Origin: Abditibacterium sp.
GTDB lineage: Bacteria > Armatimonadota > Abditibacteriia > Abditibacteriales > Abditibacteriaceae
NCBI GenBank assembly: GCA_965199495.1
Contig: CBDASK010000003.1
Location: forward strand, 2,368,001 to 2,432,000
DNA: 64,000 nucleotides
Direction of reading: 5' to 3'
Shown piece after piece: positions 1-64,000 of the stretch. A program made the position numbers and the translations under genes. The notes beneath the pieces were generated by a model. The model worked only from the letters and a program-made list of their open reading frames with translations. It searched no databases and was not told where the DNA came from. Positions within the stretch are counted from its first letter, which is position 1. Each line of letters starts with the position of its first letter.

Positions 1-234
1 TTCGAGTTTCGTCGCGCTACTTTGCGCTTTGGCTTGCGCTTTAAATTTTAATTTTTGGAGTTGCGGATGGGATTGAAGTAAGTCGAGAAATTGCATGGAA
101 TACGCGAACGGGCACACGACAAAACGCCCGGTCAACGCGACGGCGCGACGGGCGAAATGCGACTTTTGAATAACTCAAGTTTACCTTTCTTACGAGCTTT
201 ATCCAAATATCATCGTCGGTACTTCACCCAAACA

Positions 235-264
235 TTGACAGACTTATTTGTTTTAAGATATAGT
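235..264 (+). promoter_or_regulatory. Putative sigma70 promoter of the response regulator
   Basis: TTGACA (235-240), 18-nt spacer, TATAGT (259-264) in an AT-rich intergenic stretch. Confidence 0.5.
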
Positions 265-332
265 AGGGCCAAATGGTTGAGTTGTCAGGCGTTAAATTTG
301 CAACATTATTATTACTTTTACTCTTCTCTATT

Positions 333-1028
333 ATGCAAACTCACACTCTAACGGAAGCGCCGATTTCGGAGGTTCCAATACGGGGAAAGGTCATCAGGGT
401 TTTCATCGCAGATGATCATGTTTTGGTGCGCGAGGGATTGCGGCTTATCATTGAGGCACAGTCCGATATGGAAGTTGTGGGCGAGGCCAGCGACGGGCAG
501 GAGGCTTGGACGCGCATTCGAGAATTGCGCCCCGATGTGGCGATGATTGACGTTTCGATGCCCTATCTCAACGGTGCCCAGACGACCGAGCGCGTGCGTT
601 TCAATTGCCCCGAAGTCAAAGTTTTAGCGGTTTCGGCCTATGGTGACGAAGCCCATATTCGCCAATTACTGGCGTCGGGCGCGGCGGGTTACGTGCTCAA
701 AAAAGCGGCTTCGCAAGAACTCGCCAACGCGATTCGCGTGGTCGCGGGCGGCGGCGTGCATCTCGATCCGCAAATCGCCGGGCAAGTCGTGGGCGGCTTC
801 GTCAATCAATGCGGAACTGAAAGCGACGGCGGCCTGACCGTGCGCGAAGTCGAAGTCGTGATGCTCGTCGCTTATGGTCACACCAACAAGGAAATCGCCG
901 CCAAGCTGCATTTATCGGTAAAAACGGTCGAGGGCCACAAAACGCGCACCAACGAGAAATTGGGCATCAAAACCCGCGCCGATGTCGTGCGCTACGCCCT
1001 GCGCCGTGGCTGGTTGCGCGATGAGTAA
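333..1028 (+). CDS. NarL/LuxR-family DNA-binding response regulator
   Basis: REC domain (IADDH...DVSMP...GYVLK) plus LuxR HTH (LTVREVEV...NKEIA...LSVKTVE); start taken at ATG 333. Confidence 0.93.
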   Translation: MQTHTLTEAPISEVPIRGKVIRVFIADDHVLVREGLRLIIEAQSDMEVVGEASDGQEAWTRIRELRPDVAMIDVSMPYLNGAQTTERVRFNCPEVKVLAVSAYGDEAHIRQLLASGAAGYVLKKAASQELANAIRVVAGGGVHLDPQIAGQVVGGFVNQCGTESDGGLTVREVEVVMLVAYGHTNKEIAAKLHLSVKTVEGHKTRTNEKLGIKTRADVVRYALRRGWLRDE

Positions 1029-1058
1029 AAGTTCGTGTCCCTACGGGAAAACGAAAAT

Positions 1059-1442
1059 TTAATTATTCAACGGATTACTCGCGAAAGCCCATTCATCGGC
1101 CATTTCGCCTTCGCGCAGATGCGTTTCGACGATTGCCTCGCACGCTTGCGGCGTGACGCGGCCATACCAAACGCCTTCGGGGTAAACGATCATCAGTGGC
1201 CCGTTCTGACAAAATCTCAAGCATTCGACTTCGGTGACGTAAACGTTGATGCTATCGTCTTTGAGCTTTTTGCACGCTTTGTTCAGCGTTTTCATCGTGG
1301 CTTTGGCCTCATCTTTGTCTTTGCAACAGCCCGCTTGCGTGCAAATCAAAACGTGGCGCGCGTAACCGCCAGTTTTGCTTTCAGCGCCGATGCCGCGCGA
1401 AATGGCTTTCTTTTCCAGTTTTACACGTTGTTCCGAATTCAT
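1059..1442 (-). CDS. Thioredoxin-like [2Fe-2S] ferredoxin
   Basis: HVLIC...CC...ECLRFCQNGP...VYPEGVWY motif; ATG overlaps the ROK stop (ATGA at 1439-1442). Confidence 0.85.
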   Translation of the reverse strand: MNSEQRVKLEKKAISRGIGAESKTGGYARHVLICTQAGCCKDKDEAKATMKTLNKACKKLKDDSINVYVTEVECLRFCQNGPLMIVYPEGVWYGRVTPQACEAIVETHLREGEMADEWAFASNPLNN

Positions 1443-2386
1443 TTGGTGTGCCGTTCGCGCGCCCATTGCGCGGCGCCGATAGTTCCAGCGTCGTTGCCCA
1501 ACGCGGCGGGTTTAATCTGATTCACGTCGAAGGTAAAACGCGACGTACGCGATGCTACGGCGTTGCGAAGCGGCTCGAATAACGGTTCGCCGACTTGAGC
1601 CACGCCGCCTGCGATGACAACGCGCGAAACGTCGGCGGTGAACACGACATTCACGATGCCGACGGCTAAATAACTCGCGGTTTCCATCCACACTTTGCGC
1701 GCCAAATTGTCGCCGCGCGCGGCGGCGCGGGCGATATGAAGCGGCGCGAGTTGCGCCAAATCGGGGCAAATCTCCCAAATCAGCGAGGCTTGCCCGGTCG
1801 TCAAAGCGCGCATCGCGCGCCACACGATGGCGTCGCGTCCACACACGCTTTCGAGCGTGCCGACGTTGCCGCCGCTACCGCGCTTGTCGTCAATATCAAC
1901 CGTGATGTGCCCGACTTCGGCGCCGCGCTCGCTGGCGCCTAATCGCAGTTCGCCGTCGAGAATTAAACCCGATCCGATGCCGGTGCCCAACGTTAAAACT
2001 AAAATGTCGGCGGCGCCCCGACCGGCGCCAAATCGCGCTTCGCCCAACGCGGCGGCGTTGGCGTCGTTGAGCGCATGAACCGGCAAACCAATTTTTTCGC
2101 TCAGAATCGGCCCGACCGGCAAATCGCTCCAGCCGCTCAAATTGGGCGCATAAACGCAAATTCCGTCGGCGTGCCGAATGTGTCCGGGCACGCCAATGCC
2201 GACTGCCTCAACTTTCGCGGCAAATTCTTCGATAACCGCGCGTGCCGTGGCTGCAATGCGGCCCAGTAAAATTTCGGGCGCATCGCTCTGGCGCGTCTCG
2301 ATTTGCATTGCGTGCGATAACGCGCCGTTTTCGTTTAGTAAGCCGAACGCGCAGGTCGTGCCGCCGAGGTCAATTCCCAGAAACAT
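1439..2386 (-). CDS. ROK-family sugar kinase (glucokinase-like)
   Basis: GIDLGGT, NDANAAALGE, LGTGIGSG and AEVGH motifs; start MFLGIDLGG. Confidence 0.92.
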   Translation of the reverse strand: MFLGIDLGGTTCAFGLLNENGALSHAMQIETRQSDAPEILLGRIAATARAVIEEFAAKVEAVGIGVPGHIRHADGICVYAPNLSGWSDLPVGPILSEKIGLPVHALNDANAAALGEARFGAGRGAADILVLTLGTGIGSGLILDGELRLGASERGAEVGHITVDIDDKRGSGGNVGTLESVCGRDAIVWRAMRALTTGQASLIWEICPDLAQLAPLHIARAAARGDNLARKVWMETASYLAVGIVNVVFTADVSRVVIAGGVAQVGEPLFEPLRNAVASRTSRFTFDVNQIKPAALGNDAGTIGAAQWARERHTK

Positions 2387-2422
2387 AGGTTTAGAAGTAA
2401 AACCGAATTTGATAGCAAACGC

Positions 2423-2583
2423 GTTAGTTCTTCCGCCTGTCATTTTGAGCGAAGTGAGGCACGAACGAAGTCGAAGAATCCATGACTTTGGCCGAAGCCG
2501 AGGCGAAATCAACAAGCAACTGATGGATTCTTCGACTTCGTTCGTGCCTCACTTCGCTCAGAATAACAGGCGGAAGAACTAAC
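2423..2583. repeat. Long intergenic palindrome, GTCAT/ATGAC (REP-like) family
   Basis: Near-perfect ~61-bp inverted arms 2423-2483 and 2523-2583 with core CTGTCATT.TGAGCGAAG. Confidence 0.85.
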
Positions 2584-2628
2584 AACGCGATGTTTATTTC
2601 GCTCGAAAGTGCAGCCGAGACGAAACAA

Positions 2629-2663
2629 AAATAACCGAAAAGCGCGGGGCTTTTCGGTTATTT
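2629..2663 (-). terminator. Intrinsic terminator after rpsR
   Basis: AAATAACCGAAAAGC-GCGGG-GCTTTTCGGTTATTT hairpin with T-rich tail on the minus strand. Confidence 0.7.
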
Positions 2664-2675
2664 CAGGTTGCGGAA

Positions 2676-2951
2676 TTAGCCGCCCTGCGATTGGCGCAGG
2701 TGATCGGCGGTGTAATGCAACAACGCCATGTGGCGCGCGATTTTGACTTGTTCGGCGATGTGGCGTTGTTGAATCGCCGACAGGCCCGAATTGCGGCGCG
2801 ACAAAATTTTGCCACGGTCGGTCACGAAACGCTTGAGTTGCGAGGCGCTTTTATAGTTGAGCCCGAACACGAATTCATCGGTGTATTGGGGCCGCTTGCC
2901 TTTGAGGGGCTTCAACGGTTTGCGCGTGCGCTGGGATTGAGCTTTTGCCAT
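2676..2951 (-). CDS. rpsR: 30S ribosomal protein bS18
   Basis: YKSASQLKRFVTDRGKILSRR.SG...QR....VKIARHMALL; conserved rpsF-ssb-rpsR order. Confidence 0.95.
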   Translation of the reverse strand: MAKAQSQRTRKPLKPLKGKRPQYTDEFVFGLNYKSASQLKRFVTDRGKILSRRNSGLSAIQQRHIAEQVKIARHMALLHYTADHLRQSQGG

Positions 2952-3024
2952 GTGGTTTTCCTCCTTTTAGATTTTTGTTAAAAACGTCAATTTGCGTTGA
3001 CGTGTTGGATTTTTTGTCTGGGTT

Positions 3025-3133
3025 TGCCATTGTAGAGACACCGATTTATCGTGTCTAAAAGGTTCAAGCTCCTGCAAATCTTGCGGGTTCATTTATCTTT
3101 TAGACACGATAAATCGGTGTCTCTACAATGGCA
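3025..3133. repeat. GTAG-type REP doublet (REPIN-like)
   Basis: 37-bp inverted arms with core GTAGAGACACCGATTTATCGTGTCT. Confidence 0.88.
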
Positions 3134-3145
3134 TCGCGCTATTTT

Positions 3146-3757
3146 TTACTCGTCGGCGAACGGGTCGCTGTCGTCGTAATCGTCATCGGGGTAGGTCTCG
3201 CGAGCCGCAGGTTTTGCTGCGGGCCGTTGAGCCGGAGCCGCCGGACGTTGCGCCGGAGCTTCGCTGCGAGGAGCGGCTGGTCGCGCTGCGGGACGCGGCG
3301 CGGGAGCTGGTTCCTCGTCGTCGAAGTAGTTGTCGTCCTGCGAACTGCGTCCGCCGCCGCCGCCATTACGCGAAGCGGGCGCCGCATTGTAGCCACCGCC
3401 GCCCGAATCGCCGCCGCCACTATCGTCGCCGCGACCTTGCAGAGATTCCACGCGGTCGCAAACGATGTTGGTGAAGTAGCGAGCGTTGCCGTCTTGGCCC
3501 TGCACTTTGTTGATTTCGACGCGCCCTTCCACCGCGACCAGTTGGCCTTTGGTGATGTATTGGCTCACGAAATCGGCGGTCTGGCGAAACGCGCGACAAT
3601 CGAAAAAGTCGGTTTTGCGCTCGCCGGTCTGCGTGTCTTTGTATTGCCGGTCAACCGCAATGGAAAACTTGGCAATCGAAAGATTGCTGGCCGTATAGCT
3701 CTGTTCGGGGTCGCGCGTCAGGCGACCGACAAGGATGACTTTGTTCAGTGAAGGCAT
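3146..3757 (-). CDS. ssb: Single-stranded DNA-binding protein
   Basis: LNKVILVGRLTRDPE OB fold, Gly-rich linker, acidic tail ending DPFADE. Confidence 0.96.
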   Translation of the reverse strand: MPSLNKVILVGRLTRDPEQSYTASNLSIAKFSIAVDRQYKDTQTGERKTDFFDCRAFRQTADFVSQYITKGQLVAVEGRVEINKVQGQDGNARYFTNIVCDRVESLQGRGDDSGGGDSGGGGYNAAPASRNGGGGGRSSQDDNYFDDEEPAPAPRPAARPAAPRSEAPAQRPAAPAQRPAAKPAARETYPDDDYDDSDPFADE

Positions 3758-3955
3758 GCTATTTTCTCCTCTTGGCGTTGCAGGAAAATTTATCGGCGAA
3801 ATTTGATTTCGCCGACGGTGCAACGGGCAAGGCTTACGAGAAAAAGGATAACAAATTTTGTTTTCACTTACAACAGAAAAAACAAAATTTATTTTCCTTT
3901 TCTCGAATTTATTTTTTGCGAGTTCCATTCATCCCGGCGACGTGGCTGCTAATGG

Positions 3956-4552
3956 TTAGCGACCTTCGCGCAAAATGATGTGACGCAAGACGTTATCTTC
4001 GAGTTTGAAGAAGCGATCCATTTCGGGGATCAGCGACTGCGAGAAACGCGCGTTGACCACGACATAAACGCCTTCGCTTTGCGTGACCGATTGTTTTTTG
4101 ATCGGAAACGCCAGACGACGCGATTCGGTCACACGCACGTTATCAACGGCGCCTTTGCCTTCCTCGATCATCGTTTTGAGACGCTCTTGAGTTGCGGTTT
4201 GGGCTTCTTCGTTGTTCGCGAGAACGATGTAAGCGACTTCGTAGGCGCGCGTGTTGGGAAGCTCCTCGCGTTCAGCTTCGGTTTGCGAAGCATCGAGTTC
4301 GGGCATCAAGTCGGTCGGGCCTTGCAGGCGCCCGGCTTCGGGGCGGTCGTCGCGATTGCGGTCGCGGCGGCGGTATTCGCGCTCGTCGCCATCGCTATTT
4401 TCATCGCGATCACGCTCGCTGTTGCCACGATGCTCGCTGTTTTGCTGAACTTCCTTAGACGAAGTTTCGGTCGGTGCGGAGTCGGTTGCGGGCGTTTCGC
4501 CCACGGCCTCGACGGCCTCCGGCTCGGCTACGGATGTGTTATTTTCTGCCAA
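3956..4552 (-). CDS. rpsF: 30S ribosomal protein bS6 with long acidic N-terminal extension
   Basis: C-terminal half RAYEVAYIV...RRLAFPIKK...EGVYV...VLRHIILR; TTG start after a strong GGAGGTGA SD. Confidence 0.9.
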   Translation of the reverse strand: MAENNTSVAEPEAVEAVGETPATDSAPTETSSKEVQQNSEHRGNSERDRDENSDGDEREYRRRDRNRDDRPEAGRLQGPTDLMPELDASQTEAEREELPNTRAYEVAYIVLANNEEAQTATQERLKTMIEEGKGAVDNVRVTESRRLAFPIKKQSVTQSEGVYVVVNARFSQSLIPEMDRFFKLEDNVLRHIILREGR

Positions 4553-4554
4553 TA

Positions 4555-4736
4555 TATATTCACCTCCCCTTTGGATGTTCTGCGGATAATATCCGCGAAG
4601 TAACCGTTAGTCCGCGACGCGTTAGGAGCGCATCGTCGTCTAACAGCAGGAGAATTTGCGAATCATCAGTTCACCAGTTCACGCGGATGAGCGCTTGAGG
4701 CAAACTAAGAAACGGGAAACCGGGGAAATTATACCA
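4555..4736 (-). promoter_or_regulatory. rpsF operon promoter and long leader (possible S6:S18 autoregulatory leader)
   Basis: Extended -10 TGGTATAAT at 4728-4736 (minus strand); ~170-nt leader in which CTCCT can pair with the GGGGAG SD. Confidence 0.45.
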
Positions 4737-4737
4737 T

Positions 4738-4840
4738 AAGGAACAAGGGACAGGGAACAAGGCACAAGAATTCTTTGCGAGTGAGTTCCAACTGAAGTCC
4801 CAAAAACGTCCCTTGCTCCTTGCTCCCTGTCCCTTGTTGC
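4738..4840. repeat. Inverted arrays of degenerate heptamers
   Basis: AAGGAAC-AAGGGAC-AGGGAAC-AAGGCAC facing CCTTGCT-CCTTGCT-CCCTGTC-CCTTGTT. Confidence 0.65.
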
Positions 4841-4849
4841 TAAAGAAAT

Positions 4850-5884
4850 ATGTCCACCACTTTTAATCTGGCCATCATCGGCGTTGGCATCGGGCGCCAA
4901 CATTTGCGCGGCGCGCTGGGCGTGCCGGGCGTGCATATCGCGGCGCTGTGCGATTTGGATGTCGCGCGCGCGGGCGCGATGGCCGAAGAGTTCGAGTTGC
5001 AGGGCACGCGCGTCGTCGCCGATTATCGCGAGCTGCTCGAAATGCCCGATTTGGACGCGGTTTCGGTGTGCGTGCCCAATTCGCTGCACGCTTCGATTAC
5101 GGTCGCATGTTTGAGCGCCGGATTGCACGTCTTGTGCGAAAAACCGTTGGCGACTAATGCCGCCGACGCGCAACAAATCGTGGACGCCGCGCGCGACAAC
5201 AATCGCGCGTGTATGGTCGGCCAACTTTTGCGCTTTCGCGACGATGTGCGCGAACTCAAAAAGCGCGCCGGAGAAATCGGCCAACCGTATTACGCGCGCG
5301 CCGTGGCTCGTCGCGCGCACGGCATTCCCAAATGGGGCAGTTGGTTCACCCAAAAAGAGATGTCGGGCGGCGGGCCTCTGATTGACACCGGCGTTCACAT
5401 CATTGATTTGGCGTGGTGGCTCGCCAGAAGTCCGCGCCCAGTGAGTGCATCAGCCACGGCGTATGGCGAGTTGGGCGCGCGCAAAATCGGTCTGGGCATG
5501 GGCGGCATCGGCGACGCTAACGGGCGCTTCGATGTCGAAGATTTGGCGGCGGGCCACATCCGTTTCGAGAATAATTTTTCGATTCACTTCGAGTCGTCGT
5601 GGGCACTTTACGCCGACAAAGACGCGCGTTCGTGCCACGTTCACGGCACCGAAGGCGCGCTGCTGTGGGACGACGACGCCCGCGTTATCACGTCCGATGG
5701 TTCGGTTGAAGCGATTCACGTCGAGCCGGGCGACGCGTGGCAAAGGGAAATCGCGTATTTCGTGAGTTGTATTCAAAAAGGCATCGCGCCCCAACCGGAC
5801 GCAACGGCGGGCCTGACGATGATGAAAATGTTGGACGCGTTGTATCAGAGCGCGCGCGAAGGGCGCGAAGTGGAAATTGGTTGA
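4850..5884 (+). CDS. Gfo/Idh/MocA-family oxidoreductase
   Basis: AIIGVG.G Rossmann start, HVLCEKP, GGGPLIDTGVH. Confidence 0.93.
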   Translation: MSTTFNLAIIGVGIGRQHLRGALGVPGVHIAALCDLDVARAGAMAEEFELQGTRVVADYRELLEMPDLDAVSVCVPNSLHASITVACLSAGLHVLCEKPLATNAADAQQIVDAARDNNRACMVGQLLRFRDDVRELKKRAGEIGQPYYARAVARRAHGIPKWGSWFTQKEMSGGGPLIDTGVHIIDLAWWLARSPRPVSASATAYGELGARKIGLGMGGIGDANGRFDVEDLAAGHIRFENNFSIHFESSWALYADKDARSCHVHGTEGALLWDDDARVITSDGSVEAIHVEPGDAWQREIAYFVSCIQKGIAPQPDATAGLTMMKMLDALYQSAREGREVEIG

Positions 5885-6073
5885 AGAAAGCGCGGACGTT
5901 TTTCCCTCACCCGGCTTCGTGCCTCAGCCACCCTCTCCCGGAGGGAGAAGGAAGTTCGCCACTTTGACGTAAAGAGCTTTCTTCAAACCTTCTGCGGAAA
6001 AATCCTTCTCCCTCCGGGAGAGGGTGGCTGAGGCATGAAGCCGGGTGAGGGAAAAACGTCCGCGCTTTCTTCA
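5882..6073. repeat. Long palindrome, CCCTCACCC...CCCTCTCCC family
   Basis: ~71-bp arms 5882-5952 and 6003-6073 with one mismatch; relative at 56193. Confidence 0.88.
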
Positions 6074-6094
6074 GACTCCCAATTATCCGAACCC

Positions 6095-6880
6095 ATGTTT
6101 TTCGACTCCCATTGCCATCTCACCGACGACCGATTATTCCCGCAACTCGCCGATGTTTTATCACGCGCCCACAGTAGCCACGTCGAGGCGATGCTAAGTA
6201 TTAGCTCCGATTTAGATGACACCGCGCGCATTTTAGAACTCTGCCAACCCAATCGAATCTGGGCCAGCGCGGGCGTTCATCCGGCGTCGGCGTTGCAATG
6301 GAACGATGACGATTCAACCCAAAAACTCACGCAATTCGCGCGCGACGAACGCGTATTGGCGATTGGCGAAATTGGTTTGGATTATCTTTACGACGACGCG
6401 CATCCCGACTATCCGGGCGCCACGCGCGCGCGTCAATCCGAAGTTTTTGAGGCGCAATTGCAAATCGCGTCCGACAACAATTTGCCGATTATCATTCACA
6501 ATCGCGAGGCCGACGAAGATTTGCTGGCGATTGTCGGCGCGTGGAAAGACCATTTAAACGGCGGCGTTTTTCATTGTTTCGGCAGCTCGCCCGAAGTCGC
6601 GCGGCGCGTTTTAGATTTGGGGTTTCATCTGGGTTTCACCGGCATCGTTTCGTTCAAAAACGCGCGCCAAACCCACGACGTGGCTGCTCTGTGCCCATTG
6701 GACAAAATGCTCATCGAAACCGATGCGCCTTATCTCGCGCCCGTCCCGATGCGCGGCAAAACCAATGAGCCATCGTTCGTGCCGTTCGTCGCGGCGAAAA
6801 TCGCCGAGATCAAAGGTTTGTCGGTCGAAGAAATCGGCGCGATGACTACAGCGAACGCGCGACGATTGTTTGGAATTTAG
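6095..6880 (+). CDS. tatD: TatD-family DNase
   Basis: DSHCHL, GVHP, AIGEIGLDY, HNRE, HCF and ETDAPY motifs. Confidence 0.95.
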   Translation: MFFDSHCHLTDDRLFPQLADVLSRAHSSHVEAMLSISSDLDDTARILELCQPNRIWASAGVHPASALQWNDDDSTQKLTQFARDERVLAIGEIGLDYLYDDAHPDYPGATRARQSEVFEAQLQIASDNNLPIIIHNREADEDLLAIVGAWKDHLNGGVFHCFGSSPEVARRVLDLGFHLGFTGIVSFKNARQTHDVAALCPLDKMLIETDAPYLAPVPMRGKTNEPSFVPFVAAKIAEIKGLSVEEIGAMTTANARRLFGI

Positions 6881-6906
6881 CCACAAAGAACATGGGGCAA
6901 TTATTT

Positions 6907-7007
6907 TTCGTAGAGACACCGACTTGTCGTGTCTAAAACGTCGGAATTGCCAAGACGTTAAAGCCAGTTCAACCTTTTTAGACACGACAAGTCGGTGTCT
7001 CTACGAA
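6907..7007. repeat. GTAG-type REP doublet
   Basis: 32-bp inverted arms TTCGTAGAGACACCGACTTGTCGTGTCTAAAA. Confidence 0.88.
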
Positions 7008-7029
7008 CGACAATTTTCCATCAAACCTC

Positions 7030-7080
7030 TTGACGACAAATGTCGGCTGACTTAAAATAATTAGACGACATTTGTCGTCT
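7030..7080 (+). promoter_or_regulatory. Promoter with two BlaI/CopY-like operators
   Basis: TTGACG (7030-7035), 17-nt spacer, TAAAAT (7053-7058); palindromes GACGACA-AA-TGTCGGC (7032-7047) and AGACGACA-TT-TGTCGTCT (7063-7080). Confidence 0.75.
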
Positions 7081-7083
7081 CAC

Positions 7084-7476
7084 ATGAAAAACATTAAATT
7101 GGGCGAAAAAGAGAGCGCGCTTTTGGCGTGGGTGGCGCGCCATGCTCCGGCGAGCGCGGCGGAAATCGTGGCCGGTTGGGGCGCCGAGCAGAATGTGGCG
7201 CGCACAACCGTGACGACGATGCTGGAACGTTTGCGCGCCAAAGGTTATCTCAAGCGCGAGAAAATCGGCGCGACGTTTTCTTATGCGCCCCGTGACGCGC
7301 ACGAAACGCAGTTGCGCGGCATCGTTGGACGCTTCGTCGAAAAGACGTTGGGCGGTTCGGTCGAGCCGTTCGTGGCTTATCTCAACGAAGCCGATTTGAG
7401 CGATGCCGACATCGCGCAATTGCGCGAAATCGTTGGACGATTGGACGCGCAAAAATCTGAAGGAGACGCGCAATGA
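7084..7476 (+). CDS. BlaI/MecI/CopY-family repressor
   Basis: LGEKE...RTTVTTMLERLRAKGYL...FVEKTLGGS..PFVAYL; ATGA overlap with the next gene. Confidence 0.92.
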   Translation: MKNIKLGEKESALLAWVARHAPASAAEIVAGWGAEQNVARTTVTTMLERLRAKGYLKREKIGATFSYAPRDAHETQLRGIVGRFVEKTLGGSVEPFVAYLNEADLSDADIAQLREIVGRLDAQKSEGDAQ

Positions 7477-10400
7477 ACACGCTTTTCGAGGCGCTCACTC
7501 GCGCCAGCGCGTTCGGTTTGGCGGCGCTTTTCGTCGCGTTAATCGCGCAATTTACGCTCAGCAAGCGCGCTCCGGCAGCGTGGCGCGCGTGGATTTGGCG
7601 CATAGCGTTAGTGCAAAGCGCGTTCGCGTTGTTGCCGCTCGCGCCGATTCGCTGGGAAATCTTGGCGCCGCCGACCATCGCGCCAATAGCAGCCACGCCG
7701 AGCGCGCGGGCAAAGCCGAACGAGATTTTCGACACAGATAATTTGAATTCGTCGCCGCTCGAAATGCCCGACGCGCCGCCACTCGAAAACGCGTTATCAC
7801 TCGAAAACGCGTTATCACTCGAAAACGCGTCATCACTCGAAAACGCGTCACCCGTTCCAATCGCGAAAGCTCCGCAAAAGCCGTTCGATTGGCGCGCGTT
7901 GTTGCTGGCGATTTACGCGTTTGGCGTCGCGTTTCAATGCGCGCAATTAGCGCGCGGCAAACGCCAACTGCGCCGCACATTGCGCGATTGCAAACTCAAC
8001 GAAAACGCGGATTTAATAGCGCGTTTAAACGAACTGACGGCGCGAAGCCATTTAAAAATCGCGCCGCAACTGTTAATCAGCGAAGGCGGTTCGCCATTTT
8101 TAACCGGCGTTTTTCGCCCGCGAATCATATTGCCTCTCGCTTTATGCGAAGCCGAAAACGCACAACTCGACGCGGTTTTGGCGCACGAACTGGCGCACTG
8201 TAAACGGCGCGATTTAATCTGGCTCGGCGCGACGTGGCTGCTACAAACGCTGCTGTGGTTTCATCCGCTTTCGTGGGCCGCGCGCCGCTTTCACGGCCTC
8301 GAAACCGAATGCGCGTGCGACGAACTGGCGCTGCAACTCGCGCCCATCGCGCCCCAATCTTATGGCGCGCTACTTTTAAATTCCATGAACAATTCCAAAT
8401 TTTCTTCCCCGCTCGCGGCGGGCACCTGCGATACCTTATTCGCGCTCAAAACGCGCTTGCTGCGTTTGAACAACGCGCCCAAATCGCCGCGTAAAATGGA
8501 GAAATTCGCGTTTGTCATTGCGCTTGTGCTTTCGTGCGGCGCGGTTGTGCCGCTCAAGTTGGTGGCGCGCGCCCAAAATGTGCCGCGCGTGACGCCGCCG
8601 AAGCCGAAAGTTGCGGGTAACGTAATTGTGCAAGGCGTAATTAAATCGAATCAAACGGGCAAACCGCTCGCGGGCGTGCCGGTTATTTTGATTCCCATGT
8701 CGCCGAGCAATTTTGCTCCCAAAAAGGTATTTGCCTTTGATGAAAAGGGGAAACCTCGCCTCGTTGCAGTTCTGGACGTATTTCCCGGTTTGCGAAATAA
8801 GCAGGAAATCATAACCGACTTGCGCGGTTACTTCCGCTTCAATGCAGTTGGTCGCGATTACCTGATTCTCATCGACGGTAAAATTTCGGTGTTGCCATCA
8901 AAACACACGGAATTTTGGGCGCGACAGGCGGTGATAACAGAGATGAAAACAGTGCTAAGATGGAACACCGAATTTAAATTGGACGAAGCGTCACAAAGAT
9001 CCAAACAGTTTGAATTGGACGAAGCGTCACAGAGCTTCAAACAATACGTGTTAAAGACGCTCGCGGGCAATGCGGTTGTTCAGGGCGTCATCGTATCGAA
9101 GCAGACCAAGAAACCGCTCGCGGGCGCACCTGTGGCCTTACTTACGAGAAGCGTAGATCCAATTCCGGAAAGTAGCAAAGGGTTGAAGGTAGCGACTTAT
9201 CAAAAGACGCAAACTGACGCGCGCGGCTACTTTCGCTTCAATGCTTTGGGCGGCGAACAAATGTTGTTGGCTGGAGACTCGGTTGAGGTTGATTTAAACC
9301 AACCTCAACCGACGATCAAAGCTCAGACTGCCAGTAGCTTCAAATTGAAAGACAGACAGATGAAGTATTTCAATCTCGCGTTAGACGCACTCCCCAAACG
9401 CGGCGTGGCCGATGTCGCAGTTCCGCCGTCTGCCATCAAAAAACCGGGCAGCGCGGTTGTGCAAGGCGTGGTGACATCGAAGCAAACCCGGAAACCGTTG
9501 GCGGGAGTGAGTGTGACTTTAACTACGACAAAGTTGGAGACAAATCGCAATGGTCAAACGCGCTCGGAAACACTGAACACTCAGAAAACCCGAACCGACG
9601 CACGCGGTTATTTTCGCTTCAACGCGGCGGAAGGTCTCTATCGCTTGCTCGTCAACGGTAGGATTACTATTGTGATTTTTCGCGACGCAAAGGGGCACCC
9701 CCGAAAATCTAACCGTCCTCTTCAAATTGAATTGGACGAAGATCGCTCCGATGCAGCCACGCCGCCGAAGACCACAGGCACTGGCAACGCGGTTGTGCAG
9801 GGCATCGTTTTGGCGCCGCGAACGAAGCAGCCGTTGGCGGGCGCGCCCATGATTTTGAAAAACGGCGGAAAATCGCAAAATTCTGTGACCGATGCGCGCG
9901 GTTACTTTCGTTTTAACACCGGCGGCGGTAAACAGGTTTTGAGTGTTTCGACGAGAGAACCGAACGCTCCCGCAGACAGCAAACTCTTTATCACGTTCGA
10001 GTTGGAAAACGGCCAAAAGCGAAATCTTAGACTTGATTGGGACGAAATTAGTGATCTCAGCAAAGCCGTCATCCCAACAAACTTGCCGAGGGACAAAGGA
10101 ACGGGCAACGCGGTTATTCAAGGCATTATTACCTCGAAGCAGAGCAAAAAACCGCTTGTGGGCGTGACGATGATTTTGGTTGTGGGGCAGGTCAAGTTGT
10201 GGAGTAAAGACGAGTTATTGCCCGCAAAGGCGAAATACCAAGTAACCGCAACCGACGCGCTCGGTTATTTTCGTTTCAACTCGTCAGTTGGCGAGAAAAA
10301 TTTGCTCATTAATGGCAAAATTTCGCCTGACGCTAACAAAGTTGATAGATTTTTGGCGCCGCAAATCGCTGGTTTTTCATTGAAAAGCGCGGAACGACGC

Positions 10401-10976
10401 AATTTTCAATTTGAACTGGACGAAAACCGCGCTCAAACGAGATTAGACGCGAAACCAGCCACGCCGACATCACTTGATGCGAGGGCATCTACGCCAACGT
10501 ACACCATGAAAAATGCGTATGGTCGAGCCATAGACGAAAATGGGCGCACTTTGATCGGAGCAGTCGCGCCCGAAATTCAGGCGTTTCGTTGGGCCAATGG
10601 AAAAGCAACGGCATTGGCGTCGTTGCGCAGCAAAGTCGTTTTGCTCGCTTTTCAAGATTTCACTTCCGGCGACAAAAAGGCTTTGAGCGATTTCGCGCGC
10701 TCATTCGCAACTACTGCGCGCGTCATCGGCGTTCAAATCAACACGCGCGGCTTCATCGGTTTTCAGCCGCGCATAGATACGGTTTCAACGCGGCTTGCCT
10801 TTCCCATCGCGATTGATGCTCCGCTTGGCGATAGCAATAGGATTGGCGGCTTCACTCTGCGCGCTTACGGTTTTGGTATTACGAGTATTTACGGTTACGC
10901 CGTTATCGAACGCGACGGCAAAGTCATTTACGCGGGCGACGAACTCAGTCGCGCCATTCGATTCGCCAGTCGTTAA
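7473..10976 (+). CDS. BlaR1-like M56 metallopeptidase with ~5 carboxypeptidase-regulatory-like repeats and a degenerate redoxin-like C-terminus
   Basis: HELAHCKRRD zinc motif, WFHPLSW and ECACDE; repeats GN.V.QG.I...KPLAG...TDARGYFRFN. Confidence 0.85.
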   Translation: MNTLFEALTRASAFGLAALFVALIAQFTLSKRAPAAWRAWIWRIALVQSAFALLPLAPIRWEILAPPTIAPIAATPSARAKPNEIFDTDNLNSSPLEMPDAPPLENALSLENALSLENASSLENASPVPIAKAPQKPFDWRALLLAIYAFGVAFQCAQLARGKRQLRRTLRDCKLNENADLIARLNELTARSHLKIAPQLLISEGGSPFLTGVFRPRIILPLALCEAENAQLDAVLAHELAHCKRRDLIWLGATWLLQTLLWFHPLSWAARRFHGLETECACDELALQLAPIAPQSYGALLLNSMNNSKFSSPLAAGTCDTLFALKTRLLRLNNAPKSPRKMEKFAFVIALVLSCGAVVPLKLVARAQNVPRVTPPKPKVAGNVIVQGVIKSNQTGKPLAGVPVILIPMSPSNFAPKKVFAFDEKGKPRLVAVLDVFPGLRNKQEIITDLRGYFRFNAVGRDYLILIDGKISVLPSKHTEFWARQAVITEMKTVLRWNTEFKLDEASQRSKQFELDEASQSFKQYVLKTLAGNAVVQGVIVSKQTKKPLAGAPVALLTRSVDPIPESSKGLKVATYQKTQTDARGYFRFNALGGEQMLLAGDSVEVDLNQPQPTIKAQTASSFKLKDRQMKYFNLALDALPKRGVADVAVPPSAIKKPGSAVVQGVVTSKQTRKPLAGVSVTLTTTKLETNRNGQTRSETLNTQKTRTDARGYFRFNAAEGLYRLLVNGRITIVIFRDAKGHPRKSNRPLQIELDEDRSDAATPPKTTGTGNAVVQGIVLAPRTKQPLAGAPMILKNGGKSQNSVTDARGYFRFNTGGGKQVLSVSTREPNAPADSKLFITFELENGQKRNLRLDWDEISDLSKAVIPTNLPRDKGTGNAVIQGIITSKQSKKPLVGVTMILVVGQVKLWSKDELLPAKAKYQVTATDALGYFRFNSSVGEKNLLINGKISPDANKVDRFLAPQIAGFSLKSAERRNFQFELDENRAQTRLDAKPATPTSLDARASTPTYTMKNAYGRAIDENGRTLIGAVAPEIQAFRWANGKATALASLRSKVVLLAFQDFTSGDKKALSDFARSFATTARVIGVQINTRGFIGFQPRIDTVSTRLAFPIAIDAPLGDSNRIGGFTLRAYGFGITSIYGYAVIERDGKVIYAGDELSRAIRFASR
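7780..7851 (+). repeat. In-frame 18-bp tandem repeat, 4 copies (LENALS)
   Basis: CACTCGAAAACGCGT(T/C)A(T/C) four times. Confidence 0.9.
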
Positions 10977-10979
10977 TGC

Positions 10980-11018
10980 AAAAAGCCGCTTTTCTCGCGA
11001 AGAGAAAAGCGGCTCTTT
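10980..11018. terminator. Bidirectional terminator between convergent genes
   Basis: AGCCGCTTTTCTC-GCGAA-GAGAAAAGCGGCT with A and T flanks. Confidence 0.7.
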
Positions 11019-11029
11019 CGCGCCAAAAC

Positions 11030-11758
11030 CTAATTCCCACTCAACGGTTCGGTAATCACGATGCCGTTTTCGTGTTGAATTTCATACACGTACTCGCGCA
11101 GTTGAACCGGCGTTGCGCGCATTTTGCGCACGAACATCGCGCGTTTGTAGCGGCCCTCTTCGGCCTCGACCAATCTCAATCGAATGACGCCCGACACCAG
11201 AAATTCTTCGACTGAATGTTCGGCCTGGCCCATCGCGCCCGGCCAGATGTGCGAGGTCATAATCGTGGTGCAACCCAAATTATCGTCGATCGAGAAGATC
11301 AGTTCGCGGATGAATTCCTGCACGTCGTGAACGCGTTCGCGGTGCAAAACCAAAGGCACAATCGAATCGAAAATTAAGCGTTTGGCGTTGATGCGACGAA
11401 TTTGTTTGGCCAAATCCTGGATGACTTCGGTGGTGTCAATCGTGTTATTTTTGCCCTGACGCACCCAGTTGAAATAGGGCGAGACATCGAGCAAAGTGAG
11501 GCGACCGGCTTCGACGGGCGTGCGCAAGTCCCAGCCCAGACTTTCGGCGTCTTCGACAACGTGCGCCGGTTTTTCGTCCACCGAAATATAGATGCCGTTT
11601 TCGCCGCGCCGCAAACCTTCGAGGATGAACTGCGCGCAAAACGTGGTCTTGCCCGTGCCCGGCTCGCCCGTCAAAAGATAGCTTTTGCCCTGGGGCAAAC
11701 CGCCCTGTAAAATGTCGTCCAGTCCGGCGATTCCGGTGGGAACTCTTGCTCGTGCCAT
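11030..11758 (-). CDS. Single-domain KaiC/RAD55-like RecA-superfamily ATPase
   Basis: TGIAGLDDILQGGLP, Walker A GEPGTGKT, RLIFDS, EEFLVSG, VRKMR. Confidence 0.9.
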   Translation of the reverse strand: MARARVPTGIAGLDDILQGGLPQGKSYLLTGEPGTGKTTFCAQFILEGLRRGENGIYISVDEKPAHVVEDAESLGWDLRTPVEAGRLTLLDVSPYFNWVRQGKNNTIDTTEVIQDLAKQIRRINAKRLIFDSIVPLVLHRERVHDVQEFIRELIFSIDDNLGCTTIMTSHIWPGAMGQAEHSVEEFLVSGVIRLRLVEAEEGRYKRAMFVRKMRATPVQLREYVYEIQHENGIVITEPLSGN

Positions 11759-11881
11759 AATTTTAATTTCCTAAGTTTGAGCGCCGCCATCTTTTTGGCG
11801 CGCCGCCAAGTGTAACAAGGCAATCGCCACGCCAACAGGATGAACCGCAAATCGCGTTCTCATTTGCGTGGAGAAAGCGCG

Positions 11882-12664
11882 CTAATCGGTTTGTCCATCG
11901 TCTTGCCCGACATCCGTTTGCAACTGCGCCGCCTCGCGCGAGTTTTCGACTTTCTGAGACAACTTGACCGCGAGCGGCGTAATCGCGAAGAACACCACAA
12001 CTGCTGCCGCCGTGGCTGCCCAGCGCGCGGGCGTGGCTCTAAATTCGGGCAGGCTGTTGGGCATGATATTACCCAGAATAAAGCCGCCGAGCAAACCGCC
12101 CATGTGACCGAAATTATCAATGTTGCCAAACGTGCCGCTAAAACCAATGGCGATGTTGATGCCGATGAACATCAGCATCTGCGAACCGAAGGTATCCCAG
12201 TAAGAGCGGCGACGCAGCGAAATCGCCAGAAACGCGCCCGCCAACCCGAAAATCGCGCCGCTCGCGCCGACCGAATTGCCGCCGCTCCACACCAAACTCA
12301 TCAGGCTCGAAGTCCAGCCCGTCGCCAGATAAAGCAGCAGAAATTTGGGCGCGCCATAAATGCGCTCGATGGCGGGGCCGATTTGATACAGCACATACAT
12401 ATTGAACGCGATATGAATGAAGCCGCCGTGCAAAAACGTGCAACTGATGAGGCGCCACCATTCGCCCTGCCGCACCAAATCGGAATACATCGAGCCGAAC
12501 TTAATCAGCACATCGCTATCGGTATCGCCAAAGCCACCGCGTCCACCGGTGATGGTATACATCAGCAGACAAATCGCCATCATCGCGTAAGTCGCGTAGG
12601 GAATATATTCGCTTTGCTCGCGATATTGCCGCCCGACGTTGACGGGTTGGGGAGATTGATTCAT
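11882..12664 (-). CDS. Rhomboid intramembrane serine protease
   Basis: GEWWRL, FLHGG..HIAFN, GASGAIFG, GHMGG. Confidence 0.93.
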   Translation of the reverse strand: MNQSPQPVNVGRQYREQSEYIPYATYAMMAICLLMYTITGGRGGFGDTDSDVLIKFGSMYSDLVRQGEWWRLISCTFLHGGFIHIAFNMYVLYQIGPAIERIYGAPKFLLLYLATGWTSSLMSLVWSGGNSVGASGAIFGLAGAFLAISLRRRSYWDTFGSQMLMFIGINIAIGFSGTFGNIDNFGHMGGLLGGFILGNIMPNSLPEFRATPARWAATAAAVVVFFAITPLAVKLSQKVENSREAAQLQTDVGQDDGQTD

Positions 12665-12669
12665 AAGCG

Positions 12670-14190
12670 TTAAACCAACGCGCCAATGTGCCTAAACGTT
12701 GCCTTGAGAGCGGGATATAATTCGCCGTAAATCCGATAATACTCGTCGTAAACGCGCGCATTGGCTTCGATGACGCTCGCGCCGCGCGAAACTTTAACTA
12801 CGGCATGACACGCTTCCTCGACATCGGCGTAAATATCGGTTCCCACGCCCGCCAGCAGCGCCGCGCCCAACGCCGGGCCTTCGTCAATGGCGATGTTGGA
12901 AAGCGGATAACCGAAGACATCGGCCTGAATTTGGCGCCATACGCTCGATTTGGCGCCGCCGCCCGAACAACGCACGTTGCCAATCGAAACGCCCATTGAC
13001 TTCATAATTTCCAGACTATCGCGCAACCCAAACGAGACGCCTTCCAAAACCGCGCGCGCCATGTGCGCTTTGGTGTGGCGCACCGTCAATCCGACGAACG
13101 CGCCGCGCGCCAACGGGTCGGGATGCGGCGTGCGTTCGCCGCTCAGATAGGGCAAAAACAGCAAGCCTTCGGCGCCCGGCGCGACCGTATCGGCTTCGCG
13201 CGCGATCAAATCGTAGGCGTCAATGTTCATATGTTGAGCGACCGATTTTTCCGACCGCGCCAGAGTATCGCGATACCAGCGCAGACTGCCGCCCGCGCTT
13301 AACATCACGCCCATGACGTGCCATTTGTTCGGCACAGCATGACAAAACGTGTGCATACGCAATTGCGGGTCAACTGTCGGCGTGTCGGCGAAAGCGAAAA
13401 CGACGCCGCTCGTGCCGGTCGCGACCGAAATGATGCCGCTTTGCACGATGCCGTTGCCGACCGCGCCCGCCGCCTGATCGCCGCCGCCGCCCACAACCGG
13501 CGTGCCCGGCTTGAGGCCGGTGAGTTGCGCCGCGCGCGCCGAAATATGGCCCGAAATCTCGTGACTTTCGTAGACGCGCGGCAAGTGCGAAAGCGGAATA
13601 TCGAGCTTGTCGCACACGACGTGGCTCCATCGGCGTTGGGGCACATTCAACAGCAATGTGCCCGACGCATCGGAAACTTCGGTCGCGAATTCGCCGGTCA
13701 GTTCGTAGCGCACGTAATCTTTGGGCAGCAAAATCATGCGCGCGCGCTCGTAAATCGCGGGTTCGTTTTCGCGCACCCACAGAATTTTGGGCGCGGTAAA
13801 ACCCGTGAGCGCCGGATTGGCGGTTTCGCTCACCAAGGTTTCCAATCCGACAATTTGCGTGATTTCATCGCACTGTTTTTGGGTGCGCCCATCGTTCCAC
13901 AAAATCGCCGGACGCAACACCGCGCCGTTTTCGTCCAGCAAAACCAAACCGTGCATCTGGCCGCTCAATCCGATGCCCGCGATAGCGTCGTTGCCGATTT
14001 GCGCGACGATCTGGCGGCAACATACAGCCACGGCGTCCCACCACAGCGCGGGGTCTTGCTCGGCCCACAACGGTTTGGGAGACGAATAATCGTATTCGAC
14101 GTGCGCGGTCGCGACGAGAACGCCGCCTTCGTCAATCGCGATGACTTTAGTGCCGGACGTGCCGATGTCGATGCCGAGTAAATAAGACAT
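12670..14190 (-). CDS. xylB: Xylulokinase
   Basis: GIDIGTSG, SGQMHG, WNDGR, SDASGT, GGGDQAA, PYLSGERTP. Confidence 0.93.
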   Translation of the reverse strand: MSYLLGIDIGTSGTKVIAIDEGGVLVATAHVEYDYSSPKPLWAEQDPALWWDAVAVCCRQIVAQIGNDAIAGIGLSGQMHGLVLLDENGAVLRPAILWNDGRTQKQCDEITQIVGLETLVSETANPALTGFTAPKILWVRENEPAIYERARMILLPKDYVRYELTGEFATEVSDASGTLLLNVPQRRWSHVVCDKLDIPLSHLPRVYESHEISGHISARAAQLTGLKPGTPVVGGGGDQAAGAVGNGIVQSGIISVATGTSGVVFAFADTPTVDPQLRMHTFCHAVPNKWHVMGVMLSAGGSLRWYRDTLARSEKSVAQHMNIDAYDLIAREADTVAPGAEGLLFLPYLSGERTPHPDPLARGAFVGLTVRHTKAHMARAVLEGVSFGLRDSLEIMKSMGVSIGNVRCSGGGAKSSVWRQIQADVFGYPLSNIAIDEGPALGAALLAGVGTDIYADVEEACHAVVKVSRGASVIEANARVYDEYYRIYGELYPALKATFRHIGALV

Positions 14191-14226
14191 AAATTGGATT
14201 GAAGCCTCTATTTTACCAACTCGCGC

Positions 14227-14425
14227 GTAAAAGTTACGCAATTGGTCTGCGCCTGTCATTTCGAGTGAGGCACGAACCGAGAATAGGACGGCCCCGCGCC
14301 AGCGGAGACAATACGAAAGCCCAAACGTAAAAGTCGCTCCAACCTGCGCTGCCGCGCGGGCGAAAGATTTCTCGGTTCGTGCCTCACTCGAAATGACAGG
14401 CGCAGACCAATTGCGTAACTTTTAC
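14227..14425. repeat. Long palindrome, GTCAT family
   Basis: 57-bp perfect inverted arms 14227-14283 and 14369-14425. Confidence 0.88.
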
Positions 14426-14489
14426 CTATGATTTGATTTTCGCGCGATACCGAATAAACTCTACGCGCTCATTTATTGGTGTAATACCG

Positions 14490-16529
14490 ATGCAACTCAA
14501 TCCGATTCTCGCTCTGGAACTGCGCGCGCGCTGGCGTATGAACCGTTCGCATTTGCTGCTGTTGGGCGTGGTGCTGGCGCTCAGTTTTTTGGCGGCGTTT
14601 GTCTACCAAAGCGCGGGGCTTCGCAACGACAACGACGCGGCGCTGGCGAGCGCGAGCGCGCTCAATCCGAGCGCGGCGCTGCAAAGTTTTAATGGCGGCG
14701 CGTCGGCGATTGGGCGCCAACTGTTTATGGCCATCGCGCACGCCAATATTTTGAGCTGGCTTTTGCTGTCGGTGGCCTCGGCAGCCACCGGCATCGCGCG
14801 CGAACGCGAGCGCGGCTTGCTCGAATCGTTGCAACTGTCGCACATGAGCGCGCCCGACCAGATTCGCGCGCGCTTTTTCGCCAACGTTTTGCTGCTCAGC
14901 CTGCTGCAACTGGTGCTGTTGCCGGTCTACTGCGTGGCGATGATGATGGGCGGCGTTTCGGTCTCCGAAGTCGCTGGAGCGATTTATCTGGCGACCTGCG
15001 CGGCGATTCTGGGCACCGCCATCGGGTTATGGTTTTCGGCGCGCTCGCACCGGCCAACCAACGCGCTGTTTGGCTCGCTGAGCACCATCCTTTTGTTATC
15101 GGTCGGGCTTTTCTACTGGATTCAAGATACCAGTATGTGGGCCAGCCGGTTTGGGCGTTCCATTCACTGGGAAACTTTGTGGCCGATGCTGTTGCATCCG
15201 AGCGGCCTGTTTTGGGCGCTGACCGATCCGATGCCCAAATGGACTTGGTCGCCGCTTGAAATGGTCGTCGGCGCTGGCGCGTTGTGGACGCTGTCGAGTC
15301 TGCTTTTGCTTTCGATGGCCGCGCGCAACGTCAACCGCTCGTTGCCGGTGGCTGCATGGCGCACCGGTTCGGTCTGGGTCGAGAAACTCAAGCAAAAACA
15401 GGTGGCGGCCCCGCCCAAATCGGTGCGCGCGCAACGCACCAACGACGCTCTGCTCGCCGACATTCCGCTCGACCGTTTCGTCAAGTTCGCCGATCCGTTG
15501 TTGTCGCGTGAAGTCAAGTCGCGCTTTCGCTTGCGCCGCGCCGGGTTCTGGCTGAGTGTCGTGCGCGGCGCCCTATTTTTAGGTGCGGCGGCGGCGTGGT
15601 TGTTTGAAGTGTTCTGGCTCTTCGATCCGCCCTCGCGCAATCAAATGGCGCCTTATGGTTTGCGCGTGCTGCTTTATGGCGGCACGCTTTGTCTGGCGGT
15701 TTTGGCGGCGACTTCGTGGACGCGCGAGCGCGAAAGCGGGACATGGGAATCGCTCAAACTTTCGCTCTTGACGCCGCGCCAAATTCTGCGCGCCAAATGG
15801 CTTTCGCCGCTCATTTCGTTCGCTTACTATTCGGCGCCCCTGTGGGTTTTGCTGCCGATTGGCGCGCTGTTTATTAACTTCAACTCGTTCGCGGCGGGCG
15901 TCGTCGTGGTGGCGGCGTGGCTGGGTTTGGCGGTCGCACTGGGGCTTTGGATGTCGTGGCGCGTGCGCAACGGCACCGCCGCCATCGCGTGGACGGTCGG
16001 CGTTTTGGCGCTGCTTTTGATTGCCGTGCCGTGGCTCAACGCTCTGGCAGGCGTGGACGACACGCTGGCGAGCTGGAAATATGGCGTTGGCAACCCCGTA
16101 GAGATCTACAACGCGATTTATATGGGGCCTCCCAACAGCGCGGCCCTGCCTCGTTTCGCCAAAATTTACGAGCAGCAAAGCGGCGCTAAAGCGACGGAGA
16201 TTTTTACCAATAACTTCGGCATGGCGATGGGTTCTTATTACACTCCGGGCCTACAAAGTTGGGTGCGCGACAAAATCGGAGAAACCGACAAATTCAAACG
16301 CGGGTTACGCGTCTGGCATCCCGGCGAGGCTCTGGAACGATTGTTTAGAGACGCGTCGTCACGAGACAATTTGTCTTATCCCTATTACGGGAACAATGAG
16401 ACGAACCTCGACTTGGCCGCCGAAACCAAAAGCGCGGTTTTGTGGAGCGTCCTCAGTCCATTTTTCCTCACGATGATTTTGTTATTATTGCTGCGTCGCG
16501 ACGTGAAAAGGGAACAGTTGAACGCGTGA
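14490..16529 (+). CDS. ABC-2-type permease-like membrane protein with two homologous halves
   Basis: NPILALELR/DPLLSREVK and IARERERGLLESL/TRERESGTWESL duplicated motifs; many TM segments. Confidence 0.8.
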   Translation: MQLNPILALELRARWRMNRSHLLLLGVVLALSFLAAFVYQSAGLRNDNDAALASASALNPSAALQSFNGGASAIGRQLFMAIAHANILSWLLLSVASAATGIARERERGLLESLQLSHMSAPDQIRARFFANVLLLSLLQLVLLPVYCVAMMMGGVSVSEVAGAIYLATCAAILGTAIGLWFSARSHRPTNALFGSLSTILLLSVGLFYWIQDTSMWASRFGRSIHWETLWPMLLHPSGLFWALTDPMPKWTWSPLEMVVGAGALWTLSSLLLLSMAARNVNRSLPVAAWRTGSVWVEKLKQKQVAAPPKSVRAQRTNDALLADIPLDRFVKFADPLLSREVKSRFRLRRAGFWLSVVRGALFLGAAAAWLFEVFWLFDPPSRNQMAPYGLRVLLYGGTLCLAVLAATSWTRERESGTWESLKLSLLTPRQILRAKWLSPLISFAYYSAPLWVLLPIGALFINFNSFAAGVVVVAAWLGLAVALGLWMSWRVRNGTAAIAWTVGVLALLLIAVPWLNALAGVDDTLASWKYGVGNPVEIYNAIYMGPPNSAALPRFAKIYEQQSGAKATEIFTNNFGMAMGSYYTPGLQSWVRDKIGETDKFKRGLRVWHPGEALERLFRDASSRDNLSYPYYGNNETNLDLAAETKSAVLWSVLSPFFLTMILLLLLRRDVKREQLNA

Positions 16530-16585
16530 GATTAAGTTCAGGCCGGGTAGTGCGTCAGCCCCGCCAAATTTCATCCGTTAATTTT

Positions 16586-17518
16586 ATGAAACAGACCGAA
16601 ATTATCCGCCAACTGCGCCCGGTTATCGAAAGCGCGCTCGTCCAAGCCGAGCCACACTGCGGGTTGGGAACCGGTAGCGGCCTAATTTTCACCGGCAACT
16701 ACGATTGGCATTCGAGCGTTCACGCGCACTGGGCGCTGCTTTCAATGGCGCGCGCGGGCGCAGACAACGAATTGCGCGACACAATTTTAGCGCGTTTATC
16801 GCCGCATAATTTGGCGGCGGAACACGAGTTTTTGGCGCGTGATACACAATTTGAATTGCCCTATGGTCGCGCGTGGCTGGCGTTGTTGTTAAGCGAATTA
16901 GAAAAGCATCCGCACAATTACGCCGAGTTGCCGCAATTGCGCGCGCTCATCGAAACGCAAGTCATCGAATGGCTCGAACAAACGCCGTTTGAAGCGAACG
17001 CGCCCCGCGCGACGGGCGCGAATATAGCGTGCGGTAGCCATCAATCGTGGCTGTTCGCCTATTTGTTGTTGCAACTCAGCGCGCCCTTAACGCCGATTCA
17101 AGCGCGTTTGAACGATTTGTTCCCGCGCATCGAAGCCGCGCGTTTGCGCATCGCGCGAACGCGCCCAAGCGACTACGATTTCCTGTATTTGCCCGCCGTT
17201 TTACAAGCAATCGAAGCCACGCGCTCGATAGCAGCCACGGCGGCGCCGTATCGTCATTCGACGCGACCGAAATGGCAAACGCTCGACCGCGCCAACTGTC
17301 ACACGGCGGGCGCCAACGTCACGCGTTTGTGGCCGCGCGCGTTCGAGGGCCAATTTAGCCGCGCTTTAAACGACGTATTCAAACGGCGCGAACAGTGGGC
17401 GGGCGATTTTTTGTATGTTTCGCATTGGGTGCCGCAGTTCATCTGGCTGGGCGCGCTGCTCGAACGCGGCGAATTTGCGGCGCGTTCGCCAGAAAGAGAA
17501 AAGACGATTTTAGCTTGA
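16586..17518 (+). CDS. DUF2891-like protein
   Basis: YDWHSSVHAHW, FELPYGRAWL and C-terminal SHW motifs. Confidence 0.7.
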   Translation: MKQTEIIRQLRPVIESALVQAEPHCGLGTGSGLIFTGNYDWHSSVHAHWALLSMARAGADNELRDTILARLSPHNLAAEHEFLARDTQFELPYGRAWLALLLSELEKHPHNYAELPQLRALIETQVIEWLEQTPFEANAPRATGANIACGSHQSWLFAYLLLQLSAPLTPIQARLNDLFPRIEAARLRIARTRPSDYDFLYLPAVLQAIEATRSIAATAAPYRHSTRPKWQTLDRANCHTAGANVTRLWPRAFEGQFSRALNDVFKRREQWAGDFLYVSHWVPQFIWLGALLERGEFAARSPEREKTILA

Positions 17519-17543
17519 GAATCATGGCCCAGACGGGGAAAAG

Positions 17544-19052
17544 TTACGACTTCGCCCTGTCCAGCAAATGCGATAGGCGATTCGCTCTGGCTGCGCGCGC
17601 GATTTGGGCGGCGGTGCGCCCCGCATTATCGCGTGTGTCGAGGCGGGCGCCGCGGCCCAGCAGCATTCGGGCGAACTCGACGCGCGTTTCGGGCCTGTAA
17701 TACTCGGCATCCGATGTGGCCTCGCCAAACGGGGTCGCCAGCAACATCAGCGCGGTGCGGCCTTTGCGGTCGCGCCGGTTGGGGTCGGCGCCGTGACGCA
17801 AAAGCACGCGCGCCCAAGCGGGATCGCTCGTCACGCCGCCTTCGCCATAGCCCTGTTGCGCGGCCCGCATCAACGCTGTTGTGCCCCGGCTATCGACGGC
17901 GTTGATGTCGGCGCCGTAGGCCAATAGCGTTTTAAGCGCGGCTTTGTTCTGGCAGTTGATAATCGCGCTATTTCCTTCATCGTCACGCGCGTTCACGCGC
18001 GCGCCCCACGCCACCAACAAACGGATTTTGGCCGCGCTATCCGCCGCGTTCATCAACGCGGTTTCGCCGTCGTTATCGCGGGCGCGCACGTTGGCACGCG
18101 CCGCCAAAAGCAGTCGCGAAACTTCGAGCGAAGCGTTCATCAACGGCGTTTGGCCCCGGTCATCGGGGATATTGGGATCGGCGCCTCGCTTTAACAGCAG
18201 ACGCGCGATATCCGGCTTATCGGCGGCGCGCAACAAAGGCGTTTGCAAACTGAGGATTTCGTCGGGCGGTTCGTCGGGCGGGTAATCGCTCAAAACACTG
18301 TTTGGGTCGGCGCCCAACTTTAACAGAACTTCAACCTTGGACTTGTCAGCTTTTTCTCCAGGGTAGGCGATGGCATCGTGCAACCGCTCGTCCAACGATT
18401 TTTGCTCCTTTGAAGGCAGAGGATGCCCCTGGCCGACGCGCGCACCGTGCCCGCGCAACAGGTCGGCGACGGGTTTGTGAGCGAAGTAAACCGCCCATTC
18501 GAGCGGCGTTTTGCCGAAGCGGTCGCGCACGTTGGGGTTGGCGCCCGCGTTCAGCAAAATTTTGGTTTGTTCGGCGCGCCCCAGATAAGCAGCCACGCCG
18601 AGCGGCGAAAGTCCGGTTTTACTGCTCGTGTTGGGGTTGGCGCCATGAGCCAGCAGATCGCGCAATATCGCGACGTAAGTCGCCTTCCACGCGGCTCGCT
18701 GAGCGGGTGTCGGTGGCGCAGTCGCATCGTTGTCGTTGTATCCGCTCAGGGGCGCCTGCGCCGCGCTCCAAACCGGCGTTTCGCCGTTGGAGTTGGCCTT
18801 ATCAACGTCGGCGCCGCGCGTCAGTAACAGATGCACGACTTCGGGATAACCAAAGCTCACGGCATCGATCAGCAAGGTATCGCTATCGGCGTTCTCCGTC
18901 GGCTGATTGATCGGACGACCTTTGTCGAGCAACTTGCGCACGCGAATCAACTCGGCGGCGCGCTCGGATTGCGATTGTTGCGCGACGCAGTGTCGCGCCG
19001 TAAAAGGACAAATCAGCGCCAGCCCCAACGCGAAAACAGAACAATAACGCAT
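17544..19052 (-). CDS. Exported ankyrin-repeat protein
   Basis: Signal peptide and many G.TPL/TAL...LL..GADPN repeats. Confidence 0.9.
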   Translation of the reverse strand: MRYCSVFALGLALICPFTARHCVAQQSQSERAAELIRVRKLLDKGRPINQPTENADSDTLLIDAVSFGYPEVVHLLLTRGADVDKANSNGETPVWSAAQAPLSGYNDNDATAPPTPAQRAAWKATYVAILRDLLAHGANPNTSSKTGLSPLGVAAYLGRAEQTKILLNAGANPNVRDRFGKTPLEWAVYFAHKPVADLLRGHGARVGQGHPLPSKEQKSLDERLHDAIAYPGEKADKSKVEVLLKLGADPNSVLSDYPPDEPPDEILSLQTPLLRAADKPDIARLLLKRGADPNIPDDRGQTPLMNASLEVSRLLLAARANVRARDNDGETALMNAADSAAKIRLLVAWGARVNARDDEGNSAIINCQNKAALKTLLAYGADINAVDSRGTTALMRAAQQGYGEGGVTSDPAWARVLLRHGADPNRRDRKGRTALMLLATPFGEATSDAEYYRPETRVEFARMLLGRGARLDTRDNAGRTAAQIARAARANRLSHLLDRAKS

Positions 19053-19336
19053 AAATAAATGTCTCCCTCGCCTCAGCTTACTAAAAAAGCGGTAGAACAC
19101 CAAACCCGGAGCGCCTGAATAAAAGAGCGTTTCGTCACAACAGCGCGCGAGAATTGCCGCTCGACTAAAACCGGTGTCCGCCCGCAAGCGGGCACCCGGT
19201 ATGTGGCGCCGATATTGTCCCTGCGGGCAAAAGCGAATTTCGGGTTTTCGGCGCAGACCGAAAGTCAGCGGCAATGCCGCTCAGAGCGCCAATTTCAAAC
19301 TCCCAATAGCTTATTTCTCTTGAACGCCATCGTCCT

Positions 19337-19360
19337 ATTGTTCGATGAAACTCGAACAAT
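19337..19360. promoter_or_regulatory. Palindromic operator upstream of trxB
   Basis: ATTGTTCGA-N6-TCGAACAAT; near-identical site at 33573 upstream of trxA. Confidence 0.7.
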
Positions 19361-19404
19361 GATTAAAGCGTCGAGATAGACTGAACACGCGAGGACAACA
19401 AACT

Positions 19405-20661
19405 ATGAGCGAAATACGTAACGTCATTATCATCGGCAGCGGGCCTGCCGGTTACACCGCCGCGCTTTATACGGCGCGCGCCAACCTGAAACCTCTGCTC
19501 ATCGCGGGCAGCGCCGACAAGAAAACTTCGCGCATCAAGGGCGGGCAACTGATGGCGACATCGGACATCGAGAACTTTCCCGGCGCGATTGTGACCGGCG
19601 TTGATTTGGATACTTATTCTTATCTCGAAGGCGACGAGAAAGCCGCCGCGCTGCAAGATGTGAAAGGTTTGAGCGGCCCGCATTTGATGACGCGCATGGA
19701 AATGCAGGCATTGCATTTCGGCGCCGAAATGATCGAAGAGTTCGTGACCGATGTGGACATCTGCTCCAAGCCGGGCGAACTTTATACGGTCACGACCGAA
19801 ACCGGCAAAGTTTTCCAGTCGCGCGCTTTGATTATCGCGTCGGGTGCTGCCGCCAAGACGATGGGCATCGAGGCCGAAGACAAATTTTTTGGTCAGGGCG
19901 GCGGCGTTTCGACGTGCGCGACCTGCGACGGGCATTCGTATCGCGGCAAAACCGTGGCGGTTGTCGGCGGCGGCGATTCGGCGATGGAAGAAGCGTCGTA
20001 TCTGGCCAATCTGGGTATTGACGTGCATCTGATTCACCGCCGCGACGAGTTCCGCTCGTCGCGCATTATGCTCGAACGCGTGCGCAAAAACCCGAAAATT
20101 ACGATTCACGAGTTTCGTCAAATCGTGGATTTGTTGGGCAAACCGCATCCTCTGGCAGAGACCTCGAAGTTTTTCGCCGACAAAGAAGTGCTGCGCGCCG
20201 CCGTGTTGGAAGACCCGCGCGACGGTTCGCGCGAAGAACTCGAATTGGACGGCGTTTTCGTGGCGATTGGACACACGCCCAACACGCAGGTTTTCGCCGA
20301 CCAACTGAAAATGGACGAAGCGAAGTATCTCGAACGCGACAAGCATATGCGCGCGATTCCTTCGATAAACGCGTGCAACCACAAAATGCACGGCATGGAT
20401 TATGTGCCCGGCATTTTCGTGGCGGGTGACGTTTCCGATCACATGTATCGTCAGGCGATAACGGCGGCGGGCATGGGCTGCATGGCGGCGATTGAAGCCG
20501 AGCGTTACCTCGCCGAGAAACTGGCCGAATGGGAAGGTCTGGACGGCAACGATGTGGATATGTCGCTCGAAAGCATCGGCGTCTCGCATTGGAGCAACAA
20601 CCGCGACGTGGCTGGCGAAGAGCCAGTCGTCGAGAAAGTGAAAGAAGCGGCGCAGATGTAA
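19405..20661 (+). CDS. trxB: Thioredoxin-disulfide reductase
   Basis: IIGSGPAG, ENFPG, CATCDG, GGGDSAMEEA, HRRDEFR, GDV....RQAITAAG.GC. Confidence 0.93.
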   Translation: MSEIRNVIIIGSGPAGYTAALYTARANLKPLLIAGSADKKTSRIKGGQLMATSDIENFPGAIVTGVDLDTYSYLEGDEKAAALQDVKGLSGPHLMTRMEMQALHFGAEMIEEFVTDVDICSKPGELYTVTTETGKVFQSRALIIASGAAAKTMGIEAEDKFFGQGGGVSTCATCDGHSYRGKTVAVVGGGDSAMEEASYLANLGIDVHLIHRRDEFRSSRIMLERVRKNPKITIHEFRQIVDLLGKPHPLAETSKFFADKEVLRAAVLEDPRDGSREELELDGVFVAIGHTPNTQVFADQLKMDEAKYLERDKHMRAIPSINACNHKMHGMDYVPGIFVAGDVSDHMYRQAITAAGMGCMAAIEAERYLAEKLAEWEGLDGNDVDMSLESIGVSHWSNNRDVAGEEPVVEKVKEAAQM

Positions 20662-20676
20662 GATTTGTGGTCGCGT

Positions 20677-20715
20677 GAAAAGAGCGGATGCCAAATTGGT
20701 GTCCGCTCTTTTTTG
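20677..20715 (+). terminator. Intrinsic terminator after trxB
   Basis: AAAAGAGCGGATGCC-AAATT-GGTGTCCGCTCTTTTTT. Confidence 0.75.
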
Positions 20716-20784
20716 TAATTCGCATCCAATGATAAGCATTTGTGCCTGACTTGAGAACGCGAAAAACGTTATATTAAAAAACAT

Positions 20785-21924
20785 ATGAGCACTTCTGGCC
20801 CTTACAATCTGAAGAACCCTTTTCCCGCGCGTCTGGCGCGCACCGTCGTTTTGACCGGCGCAGGTTCGAGCAAAGATACCCGTCATTTTGAAATTGACCT
20901 CACCGGTTCGGGCATCGAATATCTGCCCGGCGATTCCCTCGCGGTGCAACCGCAAAACGATCCCAAAGTCGTGGACGACATCATTGATGCGCTCAATCTC
21001 AGCCCCGACGAAATGGTCGGCGAAGGCGAGGGCGCCAAAACTCTGCGCGAAGCTCTCATTTCCGATTACGCCGTCACCACGCCGTCGCCGCAGTTGCTCA
21101 AAGCCATCGCCGCGATTGCGCCGCATTCGTCGTTCGCGCACTTGCTCGATCCCGACAAAAAAGTCGAATTGGCGCAATATCTGTGGGGCCGCGAAATCAT
21201 TGATTTGTTGGTTGAACACGCCGAAATCAATTTCACCGCCGCCGAGTTCGTCAAACTGCTGCGCAAGTTGCAGGTGCGCTTGTATTCGATTTCGTCGAGT
21301 CTGGCGGCGTGTCCCAACTCCGTCCATTTGACCGTTGCGACCGTGCAATACGAGAGCTTTGGCCGCATGCGTCAGGGCGTGGCTTCGAGTTGGATGGCGC
21401 ATCGCATTGACGAAAGCACGCCGATCCCCTGCTACATCACGCCCAACAAACGCTTCCGTCTGCCCGAACCCGATAACGACGTGCCAATTATCATGGTCGG
21501 TCCCGGAACCGGAGTCGCGCCGTTTCGCGCGTTCGTGCAGGAGCGCCGCGCGACGAACGCCAAAGGCAAAGCGTGGCTGTTCTTTGGCGAGCAACATCAA
21601 AGCAGCGAATTCTTCTACGAAGACGAGTGGAATGAAGCGATGAAAGACGGTTCGCTCACAAAATTAACCACAGCGTTTTCGCGCGACCAAACGCACAAAA
21701 TTTACGTGCAACACCGTATGATCGAAGAGGGCGCGCAATTGTGGGAATGGCTGAACGAAGGCGGCATTTTCTACGTCTGCGGCGACAAAACGCGCATGGC
21801 CGCCGACGTTGACGCGGCGCTGCACGCCGTCATTCACCAGCACGGCGGCAAAACCGAGGAAGAGGCGGCGGAATACGTCGAACAGATGAAGAAAGAACAT
21901 CGTTACCATCGCGACGTTTATTAA
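20785..21924 (+). CDS. Sulfite-reductase flavoprotein-like FAD/NADPH reductase lacking the flavodoxin domain
   Basis: RLYSISSS, GVASSW, MVGPGTGVAPFR, AFSRDQ, YVCGD, RYHRDVY; only 379 aa. Confidence 0.85.
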   Translation: MSTSGPYNLKNPFPARLARTVVLTGAGSSKDTRHFEIDLTGSGIEYLPGDSLAVQPQNDPKVVDDIIDALNLSPDEMVGEGEGAKTLREALISDYAVTTPSPQLLKAIAAIAPHSSFAHLLDPDKKVELAQYLWGREIIDLLVEHAEINFTAAEFVKLLRKLQVRLYSISSSLAACPNSVHLTVATVQYESFGRMRQGVASSWMAHRIDESTPIPCYITPNKRFRLPEPDNDVPIIMVGPGTGVAPFRAFVQERRATNAKGKAWLFFGEQHQSSEFFYEDEWNEAMKDGSLTKLTTAFSRDQTHKIYVQHRMIEEGAQLWEWLNEGGIFYVCGDKTRMAADVDAALHAVIHQHGGKTEEEAAEYVEQMKKEHRYHRDVY

Positions 21925-21941
21925 GCAGTCGGGCGAAAAAC

Positions 21942-21976
21942 AAAGCGGGACGCGAAATATTTCGCGTCCCGTTTTA
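21942..21976. terminator. Intrinsic terminator
   Basis: AAAGCGGGACGCGAAA-TA-TTTCGCGTCCCGTTTT. Confidence 0.7.
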
Positions 21977-22075
21977 CGTTATGGAATCTTTGACTCAGTG
22001 GCGCGGACACGCCCGAATGCTCGATTTATGGACGCGCCCCCATAATTTTCGGAGTTTCGTAGCGAAATAAAGCCG

Positions 22076-22579
22076 TTAAGTCGCGATGGCTTCGCGCTGT
22101 TGCGCGGTTTGCAACAACCTCGGTTCGCTGCTTTCGAGCTGCTGCGCGGTCTCTTCTTCCTGCTGCAAGTTCTGTTGCAACAACTGCGCGACTTCGCTTT
22201 GTCCCATCAGCTCGGCTTCGTTGATCAACCCGCGATAAACGCCGATCTCGTAATGTTCCACCATCGTGGCCGCGCCGCCGATGAAGCAGTCGCGCAATGC
22301 CGCGTCCTCGACTTCCAAACCCGATTGCGCGTTAGCAATCAGTCCGCTACAAATGCCGCATTCGACGCGGTCGGGCTTCTCGCCAAGCAGGTCGTAGACC
22401 TTGTGGAGGTTCTCGATCTGCCCTTGTGTCTGTGCGATGTGTTTTTCCAATCCGGCCTTGAGCGCCGGGTCGGTGGTTTTGGTGTGCATTCCCTGTTGTA
22501 ACGCGAGGAAGCGGTGTTCCGAGTCGTGAATGTGCGCCAGTTCGGTGAAATACTTCTCTTTCAATGTGTTGATAGCCAT
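22076..22579 (-). CDS. Ferritin-like YciE/YciF (DUF892) protein
   Basis: DSE...H..QT..Q..NL, VEHYEIGVY, NLQQEEET. Confidence 0.85.
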   Translation of the reverse strand: MAINTLKEKYFTELAHIHDSEHRFLALQQGMHTKTTDPALKAGLEKHIAQTQGQIENLHKVYDLLGEKPDRVECGICSGLIANAQSGLEVEDAALRDCFIGGAATMVEHYEIGVYRGLINEAELMGQSEVAQLLQQNLQQEEETAQQLESSEPRLLQTAQQREAIAT

Positions 22580-22667
22580 AGGTAAAATTCTCCTTTTGAG
22601 CAACGAAAGCAATGGATGAAAATGCTTTCGTCGCTTGTTAGTCGCTGACTTTGGTTTCCGGGGAAAT

Positions 22668-23987
22668 TTAGAAGCCCGCCAAGCCCTGCGGGCTGGTGTA
22701 AGGAATGGCGTCTTCATCGATTTTCTTCAGGGCGCCATCGGCTCCCAGTTCGTAGGAGATCAGTTTGGAAGCGTTGGCGTAGATTTGGTAGAAATACTTG
22801 CCGTCGGGACTGAGCAAGTTATCGCTGGGGCCGCTGGAAACTATACCATCGAGAGCTTTGAAACTGCCGTCGCCGGGCACGGCGGGCGCAGCCGGGTCTT
22901 TGGCGATTTGCAGCGCGCCGTTGACGATTTTGTAGCTCGAAACCGAGCTATAACCAAACGCCGTCGCCAAAACTTGCTTGTTGTCGGGCGTAATAGCGAG
23001 CCAGCATTGTTCGGAAGGCATGCCTTTGCTGGTGTCAATGGCGACAATCGGCGAGTGCGTGACGGTGCCCCCAGCACTAATTTTGCCCATCGCCAGACCA
23101 TTTCCGCCCGCATAGGTGGTGACGAAAGTATCGTTGCTGCCATATAAAAACTGCGCTGAAAAGCCCGCCGCGCCGCCCGCATCCATGATCTGAGCCGCAC
23201 CCAAATCGCCATTATCTTTGACCGGAAAAACCACCAGTCCATCTTTGTCTTTGGCGTTCGATACAGCCACGTCGGCAGCCACGGGATCGCCACCGTGATT
23301 GATTTTGGGTTCGTGATCGAACAAAAGCAGGCCCATCAAAAACTTGCCATCGGGCGACAGCACAATTTGCGTCATCACGCGGTCAGTTTTGGACGGCGTG
23401 TTGACCGAAGCACTGCCCTGACGCAACGTCAGCTTGCCGTCTTTGACCGAATACATATGAATATGATCGGGGCCAAACGCGTGACCGACATAGAGCGTTT
23501 TGGTGCGCGGCGAGTAGGCGAGCGTTTTGGCCGTGCCGCTTTTGGTGCGTTCCTTCGGCTTGCCGGTCGCTTGAACATCAATCAAAGTCGGTGTGCCGCC
23601 GTCGCCGATTGAAAAACTCGACACGGTGTTATTGCCGCCGTTGGTGGTGAAGAGATATTTGTGATCGGGCGTAAGGATCACCGAGCCGACACCTTCAAAC
23701 GGGTTGGGTTCGCTGGGTTTGTCGTAGATGGGCTTGTAGGTACCGGAACCTTTGCCGCCGGTTGAGATGCGCTCCAATTCGGAGAGGCCGCCGTTGCGCA
23801 GGCGAGCGTAATGGACGATCTCGTTGTCGAGGCCATTGGTCTGCATATAAACGTTACCGCCGCCACTGCCGCCGCCGCCAGTAAGTCCATTCCCACCGCC
23901 ACAACCCGTCGTTAGCGCAACCGCACCAACGCACGTCAAGATTCCCAGAGGAACGATGTTGGCCAACTTCATCTTGTGTTGCTTCAT
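22668..23987 (-). CDS. Beta-propeller lactonase-family lipoprotein
   Basis: Lipobox LTTGC; repeats TPDHKYLF, SPDGKF, TPDNKQ, SPDGKY. Confidence 0.75.
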   Translation of the reverse strand: MKQHKMKLANIVPLGILTCVGAVALTTGCGGGNGLTGGGGSGGGNVYMQTNGLDNEIVHYARLRNGGLSELERISTGGKGSGTYKPIYDKPSEPNPFEGVGSVILTPDHKYLFTTNGGNNTVSSFSIGDGGTPTLIDVQATGKPKERTKSGTAKTLAYSPRTKTLYVGHAFGPDHIHMYSVKDGKLTLRQGSASVNTPSKTDRVMTQIVLSPDGKFLMGLLLFDHEPKINHGGDPVAADVAVSNAKDKDGLVVFPVKDNGDLGAAQIMDAGGAAGFSAQFLYGSNDTFVTTYAGGNGLAMGKISAGGTVTHSPIVAIDTSKGMPSEQCWLAITPDNKQVLATAFGYSSVSSYKIVNGALQIAKDPAAPAVPGDGSFKALDGIVSSGPSDNLLSPDGKYFYQIYANASKLISYELGADGALKKIDEDAIPYTSPQGLAGF

Positions 23988-24220
23988 TGGTATCTTCTCC
24001 CTAAATTTGGATTTAGCTCACTATCAGAACAGAGACGTGAACTTTCTCAGATAATATAAAATTTAAATATCACGAAACATTCTCGAAACGTTGGAGAAAT
24101 CCTCCCGAAACAGTGCGAATTTGCCACTCCGGTGAGATTTGAAGGCAATTTCGGTGAATAAGAAGTTTTCCCAATTCGCAACTGTTTTAGCTGCGATTAA
24201 TTTCGTTTGTTGTCTTTCGT

Positions 24221-26032
24221 ATGTCTTCGCCTCGCCGCTATGAACTTTCGCACGATGTCGCATTTTCGCGTGCGCAAGTCTGGGAGTTGTTGGCTCAGAC
24301 CGACCGTTTGAACCGGCATATCGGTTTGACGCCGGTTTTCTACAAAGAGCCGACGACCGATGAGTTCGGCATCTACCGACCGGCTTCGGCCAAATTTTCC
24401 GGCGTGTTGATGCAGTGGCGCGAATATCTGTTCCGCTGGGAGCAACACCAAAATTATACCGTCGTGCGGCGCTATGCCAGAGGGCCGATTGCTTCATTTG
24501 AGGGCGGATTGGAATTGGAAGAGTTGGGCGAAAATCGCACGCGCCTGACGCTGTGGAGTCGCATGAGCGCACGCGGCCACGCCGGGCGGTTGATCGTGCC
24601 ATTTATCGCGCGGCGGTTCTTGCGACGCTCGATTCGTTATTGCCAGAGCGTATTCATTGAAGGCGAACCGGCGCCGATGCCGCACGCGCCGCCGCCAAAA
24701 TCACGCGAGTGGAATCGGAGCGCGCTCGATAGTGGTATTGCGCGTTTGCGCGAGGCGCCGATTCGCGACGATTATGCGCTCGCACTGCGCGATTTCATCC
24801 GCACGGCGGGCGAAGACGAAGCGGCGGCGCTGCGTCCATTCGAGTGGGCCGATCAAAGCGGATTCGACCGTCACGAAGCGCTGCGGCTCTGTCTTTACGC
24901 GGTGCGCGTGGGGCTGCTCAACTTGCGTTGGGCGATGATGTGTCCCAATTGCCGCGTTTCCAAAAGCGAAGTTTCAAGTTTGGCGCAGGTCGGCGAAACC
25001 GTGCATTGCGATTTGTGCGGCGTCAATTACGACCTCAATTTCGACCGTTATGTCGAACTGCGCTTTTGCGTGCATCCCAATGTGCGAGTGGCTTCGAGCG
25101 CTGTTTATTGCGTGGGTGGGCCGTTTCGCTCGCCGCATGTTTTGGAACAACGCACGCTCGAAATGGGGCAATGTCATCATTTTGGGTTGCCGACAAGTGT
25201 GCCGTTGCGACTGCGCGTTATCGGTCTTAATCACGCGATAGATGTTGACGAAACCGATGCCGGTGGCTGCTTCGTGTTGTCCGATGACGGTTGGATAAAA
25301 CAAGATTTTTTGATGGACGAAATTTCGTCTCATCAAAGCGCGCAATTGTGCGCGGCCAACAAAACGGCGCGTCCGTTCGCGATTGTTTTGGAAAAACGCG
25401 AGTGGGACGACAGCGCCGTGACGGCGGCGCGCGTGACGGCATTGCAGGAGTTTCGCGATCTGTTTTCCAGCGAAGTTCTGGCGCCGGGGCGTCAGGTCGC
25501 CGTCGAAAGCGTGACGCTATTTTTCTCGGATTTGAGCAACTCGACTTCGCTCTATGAAAAAATCGGCGATGCTCCGGCGTTTAGCCGCGTGGGCAGCCAT
25601 TTCGAGTTTCTGTTCAAGAATATCGAAGAGGGCGACGGCGCCGTCGTCAAGACAATGGGCGACGCGGTGATGGCGGTTTTTAATCGGCCCGCCGACGCCG
25701 TTGCGACCGCGATTCGCGTGCAGCAACAGTTCCGCTATTTCGCCGAAACCTTGAGCGACCGCGACGATATTACGCTTAAAATCGGGCTGCACTGCGGCCC
25801 GGCGCTGGCGGTCAATTCCAACGACCGGTTGGATTATTTTGGGCGCACCGTGAATTTGGCGGCGCGCGCGGTCGGCGTTTCGAGCGGCGGCGACATCGTT
25901 TTGAGCGATGATGTTTGGCAAGCCGATGGAGTTAAAGAAGTGGTCGAAGCACAGGGTTTATGTCCGCACCATTTTCAGACGCTGCTGCGCGGCGTCGAAG
26001 CCTCGCGCGAAATGGTGCGTTTGGAGCCGTAA
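24221..26032 (+). CDS. Class III adenylate/guanylate cyclase with SRPBCC-like and DUF5939-like domains
   Basis: TLFFSDLSNST, VKTMGDAVMA, KIGLHCGP, DYFGRTVNLAAR; CPNC...CDLC. Confidence 0.88.
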   Translation: MSSPRRYELSHDVAFSRAQVWELLAQTDRLNRHIGLTPVFYKEPTTDEFGIYRPASAKFSGVLMQWREYLFRWEQHQNYTVVRRYARGPIASFEGGLELEELGENRTRLTLWSRMSARGHAGRLIVPFIARRFLRRSIRYCQSVFIEGEPAPMPHAPPPKSREWNRSALDSGIARLREAPIRDDYALALRDFIRTAGEDEAAALRPFEWADQSGFDRHEALRLCLYAVRVGLLNLRWAMMCPNCRVSKSEVSSLAQVGETVHCDLCGVNYDLNFDRYVELRFCVHPNVRVASSAVYCVGGPFRSPHVLEQRTLEMGQCHHFGLPTSVPLRLRVIGLNHAIDVDETDAGGCFVLSDDGWIKQDFLMDEISSHQSAQLCAANKTARPFAIVLEKREWDDSAVTAARVTALQEFRDLFSSEVLAPGRQVAVESVTLFFSDLSNSTSLYEKIGDAPAFSRVGSHFEFLFKNIEEGDGAVVKTMGDAVMAVFNRPADAVATAIRVQQQFRYFAETLSDRDDITLKIGLHCGPALAVNSNDRLDYFGRTVNLAARAVGVSSGGDIVLSDDVWQADGVKEVVEAQGLCPHHFQTLLRGVEASREMVRLEP

Positions 26033-26115
26033 ACTGAGCGACTCGGCAACTTTGGGCCGTAACGCTCTCCGCATTTGACGAATACCAAAATCGAATCGTT
26101 ACACTATCGGCGCCG

Positions 26116-27255
26116 ATGTCCGCGCCCTCCTTTCCCTTCGCCGCCGCGCCACCATTGCCTTCTCCTATTCCAATCGAACGCGCCGAAATCGTGAGTTTCG
26201 ATGGCCATTTTTTCGCCCGCGTTTACAGCGGCGAATTTTGTGGTGTTGTCGCGCTGAATGATTGGACTCCCCCATTAATTTCGCTGTGGCAAAACTTAAT
26301 TTTGCCGTTTTGGATGGGCCGCGACGCGCGCGACGTGGCTGCTGCTGTCGAAGAGATTGGCCGAACGAATCTCAATTACAAACTCGCGGGCGCGCCGTTT
26401 TGGATGGCGGTCGCGGGCGTCGAACTGGCGATCTGGGATTTGCTGGGGCACGCGCACGGAAAAAGCGTCGCCGCTTTGCTGTGCGAAAAACCGCGCCGCA
26501 AAATCCCGGTTTATCTGTCGAGTTTGCGCCGCGATAACCAAGCGCAAGCCGAAATCGAACGCTTGGACGAGGCCATCGCGCAAACGGGCGCCAAAGCGGT
26601 GAAAATCAAAATTGGCGGGCGCGGTTTTTGGGACGCACAGACCGAGGCGCGTGACCGTGAACTGTTGAAGTTGGCGCGCGAAAAATGGGGCGAAAAGTTC
26701 ACAATTTACGCCGATGCCAATGGTTCGTTTGAGGCCGAAAAAGCCAGAGAAGTCGGCGAAATGTTGCACGAATACCAAATCGCGTGGTTCGAGGAGCCGT
26801 GCGATTGGGAAGATTTCGAGGCGACGCGCGCGGTCGCGGCCCATGTGCAGTTGCCGGTCTCTGGTGGTGCGCAGGACAGCTCGTGGCCCAAATGGAAATG
26901 GCTCTTGGAAAATTGCGCGCTCGACATCGCGCAACCCGATCTGAGCGCCAATGGCGGACTGTTGCGCTCGCTACGCGTGGCGCAGTTCGCGGCGAATTTG
27001 GGCGTTTCGACGGCGCCGCACGCGTCCGGTTGGGCAATGTGCGCTTTGCCCGCGCTCCATTTCGCGGCGGCGCTTGAAAAATCGGCGCCGTTTCTGGAAT
27101 GGGACGCCGACTTGATCAAAGCGCCGTCGTGGTTTGCAAGCGCGCTTGAAATCCAAAAAGGCGCGGTGACTTTGCCCAAAGGCGCCGGATGGGGCGCCGT
27201 TTATGACGAAGAAATTTGGAAAAACGCGCAAACTCTGGCGCGCTCAAGCGTCTAA
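26116..27255 (+). CDS. Mandelate racemase/muconate lactonizing enzyme family protein
   Basis: ELAIWDLLG, KIKIGG, ADANG, WFEEP, QPDL. Confidence 0.88.
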   Translation: MSAPSFPFAAAPPLPSPIPIERAEIVSFDGHFFARVYSGEFCGVVALNDWTPPLISLWQNLILPFWMGRDARDVAAAVEEIGRTNLNYKLAGAPFWMAVAGVELAIWDLLGHAHGKSVAALLCEKPRRKIPVYLSSLRRDNQAQAEIERLDEAIAQTGAKAVKIKIGGRGFWDAQTEARDRELLKLAREKWGEKFTIYADANGSFEAEKAREVGEMLHEYQIAWFEEPCDWEDFEATRAVAAHVQLPVSGGAQDSSWPKWKWLLENCALDIAQPDLSANGGLLRSLRVAQFAANLGVSTAPHASGWAMCALPALHFAAALEKSAPFLEWDADLIKAPSWFASALEIQKGAVTLPKGAGWGAVYDEEIWKNAQTLARSSV

Positions 27256-27261
27256 AGCGCC

Positions 27262-27843
27262 ATGAAATTTCAATTTCTGGCGCCAGCACTTGTTTTGAGT
27301 TGCGGCATTTTGAGTTATAGTTTGGCGCGCGCCGCCGACACAGCCACGGCGGCGCAACAAGCGCAATTAGAGCCGATTAAGACGGGCGAACCGCACGCGA
27401 CGAAGTTCGCGCCGTTGGCGTATTTCAGCGCAAACTGCGCGCGTTGCCACGGCGAAAACGGTTCATTTTATGGCGAAGATTTCGCCAAAGGTCTGGACGA
27501 TGCGGCGCTTCACAACGTCGTCAAAGAGATGGCCGAAGGCCCGGCGCAAGCCCCGCTTTCGCCCGCCGATTTGGACGCCGTGACCAGTTGGCACCGTTCG
27601 ATGCGCGATAAAAAGCCGTTCGTCGTCATCGTCAAATCCGAAAAAACCGACGCCGGTTGGCAACTGGAAGGCGAGATTTCGCCGGACGCGACGCTGCAAA
27701 TTAATGGCAAAGATGTCGAAGTCAAAGGCTCTAATTGGACGACTCGTCTCGCGCCCGACGCCGCGAAAACCGTGAAGTTGCGCGCGCAAAAGGGTGACGC
27801 GCTGACTGAATTAGACGCGAGCGTTGGCGCATTCGCGCCGTGA
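27262..27843 (+). CDS. Exported c-type cytochrome
   Basis: Signal peptide, CARCH heme motif, downstream Met. Confidence 0.78.
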   Translation: MKFQFLAPALVLSCGILSYSLARAADTATAAQQAQLEPIKTGEPHATKFAPLAYFSANCARCHGENGSFYGEDFAKGLDDAALHNVVKEMAEGPAQAPLSPADLDAVTSWHRSMRDKKPFVVIVKSEKTDAGWQLEGEISPDATLQINGKDVEVKGSNWTTRLAPDAAKTVKLRAQKGDALTELDASVGAFAP

Positions 27844-27863
27844 GCGAAAGGCGTCGAAACGAT

Positions 27864-28625
27864 TCAGCGTTCCAACAATGCGCGCAGTTGCGCGGCGACG
27901 TGGCTGTCTTGCGCGGCGCAGAGCGGTTGGCCCGTGGCGTCGGTCACGAAGAATGTATCAGCGACGGCATTCTCGAAGGTGTTGATTTGCGCGTGCGCGA
28001 TGTTCAAATTCAGTTGCGCGAGCGCCTGAGAAACCGTGAATAAAACGCGGCTTTCGTTGGGCGCCGAAAGTTTTATCAGCGTGTAAAGTCCCGCCGTTGT
28101 CACCGAAATTTCATCCACTTGCAAGGTCGAAACCGGCGGTTTGGCGGGCGGATTTTGTTCTTTGATGACCGCGCGCAACGCCTTTTTGAGAGCCGCACAG
28201 TTTTTGTTCGCCAAGGGACGCGTGCGCCGAAAACTGTTCTCGCTGATGATGAACGTGTCCAGCACAATTGGCGTTGCGGGAAACTGCGGATCGGAAAGCG
28301 TGTGAATCCATGCGGTATGCACGTTGATACCCTGCGCGGCCAAAACGCCCGCGATGCGGGCGAGCAAACCGGGCCGACTGGGTTCGTAACCGCACAACGT
28401 CAGTTCGGTGAATTGCGCGCCGGGCGGACAGAGCAGCTCGATTTGCAATGGTTTCGCGGGCAGATCGCGCAGCAGTTGCAGATGGCGGCGCATGCGAGAA
28501 AGCGGCGTGTTGACGAAATAAAAGTCGGGCAACAGCCGCCGCAAAAAGGCGCTCACCTGCTCGTCCGGCGCATCGGCGTCGGGCATGGCCGCTTGTTGCA
28601 CCCTAATCGCATCAAAACTCGTCAT
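27864..28625 (-). CDS. Tandem ACT-domain protein resembling the GlnD C-terminus
   Basis: PGLLARIAGVLAAQGINVHTAWIHT and LNIAHAQINTF...DTFFVTD. Confidence 0.72.
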   Translation of the reverse strand: MTSFDAIRVQQAAMPDADAPDEQVSAFLRRLLPDFYFVNTPLSRMRRHLQLLRDLPAKPLQIELLCPPGAQFTELTLCGYEPSRPGLLARIAGVLAAQGINVHTAWIHTLSDPQFPATPIVLDTFIISENSFRRTRPLANKNCAALKKALRAVIKEQNPPAKPPVSTLQVDEISVTTAGLYTLIKLSAPNESRVLFTVSQALAQLNLNIAHAQINTFENAVADTFFVTDATGQPLCAAQDSHVAAQLRALLER

Positions 28626-28737
28626 AATAGAAGAAAACGCGCCAGACAAAAGTGTATTTTGTGGTTTTAGTTTAAAGATTCGCGCGTTTGCGGGTGTTAC
28701 GTTCAGGTTTCGCCCGCGCAATTTTTGCATAAAACTC

Positions 28738-29349
28738 ATGGGGATTTCCACTTTCGATATTTTGGGATGGTTGCCCGCTATTTTGCTCGGATTGGGTTTG
28801 GCGGCATCGAGCGGCTTGCGCGCGTTTTTGCCGTTGTTGCTGCTTTCGATGGCGGCGCACTGGAACATTTTTAACATCGAACTGACCGGCCCGTTCGCGT
28901 GGCTGGGTTCGCCGCTCGCGTTGGGCGCCCTCGCGATTGCGACGATTATCGAAGTCGCGGGCGATAAAATTCCGGTCGTTGACCACGCGCTCGATGCCAT
29001 TGGCACTTTTATTCGTCCGCTCGCGGGCACTTTGGCGGCGGCGGCGGTCATCAACAACCACGATCCAGCCACGGCGGCAATATTGGGCTTGGTTTTGGGC
29101 GCGCCGCTCGCGTTGGGCGTTCACGGCATCAAAGCGGGCACGCGCGGCGTTTCGACGGTTTCAACGATGGGCGTCGCCAACCCGGTCGTCTCGGTTTTCG
29201 AGGACATCGCGGCGTTTTCTATCGGATTTTTGTCGTTACTCGCGCCGCTTTTGGTGCCACTGATACTGGTCTGTGTGGGCATCATCGGCTGGAAAATGTT
29301 GATGTTGGTCAAGAGCATCAAGGCGCGCCGCGATCAAGGCATTTCATAA
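28738..29349 (+). CDS. DUF4126 membrane protein
   Basis: GLAASSGLRAFLP, EVAGDKIPVVDH.LD, NPVVSVFED. Confidence 0.85.
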   Translation: MGISTFDILGWLPAILLGLGLAASSGLRAFLPLLLLSMAAHWNIFNIELTGPFAWLGSPLALGALAIATIIEVAGDKIPVVDHALDAIGTFIRPLAGTLAAAAVINNHDPATAAILGLVLGAPLALGVHGIKAGTRGVSTVSTMGVANPVVSVFEDIAAFSIGFLSLLAPLLVPLILVCVGIIGWKMLMLVKSIKARRDQGIS

Positions 29350-29397
29350 TTCGTTTGCTCGCACTCTAATTCGCGCGATTTTCAATTTTGCGCGCGT

Positions 29398-29922
29398 TCA
29401 TGTCCATTCGGCGGTCGTCGTCACAGTCGCTTGACGTGGAAAGATTTTCTCGCATAAAAACGCGTGCGTTTCGTCGTCCATATCGGCACAAACATCGGAT
29501 AAAACCGTGATTTCAAAGTCTTTGTCCGCCGCTTCGCGCACCGTGGATAAAACGACGCCGCTCGTGGCGATGCCCGCCAAAACCAGATGGCGGATGTTAC
29601 CCGCGCGCAGCACAATTTCCAAATCGCTGCCGCTAAACGCGCTGACGCGGCGCTTGGTTACCACAATATCATCACCAACGGGCGCGATTGTCGGCTGCGG
29701 ATTGGTCAATTGTGGCGCCCGTTGCTTTTGCGATTCGCTGGCTTCGGGCGCGCCTTCGCGGAAACCGACAACGACATAAATCACGCGCATTTGCTTTTGG
29801 CGCGCCACAGCCACAGCGGCTTTGACTTTTGCCAGATAGGCGTCTTTATCGAGCAACATTGCCAAGATGGCGTCTTGCACATCCATAATCAGGAGCGCGG
29901 AATTGGAAGTTTCGTTTGACAT
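29398..29922 (-). CDS. Isochorismatase-family cysteine hydrolase
   Basis: ALLIMDVQ, KRRVSAFSGS, GIATSGVVLST. Confidence 0.88.
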   Translation of the reverse strand: MSNETSNSALLIMDVQDAILAMLLDKDAYLAKVKAAVAVARQKQMRVIYVVVGFREGAPEASESQKQRAPQLTNPQPTIAPVGDDIVVTKRRVSAFSGSDLEIVLRAGNIRHLVLAGIATSGVVLSTVREAADKDFEITVLSDVCADMDDETHAFLCEKIFPRQATVTTTAEWT

Positions 29923-29985
29923 ATTCTCACTGGCGAGTGCGAAACTGACGCCAGAGATTTCGTCTCTTCACCCTAATTTTCACCG

Positions 29986-31218
29986 ATGCCAAACGAGACG
30001 CGAAACCCAATCAACACACTGATAAGTCAGACGTTTCTTTCATTGCGCAGCCGCAATTACAGGCTGTTTTTCATCGGCCAGACGATTTCCAATACCGGCA
30101 ATTGGCTCACGCGCGTCGCGCTAATCCTGTTAATTCTCAAACTCACCCGCAGCGGATTTTCGGTCGGTTTAATTACGGCCTGCGAGTTTGGGCCGGTGCT
30201 ATTTCTCTCGGCGTGGGCGGGCGCGCTGGCCGACCGTTATGACAAACGCCGTTGCCTTCTGTGGACGCAAAGTCTGGAAATGGCGCAGTCGTTTGGGCTG
30301 GCGGCGCTGGCGTTTCTGCCGCATCCGCCGCTCGCGGGATTATATGGATTGGCGCTGGTCGGCGGCATATTTCTGGCGTTCGACAATCCGTTTCGGCGCT
30401 CGCTCGTGCCCGAATTGGTGCCCGACGAAGACCTGCCCAACGCGGTCGTGCTTTACAGCACAATCGTCAACGTTTCGCGGATGTTTGGGCCAGCCTTAGC
30501 CGGTTTTTTAGTCGTAAAATGGGGTTACGGATGGGCTTTCACGCTCGATGCGATCTCTTATCTGGCGGTTTTGGTTTGCCTGCTTTTGATGCGTCCCGCC
30601 GAAATCCGGCGCCAGAAACCCAAGCCGAAACAGCGCGGCGAAATCCTCGAAGGCGTGCGCTACGTGGCGAACAGGCCGACGCTGTGGATTAGCTTCGCCA
30701 TGTTCGGCGCCGTCGGAATGTTGGCGACCAACTTCAGCACAACGTTACCGCTTTTTGTAACCGATTCGTTGCATCGCAGCGACCGCGAATTCACCCTTTT
30801 GTATTCGGTTTTCAGCGCGGGCGCCGTCGTGAGCGCATTAATTGTAGCGCACCGAGGCTTGGTGCGATTGCGAAACATCATCGCCGGCGCGGCACTTTTG
30901 GGTGTAGCGATGTTGATTTTGGCGCTGATGCCGAACGTCGCCACGGCGACCGTCGCGGTATTTTTGGTTGGCATGGCGAGCATTTTGTATTTGACTGCGA
31001 CGACTGCCTTGGTGCAGGTCGAGGCCGCGCGCGCGATGCGCGGGCGCGTGCTGTCATTTCAGGCGGTTTTGATGGGCGGCACGCGCTTATTGGGCGGCCC
31101 GCTTCTGGGCTGGCTCGCCGACAAAAGCGGCGGACGCGTGCCGCTTATCGTAGGCGCGCTCGCGTGTCTGGCGGCGGCGGCGCTGGGACATTTGGCGACG
31201 CGGCGCTACGAAATTTAG
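29986..31218 (+). CDS. MFS transporter
   Basis: About 12 TM segments; GALADRYDKRR motif. Confidence 0.9.
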   Translation: MPNETRNPINTLISQTFLSLRSRNYRLFFIGQTISNTGNWLTRVALILLILKLTRSGFSVGLITACEFGPVLFLSAWAGALADRYDKRRCLLWTQSLEMAQSFGLAALAFLPHPPLAGLYGLALVGGIFLAFDNPFRRSLVPELVPDEDLPNAVVLYSTIVNVSRMFGPALAGFLVVKWGYGWAFTLDAISYLAVLVCLLLMRPAEIRRQKPKPKQRGEILEGVRYVANRPTLWISFAMFGAVGMLATNFSTTLPLFVTDSLHRSDREFTLLYSVFSAGAVVSALIVAHRGLVRLRNIIAGAALLGVAMLILALMPNVATATVAVFLVGMASILYLTATTALVQVEAARAMRGRVLSFQAVLMGGTRLLGGPLLGWLADKSGGRVPLIVGALACLAAAALGHLATRRYEI

Positions 31219-31255
31219 GAATTGCATATCGGGAGCGGGGAGCGGGGCTTGCGCA

Positions 31256-31494
31256 CAATGGCATTAAGTTAAGGAGATATTGAACATAAAATCGCTTTGT
31301 CATTCCGAGCGCCGGGGCGACGCCAGTCGCGCCGGAGCCGAGGAATCTTTTGACCCCGCGTCAGCGGAAATAACGGAGCCTTCAACGTGCGCTGCCGCGC
31401 GGGCGTAAGATTCCTCGACTTCGGCGCGACTGCGTCGCTCCTGCGCTCGGAATGACAAAGCAGGCGAAAGATTTCGCTTAACTTAATGCCATTG
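31256..31494. mobile_element. 239-bp non-autonomous element (MITE) with IS4-family-like ends
   Basis: Perfect 18-bp TIR CAATGGCATTAAGTTAAG (31256-31273 and 31477-31494); 10-bp direct repeat GGCTTGCGCA at 31246-31255 and 31495-31504; no transposase. Confidence 0.82.
31294..31461. repeat. GTCAT-family palindrome inside the MITE
   Basis: GCTTTGTCATTCCGAGCG...GAGGAATCTT facing AAGATTCCTCG...CGCTCGGAATGACAAAGC. Confidence 0.82.
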
Positions 31495-31662
31495 GGCTTG
31501 CGCACCCTTCCAATCGGCAGATTTTCCTCGAACTGTTGCAAGATTGGAAGGGTGCGCAAGCCCCGCTCCCCGCACTTGCGCGCCTCTGTGCGACGATTCA
31601 GTTAGACCACTCAATCCGTAGCCCGGCGCGCAACCAAAACGTTTAAACTGGCGCTCGCAATC

Positions 31663-33054
31663 ATGAGTTCTTCCCCCAAGCCGCTGTGGAGCGGACGTTT
31701 CGAGAGCGCGCCCGACGCAGCGATGCTCCAATTTTCGACTTCGCTGCCCTTCGATTGTCGTTTGTGGCGCTACGATATTCGCGGCTCGCAAGCCCACGTT
31801 TCGATGTTGGGCGCGCAAAACATTATTCCCGCCGATGAAGCGCATCAAATTCGCGACGAACTGGGCCGACTCGCCGACGATTTGGAAAGCGGCGCGCTTG
31901 ATTTTGCTGATGCGCCCGACGAAGATATTCATTCGTGGGTCGAGCGCCATTTGACGCAGCGATTGGGGCCAATCGCGGGCAAACTGCACACGGCGCGCTC
32001 GCGCAACGATCAAATCGCGCTGGATGTGCGGCTTTATCTCAAAGACGCTTTGAGCGCGACCATCGAAGCTGTGCGTGCGCTGCAAAGCGTTTTAGTGGCG
32101 CAAGCCGAAGCGCATCTGGGCGCGATTATGCCGGGTTACACGCATTTGCAGCGCGCGCAACCGGTGTTATTGTCGCATCATTTGCTGGCCTATTTCCAAA
32201 TGTTTTCGCGCGACTGCGAGCGATTGGAACAATGTTTGACGCGCGCTGATGTCTTGCCGCTCGGCGTGGCTGCTCTGGCGGGCACGGGTTTTCCGATTGA
32301 CCGGCAAATGGTCGCCGATGAACTCGGATTTGCGCGCATCTCGGAAAATTCGCTCGATACCGTCGCCGACCGCGATCATTTGATCGAGAGCGTGGGGGCT
32401 TTGTCAATTATCGCGTTGCACCTGTCGCGATTGGGCGAAGAGTGGGTGAATTGGAGCAGCAAAGAGTTCGATTTTTGTCGTTTGGACGACCGCTTTTCGA
32501 CGGGCAGTTCGATTATGCCGCAAAAGCGCAACCCCGATTCGATGGAATTGGTGCGCGGCAAATCGGCGCGCGTGTTGGGCGATTTGACCGCGCTGTGGAC
32601 GCTCGTCAAAGGTTTGCCATTGACTTATAATCGCGATTTGCAGGAAGACAAAGAGCCATTGTTCGACGCGTTCGATACCGTTTTGGGCAGCCTACAAATC
32701 GCGCGCGGCGTAGTCGAAACCACAACTTTTAACGTCGAGCGCATGAAAGCCATCGCGGGCGGCGGATTTTCGCCCGCGACTGATGTCGCCGATTATCTGG
32801 TGCGTCGCGGCGTGCCATTTCGCGAGGCGCACGAAATCACCGGTGCCGCCGTTCGTTTGTGCGAGAGCAGCCACCGCGAACTGCCCGATTTAACGCTGGA
32901 AGAATGGCGCGCGTTGGACGAACGATTCGACGAAGGCGTATTAGAAGCCGTTAAGGTCGAAGGCAGCGTCGCCGCGCGTGCGTCGCAGGGCGGAACGGCG
33001 CCAGTTCGCGTGCAGGAACAATTGGAGCGGGCGAAAGAAAGTTTGAATAAATAA
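31663..33054 (+). CDS. argH: Argininosuccinate lyase
   Basis: LWSGRF, HTARSRNDQ, PGYTHLQRAQP, GSSIMPQKRNPD. Confidence 0.97.
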   Translation: MSSSPKPLWSGRFESAPDAAMLQFSTSLPFDCRLWRYDIRGSQAHVSMLGAQNIIPADEAHQIRDELGRLADDLESGALDFADAPDEDIHSWVERHLTQRLGPIAGKLHTARSRNDQIALDVRLYLKDALSATIEAVRALQSVLVAQAEAHLGAIMPGYTHLQRAQPVLLSHHLLAYFQMFSRDCERLEQCLTRADVLPLGVAALAGTGFPIDRQMVADELGFARISENSLDTVADRDHLIESVGALSIIALHLSRLGEEWVNWSSKEFDFCRLDDRFSTGSSIMPQKRNPDSMELVRGKSARVLGDLTALWTLVKGLPLTYNRDLQEDKEPLFDAFDTVLGSLQIARGVVETTTFNVERMKAIAGGGFSPATDVADYLVRRGVPFREAHEITGAAVRLCESSHRELPDLTLEEWRALDERFDEGVLEAVKVEGSVAARASQGGTAPVRVQEQLERAKESLNK

Positions 33055-33197
33055 GCCACAGAGTTCACGGAGAACGCACAGAGGGGCACAGAAAAGAACG
33101 AAGAAATTAGAATGTAGATGAATTGTTATTAATTTCTTCGTTCTTTTCTGTGCCCCTCTGTGCGTTCTCCGTGAACTCTGTGGCTTATTTATTCAAA
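33042..33197. repeat. Long perfect palindrome (CCACAGAG/CACAGAG family) between convergent genes
   Basis: 68-bp arms 33042-33109 and 33130-33197; arms include the stop codons of both flanking genes. Confidence 0.88.
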
Positions 33198-33507
33198 TGC
33201 AACCGTCGCTGTCGGCGCGCAAAATTGCGCCCAGCAAACCCGGAAATCGCGCGTCCAAATCGGAGTTGCGCAGCGAATTGTAACAACTGGTGCCCTCGTT
33301 GCGCTGGCGAATGAGTCCGGCCAATCGCAGAACTTTGAAGTGATGCGACATAGTGGATTTGGGCGCGCTTTCGCAAAAGGTGCCGCACGGTAATGCGCCG
33401 TCGTCGGCTAATTGGCGCACGATGCAGAGCCGAATCGGATCGCTGAGCGCGTGCAAAACCTGCGTCAGCTCCAGACACTCGCGCGGCGGATGATGTAGTT
33501 CTCGCAT
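33193..33507 (-). CDS. ArsR-family regulator (Cys-containing, RexT-like), divergent from trxA
   Basis: ALSDPIRL, PCG, KSTMSHHFKVLRLAGLI, RFPGLL. Confidence 0.88.
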   Translation of the reverse strand: MRELHHPPRECLELTQVLHALSDPIRLCIVRQLADDGALPCGTFCESAPKSTMSHHFKVLRLAGLIRQRNEGTSCYNSLRNSDLDARFPGLLGAILRADSDGCI

Positions 33508-33572
33508 AATTCTTCCGATTCCCTGACATCAAATGACGCGCCAAATTTAATCGGGGAACCAAATTTAATTCT

Positions 33573-33596
33573 ATTGTTCTAAATATATCGAACAAT
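33573..33596. promoter_or_regulatory. Palindromic operator between the ArsR gene and trxA
   Basis: ATTGTTCTA-N6-TCGAACAAT. Confidence 0.7.
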
Positions 33597-33644
33597 CGAG
33601 AATTGGCCGCGAGTTTGCGGCAGAGTGAGCGAGGAAAAATCAAA

Positions 33645-33974
33645 ATGTCAAAAATCGAATATCTCAATAATGATAACTTCGGCAGCGAAGTTGAGCAGAA
33701 CGAAGGCACCGTCATCGTGGACTTTACCGCGACTTGGTGCCCGCCCTGCAAAATGTTGGCGCCCGTCTTAGACCGCGTCGCCGAAAAGTATCAGGGCCAG
33801 GCGACGTTCGTCAAAGTGGATATTGACGAGAACGTCGAAGTCGCCGCCAAATATGGCGTGACCACGATTCCCAATCTGTTGTTTTTCAAAAACGGCGAGG
33901 TTGTGGATCAAAGCGTCGGCTTCGTCGCCGAAGGCGCGCTGTCCAGCAAAGTGGACGACGTTTTGGCGAAGTAA
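33645..33974 (+). CDS. trxA: Thioredoxin
   Basis: VDFTATWCPPCK active site, TIPNLLFFKNG. Confidence 0.94.
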   Translation: MSKIEYLNNDNFGSEVEQNEGTVIVDFTATWCPPCKMLAPVLDRVAEKYQGQATFVKVDIDENVEVAAKYGVTTIPNLLFFKNGEVVDQSVGFVAEGALSSKVDDVLAK

Positions 33975-33985
33975 ATTCCGCTTGT

Positions 33986-34027
33986 AAAACAAAAGAGCCA
34001 CGGCAAACGCCGTGGCTCTTTTGTTTT
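33986..34027 (+). terminator. Intrinsic terminator built from an inverted pair of the iterated 9-mer
   Basis: AAAACAAAAG-AGCCACGGC-AAAC-GCCGTGGCT-CTTTTGTTTT. Confidence 0.82.
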
Positions 34028-34063
34028 TGATTTTGACCGTGAAAACGTCATAATCGAATGGTT

Positions 34064-34187
34064 TAGGAGTTACGCAAGGCACCCGTAGAGACACCGACTT
34101 GTCGTGTCTAAAACGTGAGATTCACCACAAATTTACGTTTTAGACACGACAAGTCGGTGTCTCTACGGGTGCCTTGCGTAACTCCTA
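34064..34187. repeat. GTAG-type REP doublet with extended arms
   Basis: 53-bp perfect arms; core identical to the 6907 copy. Confidence 0.88.
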
Positions 34188-34219
34188 TATTTTATGAACC
34201 AATCGTGAAAACACAACGC

Positions 34220-34256
34220 AAAGCGGCCCGCGATATTTATCGCGGGCCGCTTTGTT
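34220..34256 (-). terminator. Terminator after the beta-helix protein gene
   Basis: AAAGCGGCCCGCGATA-TT-TATCGCGGGCCGCTTT. Confidence 0.7.
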
Positions 34257-34269
34257 ACGTCGCCAGACC

Positions 34270-37200
34270 TTACGAATTGCCAGCCGACGGCGCCGTGGCT
34301 GCTGGCGCGGGCCGCGACAAACTGGCTTGCGCCGAACTCGCGTTTGAACCCGCCGTTTCGACGGCGCCGATGTCTTTGCGCGCGCCTTGCGGACGAGCCA
34401 CGCCGCGTTGGTCGGTCGTGGCGCTCGTGTTGCCCGCGTCAATCGCCGGACTGCCGGTTTGCGGCAAACGCGTTTGTGTCGGGCCACCGTTGTTGGCGAG
34501 GGCGCCCAACTTCGGATCGAGCGGCGAGCCAACAGTGCCGCTTTTGTCTCCGGTGCGCGCGCCGTTGCCCGGCGAAACGCCGATCAGGTTATAACCCTGC
34601 GAATTGAGTGCGCCGCTCACGTCAACGCCGTTGCTGCCGCTGTTGAGCGCGAGGATGGAATTTAGGCTGTTGACCGTGCCGCCCACGCTCAAAAGTCCGC
34701 CGCCCGCGCTGCTGGCGCTGTTGCTCGCGACCGTCGCGCTATCGAGCGAGACCGTGCCGCCATCGTTATAGATGCCGCCGCCGCCCTGATCGCTGCCGCC
34801 GCCGTTGGCCGCGTTGCCGCTCAGCGTGCTGTTGCGCACGGCCAGAGAACCGCCTGCCGAATTCCACAGGCCGCCGCCCTCTTGCTGCGCCGTATTGTTG
34901 GACGCGGTGCTGTTGAGAAAGAACACGCGTCCGGCGCCCGAAGTGTGCAAACCGCCGCCGTTAATGCCCGCCGTGTTGCCATTGAGCGTGGCGTTTTGAA
35001 TCGTGGCTTGCCCCGCGTTTTCGATGGCGCCCCCGGCGCGCGCGGTGCTGTTGCTTCTCAAACTGCCGCCATTGATAACCATCGTGCCGCTATTCAAAAT
35101 CGCGCCGCCGTTGCCCAATCCGTTGGTCGCGGTGTTGCCGGTAAAGTTCGTGTTGACGATGTTGGCATTGCCTTTGTTGAACAAGCCACCGCCGCCCAAA
35201 CCGGGCGCATTGCCCAGCGTCGAGTTGCCCATGATGTTGGCGTTGCGCACCGTGAGCGCGCCGCCATCGTTGTATAAACCGCCGCCGCCTGCCTCTTCGC
35301 CCGTGCCCGCCGCCGCGTTGCCGCGAATGGTTGTGCCATCCACAACTAAAGTGCCCGTGCCCGAATTCCACAGCCCGCCGCCTTCGGCCAGAGCGTTGTT
35401 GCCCGTCACTTCGCCGCGCACAAGGGTGACATCGCCCGCACCCGAAATATGCAAACCGCCGCCGTTGCCGGGGCCATTGCCCGCGCCGGTCGAGTTTTGA
35501 ACGAGTTGGGTTTCGGTCAAGCTAATTTTGCCGCCCAGAGTTTCGATGGCGCCGCCCGCGCGATTGGAACGGTTATTTTGCAGTAGGCTCGCGCTCACTG
35601 AAACGGTGCCGCCTTTGTTAAAGAGCGCGCCGCCGCTGCCCGAACCGACGCTCGCCTGATTGTTCGCCAGATTTACGCCACGCACATTGACCATGCCGCC
35701 ATTATTGAAGATGCCGCCGCCGCCTTTTTCGGCGGTCGCGCCCAAAGAAACGTTGTCGCGCAAACTCGAATTTTGCACCGTGAGCGTGGCGCCCGCCTGA
35801 TTCCACAGCGCGCCGCCCTCGCTGGCGGCGGTGTTTTCCAGGAAAGTGCCGCCCGTGATAAACACGGTATCGGCGCCCGAAGTGTGCAGGGCGCCGCCGT
35901 TTCCGGGCGCCGCGCTCGCCGAGTTCGCCCGGAAACCGCTGTTTTCGAGCGAAACGCCGCCCGTCCCGACGGTTTCGATGGCGCCGCCCGCGCGCTGGGC
36001 CGTATTGCGGTTGAACGTGCTGGACTTGACTTGCAGCGCGCCGCCCTTGTTGAGAATCGCGCCGCCCGAACCCGCCGCGCCCGTGGCTGTGTTGGTGTCT
36101 AAAATCGCGTTACGAACCGTAATGGAACCGCCGTCGCCATAAATCGCGCCGCCGCCATTATCGGCATCGGCGCCCGCCGCCGTATTGTTGCTAAACGTCG
36201 TTCCGTCCACAATGAGCGTGCCGCCGCTCGAATTCCACAAACCGCCGCCTTCGCTGGCCGCCGTATTGCCGTTGACGCCGCCGCCTATCACGGTCGTGAT
36301 GCCCGCGCCCGTCACATGAAATGCGCCGCCGTTGCCGGGCGCCGCGCTGCCGTTTGGCCCGGCCACATTTTCAGAAAGCGTGCTGTTAGTTATGGTATTG
36401 GTCGTCGCGCCATTGCTTTCGATGGCGCCGCCCGCGCGATTGGCCCTGTTGCCGCTCGCCCTGCTGTTGGCGAATTCCAGACGCCCGCCGTTATTGAGAA
36501 TGCCGCCGCCGCTACCAGCCACGCCGGTCGCCTCGTTGCTGGACAACGTCGCATTACGCACGCTCAAAATGCCGCCGTCGCTATAAAGCGCGCCGCCACC
36601 GTTATCGGCAGCGTCGCCCGCCGCGACATTGTCGCTAAACGTCGTTCCATCCACGCGCATCACGCCGTCCGCCGAATTCCACAGGCCGCCGCCTTCGAGC
36701 GCCGCCGCGTTACCAGAAACGTTGCCGCCCGCCACGAAAACGTTGGCATTGCCTCCGGCGTGCAAAGCGCCGCCGTTACCGGGCGCGCCCATCGCGCCGC
36801 CCAATGCGCGATTGTTAGTGACTCCCACGTTGCTCAAAACCACGCGTCCGCCCACGGTTTCGATGGCGCCGCCCGCACGGTTGGCGATGTTATTGGTCAA
36901 CGAGCCACCGACAATATTGAGGCTGCCCTTATTCAGAATCGCGCCGCCACTTCCTGCCGTGCCGTTCGCCCGATTGCTTTGCAGCGTCGAATTGCGCACC
37001 GTCGTGGTGCCGCCATCGCTATAAATCGCGCCGCCGCCGTTATCGGCATCGGCGCCCAAAGCGTCATTGTTGATAAACGTCGAATCGGCCACGGTCAGCG
37101 CGCCAGTCGCCGAGTTCCACAAACCGCCGCCCTCGCCGCTCGCGCTGTTCTGGAGAATTTGGGTGTCCGAAATCGAAACGATGTCGGCGCCCGTCATGTG

Positions 37201-37947
37201 TAATGCGCCGCCATTGCCGGGCGCGGCGCCCGTGCTATTGCTCGCCATTTGTCCGCCCACGATGGTGACGCGCGCGCCATCGCGCGTTTCGATACCGCCG
37301 CCCGCGCGATTAGAACGGTTGTCGTTCAACGTGCTGTCGCGCAGTTCGAGCGACGAACCCGCCACGAAAATCGCGCCGCCCGAACCCAACGCGCCCGTCG
37401 CGGAATTTCTGACAAAAATCGAATCGCGCACCACGACAGGGCCGCTCGAATACAACGCGCCGCCACCGTTGGTCGCTGCCGCGCCCGTTGCGGTGTTGTC
37501 ATTGAAATCCACTTTTAACAAAGTCAGACGTCCTGAACCGTTGTTAATGCCACCACCATTCACTGCGTTGCCTCCAATGACAGTCAGATCGGAAATCACT
37601 ACCGTCGCCGCAGGAATATTGAACACGCGAACCGCATTATTACCGCTCACGGCCAAGTTACCCGGCCCACGCAACACGATATTGCTCAAATCAGGCAGCG
37701 CCGAAGCGAGGACAATTGTGCCGCTCACGCCCGTCGCATCAATGAAGTCGTCACCCGCAGCCGCGTTGGCATCGAGAATCGCCTGACGTAGCGACCCCGC
37801 GCCCGCATCGTCGGTGTTAGAAACGGTGAAAGTCGCCGCCCGCGCGTCCGAAGCCGTCAAACTCACAGCCAGACCGCACATCGTGAGGCACAATAAAGTG
37901 CCGGTGCGCCGCGAAGACGGACGCGCAACAGAATTTTTCAAGAACAT
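34270..37947 (-). CDS. Large secreted right-handed beta-helix repeat protein with choice-of-anchor Q-like C-terminus
   Basis: Signal peptide, TFTVSNTDDAGAGSLRQAI, many GGAI/GGGLWN repeats, LANNGGPTQT...SPAIDAG...DQRG..R...DIGAVE. Confidence 0.85.
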   Translation of the reverse strand: MFLKNSVARPSSRRTGTLLCLTMCGLAVSLTASDARAATFTVSNTDDAGAGSLRQAILDANAAAGDDFIDATGVSGTIVLASALPDLSNIVLRGPGNLAVSGNNAVRVFNIPAATVVISDLTVIGGNAVNGGGINNGSGRLTLLKVDFNDNTATGAAATNGGGALYSSGPVVVRDSIFVRNSATGALGSGGAIFVAGSSLELRDSTLNDNRSNRAGGGIETRDGARVTIVGGQMASNSTGAAPGNGGALHMTGADIVSISDTQILQNSASGEGGGLWNSATGALTVADSTFINNDALGADADNGGGAIYSDGGTTTVRNSTLQSNRANGTAGSGGAILNKGSLNIVGGSLTNNIANRAGGAIETVGGRVVLSNVGVTNNRALGGAMGAPGNGGALHAGGNANVFVAGGNVSGNAAALEGGGLWNSADGVMRVDGTTFSDNVAAGDAADNGGGALYSDGGILSVRNATLSSNEATGVAGSGGGILNNGGRLEFANSRASGNRANRAGGAIESNGATTNTITNSTLSENVAGPNGSAAPGNGGAFHVTGAGITTVIGGGVNGNTAASEGGGLWNSSGGTLIVDGTTFSNNTAAGADADNGGGAIYGDGGSITVRNAILDTNTATGAAGSGGAILNKGGALQVKSSTFNRNTAQRAGGAIETVGTGGVSLENSGFRANSASAAPGNGGALHTSGADTVFITGGTFLENTAASEGGALWNQAGATLTVQNSSLRDNVSLGATAEKGGGGIFNNGGMVNVRGVNLANNQASVGSGSGGALFNKGGTVSVSASLLQNNRSNRAGGAIETLGGKISLTETQLVQNSTGAGNGPGNGGGLHISGAGDVTLVRGEVTGNNALAEGGGLWNSGTGTLVVDGTTIRGNAAAGTGEEAGGGGLYNDGGALTVRNANIMGNSTLGNAPGLGGGGLFNKGNANIVNTNFTGNTATNGLGNGGAILNSGTMVINGGSLRSNSTARAGGAIENAGQATIQNATLNGNTAGINGGGLHTSGAGRVFFLNSTASNNTAQQEGGGLWNSAGGSLAVRNSTLSGNAANGGGSDQGGGGIYNDGGTVSLDSATVASNSASSAGGGLLSVGGTVNSLNSILALNSGSNGVDVSGALNSQGYNLIGVSPGNGARTGDKSGTVGSPLDPKLGALANNGGPTQTRLPQTGSPAIDAGNTSATTDQRGVARPQGARKDIGAVETAGSNASSAQASLSRPAPAATAPSAGNS

Positions 37948-38198
37948 AAAGGGGAGAGAAACCAAGCCCAAATAATCGTGAGCTTATCGAGACCGGCGAA
38001 GGTCGAGAAAGGACGGAGTTTCTGGAAAACTGAGAAATTCCACAGAAAATCGAAGTGCCCCCAGTGTAAGCGCAAAACGAGAAAAAATGTCATAATTGGA
38101 GCAAGAAAAAACCGCAAATAATCATCTATTTTGCGGTTCTTCTTGTCAAACGACGGTGCGACAAAACGGGTTATCTCGGAATTTTTTGTGCTTTGGTT

Positions 38199-38585
38199 TC
38201 ATTCATTTGTCTCGACGGCGTGCGCTTTCAAATCGTCCAGATTGACCCATTCGAGCGTGCTGATATGCGTCGCTTCCAAAACGACGGCGGGCGCAACACC
38301 CGCGTCAAACGCTTCCTGCCAGCGATTGGCGCACAAACACCATTGATCGCCCGGCACAAGGCCGGGAAAATCGTATTGCGGATGCGGCGTGCTTAAATCG
38401 TTGCCGCGACTTTGGGAAAACTCCAAAAACTCGGCGGTGACGCGGGCGCACACGGTATGCACGCCCATATCGCCCGGCCCGGTATCGCAGCAACCGTTGC
38501 GATAATAACCGGTCATCGGATCGAGCGAACACGATTGCAGCGGCTCGCCCAGAACGTTGCGCGCATTGGAAGAAGATTGTGACAT
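38199..38585 (-). CDS. DUF2237 family protein
   Basis: NVLGEPL..CS.DP.TGYYRNGCC...H.VC...WCLCA.RW. Confidence 0.9.
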   Translation of the reverse strand: MSQSSSNARNVLGEPLQSCSLDPMTGYYRNGCCDTGPGDMGVHTVCARVTAEFLEFSQSRGNDLSTPHPQYDFPGLVPGDQWCLCANRWQEAFDAGVAPAVVLEATHISTLEWVNLDDLKAHAVETNE

Positions 38586-38626
38586 AGGGAATGTAAAGTT
38601 TGGAAGATTCGCGCCAACGATTTAAT

Positions 38627-38732
38627 TTGGCCACGAAAAGGCACAAAAGCAACAAAAGGTTTGGACGAACTTTCTTTATTTTTGGCGATGGCTTCCCAAC
38701 TTTTTGTTGCTTTTGTGCCTCTTCGTGGCCAA
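38627..38732. repeat. Palindrome GCCACGAAAAGGCACAAAAG family
   Basis: ~31-bp near-perfect inverted arms. Confidence 0.75.
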
Positions 38733-38736
38733 CGAT

Positions 38737-39756
38737 TTATTGCTGAAACATCTGCGCCAATGGCTCGCGAATTTTCGCCCAACTCGCGGGCCACTGCGTG
38801 TAATCATCAACGGGCGCTTTGACCAGAAACCCGAAATCTTCGCCACCGCTTTTCCAATTCGCCGGTTTATCCAACGCGCGCAACGAAAACACGCCCGGCA
38901 TTCCGGCAACCAAATCGGCCTCGCCCTGTTTACTGACAATCGCGTCGAATAATTTGCGCGCGTTTTCGGGATTGGGCGCGCCCTTAACCAGAGCCACGGC
39001 GCCCGGCACGATGACGTTATCGGTTTGAGTTTTCGCCGCGAAAATCGGTTTGCCGCGTTTTTTCTGCCCCAGATAATCGTCGGTATCCGTCCAACCGAAC
39101 TGTAAATCGCCGTCAGCGACGGCGCGCGCGACATCGCCGTTGCCGGGCAAAATCCGAACTTTGGCCGCTTTGAGTTCACGATACCACATCAGTGTTCGGT
39201 TTGGTTCGCGCGCATAAAGCGCGGTGGCTTCATCGCTGGCGGTGCCAAATTGCGGGTTAGAGTGTGCGGTAGCGAGACCTTTGGGAATAAGAACCAAACG
39301 ATCAAGAGAGAAGGCAGTGTCGGAGCTATTTGCCACCAAAACGCGCGCCCGCGTGCCGACGCCCGCCCAACCGACGCCGCGAAAACGCGGCGCCAAATCG
39401 CGCGCGGCGGGCGAATCGTAGGGTTCCAATAAGCCGTCTTGGCTCAGTAGCAGCGTTTGCAACAGCGCCGAAGTCCATAAAACATCGGCGCGCGGACGCG
39501 ATTTTTCGGCCCGAATCCGTGTCGTCAAACCGGCGGTTTTGGTGGACTCGGTATCGAACAACGGCACGATGTCCAAACCGGTGCGCTTTTTCAATTTTTC
39601 GATTAAAGGTTTAGCGAACACATCGTCAATCGAACAATAAAGCACGACGCGCTTAGATTTGGGCACATCGGCGGTTTGAGTTGGCGTCGAAGTTTTGGAA
39701 GCGCAACCGCTTAGCAATGATGCGCCAAGCAAACAGGGAATCACGAAAATCTTCAT
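38737..39756 (-). CDS. ABC transporter substrate-binding lipoprotein (Fe3+/thiamine-like)
   Basis: Lipobox LSGC; AEKSRPRADVLW, WTDTDD, ALVKGAPNPENA. Confidence 0.82.
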   Translation of the reverse strand: MKIFVIPCLLGASLLSGCASKTSTPTQTADVPKSKRVVLYCSIDDVFAKPLIEKLKKRTGLDIVPLFDTESTKTAGLTTRIRAEKSRPRADVLWTSALLQTLLLSQDGLLEPYDSPAARDLAPRFRGVGWAGVGTRARVLVANSSDTAFSLDRLVLIPKGLATAHSNPQFGTASDEATALYAREPNRTLMWYRELKAAKVRILPGNGDVARAVADGDLQFGWTDTDDYLGQKKRGKPIFAAKTQTDNVIVPGAVALVKGAPNPENARKLFDAIVSKQGEADLVAGMPGVFSLRALDKPANWKSGGEDFGFLVKAPVDDYTQWPASWAKIREPLAQMFQQ

Positions 39757-39771
39757 GGTGATTTCAGTTTC

Positions 39772-40170
39772 TCACGCCAAACATTCGCGATAAATCGCGG
39801 GCACGCGCGTGGGTTTCCACTCGCGATTCAAAAACGCGATGGTCTGGCGCGCGCGTAAAATCGTGACGCCATCGCAGTCGCGCGTGATTTCGTGCGACAC
39901 GGTCGCCGTGGCTCCCTTCCATTCGCTGACCCAGGTTTTTAAAGTCAGCGCCTCTTCGTGGCGCGCGAAATTGAGATAATCGGCCTCGACGCGCCGCACA
40001 ATCGCCATAATTCCGTTTTCGCGCCACGTTTTCTCGACCGGCAAACCGGCGGCATGGAGCAACGCATAGCGCCCGCGTTCGAGAAATTCGAGATAGCGCG
40101 TGTTGGAAACCACACCGCCGAAATCGGTCTCGAAGGCGTGAACCAAAATGGGAAGAGTGACGGAATTCAT
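39772..40170 (-). CDS. 4HBT/YbgC-like acyl-CoA thioesterase
   Basis: ETDFGGVVSNTRYLEFLERGR hotdog motif. Confidence 0.88.
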   Translation of the reverse strand: MNSVTLPILVHAFETDFGGVVSNTRYLEFLERGRYALLHAAGLPVEKTWRENGIMAIVRRVEADYLNFARHEEALTLKTWVSEWKGATATVSHEITRDCDGVTILRARQTIAFLNREWKPTRVPAIYRECLA

Positions 40171-42908
40171 AGCGCCGCCAATCGCCCCTGCGCGTTTTCA
40201 ATTGTCGCCGCCAATTCGGCGCGTTTGGCTTCTTCTTTGGCCACGACTTCGGCGGGCGCTTTGTCGGTGAAACCCGTGTTGCCCAGTTTCGCCGTGACTT
40301 TCGCCAAATCTTTGCGCGCGGTTTCCAATTGCTTTTCCAACTTCGCGCGCTCTTTTTCGACATCAATCAAACCTTCGAGCGGCAGCCAAATCTCGACTTC
40401 GGGCAAAGTCGCCGACAACGCATTGTCGGGGCGCGGCGCGTTGTTGTCCATAATCGAAGCCGTTTCCAGACGCGCCATTTCGGTCATGTAATTTTCGCCC
40501 TCACGCAAAGTGCGCGCGGCTTCGTCGGTAAGAGCGATAAACGTCACGTTCAAACGCTTGCCGGGCGCGATGTCGGCGCTCGCGCGCAGGTTGCGCGTGG
40601 CGCGAATCGTCTCTTGAATTAAGGCAAATTCGCGCTCGACGTTAGCAGCCACGGCGCCCGCGACGGGCCAATCGGCGCGCGCCAACAATCCGTTTGTGCC
40701 GGGCAATTGCGCCCAGATTTCTTCCGACAAAAACGGCATGAACGGATGCAACAAGCACAACGATTGCTCTGTAACGTGCGCCAGAAAGGCGGCGTGGCTG
40801 CTATCGCCTTCGCGCAGTTTGGGCTTGGAAACTTCCAGAAACCAATCGCACAGATCGTTCCAGATGAACGAATATAAAGTCGAAGCCGCGCTCTCGAATT
40901 CGTAATTATCGAACGCGCGCGTTACTTCGGCGATGGTTGTGTTCAGGCGCGACACAATCCAGCGCGAGGCCAAATCGGTCGGCATTTCGCCATTGAATGC
41001 GCGCGGCTCGAAACTGAGAACGAAGCGCGCGGCGTTCCAGATTTTGTTGGCGAAGTTGCGCGCCGATTGCATCTGCGGATAACGCTCGGTCGGTTTGCCG
41101 TCTTCGCTCGTCCATTCCAATGGCAACGGTTGCGGGTCGGCGCGGTGTTTTTCCGTCCAATCGCGCACGAATTTTTCGCCCAATTTCGTCATCGCGCCGT
41201 CCAAAAACCGCGTGTCTTGCGCGCCGCCCGCCAGTTGCAACAAACCGAAACGCGTGGCGTCGGCGCCGTAAGTTTCGATGAGTTCGAGCGGGTCAATGCC
41301 CGTGCCCGAACTTTTGCTCATGCGGCGCCCGAAGGTATCCTGAATCGTGGGATGCACAAAAACCTGACGAAACGGAATTTCCGGTTGGCCCGCATCGGTT
41401 TCGATGCAATCCAGACTCGTCGCGATCATGCGCGAAACCCACAGATGCAGAATATCGCGCCCGGTAATCAAAACTGAGGTCGGGTAAAATTGGCGCTGCA
41501 AATCGTCGGGCCAGCCCAACACGGCGAACGGCCACAACGCCGACGAAAACCATGTATCCAAAACATCTTCGTCCTGCGCCCAACCTTCGCCCGCAATCGG
41601 TTCGAGCGAGCAAACGGTTTCGCCGTTTGGCCCATACCAAATCGGGATGCGATGGCCCCACCACAACTGCCGCGAAATGCACCAATCGCGAATGTTATCG
41701 AGCCAATCCAAACTCGTATCGGCGAAGCGCGGTGGCACATATTCCACGCGATTCATCCGAATCGCATCAGCCACGGGCCGCGCCAACTCTTTCATCGCGA
41801 CAAACCATTGCTCGCTCAAAAGCGGCTCGATAACAACGCCGGTGCGCGAACAGTGCGGCACGGTGTGGGTAATCGGCTCGATTTTCTCGACGAGATTCTG
41901 CGCGCGTAAATCTTCGACAACGCGGCGGCGCGCTTCGGCAGTTTTGAGTCCGGCATAGGCGCCGCCGTTTTCGGTAATTTCGTCGTGAAAACCGATGACC
42001 GAAACCATCGCCAAACCGTGGCGCTGGCCGATTTCGTAATCGTTGACATCGTGCGCGGGCGTCACTTTAAGCGCGCCGGTGCCAAATTCCGACGCGACAT
42101 ATTCATCGAAAATAATGGGAATCGGGCGATTCATCAACGGCAAAATCACGTTCTTCCCGCGCAAATGCGCGTAACGCGCATCATCGGGATGAACAGCCAC
42201 GGCGGTGTCGCCCATCATGGTTTCGGGGCGCGTCGTGGCGACGGTGACGAATTCGCCGGGCGCATTTTCGACCGGATATTTGATATACGTCAGCGTGCCG
42301 CTCACTTCGCGCGGCTCGATTTCCTGATCCGAAATCATCGTCTGCGCGCCGCTCGACCAGTTGCCCAAACGCGTGCCGCGATAAATCAAACCGCGCTCAA
42401 ACCAGTCTTTGAAAACGGTTAAAACCGCTTGGACGTAATTTTCGTCCATCGTGAAACGCTCGCGCTCCCAATCGTAGGAACAACCGAGCGCGTGCATCTG
42501 CTCGATAATTGTGGCGCCGTATTGATTTTTCCAATCGTAAACGCGCGCGACGAATTCCTCGCGGCCCAACTCTTGGCGCGAGGTGCCTTGATTGCGCAGC
42601 AACGTTTCGACTTTGACCTGCGTGGCGATGCCCGCGTGATCGGTGCCGGGCACGACCAAAGTCGGCTCGCCCTTCATGCGATGATAGCGCGCCAGACAAT
42701 CGTGAATCGCGTGTTGGAGGGCGTGGCCCAGATGCAAAACGCCCGTCACATTGGGCGGCGGAATCGTCACCACAAACGGTGGCTGGTTCGTCGTGGCTGC
42801 ATCGGCGGGCTGGCCGATTTTTTCTTCGAGCCAGATTTGGCTCCACTTGGTTTCGACGGGTTGCGGATCGAAGGCCGTGGCCATCGCGCTGGTATTTTCG
42901 GCGGACAT
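40167..42908 (-). CDS. valS: Valine--tRNA ligase
   Basis: PPPNVTGVLHLGHA, GTDHAGIATQ, ATTRPET, DWCISRQLWWGH, RMSKS, C-terminal coiled coil. Confidence 0.97.
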   Translation of the reverse strand: MSAENTSAMATAFDPQPVETKWSQIWLEEKIGQPADAATTNQPPFVVTIPPPNVTGVLHLGHALQHAIHDCLARYHRMKGEPTLVVPGTDHAGIATQVKVETLLRNQGTSRQELGREEFVARVYDWKNQYGATIIEQMHALGCSYDWERERFTMDENYVQAVLTVFKDWFERGLIYRGTRLGNWSSGAQTMISDQEIEPREVSGTLTYIKYPVENAPGEFVTVATTRPETMMGDTAVAVHPDDARYAHLRGKNVILPLMNRPIPIIFDEYVASEFGTGALKVTPAHDVNDYEIGQRHGLAMVSVIGFHDEITENGGAYAGLKTAEARRRVVEDLRAQNLVEKIEPITHTVPHCSRTGVVIEPLLSEQWFVAMKELARPVADAIRMNRVEYVPPRFADTSLDWLDNIRDWCISRQLWWGHRIPIWYGPNGETVCSLEPIAGEGWAQDEDVLDTWFSSALWPFAVLGWPDDLQRQFYPTSVLITGRDILHLWVSRMIATSLDCIETDAGQPEIPFRQVFVHPTIQDTFGRRMSKSSGTGIDPLELIETYGADATRFGLLQLAGGAQDTRFLDGAMTKLGEKFVRDWTEKHRADPQPLPLEWTSEDGKPTERYPQMQSARNFANKIWNAARFVLSFEPRAFNGEMPTDLASRWIVSRLNTTIAEVTRAFDNYEFESAASTLYSFIWNDLCDWFLEVSKPKLREGDSSHAAFLAHVTEQSLCLLHPFMPFLSEEIWAQLPGTNGLLARADWPVAGAVAANVEREFALIQETIRATRNLRASADIAPGKRLNVTFIALTDEAARTLREGENYMTEMARLETASIMDNNAPRPDNALSATLPEVEIWLPLEGLIDVEKERAKLEKQLETARKDLAKVTAKLGNTGFTDKAPAEVVAKEEAKRAELAATIENAQGRLAAL

Positions 42909-42959
42909 AATGTGCGCTAAAAGTCTAACGGGCGCGCGCATTTGGTTTCGTGCCTAAAA

Positions 42960-43070
42960 ATCACGTTTTGTGGACACGTCGAATTATCATGCACAGATAG
43001 CGCGCATTTCGTGATCACGTTTTGTGGACGTGGGCACAAAACCGCGCTTTCTTACTCACGTTTTATGAGC
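42960..43070. repeat. Three direct repeats upstream of valS
   Basis: ATCACGTTTTGTGGAC at 42960 and 43014; CTCACGTTTTATGAGC at 43055. Confidence 0.6.
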
Positions 43071-43093
43071 AATAATCTCAATTATGATTGCTT

Positions 43094-43217
43094 AAAAAAC
43101 GTCACGCAGAGACCGCAAAGCCGCAGAGAAATCAAAAATTAAAGATTAAGAGAATAGAGACTCATTCAAAAATATTCGTTCTCTCTGCGCACCAACGTTC
43201 TCTGCGTGACGTTTTTT
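43094..43217. repeat. Degenerate palindrome, CACGCAGAG family
   Basis: AAAAAACGTCACGCAGAGA...TCTCTGCGTGACGTTTTTT. Confidence 0.7.
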
Positions 43218-43298
43218 CTATCGAAATCGCGTTATCAAGTCAAAGATTTCTGCGCTATCAAATGTTGTTTTGAGCCGGGTATTCTCTTGAGCGAGAAC

Positions 43299-44108
43299 TT
43301 ATTTCGCTAAAGCCACGCGCGTATTGGTGGATGTCGAAGGTTTCCAGTTGCGCGCCATATCGCGCTCGAAATACAATTGCACGCGCGCCAGCATAATTCC
43401 GTTATTATACGTCCAAATTGCGGTTTGTCCGCCGTCAATCGGCGTTTTGTCGGTGTAAGTCAACACCGGTTTGCCGTCCATCGAAGCGATGATCTGGTCG
43501 CCGACTTTGTCCAAACGCGCATACCACCAGCGGCGATGAATGTTATCGTTGTCGGGTTTGCCATCGGTGAGGCTCGGCAAAAGTGCTTCGGGTTTTTCGC
43601 TGCGCGCCACGACCTCGCCGTCTTTCATCAACAGCGAGCAGGTATTATCTTGCGCGCCCGCAATAAACACATAACCCGAACCCAGATTGGTGCCATCGCC
43701 GCAAATCGTCAAGGCGACGTTCGATGGATATTCCGGCCACTGCGGAACATTGAGTCCCATTTTAAACGCGAAATACATCTGCGCCGATTGGTCGCCGCCG
43801 ACTTTGCGCTTGTTCCAGATCGCCGCGACTTCGTCGGAGCGTCCGCCAAACCAGCTCCAGCCGGGCGAACAGCTCCAGCGATTGGTCATTTCCCACACGC
43901 CCGCCGCCACGCGCCAATCCACCGGCGCCGTCGAAAAGGTGTAATCGTAAACGTGTTTGGAATTGACCGAAACATCTTTTAAATCGAACGACGCGCCCGA
44001 CAACGCCAACGTCGGCGCTTTACCAGTTGGCAACGCGGCAGGCACAGTCGTCGGAGAAGCCACGGCGGCGGTGGCTGTTAGAATCGGAAGCAGAAAAAGA
44101 GCGCGCAT
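43299..44108 (-). CDS. Exported hypothetical protein (lectin/ConA-like beta-sandwich possible)
   Basis: Signal peptide; Trp-rich, beta-rich sequence. Confidence 0.6.
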   Translation of the reverse strand: MRALFLLPILTATAAVASPTTVPAALPTGKAPTLALSGASFDLKDVSVNSKHVYDYTFSTAPVDWRVAAGVWEMTNRWSCSPGWSWFGGRSDEVAAIWNKRKVGGDQSAQMYFAFKMGLNVPQWPEYPSNVALTICGDGTNLGSGYVFIAGAQDNTCSLLMKDGEVVARSEKPEALLPSLTDGKPDNDNIHRRWWYARLDKVGDQIIASMDGKPVLTYTDKTPIDGGQTAIWTYNNGIMLARVQLYFERDMARNWKPSTSTNTRVALAK

Positions 44109-44132
44109 AGTGAAAGCGAGGCGAAAAACGCA

Positions 44133-44168
44133 AAAACCCGCCGCACTTTTGGAAGCGCGGCGGGCCTT
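44133..44168 (-). terminator. Terminator after the ferredoxins
   Basis: AAAACCCGCCGC...GCGGCGGG hairpin with T run on the minus strand. Confidence 0.6.
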
Positions 44169-44193
44169 GAGGTTTCGTCTTCAATGTGACGAA

Positions 44194-44439
44194 TTATTTG
44201 CCTTCAAAGAAGTCGGCGTTGATTTTCTCGTATTGCTTCCACTGCGCGGGCAGAGCGGAATCGTCGTAAATCGCCTCGACCGGACATTCCGGTTCGCAGG
44301 CGCCGCACGAGATGCACTCGTCGGGGTTGATATACATCTGCGGCGAATCGTCTTCGCCGTGAATGCAATCCACGGGACACACGTCCACGCACGCTTTGTC
44401 TTTGACGCCAATGCAGGGTTCTGCGATGATATAAGCCAT
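44194..44439 (-). CDS. 7Fe-type dicluster ferredoxin
   Basis: CIGVKDKACVDVCPVDCI and CISCGACEPECP. Confidence 0.92.
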   Translation of the reverse strand: MAYIIAEPCIGVKDKACVDVCPVDCIHGEDDSPQMYINPDECISCGACEPECPVEAIYDDSALPAQWKQYEKINADFFEGK

Positions 44440-44561
44440 AGTTTAGTTTTCCTTTTCGCTTGATTTTTCAGCGAACTAACACTTACCAATATAAAACCAA
44501 ACGCGCGCTTTGTCCAAAAGTAATTCTCAATGGATGTTATTGAGTTTTCGGATGATGAGAT

Positions 44562-44801
44562 TCACCGGAAGAAATCGGCGTTGATTTTCTCATATTTTTC
44601 CCATTCGACGGGCAATTCGCCCGGCTCCACAATCGCGCCGACGGGACAAACCGGCTCGCACATTCCGCAATCGATGCACCCGTCGGGATTGATGTAGAAT
44701 TGCGGCGCGTTTTCGTCGCTGGCAATGCAATCCACAGGGCAGACTTCGACGCACGCGCCATCTTTGACGCCGATACACGGCTGGGCAATAACGTAAGGCA
44801 T
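44562..44801 (-). CDS. 7Fe-type dicluster ferredoxin (paralog)
   Basis: CIGVKDGACVEVCPVDCI and CIDCGMCEPVCP. Confidence 0.92.
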   Translation of the reverse strand: MPYVIAQPCIGVKDGACVEVCPVDCIASDENAPQFYINPDGCIDCGMCEPVCPVGAIVEPGELPVEWEKYEKINADFFR

Positions 44802-44938
44802 AACTCTTTAAATTTTGCGCTATGGGCACTGTAAAGTCCAAGACGCAACTTCAATTCGGGCGATTGATGCGAGCTTAATCAACGCGATTGGAATTATCTA
44901 TCGCGAGTTGGAGGCGCGAAGCGTTAGAATTAACACCA

Positions 44939-45826
44939 ATGGAACTTCGACATTTGCGCTACTTTTTAGCCGTCGCCGACGCCGCGCACTTCACGCGCGC
45001 GGCGCAAAAATTGTGGGTTTCGCAGCCGACATTATCCCAACAAATCAAGCAATTGGAAGAAGAGTTGGGCGCGCCGCTTTTTCATCGCGGCGCGGGCGGC
45101 GTACAACTGACGGCGGCGGGCGAAAAGTTTCGGCCCTACGCCGAGCGCGTGTTGCACGAAATGGAAGAGGCCGTGGCTGCCATCGGCGGCGACGAAGCCG
45201 CGCCCGGCGAATCGTTGCACATTGGCGCGTTGCAGGGCGTCGCCGATTATCTGTTGCCCGCCGTTGTGGCTCGCGCGGTTGTCGAATCGAAACTGGAAAT
45301 CCGCGTTTCGACGTTTAGCGCCGACGAACTGGCTGCGATGATCAAAGACGGCGCGCTCGATTTGGCGATTGGCGATTTATCCCAAAGCAGCCACGGCGAG
45401 CCTTTGTTCGACGAAGATTTGATTTTGTGGACGCCGCCGTCGCATCGCTTGAGCGGCGCGCGCGCGCGCTTCGGCGATTTGGAAAACGTGCCGCTTTTTT
45501 GCATCGGCGCGCCTTCGCCGCTCCGCGAACTGTTGGACGATGGCGCGCAGCGCGCCGGAATTACCCTCCGCGCGGTCGGCGAATTCGCCAGTCTGGGCGC
45601 CGTGGCTGCTGCCGCGCAGATGGCGAAAGTGCCCGCGATTTTGCCCGCGCCGATGCTACGCTCGTTTTCGCACGCGCAAGGTTGGAACGCCGTCGCGCTG
45701 ACCAACCCGCGCCCGCACCGCACGATTGCGCTGTTGCGCCCGAAAAGTCGCAACGAAAACCCGGCGTCGCGGGTTTTGGTCGCGCATTTAAACGCCGTCG
45801 TGGGCGAATTGTTGAAGCCGGAGTGA
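44939..45826 (+). CDS. LysR-family regulator
   Basis: MELRHLRYFLAVA...FTRAA..L.VSQPTLSQQIKQLE. Confidence 0.93.
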   Translation: MELRHLRYFLAVADAAHFTRAAQKLWVSQPTLSQQIKQLEEELGAPLFHRGAGGVQLTAAGEKFRPYAERVLHEMEEAVAAIGGDEAAPGESLHIGALQGVADYLLPAVVARAVVESKLEIRVSTFSADELAAMIKDGALDLAIGDLSQSSHGEPLFDEDLILWTPPSHRLSGARARFGDLENVPLFCIGAPSPLRELLDDGAQRAGITLRAVGEFASLGAVAAAAQMAKVPAILPAPMLRSFSHAQGWNAVALTNPRPHRTIALLRPKSRNENPASRVLVAHLNAVVGELLKPE

Positions 45827-45829
45827 AAG

Positions 45830-46567
45830 TTAATCGAGTTTGTCGAGAACGTGAGTTTCAAACCAACGCGGCGGAGACTGGGTTTTCAAATCGGACAATT
45901 GCCCGTTATCGAACTCGGCGACAAATTCGAGTTTGCGACCAGAGTTATCGAAACAGAGGCGCGATTAGCGACGGTTATTGCGTCGAAAAGCAGGCCCAGA
46001 GAACGATAATAACGCGCGATGATTTTGTCGGTGGGAACATCGTGGCCGCCTTTGCGCACGCGTCGGGCGACGCGGTCGATGTTGATCTCAGTCTCTTGAG
46101 TTGCGACGAAATAAAGGTAAGTGCGAAAGCCTGAATTTCGCGCGTCTCTGCAAGAAGTCAACTTTGTCGGGCGAACTCATCACGGTCTCGAAAGTGAAAG
46201 AGCGATGCTGTGCCACGAACTTACGGCGCACGAAATCGGCGATGACCGAGGCGAAATAAGAATTGATTTCGTCGCGGGCGAAGTAAAGTCGGTTTTCTCG
46301 AAACGGGAGATCGCTCGCTCGTTCGAGCAAGTTGGCCTTGTCCAGGAGCGTGGAACCAGAGAAAAAGTCGCGCACTTCCATTTCCTCGACCGCAAGTTGC
46401 CAATTCGTAAAATCGAAGTAACCTTCGGTGCGAATAGAGGCTTCGATATCGTCGGCATTGAGATAATTTTCTAACAGACCGGGACGCAGCATCGCTTTCG
46501 CCGTGCTTTTTCCCGAACCGTTTGGCCCGGCTATCATGCGCAAACGCGGCGTTTCAAGCGCGGTCAC
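45830..46567 (-). pseudogene. Zeta-toxin-like P-loop kinase disrupted by two compensating frameshifts
   Basis: IAGPNGSGKST...FETVMS in one frame; GFRTYLYFV...RVRKGGHDVP..KI..RY.RS in a second frame; FDNSG...stop at 45830 back in the first frame. Confidence 0.75.
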
Positions 46568-46788
46568 GAGATTTCTGCCTTGCGCCCAATTTGGTTTCTG
46601 GGTTCGAGTCTTTTCACAACGCGTTTGCTTCCATCGGGAAATTGCTCGATAAGCTCGTCGCCCTCGACCTGCAACACGCTTTCGCCATCGGCCAGCGCGT
46701 CGTTATAGGCGACGGTAATCGCCGCCGCCATTAAATCAGGAATTTGCTGCTCCAGAAAATCGAGTGTTTTGTCATCCAGTTTTTTCAC
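46564..46788 (-). CDS. Small hypothetical protein coupled to the zeta-like gene (putative antitoxin or partner)
   Basis: 74 aa; start overlaps the dop stop and stop overlaps the kinase start. Confidence 0.6.
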   Translation of the reverse strand: MKKLDDKTLDFLEQQIPDLMAAAITVAYNDALADGESVLQVEGDELIEQFPDGSKRVVKRLEPRNQIGRKAEIS

Positions 46789-48287
46789 GATTCATCTCCC
46801 GCGATAATCTCGCCCGCCGCGCGCAAGTTCGGCGCATCGGCCAAGCGAGCAGCCACGGCGACGAAGTCGGCGTTTTCGGGCAGCACGAAACGAAAGCCGC
46901 CCTGCGCATCTTCGCCCTCGACGGCGCCCCACGAAATCGATTTGATTTCCGAATTAAACCGCGTCAACGCGCCGCGCAAAAGCGCGCGCGAAGTCGTCGG
47001 CGCCTGCGTTCTAGCGGTTTCGATTTCTTCGTCGGAAACCAAACGTCGCATCGCGCCCGCTTCGACCAAAGCGTGATACAAACCTTCTTCGGGATCAACG
47101 TTGGAATAGGCCAAATCCAAACTTTGCAGAAACGTTTGGTCATCTTTCCAGCTTAATTCTTCGGATTCGACGAACTGATCTAACAACGATTTTTTCGCTA
47201 CCCAATCGCAGCGGTCGGCCATTTCCATCGGGTCGCGTTCGAGCGTGTCCAAAGCCTCGGCCCATTCGCCCAGAACCCATTCGGAACCGGGCAAATTCAA
47301 TTCGCAAACGCCTTTCAAATAAGCGCGCTGAACGTCAATGGCGCTGACAGAATCGCCCGATTTGGTTTCGATTTGCCAATTATAAGATTGGTCGCGCGAA
47401 ATCTGCTTGATCGCTTTGACTGGATCGCACAGTTCAATCGGGCAGTTCCAGCCGCTTTCGATGAGCGCGGCGACCAAATTGGTGGTGCCGCCGCGCAAGG
47501 CAATCGCCCATTCGCTCAAATTGGCGTCGCCCGCGATGACGTGCAAACGGCGAAAGCGCCGCGCGTCGCCGTGTGGTTCATCGCGCGTGTTGACGAGCGG
47601 ACGATTGCTCAAAGTGTCAACCGATTGCAAAACCTGAAAGAAATCGGCGCGCTGCGACAATTGATAATCGCATTCGACGCCGCGCTCTTCGCAGCCGACT
47701 TTACCGGTGCCGCAGAAGATGATGCGCGTCGCCAGAAACGGCGCCAGATTGCGCGTCACGTCTTCCCAACTGACGTTGCGCTGAATCAGATAGCTCTCGT
47801 GCGAGCCATACGACGCGCCATGAAAATCGGTGTTGTTTTTCCAAATCTCAACTTTCTTGCCGCATTTCTCGCTATACAATTGCGCGCACTGCAAAACGAT
47901 GCGCTCGCCCGCTTTATCGTGCGCCACCAGCGCGCGCAAATCGCCACATTCGGGCGTGGCGTATTCGGGATGGCCGTGATCGTTATATAAGCGCGCGCCA
48001 TTCGTCAAAACGTGGTCGCAGCGATCTTCCTGGGGCGAATGGGCGCGCTCGCCGGGTCGGTCGAATTGGGCGTCCACGGTGTCAACGGTTAATTTGTCAA
48101 CGTGAAAACCGCGCTGATCGTTGCGCGGGTCTTCGGCGCGATAGTTCCACGGAGCGGCGAAGGGCAACCCGGTTTCGTCGTAGGCTTTGACGACTTCGCG
48201 CGAGGCTTTAATTAAATCGGAGGCGTCGCCGCCTTCTATGGTGATGCCGTATTCGGTCTCGAACCCGAAAAAGGGATTAAAATTCAT
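46785..48287 (-). CDS. dop: Pup deamidase/depupylase Dop (PafA2 family)
   Basis: GFETEYGI, Dop-loop-like WNYRAEDPRNDQRGF, NGARLYNDHGHPEY, KNNTD..G.SYGSHE, RPLVNTRDEPH, RLHVIAGDAN. Confidence 0.88.
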   Translation of the reverse strand: MNFNPFFGFETEYGITIEGGDASDLIKASREVVKAYDETGLPFAAPWNYRAEDPRNDQRGFHVDKLTVDTVDAQFDRPGERAHSPQEDRCDHVLTNGARLYNDHGHPEYATPECGDLRALVAHDKAGERIVLQCAQLYSEKCGKKVEIWKNNTDFHGASYGSHESYLIQRNVSWEDVTRNLAPFLATRIIFCGTGKVGCEERGVECDYQLSQRADFFQVLQSVDTLSNRPLVNTRDEPHGDARRFRRLHVIAGDANLSEWAIALRGGTTNLVAALIESGWNCPIELCDPVKAIKQISRDQSYNWQIETKSGDSVSAIDVQRAYLKGVCELNLPGSEWVLGEWAEALDTLERDPMEMADRCDWVAKKSLLDQFVESEELSWKDDQTFLQSLDLAYSNVDPEEGLYHALVEAGAMRRLVSDEEIETARTQAPTTSRALLRGALTRFNSEIKSISWGAVEGEDAQGGFRFVLPENADFVAVAARLADAPNLRAAGEIIAGDES

Positions 48288-48327
48288 GTGCGCACAGGGG
48301 ACGCGCGCGCGGGTTCGCGGTTGCGCG

Positions 48328-50190
48328 TTACAACGCCTCGACTTTCACATTTTCGACGGTTCCTTTGAGCGCATTGGGCGCCTTGTAATCGCCAACGGCG
48401 GTGATGGTATCGGCGCCGATGCTCAGTTCGTCGGTCGGTTGCGTCGTGAAAACGCCGGGCGCTGTGCCGGTGGCTGCTGTCGCGCCATTGATTATAAGCG
48501 TCATAGCGCCGTCTTTTTGCAATTGCGCGCGCAACGAAAATTGAGAGGGCGCCGCATCGGGCGCCGCCGCGATGTATAGTTTCCCGTTCTGGCGCACGCT
48601 GAAAATGAGTTTGCCGCCCTGAAGATGCAGCGCGTAACCGTTCTGGACGCCGCCCTGCGCCAGAATCACGCCGTTGTCCCCTTGCCGCGTTACGTTGCAC
48701 GAAATCGTCAACTCTTTTCCAACGATTTGCGGATCGGTCGTGGCTATTCGGCCCGGTTCGCGTTTGCCGCTGCCGGTGCGTTTGGTGAGCGAATCGCCCA
48801 GATCGGCGCGCGCGGTTTCGGCATCTTTTTGCAAACGAGCGACAATTTCGGGATACTTGTCCGAGACATCTTTGGTTTCGCCAATGTCGGCTTTCAGGTC
48901 GTAAAGTTCGGCGCGTTCGATGGTGCCCTTGTCATAAGCCACCGGCTTGCCATCGTCGCGTCCGGCGCGGCCATTGAGCGTGAAATAAGTATGCGGCAAC
49001 TGCAATTTCCAGCGCCCGTCGCCGCTCATGACGGCTTGCAGTTCGTTGTTGCCATAATAAAAATAGTAGGCTTCGTGCGGATTGACCGCGCCCTTTTCGC
49101 CGCTAATTATCGGCCATACATCGAGGCCGTCAATGCGATTTTTGGACATTGTTAGCCCCAGTTTTTTCGCCAGCGTTGGGAATAAATCGAGGTTCATCAA
49201 CATATCGTCGGACGTGGTGCCCGCCGGAATTTGCCCCGGCCAACGCATGATGCACGGCACGCGCGTGCCGCCTTCCCAGTTGGTGTGCTTGCCCTCGCGT
49301 AGCGGCAACGCCGAACCCGCGTGCGTGCCATAGCTCAGCCACGGGCCGTTGTCCGAAGCGAAAATTACGAGGGTATTTTCGTCCAAATGGTTGCGCTTCA
49401 ACGCATCCATGACTTGTCCGACCGACCAATCAATTTCCTCGATGACATCGCCGTAAATGCCGCGCTTGGAATGGCCCTTGAACTGCGCACTGGCAAACAG
49501 CGGGACGTGCGGCATATTGTGCGCGAGATACAGAAAAAACGGTTTGTCTTTGTTGGCATCAATAAAACTCACCGCGCGCTCGGTATAATCCTTGGTGAGA
49601 TGCGTCAAATCATCGGGATGCAAATCGGGATTGATGATCTTCCCATTCTCGATAAGCGGCAGCGACGGATAAGCACCGGGCGTTTCGGGATGACGCGTCC
49701 ACATATCGTGCGAGTAGGGGATGCCGTAATATTGGTCGAATCCGCGTTTGGTCGGCAAAAACTGCGGCGCATCGCCCAGATGCCATTTGCCCATCATTCC
49801 GGTCGCGTAACCCTGATTTTTGAACATCTGCGCGAGCGTCAATTCGTTCTCGTTGATGCCGATTTTGCTGTGCGGCCCCAAAGCGCCCTGAAAGCCGATG
49901 CGATTGGGATAACAACCCGTCAGCAACGAGGCGCGCGACGCGGTGCAAATCGGTTGCGACACATGAAAATCGGTGAAGCGCCGTCCCTCGCGCGCCAGTT
50001 GATCGAGGTTGGGCGTCGTCAAACCCTGCGCGCCAAAACTCCCGACATCCGCGTAACCTTGATCGTCGGTATAGATAATAACGACATTGGCCGGGCGCGG
50101 CGCGGCGTGCGCGGTTTGGGCGGCGGAAAGCGACAACAGCGCCGTGGCTGCTATCGCCGCGTTGGTCGAGTTGAGTTTCGGGATTTTCAT
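48328..50190 (-). CDS. Arylsulfatase-family sulfatase with C-terminal LamG/ConA-like module
   Basis: DDQGY, CTASRASLLTG, GKWHLG, SDNG. Confidence 0.92.
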   Translation of the reverse strand: MKIPKLNSTNAAIAATALLSLSAAQTAHAAPRPANVVIIYTDDQGYADVGSFGAQGLTTPNLDQLAREGRRFTDFHVSQPICTASRASLLTGCYPNRIGFQGALGPHSKIGINENELTLAQMFKNQGYATGMMGKWHLGDAPQFLPTKRGFDQYYGIPYSHDMWTRHPETPGAYPSLPLIENGKIINPDLHPDDLTHLTKDYTERAVSFIDANKDKPFFLYLAHNMPHVPLFASAQFKGHSKRGIYGDVIEEIDWSVGQVMDALKRNHLDENTLVIFASDNGPWLSYGTHAGSALPLREGKHTNWEGGTRVPCIMRWPGQIPAGTTSDDMLMNLDLFPTLAKKLGLTMSKNRIDGLDVWPIISGEKGAVNPHEAYYFYYGNNELQAVMSGDGRWKLQLPHTYFTLNGRAGRDDGKPVAYDKGTIERAELYDLKADIGETKDVSDKYPEIVARLQKDAETARADLGDSLTKRTGSGKREPGRIATTDPQIVGKELTISCNVTRQGDNGVILAQGGVQNGYALHLQGGKLIFSVRQNGKLYIAAAPDAAPSQFSLRAQLQKDGAMTLIINGATAATGTAPGVFTTQPTDELSIGADTITAVGDYKAPNALKGTVENVKVEAL

Positions 50191-50294
50191 TTCGGGTATT
50201 CGGGGGCACCATAATTCGGCGTCTCTACAAAACGGTAGGAAGTTCCATTGCGACAGGCTGGGTAGCGCTCCAACCGTGTAATTCCACAGGGGTA

Positions 50295-50376
50295 ACAGCG
50301 GGGCTGACGCACCCTTCCAATCTTATAATTACCCGCAGAAATTTCGCCGATTGGAAGGGTGCGTCAGCCCCGCTGT
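50295..50376. repeat. GCGGGGCTGACGCAC palindrome
   Basis: 28-bp perfect arms ACAGCGGGGCTGACGCACCCTTCCAATC. Confidence 0.85.
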
Positions 50377-50412
50377 CAAAAATGTAGCTTTCTGTTCAGG
50401 AAAGGTTTTCTT

Positions 50413-51870
50413 CTACTTTTTGCGGCGCACCAAACCGCTGCCCTGATGCTCTTTGGCTTCCATTTCGGTTTTCGCGCCTTCGTCGCCCTGCTGCTTCATC
50501 CACGCGTCCAAAGCCGCGCGCAGACGCGTCAAATTCGCTTTTTGCGCGGGATCGTCGGCCAGGTTCTTCATTTCGTAAGGATCATTTTTCAGATCGTAAA
50601 GCTCGACGGGCGGGCGATGTTGATAACGCTCGACCTGTTCGCGGGCAAAAGCGTCGGTTTGACCTTTTTTGACCCACGACTGGAAACGCGGCGAATTAAC
50701 TTCGGTGTTGGTGAAAGTCGCGTCCGGGTTGAGGTTGAGAATGTATTTCCAATTCTTATCGGCCACGGCGCGGATGCCGTAGGCTTCCGGCCCGCGAATA
50801 ATACCGCGCGAAGTTTCTTCGGCGTAAACATAATCGCGGCCTTTCGTGTCTTGGCCGGTCAGAATATCGGTGATGTCGCGCCCGTCGAGGCCGGGCACGG
50901 GTTTTCCGCCCGCCATCGAAACGAAAGTCGGCACCCAATCCACATATTGACACAATGCGCCGTTGGTCGTGCCCGGCTTGATTTTGGCGGGCCAACGCGC
51001 GATGGTCGCGCTACGAATGCCGACATCATAAAGCGTCCATTTGCCGTGCGGCGGCGAAGAACCCTGTTCGCTCAAAAACACAAACAGCGTATTATTCGCT
51101 TGTCCGGTGCGTTCGATGGCTTGCATTACGCGGCCCACCTGGTCGTCGAGATAAGTGACCTCGGCGTAATAATGCGTCAGCGCGCGTCGCATCACCGGCG
51201 TGTCCACATAATAGGGCGGAATCGTGAGTTTGTCGGCATCATAGGCGCTGGCGTCGCCTTTGTTCCACGGCGTGTGCGGCTCGTGCGCGGCCAAAACCAG
51301 ACAATACGGCTGCGTCTTGTCGCGATCCATGAAACGTTCAGCGCCGTCGTAATCGAGCGGCTTTTCCGCGTCTTCGTTGTCTTCGTCGGTCGCGGTGTCG
51401 CCTTGCGCGGGATATTCAAACGGATAATTTTCTGCTGGCCCAAAGTGCCGTTTGCCGACCAAACCGACGCGATAACCCAACGGTTTGAGATACATCGGCA
51501 GGCTTTTGACATCGTCTTTGACAATCGAATGATTGGGATAGGCGCCGCTTTTGACGGGAAACAATCCGGTATAAAGCGCCTGACGCGTCGGCGAGCAAAC
51601 CGGCGCGGGTGTGTAATCGCCGGTCAGACGCACGCCCTGCGACGCCAACTTGTCTAAATTCGGCGTTTTGACATCGGGATTGCCCCAGCAACCGAGGTCG
51701 AGATAAGTGAGGTCGTCGGCGATCATCACCACGATATTGGGTTTGGCGTTGGTTTGAGTCACGCCGGGTTTGATCGCGGGTTTGAGCGCCGTTTGCGCCG
51801 GAGCCTGACAGGCCGTGAGCGTCAGAGCCATCGGAGCGGCGAGCATCGGAAGAAAAGAGGTGGGTTTCAT
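50413..51870 (-). CDS. Sulfatase (N-sulfoglucosamine sulfohydrolase-like), probable lipoprotein
   Basis: IADDL, CSPTRQALYTG, GKRH, EPHTPW; lipobox LTAC. Confidence 0.88.
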   Translation of the reverse strand: MKPTSFLPMLAAPMALTLTACQAPAQTALKPAIKPGVTQTNAKPNIVVMIADDLTYLDLGCWGNPDVKTPNLDKLASQGVRLTGDYTPAPVCSPTRQALYTGLFPVKSGAYPNHSIVKDDVKSLPMYLKPLGYRVGLVGKRHFGPAENYPFEYPAQGDTATDEDNEDAEKPLDYDGAERFMDRDKTQPYCLVLAAHEPHTPWNKGDASAYDADKLTIPPYYVDTPVMRRALTHYYAEVTYLDDQVGRVMQAIERTGQANNTLFVFLSEQGSSPPHGKWTLYDVGIRSATIARWPAKIKPGTTNGALCQYVDWVPTFVSMAGGKPVPGLDGRDITDILTGQDTKGRDYVYAEETSRGIIRGPEAYGIRAVADKNWKYILNLNPDATFTNTEVNSPRFQSWVKKGQTDAFAREQVERYQHRPPVELYDLKNDPYEMKNLADDPAQKANLTRLRAALDAWMKQQGDEGAKTEMEAKEHQGSGLVRRKK

Positions 51871-51952
51871 GGGAGAAGATTTCAAAGTTTTTGTGTCTGG
51901 GTTGTTTAACTCGCCAGCGATTTATCGTGCGACGAAAGAACGCGGTTTCGCC

Positions 51953-54079
51953 TTACTTCAGTTCGACGATGACTTTTTGCAAATCGCCCTGAAACGCGTT
52001 GTCGCGGGTGTAGTTGCCCACTTGTCCGGCTTCGTCGCGCCCCACTTGCAGGCCATCGGTTGGCATCATCAACAGCGGTTTGGGCGCCTGTCCCTGCGCG
52101 ACGGTTTTTCCGGCGACGCGCAGCGTCAGGGCGCCGGTTTTGGAAAGCGTCGCGCCGACTTGAATCGGCCCCGCCGGGAGCGCGTCGGGCGCCGTCAAGG
52201 TCGTCAGCTTGCCGTCGCTTCGCAGCGCGACTGCCAATTTGCCTGCGCTCACGTAAAGCGCGAGTCCGTCTTGCGAGCCGCCCTGCGCGACCAAAACGCC
52301 GTCACCGCTTCGCGCGCCCAGTTGCGCGCTGATTTCAACGTCGCGCTCCGCGATGCGCGGCGCTCGCTCGCGCGGCAAAGTGGCGCCGGGCCGCAAATCG
52401 AACGAGGCGGCGTGGCTGCCCGCGTCGTTGGCCGATTCCCGCGTGACATCGCCCCAATCGGCGCGGCGCGGCCCCGTCCATTGGTCAACATGGGACGACT
52501 TGGCCCACGCGTCCCACTGCGCGCCCATTTTGGCGACCAACTTCGGTTGCTGTTTCACCAAATCGTGCTGCTCGGTGCGGTCGGCCTCCACGTCATAAAG
52601 TTCCCACGGATCGAGATATTTGGAAACCAGCTTCCACTTTCCATTGCGCACGCCGCGATTGCCTTCGTGTTCCCAGAAAATCGGTTTGGAGCGCGCCTGT
52701 TTTTTGCCCGCGAAATCGGGAATTAGACTTACGCCGTCCATCGGATAAATTTGGTGGCCGTTATAAGTCGTCGGATATTTGGCGCCGGTCACGGCCAAAA
52801 CCGTCGGCATAATGTCCACAAAATGGCCCGGCTGTTTTTCCAATTGCCCGTTGCGCGACTTCGGAATGCCATCGGGCCAGTGCGCGATAAGCGGCGTCGA
52901 AATGCCGCCTTCGTGGATGAAATGTTTGTAGCGCCGAAACGGCGTATTGCTGAGCGTCGCCCAGTCCATGCCCTCGAAAACATTCGATTGCGGCCCGCCC
53001 AATGGGTCGCCCTGCGCGATGCCGCGCGGCCCACTTTCGGCGTTGCCGCCGTTGTCGGACATGAACAGAATCAGCGTGTTATCGTAAACGCCGCGTTTTT
53101 TCAGGCCGTCCACCAACATTCCGACGCTCTTGTCCATGTCGCTCACCATCGCCGCGTAAACCGACATAATGCCGTCGAACCGTTCTTTTTCGGCGTCATC
53201 GAGCGTGTCCCACGCGGGCGTCGCGGGCGGGCGCGCCGAAAGCGGCCACTTCGGATCAATCAGACCCATCTGAATTTGGCGCTGATAACGCGCCGCGCGC
53301 AATTTGTCCCAGCCGACCAGATATTTGCCCTTAAATTTGGCGATGTCCGCTTGCGGCGCCATCAACGGAAAGTGCGGCGCGCAGAAAGGCAGATACAAAA
53401 AGAACGGTTTTTTCGCTTGCTGAGCCTCGTCAATGAACCGCAAACCGAAATCTTTGAAAAGGGTAGTCGAATACCAATTTTCGCCTAATTTTGGCGAATC
53501 GAGCGGCAACTCTTCGCCGTTGAGCGCCAGAGGATTATTCGGCTCTGGTTTTTGGTCGGGGAAATAAATGGCGCCGTGCATGGAACTCAAGCTGCGGTCG
53601 AAGCCGCGTTTCCACGGCGGCGTGCCGTGCGTCTGGCCCATGTGCCATTTGCCACTCATCGCGGTGAAATAACCGGCGGGTTGCAGCGCCTCGCCAATGG
53701 TCACGGCGCGGTCGCTCAAGCGCCCGGTTGTGCCCTCGGAATCTTTGATAACCAGTGGCTCCAAATATCCCAGACCCGCGCGATGCGGATAAAGCCCGGT
53801 GATGAGCGAAGCGCGCGAAGGGCTGCACCGCGCGGTATTGTAAAACTGCGTAAAGCGCAGTCCGGTCGCCGCCAGATTGTCGAGATTGGGCGTGGGAATT
53901 TCGCTGCCATAACAACCGATGTCCGACCAACCCATATCGTCCACCAAAATCACCACAACATTGGGCCGCGCGGCGGGTGCAGCCACGGCGGGTTGCGCGG
54001 CGATGGCAACCGCGCCCAAAGCGGTGACGCCCGTCGCGAGAGTGGCCGCGCGCTGAGTGAGGTTCAAACGTTTTTTCAT
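51953..54079 (-). CDS. Arylsulfatase with C-terminal LamG/ConA-like module
   Basis: DDMGWSD, CSPSRASLITG, GKWHMG, APHFPL, FWEHEGN. Confidence 0.92.
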   Translation of the reverse strand: MKKRLNLTQRAATLATGVTALGAVAIAAQPAVAAPAARPNVVVILVDDMGWSDIGCYGSEIPTPNLDNLAATGLRFTQFYNTARCSPSRASLITGLYPHRAGLGYLEPLVIKDSEGTTGRLSDRAVTIGEALQPAGYFTAMSGKWHMGQTHGTPPWKRGFDRSLSSMHGAIYFPDQKPEPNNPLALNGEELPLDSPKLGENWYSTTLFKDFGLRFIDEAQQAKKPFFLYLPFCAPHFPLMAPQADIAKFKGKYLVGWDKLRAARYQRQIQMGLIDPKWPLSARPPATPAWDTLDDAEKERFDGIMSVYAAMVSDMDKSVGMLVDGLKKRGVYDNTLILFMSDNGGNAESGPRGIAQGDPLGGPQSNVFEGMDWATLSNTPFRRYKHFIHEGGISTPLIAHWPDGIPKSRNGQLEKQPGHFVDIMPTVLAVTGAKYPTTYNGHQIYPMDGVSLIPDFAGKKQARSKPIFWEHEGNRGVRNGKWKLVSKYLDPWELYDVEADRTEQHDLVKQQPKLVAKMGAQWDAWAKSSHVDQWTGPRRADWGDVTRESANDAGSHAASFDLRPGATLPRERAPRIAERDVEISAQLGARSGDGVLVAQGGSQDGLALYVSAGKLAVALRSDGKLTTLTAPDALPAGPIQVGATLSKTGALTLRVAGKTVAQGQAPKPLLMMPTDGLQVGRDEAGQVGNYTRDNAFQGDLQKVIVELK

Positions 54080-54143
54080 GGGAATTTTTATCGTAAGTTG
54101 AAGGAAAGCAACCCACCTTGAATTGGATATTACATCTCGACAG

Positions 54144-54323
54144 CGGGGCTGACGCACACCGAATTGAGCGTGAATCGTAGGGTCACCGGCTTGCCGTGAC
54201 CGCAAAGTCACGGCTTCAGGTCAAGCCCAAGTTCTTGCCAAACAACAAAGTCAATTGACCTTTGCGGTCACGGCAAGCCGGTGACCCTACGATTCACGCT
54301 CAATTCGGTGTGCGTCAGCCCCG
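54144..54323. repeat. Composite palindrome: GTAG-type doublet inside GGGGCTGACGCAC arms
   Basis: 64-bp perfect arms 54144-54207 and 54260-54323. Confidence 0.85.
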
Positions 54324-56126
54324 TTACTGCGCCACAATTTTTACGTTTTCGATTACACCTGCGAGCGGATGCGGCGCCGTATAATCGCCGACCGCGAATT
54401 GCGTGTCTTGCCCGATGCTGAGTCCTTCGGCGGGCTGTTTCTTAATCGGCCCCGCCGCCTGCGCGCGCGCCACGATTGTTCCGTTAATTGCCAACGTCAT
54501 CGCGCCGTCTTTGCCCAAATGCGCTTCAATCGAGAACTTCCTCGTCGCCGCCTCGGTCGCCGTGGCTGTTACGAGCGTCCGGCTTTCGCGGACGCCGAAA
54601 ACCGGTTTGCCCCCCGCCAAATACAACGCGTAACCGATTTGATTGCCGCCCTGCGCCACAATCACGCCGTCTTTGGCGTCAGTCGTCACGTCAGCCGTGA
54701 TGGTCAGGTCTTTGCCCGCGATTTCCGGCGAGGCCACCGGATCGGGATCGGTCAGCAAATGCGATTTGCCGTAGACGATGCCCTTGTCGCCTTCGGCAGT
54801 CATCCACGATTCTAATTCTTGGTGCAAATCGCTTTTAACTTTTGCATATTGCGGGTCTGCGGCCAAATTGTGCAGTTCGTTGGGGTCGGCTTGAATATCG
54901 TAAAGCTCTTCGGCGGGCCGCTCGTGGTAGCGATGCACGAGCGCGGCGGCGAGCGGATCGGTCTTGGCGGCTTCGAGCCACGTCGGCCAATACGGATCGG
55001 TTTGGGTGTCGGCCTTGAGGTCTATATGCGTGCGAAACGCGAATTCGGGGTGCAGGTTGAGAATGTATTTCCAGCGATTGGTACGCACGCTGCGCATCGG
55101 GTAAACGTTGATGTCGCCGTCGCCGCTGTGCGTGGCGAAAATCATATCGCGTCCCTTGCTTTTAGGGTCGAGCAAAATCGGTAGCATCGAGCGCCCGTCC
55201 AATCCGGGCGGCGGATTGCCACCGGCGATTTGAACTAAAGTCGGCAAAATATCCACCCAATCCACCATTGAATCGGTGCGCTGGCCGGGTTTGATAACAC
55301 CCGGCCACGTCGCGATCATCGGCACGCGAATGCCTTCGTCGTAGAGATTCCACTTGCTAAACGGCCACTGCGCACCCTGGTCGCTCGAATGCAAAAAGAA
55401 CATATTGGAGCCAAATTTCGCGCGCGACGCATCGTAAACTTCGCCCAATTCGGTGTCGAATCGTTTAATCGCGGCGTAATAACGCGTGCGCCACTGGCGC
55501 GTGGCTGGCGTATCGAGCAACGTTGGCGGTAACTTAACTTTGGCGGCATCGAAGCCTTCGCCGGTTTCGGGCCACGGGACGTGCGGCCAGTTGGTGCCCA
55601 CAAAAAACGCCAACGGCTTGGTGCTTTTGCGGTTTTTCAGCCATTCGATAGCGGCGGGAATCGCTTCGTCGTCGTGATAGCCGGTGTGTTCCGCGACATC
55701 GAAACCGTATTTTTTGGTGAAGTTGTAATGGCCGACCTTGCCAAACGCCACGACTTCGTAGCCCTGCTCGTGCAGGTAGGCGGGCATCAGCTTGATGTCG
55801 GAATGGGGCGAAGTTTGGTTTGGTTCGGCGCCGTTGCGCGCGGGCATCAGGCCGCTCAGCATGGCGCCGCGACTGGGCGCGCACGTCGGCGAAGCCGCAA
55901 ACGCGCGATTGAACGTCAAACCCGCCGCGCTGATGCGCTGCATATTGGGCGTCTGCACATCGGTCGCGCCATAAACCGTCGAATCGCGCAGGCTGTGATC
56001 GTCGGAAATGAAAAAGACGATGTTGGGTTTGACCGGAAGTTTGGGTGCCGGAGCGGATTGCGCGCAGGAAGCGGCTGTCGCTGTCGCACTGAGAGCAAAT
56101 AGGCCGCGAAAAAGTGTTTTGTTCAT
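54324..56126 (-). CDS. Sulfatase (sulfamidase-like) with C-terminal LamG/ConA-like module
   Basis: ISDDH, CAPSRGAMLSG, GKVGH, PHVPW; lipobox-like AASC. Confidence 0.88.
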   Translation of the reverse strand: MNKTLFRGLFALSATATAASCAQSAPAPKLPVKPNIVFFISDDHSLRDSTVYGATDVQTPNMQRISAAGLTFNRAFAASPTCAPSRGAMLSGLMPARNGAEPNQTSPHSDIKLMPAYLHEQGYEVVAFGKVGHYNFTKKYGFDVAEHTGYHDDEAIPAAIEWLKNRKSTKPLAFFVGTNWPHVPWPETGEGFDAAKVKLPPTLLDTPATRQWRTRYYAAIKRFDTELGEVYDASRAKFGSNMFFLHSSDQGAQWPFSKWNLYDEGIRVPMIATWPGVIKPGQRTDSMVDWVDILPTLVQIAGGNPPPGLDGRSMLPILLDPKSKGRDMIFATHSGDGDINVYPMRSVRTNRWKYILNLHPEFAFRTHIDLKADTQTDPYWPTWLEAAKTDPLAAALVHRYHERPAEELYDIQADPNELHNLAADPQYAKVKSDLHQELESWMTAEGDKGIVYGKSHLLTDPDPVASPEIAGKDLTITADVTTDAKDGVIVAQGGNQIGYALYLAGGKPVFGVRESRTLVTATATEAATRKFSIEAHLGKDGAMTLAINGTIVARAQAAGPIKKQPAEGLSIGQDTQFAVGDYTAPHPLAGVIENVKIVAQ

Positions 56127-56192
56127 GGAGATTTAAGCGATTGTCTCGGTTGTTTTGATTTTGGGGCTTTCAAAGCGGAGGGGAATTGGCCA

Positions 56193-56348
56193 TTTTCCCT
56201 CACCCTAACCCTCTCCCGGAGGGAGAAGGAACACAACGACGAAAGTTAAAGTTGCGACGAACTGACTTAATAAGCAAGTTCATCGAAACTCCAACTTGCT
56301 CGAACGTAGTTCCTTCTCCCTCCGGGAGAGGGTTAGGGTGAGGGAAAA
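56193..56348. repeat. CCCTCACCCTAACCCTCTCCC palindrome
   Basis: 40-bp arms; relative of the 5882 element. Confidence 0.85.
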
Positions 56349-56364
56349 ACCTTCAATTTCCCCT

Positions 56365-58368
56365 TCACTCCGCCACAATTTTCACGTTCTCGACTGTTCC
56401 CGCCAACCGATTGGGCGCCCGATAATCGCCGACGGCGCCGCGCGTGTCCTGGCCGATACTGAGTTCGTCTTTGGGCTGAACTTTGATGAGACTCGGCGCC
56501 TTCGCGCGCGCCACAATTTTTCCGCCCACGCTCAAAATCATCGCGCCGTCTTTTTGCAATTGCGCCTCAACTGAAAACTTGCCGCCCAGCGCGTCGGGCG
56601 CCGTGGTTGTTGTCAGCACGCCGTTTTCGCGCACGCTGAAAATCAATTTGCCCTCCGCCAAATGCAACGCGTAACCGGCCTGTGCGCCGCCCTGCGCCAG
56701 AATCACGCCGCTTTGCGCAGTCGTCGTTACGTCGCAACGAATGTCCAGCGTTTTACCGGCGATTTGCGGCGTCGCCACCGATGCAGCCACGTCGCCCGCG
56801 TCGGGCGCTTCTTCATCTTCGGCGGCGTTGGCCGGGCCGTTTGGCATCGGGAAAACATGAACGCGCGCGGCCCATTTGTCCCAACTCGCCGCCATCTGCG
56901 TTGCGCGCGCGGGTTGCGCGCCGATCAAGTCGTGCATTTCGGAACGATCTTTCGACAAATCATACAATTCCCATTTCGGCGGCTGATTGCGGTTGCCCGC
57001 CGAAACCAACTTCCAATTGCCCTCGATAACCGCGCGATTGCCTTCGTGTTCCCAGAACAAAGGCGCGCGATTTAACGGTTTGTTCTCGAACGCGGGCACC
57101 AAACTTGTGCCTTCCATCGGCGGAATTTTATGTCCGTGGTAAGTTGTCGGATAAGTCGCGCCCGCGACATCGGCGAAGGTCGCCATGAAATCCATCACGT
57201 TGCCGATTTGCCCGTTCCACCCTCCGCCGCCTTGGATGCGCGCGGGCCAATGCGCGATCATCGGCGTGGCGATGCCGCCTTCGTGCGTCCAATGTTTATA
57301 CAACCGAAACGGCGTATTCGACAAATTCGCCCACGGCACGCCATAACTCGCGCCTTCGTGACAGGCGCCGTTATCCGACAGAAAAATCAGTAATGTATTG
57401 TTGTATTGACCGCTTTTTTTCAACGCGCTCACGATTTTGCCGACGCCCTGATCCATCGAATCCACCATCGCGGCGTAGGTCTCCATTTTTCGCAGCAGTT
57501 CGGCTTTGCCCGGCGTCGTCGCCCAATCGCGTTCGTGCGGCGACAAATCCCACGAAGGTTCGAGCAAACCCATTTTTATCATGCGCTCGTAACGCTGTTG
57601 TCTCAAAACGTCCCAACCCGCGTCGAATTTTCCTTTGTATTTGGCGAGGTCGGCGGGTTTGGCCTGGAGCGGCCAATGCGGCGCGTTATAAGAAACGTAG
57701 AAGAAAAACGGCTTGTTTTTCGGCTGCGCCTCGATAGTTTTCGCCGTGTAATCGCTAAAAGCGTCGGTCGTATAATAATCGTCGCCCGGCTTGGGCAAAC
57801 GCTGGTTGCCCTTGGTCAAAGTCGCCGGATGAAAATAGTTATCCGCGCCCGCGATAATGCCATAATAATCGTCGAAACCGCGTTGCAAAGGCCAGTTCGC
57901 TTTGCCTGCCTCAGTTTTGGGATTATTATGCTCGAACGTCGTTAAGTGCCATTTGCCGGTCGCATAAGTCGAGTAACCGGCGCCTTTGAGCATTTCGGCG
58001 AGCGTGACGCATTGATTGTTCAATTCGCCCTGATACGCGGGCAAACCCAAATCGTAATTCATGCCGCCGATGCCCGCCTGATGCGGATACAAACCGGTCA
58101 TCAGCGCGGCGCGCGTCGGGCAACAGCGCGCCTCGTTGGTGAAGCGCGTGAATCGCACGCCTTCGCGCGCGATTTGGTCAATGTTGGGCGTCCCAATTTC
58201 GCCGCCATAACAGCCGATGTCGGAAAATCCCATATCGTCGGCCATAATCAACACGATATTGGGACGCGGCGCGCGCGGCGCGACCGGCGCGTTTTGGGCC
58301 GTCGCGCAACTGGAAGTGAGCGCCAAACCTGAGAATGCGAGACTTTTGCAAAGCAATTGTTTTATCAT
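56365..58368 (-). CDS. Arylsulfatase with C-terminal LamG/ConA-like module
   Basis: DDMGFSD, CCPTRAALMTG, GKWHL, APHWPL. Confidence 0.92.
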   Translation of the reverse strand: MIKQLLCKSLAFSGLALTSSCATAQNAPVAPRAPRPNIVLIMADDMGFSDIGCYGGEIGTPNIDQIAREGVRFTRFTNEARCCPTRAALMTGLYPHQAGIGGMNYDLGLPAYQGELNNQCVTLAEMLKGAGYSTYATGKWHLTTFEHNNPKTEAGKANWPLQRGFDDYYGIIAGADNYFHPATLTKGNQRLPKPGDDYYTTDAFSDYTAKTIEAQPKNKPFFFYVSYNAPHWPLQAKPADLAKYKGKFDAGWDVLRQQRYERMIKMGLLEPSWDLSPHERDWATTPGKAELLRKMETYAAMVDSMDQGVGKIVSALKKSGQYNNTLLIFLSDNGACHEGASYGVPWANLSNTPFRLYKHWTHEGGIATPMIAHWPARIQGGGGWNGQIGNVMDFMATFADVAGATYPTTYHGHKIPPMEGTSLVPAFENKPLNRAPLFWEHEGNRAVIEGNWKLVSAGNRNQPPKWELYDLSKDRSEMHDLIGAQPARATQMAASWDKWAARVHVFPMPNGPANAAEDEEAPDAGDVAASVATPQIAGKTLDIRCDVTTTAQSGVILAQGGAQAGYALHLAEGKLIFSVRENGVLTTTTAPDALGGKFSVEAQLQKDGAMILSVGGKIVARAKAPSLIKVQPKDELSIGQDTRGAVGDYRAPNRLAGTVENVKIVAE

Positions 58369-58393
58369 CTGTGAGCGGTTGTGTTGACTTTAA

Positions 58394-58443
58394 AAACAAA
58401 GGGGAGAAATGCGTTTCGCAAAACGCATTTCTCCCCTTTGTTT
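58394..58443 (-). terminator. Strong hairpin/terminator between sulfatase genes
   Basis: AAACAAAGGGGAGAAATGCGTTT-CGCA-AAACGCATTTCTCCCCTTTGTTT. Confidence 0.7.
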
Positions 58444-58448
58444 CAAAC

Positions 58449-60398
58449 TTAATCCAAAGGCGAGTCCAAGTCAATTGCCACAGATTCAATTTTTCCTTTG
58501 AAGGGAAACGGTGCGTCGTATGGCCCAACGGCGCCATCGGAATCGCGGCCAACGCTCAATCCATCGAGCGGTTGCGAATCTATCAATTTGGGCGCTTGCC
58601 CCTGCGCCACGACCTTGCCATCCACGCTGAGCGTGAGCGTCTGGTCGGCGCTCAGACGCGCGACCACGCTGTGCGCGCCTTTCACCGCTTGCGGCGAAAC
58701 CACTTGCGACGCTTTGCTGTCAACGCGCACCAAAAAGTGCAATTTGCTTTCTTTGTCGAGGAACAGCGTGTAACCTACAGCCGCGCCGCCCTGCGCCACA
58801 ATCACGCCGCCGTTCGCCGCATCTGTAGCATCGAATTTGGCCGTAACGCGAATGCCGTGTTTGGCCAAATTAGGCGCCTGAAGGCGACCCAGAGTTTGGC
58901 CCGCTTTCAAATCGAAGTGAACCGTGTCACTAAATTTCGGCTGCGAAGGCGCGGGCACGGGCGGCAAAGTTTTGTTCCAGTCCATCACCGCTTTGGTGAG
59001 GCGCGCCACCAACTGCGGTTGCGCCGCCGCCAAGTTATTGGTTTCGCCGACGTCTTTGCTCAAATCATAAAGCTGAGGCTGCGAGCCGTCGTCCTGCACC
59101 AACAATTTCATATTGCCTTCGCGCACGGCGAAACCGGGCAACGGCTCTGCGGGCGAACCGGGACGATCCGGCGGGCGCTTCCAAAACAGCGGTTGCGTGC
59201 GGCCATTTTGCGTCTTGCCCAGCAAAGTCGCGCTCAAATTCGAGCCGTCGCTTTTGGGCACATTTTTCACGCCTGCGATGTTCAAAATCGAGGGCAGAAA
59301 ATCCGCGCCCGAAACAATGGCGCTGTCGTTGACCGTGCCCGCTTTGGCGGCGGGAATTAGTCCCGGCCCCCACACGATGAGCGGTTCGCGAATGCCGCCT
59401 TCGTAAAGTTGGCCTTTGCTGCCGCGAAACGGTTTGGCCAGCCCCGCGCCCTCTTCTGGCCCGTTATCACTGGCAAAAATTATTAACGTGTTATCGCGCA
59501 ATTTTGGGTCGTTGCGAACTTTGTCAAAGAGCGGCCCCAGTTCTTTGTCCATGTTGGTCACCACGCCGCGATACAACTCGCGTTTGCCGCCGTCGCCGCG
59601 CAGGGTTTGCGGCGGGTCGTAGGGCGAATGCACGTCGTCAGGCCACAGGTTGATGTAAAACGGTTTATCGTTTTTTTCGGCCTGATCGATGAAACCGAGC
59701 GCGCCGTTGACGAACGCGCTCGTCACATCGGCGCGCGGCACCCACGTCACTTTGCCGCGCCCCAGTTGCGCGCTGGCCACGCCCAATCCCAATTTTTCTT
59801 CGGGCTTGCCGTTTTGCGCGCTCATCACGGGCAAAACGCGGTCGCCCAAACCCTCAAACTGAGTCAGCGATTGGGCAAATCCATATTGCGTCGGCAACGG
59901 CGCTTCACCGACATCGCGCCCGCCGCCCATGTGCCATTTGCCGAAATGGCCGCTCGCATAACCGGCGTTCGTCAAAGAACGCGCGACGGTTGGCGCGCTC
60001 AGATCGAGCCACTGCGCCATGCCGCGCCGGTTGTTGAGTTCGCGATTATCAATGTAAGACGTGATGTTCCAGCGCGCCGGATATTGTCCCGTCGTAAACG
60101 CGGTGCGCGAGGGCGAACAAATCGGCGAATTCACGTAAAACTGCGTGAAACGAATGCCTTCGGCAGCCAGACGATCCACGTTGGGCGTTTTCACGCCTTG
60201 GCCGCCGTAAAGCGGCAAATCGGCGTAGCCCATATCGTCGGCCAGCACGAAAATGATGTTGGGTTTTGAAGGAGTTTTCGCCATCGGTGCAGGTTGAGGT
60301 TGCGGCGCAGCGGCTGGCTGTGGAGCCGAACGCGCGTTACAACCCGACACCGCCGTGGCTACTACGGCAAGTAGGCCACTAAAAAATACTTTATTCAT
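58449..60398 (-). CDS. Sulfatase (GalNAc-6-sulfatase-like) lipoprotein with C-terminal LamG/ConA-like module
   Basis: DDMGY, CSPSRTAFTTG, GKWHMG, SDNGPE; lipobox VSGC. Confidence 0.9.
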   Translation of the reverse strand: MNKVFFSGLLAVVATAVSGCNARSAPQPAAAPQPQPAPMAKTPSKPNIIFVLADDMGYADLPLYGGQGVKTPNVDRLAAEGIRFTQFYVNSPICSPSRTAFTTGQYPARWNITSYIDNRELNNRRGMAQWLDLSAPTVARSLTNAGYASGHFGKWHMGGGRDVGEAPLPTQYGFAQSLTQFEGLGDRVLPVMSAQNGKPEEKLGLGVASAQLGRGKVTWVPRADVTSAFVNGALGFIDQAEKNDKPFYINLWPDDVHSPYDPPQTLRGDGGKRELYRGVVTNMDKELGPLFDKVRNDPKLRDNTLIIFASDNGPEEGAGLAKPFRGSKGQLYEGGIREPLIVWGPGLIPAAKAGTVNDSAIVSGADFLPSILNIAGVKNVPKSDGSNLSATLLGKTQNGRTQPLFWKRPPDRPGSPAEPLPGFAVREGNMKLLVQDDGSQPQLYDLSKDVGETNNLAAAQPQLVARLTKAVMDWNKTLPPVPAPSQPKFSDTVHFDLKAGQTLGRLQAPNLAKHGIRVTAKFDATDAANGGVIVAQGGAAVGYTLFLDKESKLHFLVRVDSKASQVVSPQAVKGAHSVVARLSADQTLTLSVDGKVVAQGQAPKLIDSQPLDGLSVGRDSDGAVGPYDAPFPFKGKIESVAIDLDSPLD

Positions 60399-60444
60399 TA
60401 CAGATATTCCTGAAGATCACTGGCACATCATTAACGAAACTAAA

Positions 60445-61203
60445 TTAGTTGTTAATGATATTAAACGTTGGATTGTTACCGGAAGTCGCGAACGGCGTGG
60501 CGCCATTGTAAATCACCGAACTGGTGTCCTGAGTAGAGGCTTTATACCACTTGACATGCCCATCGGTGAACGACAAGTTCAAACCTTCCAAGTGCTTCTG
60601 CCCACCTGCCGTCAGGTTGGTCACCAAACCAGGGCCACCGCAAGACGCAGCAACGGCAGGGGTGGGGGTTTGACCTCCCGCATTGCAGCCGTTAGCATTG
60701 AAACGCGATGTTGTATGCGGGCTAGTATTCCCACCATCACCGTTCATAATGGTCAGCGAGGGATTAATAATGGCTGCCTGCGACATACCAACAGTGTCCG
60801 CAGCTGTGGTTCCGGAGTTGACTGCCTTATTCATCCAGTAAGTTGTGTAGCCAGCGGCAGTCGGATTATCACCAGTGGGGCCGGTGAAACTGGGGCATTT
60901 AAATAACTGAGTGCTCTTCACATATGGCTGAATGGCGTCGGCCCAACCATAAGGCACTGAACCGGCAACGAACGCGATTTTCGGAAATCGCTCGTCGTAA
61001 TCCTGAACGTATTGCAAAATGCCCAAGCCGATTTGCTTGAGATTGCTCTGGCACGAAGAACGTCGCGCGTTTTCGCGCGCACGCGCGAAAACTGGGAACA
61101 AAATCGCCGCGAGAATGGCGATGATGGCGATAACAACGAGCAATTCGATCAAAGTAAAAGCTTGAAATCGGTTTTGCTGACGTGAAAGTGAAGTGTTTTT
61201 CAT
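60445..61203 (-). CDS. DUF1559 prepilin-type N-terminal cleavage / H-X9-DG protein
   Basis: [59 protein letters not shown]. Confidence 0.93.
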
Positions 61204-61427
61204 GTTTTTAACCTTCAAAAATATTTTGTTCTCTTCCCGCTTTTGCTCTTGCTACGGATTTGACGGCGAGATTGCCAATACACCAAAACAACCCAATTTG
61301 CGAAACGTCATGGTTGACAAGATTGTGGGCGAGAAAGAGCTAACTTATAGTAGAACGTAATTGCACTATACAGGCGATAAGATTAAAAGTCTCTCAACTC
61401 AGATTTTTTGTCATGGGCGAGGCAAGG

Positions 61428-62636
61428 TCAATAGTCAAGTTTCGCCTGGGGATTGATTTGGTCTGCGCGCCATTGCGAAGGGGTTTTTCCGAATGTTTTT
61501 TTGAATTGCGCCATCATATATTGGGAATGATCGAAGCCAGAAAGTTCGGCGATGCGCGCCAAACTCAAATCTGTTTCGCGCAACAGTTGCTGGACTTTCC
61601 GAAGGCGCACGCGACGGATTTCCTGTTGTGGAGAACAGTTGAGGTAACGCCGGAAATTGCGCTCCAGCGTCGAGCGCGACATACGCACATGAGCCGCGAC
61701 TTCGTCGGCGGAGAGGGTGCCGCAAGCGCGTTCGCGGATGAACTGCAAGGCTCTGGCGATAGCTGGGTCTTCCACGGCTCGAATATCGGACGATTGGCGC
61801 GTGATCACTTCGATGGGCGGCAGATAAATTTGCTCGACGGGAGCCTCGTTGTTCGCAGTGTCACCCGGCTTCGCGTTCATCAAACGGTCGAGCCAAGCGG
61901 CGGCTTCAAAGCCGAGCTTTTCGGTGGCAGGCATCACACTCGAAAGCGGCGGATTGCATAATTGGCACAGAGTCTCCGAGTTATCCACACCAACAACGGC
62001 GACCTGTTCGGGCACAGCCACGTCCAGCGTGCGACAAGCATCAAGAACGTGCTGGCCGCACACATCATTGCAAGTGACGATGCCAACGGGAAAATCGAGG
62101 CTTCCAATCCACTGGCACAGGAGGTCGCGCTCTTGCACTTTATTGCGTTTGGGAGGGGCTGAGGGCAACTCGAAAACGCCACACAATCGCGCATTTGCGC
62201 TCAGCGCGTTCTCCTCTATCGCGTTCTTGACGCCGAGCAAACGCTGTTGCGACCACAATTCGTTCTCGAATCCGCAATAGGCGATGCGCTCAAAACCGCG
62301 TTCGAGCAGATGCCGCGTCGCCATCGCGCCGATGGCTGGTGTGTCGGAGGCGATGTAGGGCAATCCCAAAAAACCGTGATGCTCGTTGCAATCTATGACC
62401 GGCACAGCACGCTGGCTGAGTGCGCGCGCCAATTCGGGCGTTGTGAAGCGACAGATAATACCGTCACCTTCCCAATCGGCCAACCATTGAGGTGGATCTA
62501 ATATGCGCCCACGCTCATCCAAAAAGATCGACCAATTCGCATATGCGTTCATGTAACGCGAGATGCCGCGCAAAATTTGGCGCCCATAAACGCCCGAAGT
62601 TTCGATAATCAACGCGACGTTGGCTCGTTTTTTCAT
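61428..62636 (-). CDS. XylR-type regulator (LacI-like sensor plus AraC HTH)
   Basis: YGRQILRGI, VPEQVAVVGVDN, PPLSSV, RQSSD, C-terminal AraC HTH. Confidence 0.9.
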   Translation of the reverse strand: MKKRANVALIIETSGVYGRQILRGISRYMNAYANWSIFLDERGRILDPPQWLADWEGDGIICRFTTPELARALSQRAVPVIDCNEHHGFLGLPYIASDTPAIGAMATRHLLERGFERIAYCGFENELWSQQRLLGVKNAIEENALSANARLCGVFELPSAPPKRNKVQERDLLCQWIGSLDFPVGIVTCNDVCGQHVLDACRTLDVAVPEQVAVVGVDNSETLCQLCNPPLSSVMPATEKLGFEAAAWLDRLMNAKPGDTANNEAPVEQIYLPPIEVITRQSSDIRAVEDPAIARALQFIRERACGTLSADEVAAHVRMSRSTLERNFRRYLNCSPQQEIRRVRLRKVQQLLRETDLSLARIAELSGFDHSQYMMAQFKKTFGKTPSQWRADQINPQAKLDY

Positions 62637-62679
62637 GATAAATCGGAAACATCGCTCAAAGGGAATGGCCCTGAGATTC

Positions 62680-62775
62680 CGTAGAGACGACGATTTATCG
62701 CGTCTAAAATGTTGGGCTTGCGTTTGTGTGGGAGCAAGTTCAACATTTTAGACGCGATAAATCGTCGTCTCTACG
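62680..62775. repeat. GTAG-type REP doublet (variant)
   Basis: CGTAGAGACGACGATTTATCGCGTCTAAAATGTTG and its inverse. Confidence 0.85.
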
Positions 62776-62819
62776 AAAACATCGAGAATCTCAACTCTGA
62801 TTAACGATTTTTGCAAATT

Positions 62820-64000
62820 TTACCATTTGATTTCGACCATCTGGGCATCAACCGAGTTGGGAAAACGCAAACGCAAAACCTGACTTTTGCCCACAACATC
62901 GGCGTCCATTTGACCCGCCCCCAGAGCTTTACCGCCGACCGTCACCGATTTCGGCATCGCGGGCACAATGGCGCGCACCACGGCGTTGGTATCAGCCACG
63001 CCGCTCGACATAAACGAAAGCGAATTTACGCTCGCCTTTTCATTATCCACGCGACACGCCGCCGCCACGACTTGCGGCGTTTGCGGCGTCGCGTCCAAAT
63101 TGAACAGGTAAGCCCGTCGCCGTGGCTGCAACTCGATGCGCGTTACCAAGGGCAAATTGGCGTCGAACAAATCAATGAAATGTCCGTTCACGGTTTGCGC
63201 GGGCGCGCCTGCGATGGGGTCGTCCAAACCCGACGCGACGACGAACGGGCCGCGCGACAAAACTAAGGCGTTCGATTCGCGCCACGGCAAACCGATGCTT
63301 TCCGATGCGCTTTTGACGAGGGCGCGCAACGTTTCGCCGCCGTTGTCATCGTGAGACAGCGCCGCCGGAGACAGCGCCGCGCGCGTGACCAGTCCTTTGC
63401 CGACTTTTTGCGTGCCAACGAAATCTACCCCCAAGCCCAACTGTTCCATCAAATGCTGGCGCGGCGTCGCGTAATTGTTGCCTTTCTCATTCCACCATTC
63501 GCGCACCGCGTTATACGGATCATCGTCGTTGTCAACGACGACGAGGGCGCCGCCCGCGCGCACCCATTTGGCGAGCGCCGCGTGAACGGCGGGCGATGGC
63601 GGCTTCTGGCCTTCGTAAGTCAAAACCAAGACTTTATAAGGGCTGAGAAAATCGTCCCGGACAATCGAACTTTCCAATTGCACCGGCACGACCGGAACGC
63701 CGCGCATAAGCAGCGGCATTGCCAATCCGTAAAACGAACCCAAACGCCCGTCGGACGGCGTGGGGTCGCCGCGCTCGAACATCAACGAATCGGAAACCAA
63801 AACGCCCACGCCCTGCGTGCCGCTGGCTTCCCATTTCACGTTGGGTTGCTTCATCTGTCCCAGCGAATTAATCACACTTTGCAGTTCGGTTTCGTAGGCC
63901 GGAGGAATCGTCGTTTTCTCGACCTCTCCCGGCGGGCGCAGCGACGCCTCTTTGACCGGATATTTGCCGTTCCAGATGCGTTCGGGCCACGGCATAATTT
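62820..64000 (-). CDS. C-terminal part of a hypothetical protein (possible carbohydrate-active enzyme); 5' end lies outside the window
   Basis: Open frame to the window edge; GATase-like segment YKVLVL...AKWVRAGGALVVV. Confidence 0.6.
   Translation of the reverse strand, partial: IMPWPERIWNGKYPVKEASLRPPGEVEKTTIPPAYETELQSVINSLGQMKQPNVKWEASGTQGVGVLVSDSLMFERGDPTPSDGRLGSFYGLAMPLLMRGVPVVPVQLESSIVRDDFLSPYKVLVLTYEGQKPPSPAVHAALAKWVRAGGALVVVDNDDDPYNAVREWWNEKGNNYATPRQHLMEQLGLGVDFVGTQKVGKGLVTRAALSPAALSHDDNGGETLRALVKSASESIGLPWRESNALVLSRGPFVVASGLDDPIAGAPAQTVNGHFIDLFDANLPLVTRIELQPRRRAYLFNLDATPQTPQVVAAACRVDNEKASVNSLSFMSSGVADTNAVVRAIVPAMPKSVTVGGKALGAGQMDADVVGKSQVLRLRFPNSVDAQMVEIKW

Follow-up and report, generated by a model that had tools for sequence, protein, structure and literature searches.

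The chromosome of Abditibacterium sp. G000 is densely populated by the consensus 10-mer CGVCGTGGCT, often followed directly on its 3' side by GC(T), which has about an even chance of being a 'self' word peculiar to this lineage and akin to the DNA uptake sequences (DUS) of Neisseriaceae and the uptake signal sequence (USS) of Pasteurellaceae, one that is linked to transformation and has spread through molecular drive. A connection to DNA uptake is the best single reading, and the role as a self-tag, as suggested by hallmarks of the sequence, is one we would as soon accept as doubt. The uptake interpretation put forward in an earlier note on a 64-kb stretch of this chromosome (the window) is partly supported.

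Abundance, codon choice and placement

The chromosome holds 2799 copies of CGVCGTGGCT (0.59/kb), with a mean spacing of 1684 nt, or about one per 1.7 kb. The 9-mer GCCGTGGCT has 1504 chromosomal copies and 0 on either small contig in the genome-wide count, compared to 52-78 expected genome-wide under order-1 to order-3 Markov models, and the 12-mer form has 690 copies against a Markov expectation of 2-4. The word is sharp and non-palindromic: single substitutions of the 12-mer at positions 1, 2 and 4-10 yield 0-26 copies each versus 690, and position 3 is the sole degenerate position (12-mer counts of C 690, G 357, A 276). Because of this degeneracy two proposed links fail, as the first C of the GCCGT in common with the Neisseria DUS is the degenerate position, and the CCRYGG methylation idea is at odds with the absence of CCGTGG from 1425 of the 2799 10-mers. 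Each of 24 bins of 200 kb has about as many copies on + as on -, and so does the DNA to either side of the weak GC-skew extremes; the word thus has no replichore polarity and is, as claimed, dispersed and strand-unbiased.

In the window, all 27 exact copies of GCCGTGGCT reported earlier were found at their coordinates (14 on +, 13 on -; Table 1), where 100 dinucleotide-preserving shuffles yielded 0.73 copies on average and never more than 4. The window has 69 instances of the 7-mer core CGTGGCT/AGCCACG, and as 27 of these are 9-mers there are 42 further core sites, in agreement with the previous count of about 40; the ~58% G+C estimate was close, the window lying slightly below it at 0.526-0.593 per 4-kb bin.

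The word is created mostly through synonymous codon change and is written at the DNA level. Synonymous-codon shuffles within genes (n=10) left 70-100 copies versus 1380 coding copies of GCCGTGGCT, wiping out 93-95%; the enrichment therefore holds under both kinds of shuffle and, with the genome-wide count above, is not confined to the window. Genome-wide, 2030/5949 compatible tripeptides (34%) are spelled as the word, and 636/1570 A-V-A tripeptides are spelled GCCGTGGCT; the word needs GCT, a rare codon that accounts for just 10.5% of Ala codons. At orthologous sites the word-free genome G009 departs from the word chiefly at its two synonymous positions, where identity is 0.17 and 0.14, with spellings such as GCCGTCGCC. 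The proteome carries an imprint of about 2-fold (DVA 813 vs AVD 374; ATP 866 vs PTA 408; VAA 1821 vs AAV 844), likewise described for USS and DUS (PMC2817400).

Two phases, A-V-A and A-T-A, hold 1147 of the 1504 9-mers (76%), with both orientations used, which contradicts the claimed frame independence; the six peptide readings named earlier are correct at their sites, though the distribution is strongly skewed, with the 27 window copies comprising 10 in A-V-A, 10 in A-T-A, one in each of the four remaining phases and 3 intergenic. By the crude in-house ORF caller on which all coding and intergenic assignments rest, the word is under-represented in non-coding DNA, which accounts for 13.8% of the chromosome but holds 222/2799 sites (7.9%), and 92% of sites are intragenic, in frame and single, lacking conserved flanks. 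The suggestion that many copies sit in signal peptides is not borne out genome-wide, where the first 40 codons hold 311 sites versus 281 expected. Pairing in terminators is seen once in the window, in a hairpin whose 19-bp stem encloses a 4-nt loop and is flanked on either side by T runs (predicted folding dG -32.3 kcal/mol, z -8.5), but such placement is not frequent, as only 12 of the 222 intergenic sites in G000 form inverted pairs. A separate, typical REPIN-like family is also present in G000 (153 copies, 80% intergenic).

Table 1. Copies of the word and related features in the window
Feature	Position	Strand	Context
CGCCGTGGCT	1002..1011	+	coding, minor phase R-R-G-W
CGGCGTGGCT	1598..1607	-	coding, preferred sense frame G-V-A
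GCCGTGGCT (9-mer), no 5' C	2244..2252	+	A-T-A on coding strand
CGACGTGGCT	3938..3947	+	intergenic by in-house gene calls
CGCCGTGGCT	5299..5308	+	A-V-A frame
CGCCGTGGCT	5452..5461	-	antisense preferred frame A-T-A
CGACGTGGCT	6176..6185	-	antisense minor phase S-H-V
CGACGTGGCT	6676..6685	+	D-V-A frame
CGGCGTGGCT	7691..7700	-	antisense A-T-P frame
CGACGTGGCT	8230..8239	+	minor phase T-W-L
CGGCGTGGCT	9755..9764	-	antisense A-T-P frame
CGGCGTGGCT	10457..10466	-	antisense A-T-P frame
CGCCGTGGCT	12008..12017	+	antisense A-T-A frame
CGACGTGGCT	13617..13626	+	antisense minor phase S-H-V
CGCCGTGGCT	14026..14035	-	A-V-A frame, FGGY kinase gene
CGGCGTGGCT	15913..15922	+	minor phase A-W-L
GCCGTGGCT (9-mer), no 5' C	16028..16036	+	minor phase P-W-L
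CGCCGTGGCT	17233..17242	-	antisense A-T-A frame
CGGCGTGGCT	18591..18600	-	G-V-A frame
CGACGTGGCT	20604..20613	+	D-V-A frame
CGACGTGGCT	23265..23274	-	D-V-A frame
CGACGTGGCT	26331..26340	+	D-V-A frame; lost in relative L001
CGCCGTGGCT	27342..27351	-	antisense A-T-A frame; retained in L001
CGACGTGGCT	27896..27905	+	antisense minor phase; retained in L001
CGCCGTGGCT	29067..29076	-	gene edge or intergenic; retained in L001
CGGCGTGGCT	32262..32271	+	G-V-A frame; retained in L001
Intrinsic-terminator hairpin	33986..34027	.	between convergent genes; arms are the inverted copies 33996-34004 (-) and 34008-34017 (+)
9-mer	33996..34004	-	left arm, terminator hairpin
CGCCGTGGCT	34008..34017	+	right arm, terminator hairpin
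CGCCGTGGCT	34291..34300	+	antisense A-T-A frame; C-terminal end of 1233-aa protein
CGGCGTGGCT	34396..34405	-	G-V-A frame
CGGCGTGGCT	36517..36526	-	G-V-A frame
CGCCGTGGCT	38992..39001	-	A-V-A frame; retained in L001
CGCCGTGGCT	39904..39913	+	antisense A-T-A frame; retained in L001, absent in L002
CGCCGTGGCT	40647..40656	-	valyl-tRNA synthetase gene, A-V-A frame; lost in L001, core retained in L002
CGGCGTGGCT	40790..40799	+	valyl-tRNA synthetase gene, antisense minor phase; retained in L001 and L002
CGCCGTGGCT	42195..42204	-	valyl-tRNA synthetase gene, A-V-A; one-off GCTGTGGCT in L001, GCCGTCGCC in L002
CGCCGTGGCT	44058..44067	-	A-V-A frame, protein residue 15
9-mer, no 5' C	45170..45178	+	A-V-A frame
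CGCCGTGGCT	45389..45398	-	antisense minor phase S-H-G
CGCCGTGGCT	45598..45607	+	A-V-A frame
CGCCGTGGCT	46851..46860	-	A-V-A frame, Pup-ligase gene
CGCCGTGGCT	50140..50149	+	antisense A-T-A frame, sulfatase residue 14
CGGCGTGGCT	52408..52417	+	antisense minor phase
CGCCGTGGCT	53981..53990	-	A-V-A frame, sulfatase
CGCCGTGGCT	54558..54567	+	antisense A-T-A frame
CGACGTGGCT	54976..54985	-	minor phase T-W-L
CGACGTGGCT	56785..56794	-	D-V-A frame
CGCCGTGGCT	60351..60360	+	antisense A-T-A frame, sulfatase residue 13
CGGCGTGGCT	62994..63003	-	G-V-A frame
CGCCGTGGCT	63118..63127	+	antisense minor phase Q-P-R

Relatives, spacing and acquired DNA

The core is enriched in only 3 of 27 family genomes (G000, G011 and G004), in keeping with the claim of lineage specificity. 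Comparison with the sister species G011, at 85% identity, shows more conservation of the word than the codon level accounts for: among tripeptide-conserved sites, 70/88 word-coded ones are nucleotide-identical versus 50/126 of those coded otherwise (Fisher p = 6e-9). The sister species G004 carries a 16-nt dialect, GGACGTGGCTGGTGTC, which has the core in common with the G000 word, and 6/15 aligned G004 sites bear the G000 form at the same place. This dialect lies mostly in intergenic inverted pairs (52/94 sampled sites paired, 46/52 of these intergenic, modal spacing 33 nt), with a GTAG head just upstream of intergenic copies and a more pronounced flanking consensus outside genes. Another genus of the family has the 12-bp palindrome GCAAGTACTTGC in 2567 copies, so HIP-like words exist in the family.

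Spacing in G000 is more even than in random subsets of compatible sites (n=500): gaps of 50-400 nt make up a fraction of 0.084 versus a null of 0.140 +/- 0.007, and gaps of 800-3200 nt 0.560 versus 0.446 +/- 0.011, values matched by 0/500 subsets. The two small mobile contigs hold 0 and 2 copies of the 10-mer, and compatible tripeptides are spelled as the word in 0/17 cases on contig C1, 2/50 on the phage contig C2 and 5-14% on three islands, compared to 34% on the chromosome, which upholds the rarity in acquired DNA.

A possible route through DNA uptake

G000 encodes ComEC, ComEA, DprA, PilB/T/C/D, four pilin-like genes with orthologues across the family, and a PilM-secretin cluster. Every competence gene searched for also occurs, to the same extent, in the word-free G009 and G007. 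No match to the ComP_DUS domain was obtained in a search run without a positive control, genome searches found no reader or receptor protein for the word, and the papers listed by a literature search, as judged from their listing, report no natural competence in the phylum.

If the word acts in uptake, a component of the uptake or transformation machinery, for which the type IV pilus operon with its four pilin-like genes, ComEA and ComEC are candidates, would bind double-stranded DNA bearing it. Word-bearing conspecific fragments would then be taken up and recombined more often, alleles that create copies would therefore be over-transmitted (molecular drive), and copies would build up to about one per recombination-sized tract wherever proteins tolerate them. 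DNA arriving by phage, plasmid or islands would stay word-free, and drift in the specificity of the reader would give rise to the G004 dialect.

The word resembles the DUS of Neisseriaceae, a 10-12-mer that is likewise not a palindrome and recurs on both strands roughly every 1-1.5 kb; inverted pairs of DUS function as terminators. It is also like DUS in its rarity in acquired DNA, frame bias, dialects with a common core and terminator pair; the DUS literature describes rarity in acquired DNA and high conservation (PMC2397512), reading-frame bias with tripeptide enrichment of about 2-fold (PMC2817400), and species-specific dialects with a small common core (PMC3630211). Unlike DUS, it has another sequence, is found in another phylum, has few terminator pairs and no ComP_DUS match in the search above, and favours coding DNA, whereas only 34.5% of meningococcal DUS are placed in ORFs (PMC2817400). 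The USS of Pasteurellaceae offers a second likeness in its core of ~9-10 nt, around which a weaker consensus extends that is more marked outside genes, as it is in G004, and in its pronounced frame preferences and its imprint on the proteome (for USS, PMC2817400). In contrast to USS, the G000 word is G+C-rich, has no AT-tract flanks and is enriched in coding DNA. The receptor of USS long remained undiscovered. A minor pilin has recently been predicted for this role (10.1101/2025.06.16.659825).

Other readings of the word

The even spacing and the conservation would follow just as well from a chromosomal protein that reads the word in cis, and we regard as unlikely, though a serious contender, a HIP1-like chromosomal word recognized by an abundant cytoplasmic DNA-binding or DNA-modifying protein, with a role in nucleoid organisation, recombination stimulation or self-marking, and kept by selection on chromosome function rather than by uptake bias. 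HIP1 of cyanobacteria (GCGATCGC), a palindrome of 8 bp, has cognate methylases. The preference for coding DNA suits HIP1 better than DUS or USS, the palindrome of the related genus points the same way, and hyperabundance in genes, conservation beyond the codon level and over-even spacing match HIP1 as described by Xu et al., who took its conservation and spacing as selection for a chromosome-structure role, its function having long been obscure (PMC5861425). Unlike HIP1, however, the word is asymmetric and 10-13 nt long, no reader was identified, and no C5 methyltransferase common to G000, G011 and G004 was found; the two copies in G000 are both on acquired islands, and one, searched as protein, reaches no more than 42% identity to any sequence in G011 or G004. 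As HIP1 is now linked to transformation (10.1101/2024.09.10.611283 and PMC13756078), this alternative partly merges with the uptake reading.

It is improbable that the word is a functionless by-product of sequence-biased repair or gene conversion, such as methyltransferase-tied, VSP-like mismatch correction that turns near-matches into the word. This would fit the origin of sites largely through synonymous point changes in pre-adapted tripeptides, the rarity of one-off variants, and newly arrived mobile DNA without the word, but if the bias worked on each site separately, there should be no deficit of neighbours at 50-400 nt relative to compatible sites. Vsr is over the cut-off only in G004, with no match in G011 and a sub-threshold one in G000, CCRYGG is not conserved as position 3 varies, and the cross-genome survey of methyltransferases, which covered the C5 class, found none in common. 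A recognition length of 10-16 nt also exceeds any methylase site known to us.

Very little weight is given to a REP/REPIN-type mobile repeat spread by a RAYT (Y1) transposase, which is suggested by the intergenic inverted doublets and GTAG head of the G004 form and by Y1_Tnp genes in G000 and G004. For G000 this reading already fails, as its sites are single, in frame and intragenic without conserved flanks, and its typical REPIN-like family is distinct; the Y1 genes of G000 have no REP-like flanking word copies, those of G004 have only near-background word counts in their flanks, and the word-free G009 also has 5 Y1 matches.

A Chi- or KOPS-like word guiding RecBCD/AddAB or FtsK is highly implausible. 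Chi and KOPS/AIMS are likewise short, asymmetric words over-represented chromosome-wide, and the GCTGGTG inside the G004 dialect resembles the E. coli Chi sequence, but they are polar relative to replication, unlike this non-polar 8-10-mer, and codon rewriting at 34% of compatible sites is far above anything we know for Chi. Finally, an artefact of codon usage or peptides, such as the A-x-A sites of signal peptidase, would suit the 76% of 9-mers reading A-V-A or A-T-A, but it is refuted by the loss of copies on synonymous shuffling, alongside the small N-terminal excess, the use of both orientations and the required rare GCT.

Definition, abundance and coding of the word

The 9-mer GCCGTGGCT, which the earlier note had counted by eye, occurs 27 times in the window by exact count (14 forward, 13 reverse), and every coordinate listed for it proved exact; 100 dinucleotide-preserving shuffles of the window contained 0.73 copies on average and at most 4, and the 7-mer core has 69 occurrences there. 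The window is C3:2368001-2432000 of the Abditibacterium sp. assembly (G000), which comprises 4.81 Mb in three contigs with 55.7% G+C; the 4.72 Mb chromosome (C3) carries 772 forward and 732 reverse copies of the 9-mer, with none on the two small contigs C1 and C2 (24.7 and 64.6 kb). In the k-mer tables the top 12-mer is CGCCGTGGCTGC with 690 copies, and a single substitution at positions 1, 2 or 4–10 lowers the count to 0–26; position 3 accepts several bases (C 690, G 357, A 276, T 27) and positions 11–12 are soft. The tables and the substitution scan thus give the working definition CGVCGTGGCT, often followed by GC(T), referred to here as the word, with 2799 chromosomal copies (0.593/kb, mean spacing 1684 nt) and 46 in the window. 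Markov models of order 1–3 predict 2–4 copies of the 12-mer and 52–78 of the 9-mer. As position 3 varies, and as 1425 of the 2799 word sites lack CCGTGG, two ideas carried over from the first reading, a CCRYGG methylation motif and a GCCGT kinship with the Neisseria DUS, had to be removed. Separately, the 8- and 9-mer tables of G000 are topped by CG-rich alternating words, namely CGCGCGCGC (3093 copies) and its relatives.

Forward and reverse 9-mer counts are even in each of 24 bins of 200 kb; the word therefore has no replichore polarity, and its dispersal is strand-unbiased as first claimed. Using gene calls from our own crude ORF-based caller (3702 genes, 86% coding), 126 of the 1504 9-mers fall between genes or at their edges, 635 are read as GCC-GTG-GCT (A-V-A), 512 lie antisense as xxA-GCC-ACG-GCx (A-T-A), and the remaining four phases hold 39–86 copies each. 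The motif does occur in all six phases, as had been noted, but the frame-independence drawn from this does not stand. Synonymous shuffles within genes (n=10) left 70–100 of the 1380 coding 9-mers and codon-order shuffles (n=5) left 53–71, confirming the suggestion that enrichment exceeds codon usage and ruling out a codon or peptide artefact, whose probability is next to nothing.

The imprint on the proteome is unusually strong, as one third of the compatible tripeptides ([AGD]VA and AT[APS], whose codons can spell the word) are rewritten via a rare Ala codon: 2030 of 5949 (34%) are written as the word over the whole chromosome, and GCCGTGGCT spells 636 of the 1570 A-V-A tripeptides though GCT makes up 10.5% of Ala codons. 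Peptide usage is itself shifted (DVA 813 vs AVD 374; ATP 866 vs PTA 408; VAA 1821 vs AAV 844; AAT 1429 vs TAA 781), word-encoded tripeptides being about twice as common as reversed-order controls, and a similar two-fold enrichment is described for USS and DUS by Findlay and Redfield in the available part of their paper (PMC2817400). Non-coding DNA makes up 13.8% of the chromosome but holds only 222 of 2799 word sites (7.9%), and 92% of sites are intragenic singles. The first 40 codons contain 311 word sites vs 281 expected, a slight excess that is too weak genome-wide for signal-peptide bias to act as a driver, or for the reported abundance in signal peptides to be upheld.

Relatives, acquired DNA and orthologous sites

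Among 12 same-genus genomes the 9-mer is enriched only in two sister species, G011 (1297 copies) and G004 (369); the other ten hold 1–81 copies, under their reversed-word control. Across 27 family genomes the 8-mer core CGTGGCTG is about 10-fold enriched only in G000 (3091), G011 (2676) and G004 (3503), and the remaining 24 have 131–529, near controls. Relatives were sampled at 200–400 kb each and, as kin, are non-independent in these comparisons: k-mer analysis of 400 kb of the 4.6 Mb of G011 returned a word identical to that of G000, 200 kb of the 5.0 Mb of G004 returned a dialect, GGACGTGGCTGGTGTC, at about 0.4/kb that shares CGTGGCTG, and 200 kb of the 3.6 Mb of G009 returned no hyperabundant word. 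G000-type 12-mers are near background in G004, as is the G004 type in G000.

In the G004 samples, 59 of 94 dialect sites are intergenic and 52 of 94 belong to inverted pairs whose spacing has its mode at 33 nt, with about 33–35 nt between copies (L081-L090); the intergenic consensus is longer, with GTAG just upstream, and doublet centres are AT-rich. The hairpin doublets may act as terminators or dimer-binding sites, or be REPIN-like elements, and the coding singles of G004 use the two frames preferred in G000. The system is young and changing, found in three sister species only, one of them with a clear dialect and a hairpin form, so its origin and turnover are open to comparative study, which offers a direct route to the reader protein.

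In G014, from another genus of the family, a different word is hyperabundant: the 12-bp palindrome GCAAGTACTTGC, with 2567 copies in 4.3 Mb and 0–3 copies in each of the other 26 family genomes, its congener G018 included. It looks like an independently arisen HIP1-like system.

How many of the compatible tripeptides are written as the word does not depend on base composition, and this share separates native from acquired DNA. By PHROGs matches (61 ORFs scanned on C1 and C2), C2 is a phage with terminase, head protease, major head protein, tape measure and tail proteins, and C1 is plasmid-like with an anti-restriction protein and a serine invertase; C2 further encodes RecT and ParB, which fits a phage or phage-plasmid. 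The 10-mer occurs 0 times on C1 and twice on C2, with about 53 copies expected, and 0 of 17 and 2 of 50 compatible tripeptides, respectively, are spelled as the word. Three chromosomal islands have 10/91, 18/125 and 2/39 (5–14%), vs 34% for the chromosome. The longest word-free gaps span 10–24 kb and cluster at 415–536 kb, 1119–1256 kb and 4229–4268 kb, and word density is 0.60–0.72/kb in blocks alignable to relatives. The word may be used as a marker of native vs acquired DNA in these genomes.

In a 214 kb alignment of G000 with G011 (84.8% identity), 102 of 154 G000 sites are intact, and third-codon identity is 0.83–0.91 inside the word vs 0.69–0.76 in the flanks. Among sites with a conserved tripeptide, 70 of 88 word-coded instances are nucleotide-identical vs 50 of 126 otherwise coded (Fisher p = 6e-9), a conservation that fits drive and selection alike and cannot separate them. 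Lineage-specific sites number 53 in G000 and 27 in G011, and 16 of the 53 have at least four differing positions, which could reflect replacement by recombination or misalignment in variable regions; divergence around sites is flat at 0.84–0.87 out to ±600 nt, so no local effect is seen. In more distant comparisons, 6 of 86 sites are intact in G004 (125 kb, 79.6%) and 0 of 29 in G009 (49 kb, 70.6%). In G009, where sites have spellings such as GCCGTCGCC, identity is only 0.17 and 0.14 at the two synonymous positions on which the word depends; A/G/D-V-A codons were thus already in place when the word was written over them. In G004, 6 of the 15 aligned sites match the G000 form at the corresponding position, with flanks particular to each lineage. 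In public data the window is found in one organism-labelled run (share 0.96) and at small shares in five metagenome runs; four runs compared with the window consist mostly of short pieces with 5–15% other letters, and among 40 of 1,921 differences no word copy was hit.

Likeness to known words and competing explanations

The word resembles the DUS and USS, as these are described in the available extracts of the literature (PMC2397512, PMC2817400, PMC3630211), in being an asymmetric 10–13-mer at about one per 1.5 kb, strand-symmetric and frame-biased, with a proteome imprint, conservation even though its positions are permissive, acquired DNA without the word, core-sharing dialects and occasional terminator pairs. 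Copy number, both-strand parity and the lack of replichore polarity agree with these systems, as do frame bias with two-fold tripeptide enrichment, depletion from the mobile DNA of G000 with presence in the core genome, and the same word or core-sharing dialects in related species; an intergenic excess with inverted terminator pairs is seen in G004 and not in G000. Differences which count against membership are that the G000 word prefers coding DNA, that no receptor was identified, and that word-free relatives have the same competence genes. Judged on these sequence-level properties, there would be about an even chance that the word is a transformation-linked self-recognition word kept by molecular drive.

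The foremost alternative, in which a HIP1-like word is read in cis, is considered unlikely, although conservation and non-random spacing are shared with HIP1 in the portion of the source available (PMC5861425), and intragenic hyperabundance with conservation beyond codon constraints is likewise HIP1-type; the word differs in not being its own reverse complement, as the HIP1 type of palindrome is. A link of HIP1 itself to transformation is now being drawn in the accessible parts of two reports (10.1101/2024.09.10.611283, PMC13756078).

The other explanations fit the data worse than an uptake or HIP1-like word. Neutral biased repair is improbable. Against a null of 500 random subsets of compatible tripeptide sites, in-frame gaps of 50–400 nt are depleted (0.084 vs 0.140 ± 0.007, lowest subset 0.120) and gaps of 800–3200 nt are in excess (0.560 vs 0.446 ± 0.011, highest subset 0.476); neighbouring copies therefore "interfere", which argues against purely site-by-site mutational bias. 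Drive by a C5 methylase or Vsr was rejected: G000 has two C5 methylases, both on acquired DNA (one in an insertion splitting thiC, one in a word-free prophage-like island), none is common to G000, G011 and G004, a protein search with one of them gave no orthologue in either sister species, and Vsr is above cut-off in G004 only.

A REP/REPIN element is very improbable. Adjacent core sites no more than 80 nt apart are inverted in 204 cases vs 48 direct (binomial p = 4e-24), and these very close inverted pairs are a class separate from the evenly spaced copies; only 12 of the 222 intergenic G000 sites are in inverted pairs, with one clear terminator in the window (−32.3 kcal/mol, z = −8.5, flagged terminator-like by the scan), so frequent terminator pairing, cited at first for DUS and USS, is not borne out. 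Unlike the extragenic doublets of REP/REPIN, G000 sites are mostly intragenic singles with no RAYT flanking pattern. Y1 transposase genes are present in G000, G011, G004 and G009, and the flanks of six Y1 places in G000 and eight in G004 gave no consistent association; at the G004 Y1 (RAYT) flanks the word is at background, the hairpin doublets alone being suggestive of REPIN. A separate REPIN-like family, with a head GTAGAGACACCGA followed by a palindrome, has 153 copies on C3 (80% intergenic) with 65 inverted pairs within 150 nt, and is also found, sparsely, in the samples of G004 and G011. A Chi or KOPS word is scarcely credible, as the polarity co-oriented with replication that marks these is absent in all 24 bins.

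Somewhat short of an even chance is the broader proposal that Abditibacteriota have a new uptake or self-recognition system with a reader unrelated to ComP, whose specificity shifts between the 10–13-nt word of G000 and G011 and a 16-nt dialect with hundreds of intergenic hairpins in G004. Uptake-enhancing sequences are treated as a feature of Pasteurellaceae and Neisseriaceae in the available part of a 2025 preprint (10.1101/2025.10.24.684340), and sequence-specific uptake words are held there and in extracts of PMC3630211 to be confined to two proteobacterial families. Among the papers listed, titles and abstract openings contained neither this word nor any such word in Abditibacteriota, those on Abditibacteriota being for the most part community surveys, and HIP1 of cyanobacteria is the sole other intragenic hyperabundant word in the portions of the literature covered; by these sources, the word-bearing clade is a third lineage after proteobacterial uptake words and cyanobacterial HIP1, in a phylum barely cultured. 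If the proposal is true, molecular drive of the uptake-sequence type would be a general force on bacterial genomes and proteomes beyond the two proteobacterial families, and the palindromic word of G014, from another genus of the family, would imply frequent origin and turnover of such systems.

Competence genes and other features

G000 encodes full-length ComEC, ComEA (SLBB + HHH_3) and DprA, a PilB-PilT-PilC-PilD operon followed by four pilin-like genes, and a PilM-to-secretin cluster with several further secretins; the word-free G009 and G007 have every competence family searched as well. The four pilin-like genes (C3:867,620-872,591) and ComEA (C3:3,332,882-3,333,967) would be the leading candidates for a reader. 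Two pilin-like genes were tried as phyletic discriminators and rejected, having orthologues in most of the 27 family genomes, and for a 618-aa pilin the identity of G000 to G011 is just 57%, though both carry the word. The ComP_DUS domain (PF16732) had no matches in five genomes, the control genomes also giving none.

Coordinates of features on the chromosome, in the window and in a relative
Feature	Position	Setting
C5 DNA methylase with two unknown ORFs	G000:C3:1917528-1918721	inserted in split thiC
Second C5 methylase, interrupted by an intein with LAGLIDADG	C3:4273367-4275940	prophage-like island; D12 adenine methylase adjoins
Terminator-like hairpin of inverted word copies	window 33996 and 34008	between convergent genes; 19-bp stem, 4-nt loop, flanking A and T runs
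REPIN-like copies headed by GTAGAGACACCGA	window 3031-3125, 6909-7003, 34084-34165	
Putative large CRISPR array	G000:C3:2766475-2774998	outside the window, coinciding with a word-free gap; 131 copies of a 23-nt repeat, 64-67 nt period
Five clustered sulfatase genes	window 46785-60398	Pup-ligase homologue adjoins
AAGTACTTG, 9-mer core of GCAAGTACTTGC	L010:1-22667	34 copies in 22.7 kb

Elsewhere, the window encodes a BlaR1-type M56 peptidase with carboxypeptidase-regulatory repeats, an ankyrin-repeat protein and a giant protein with Chlam_PMP repeats.
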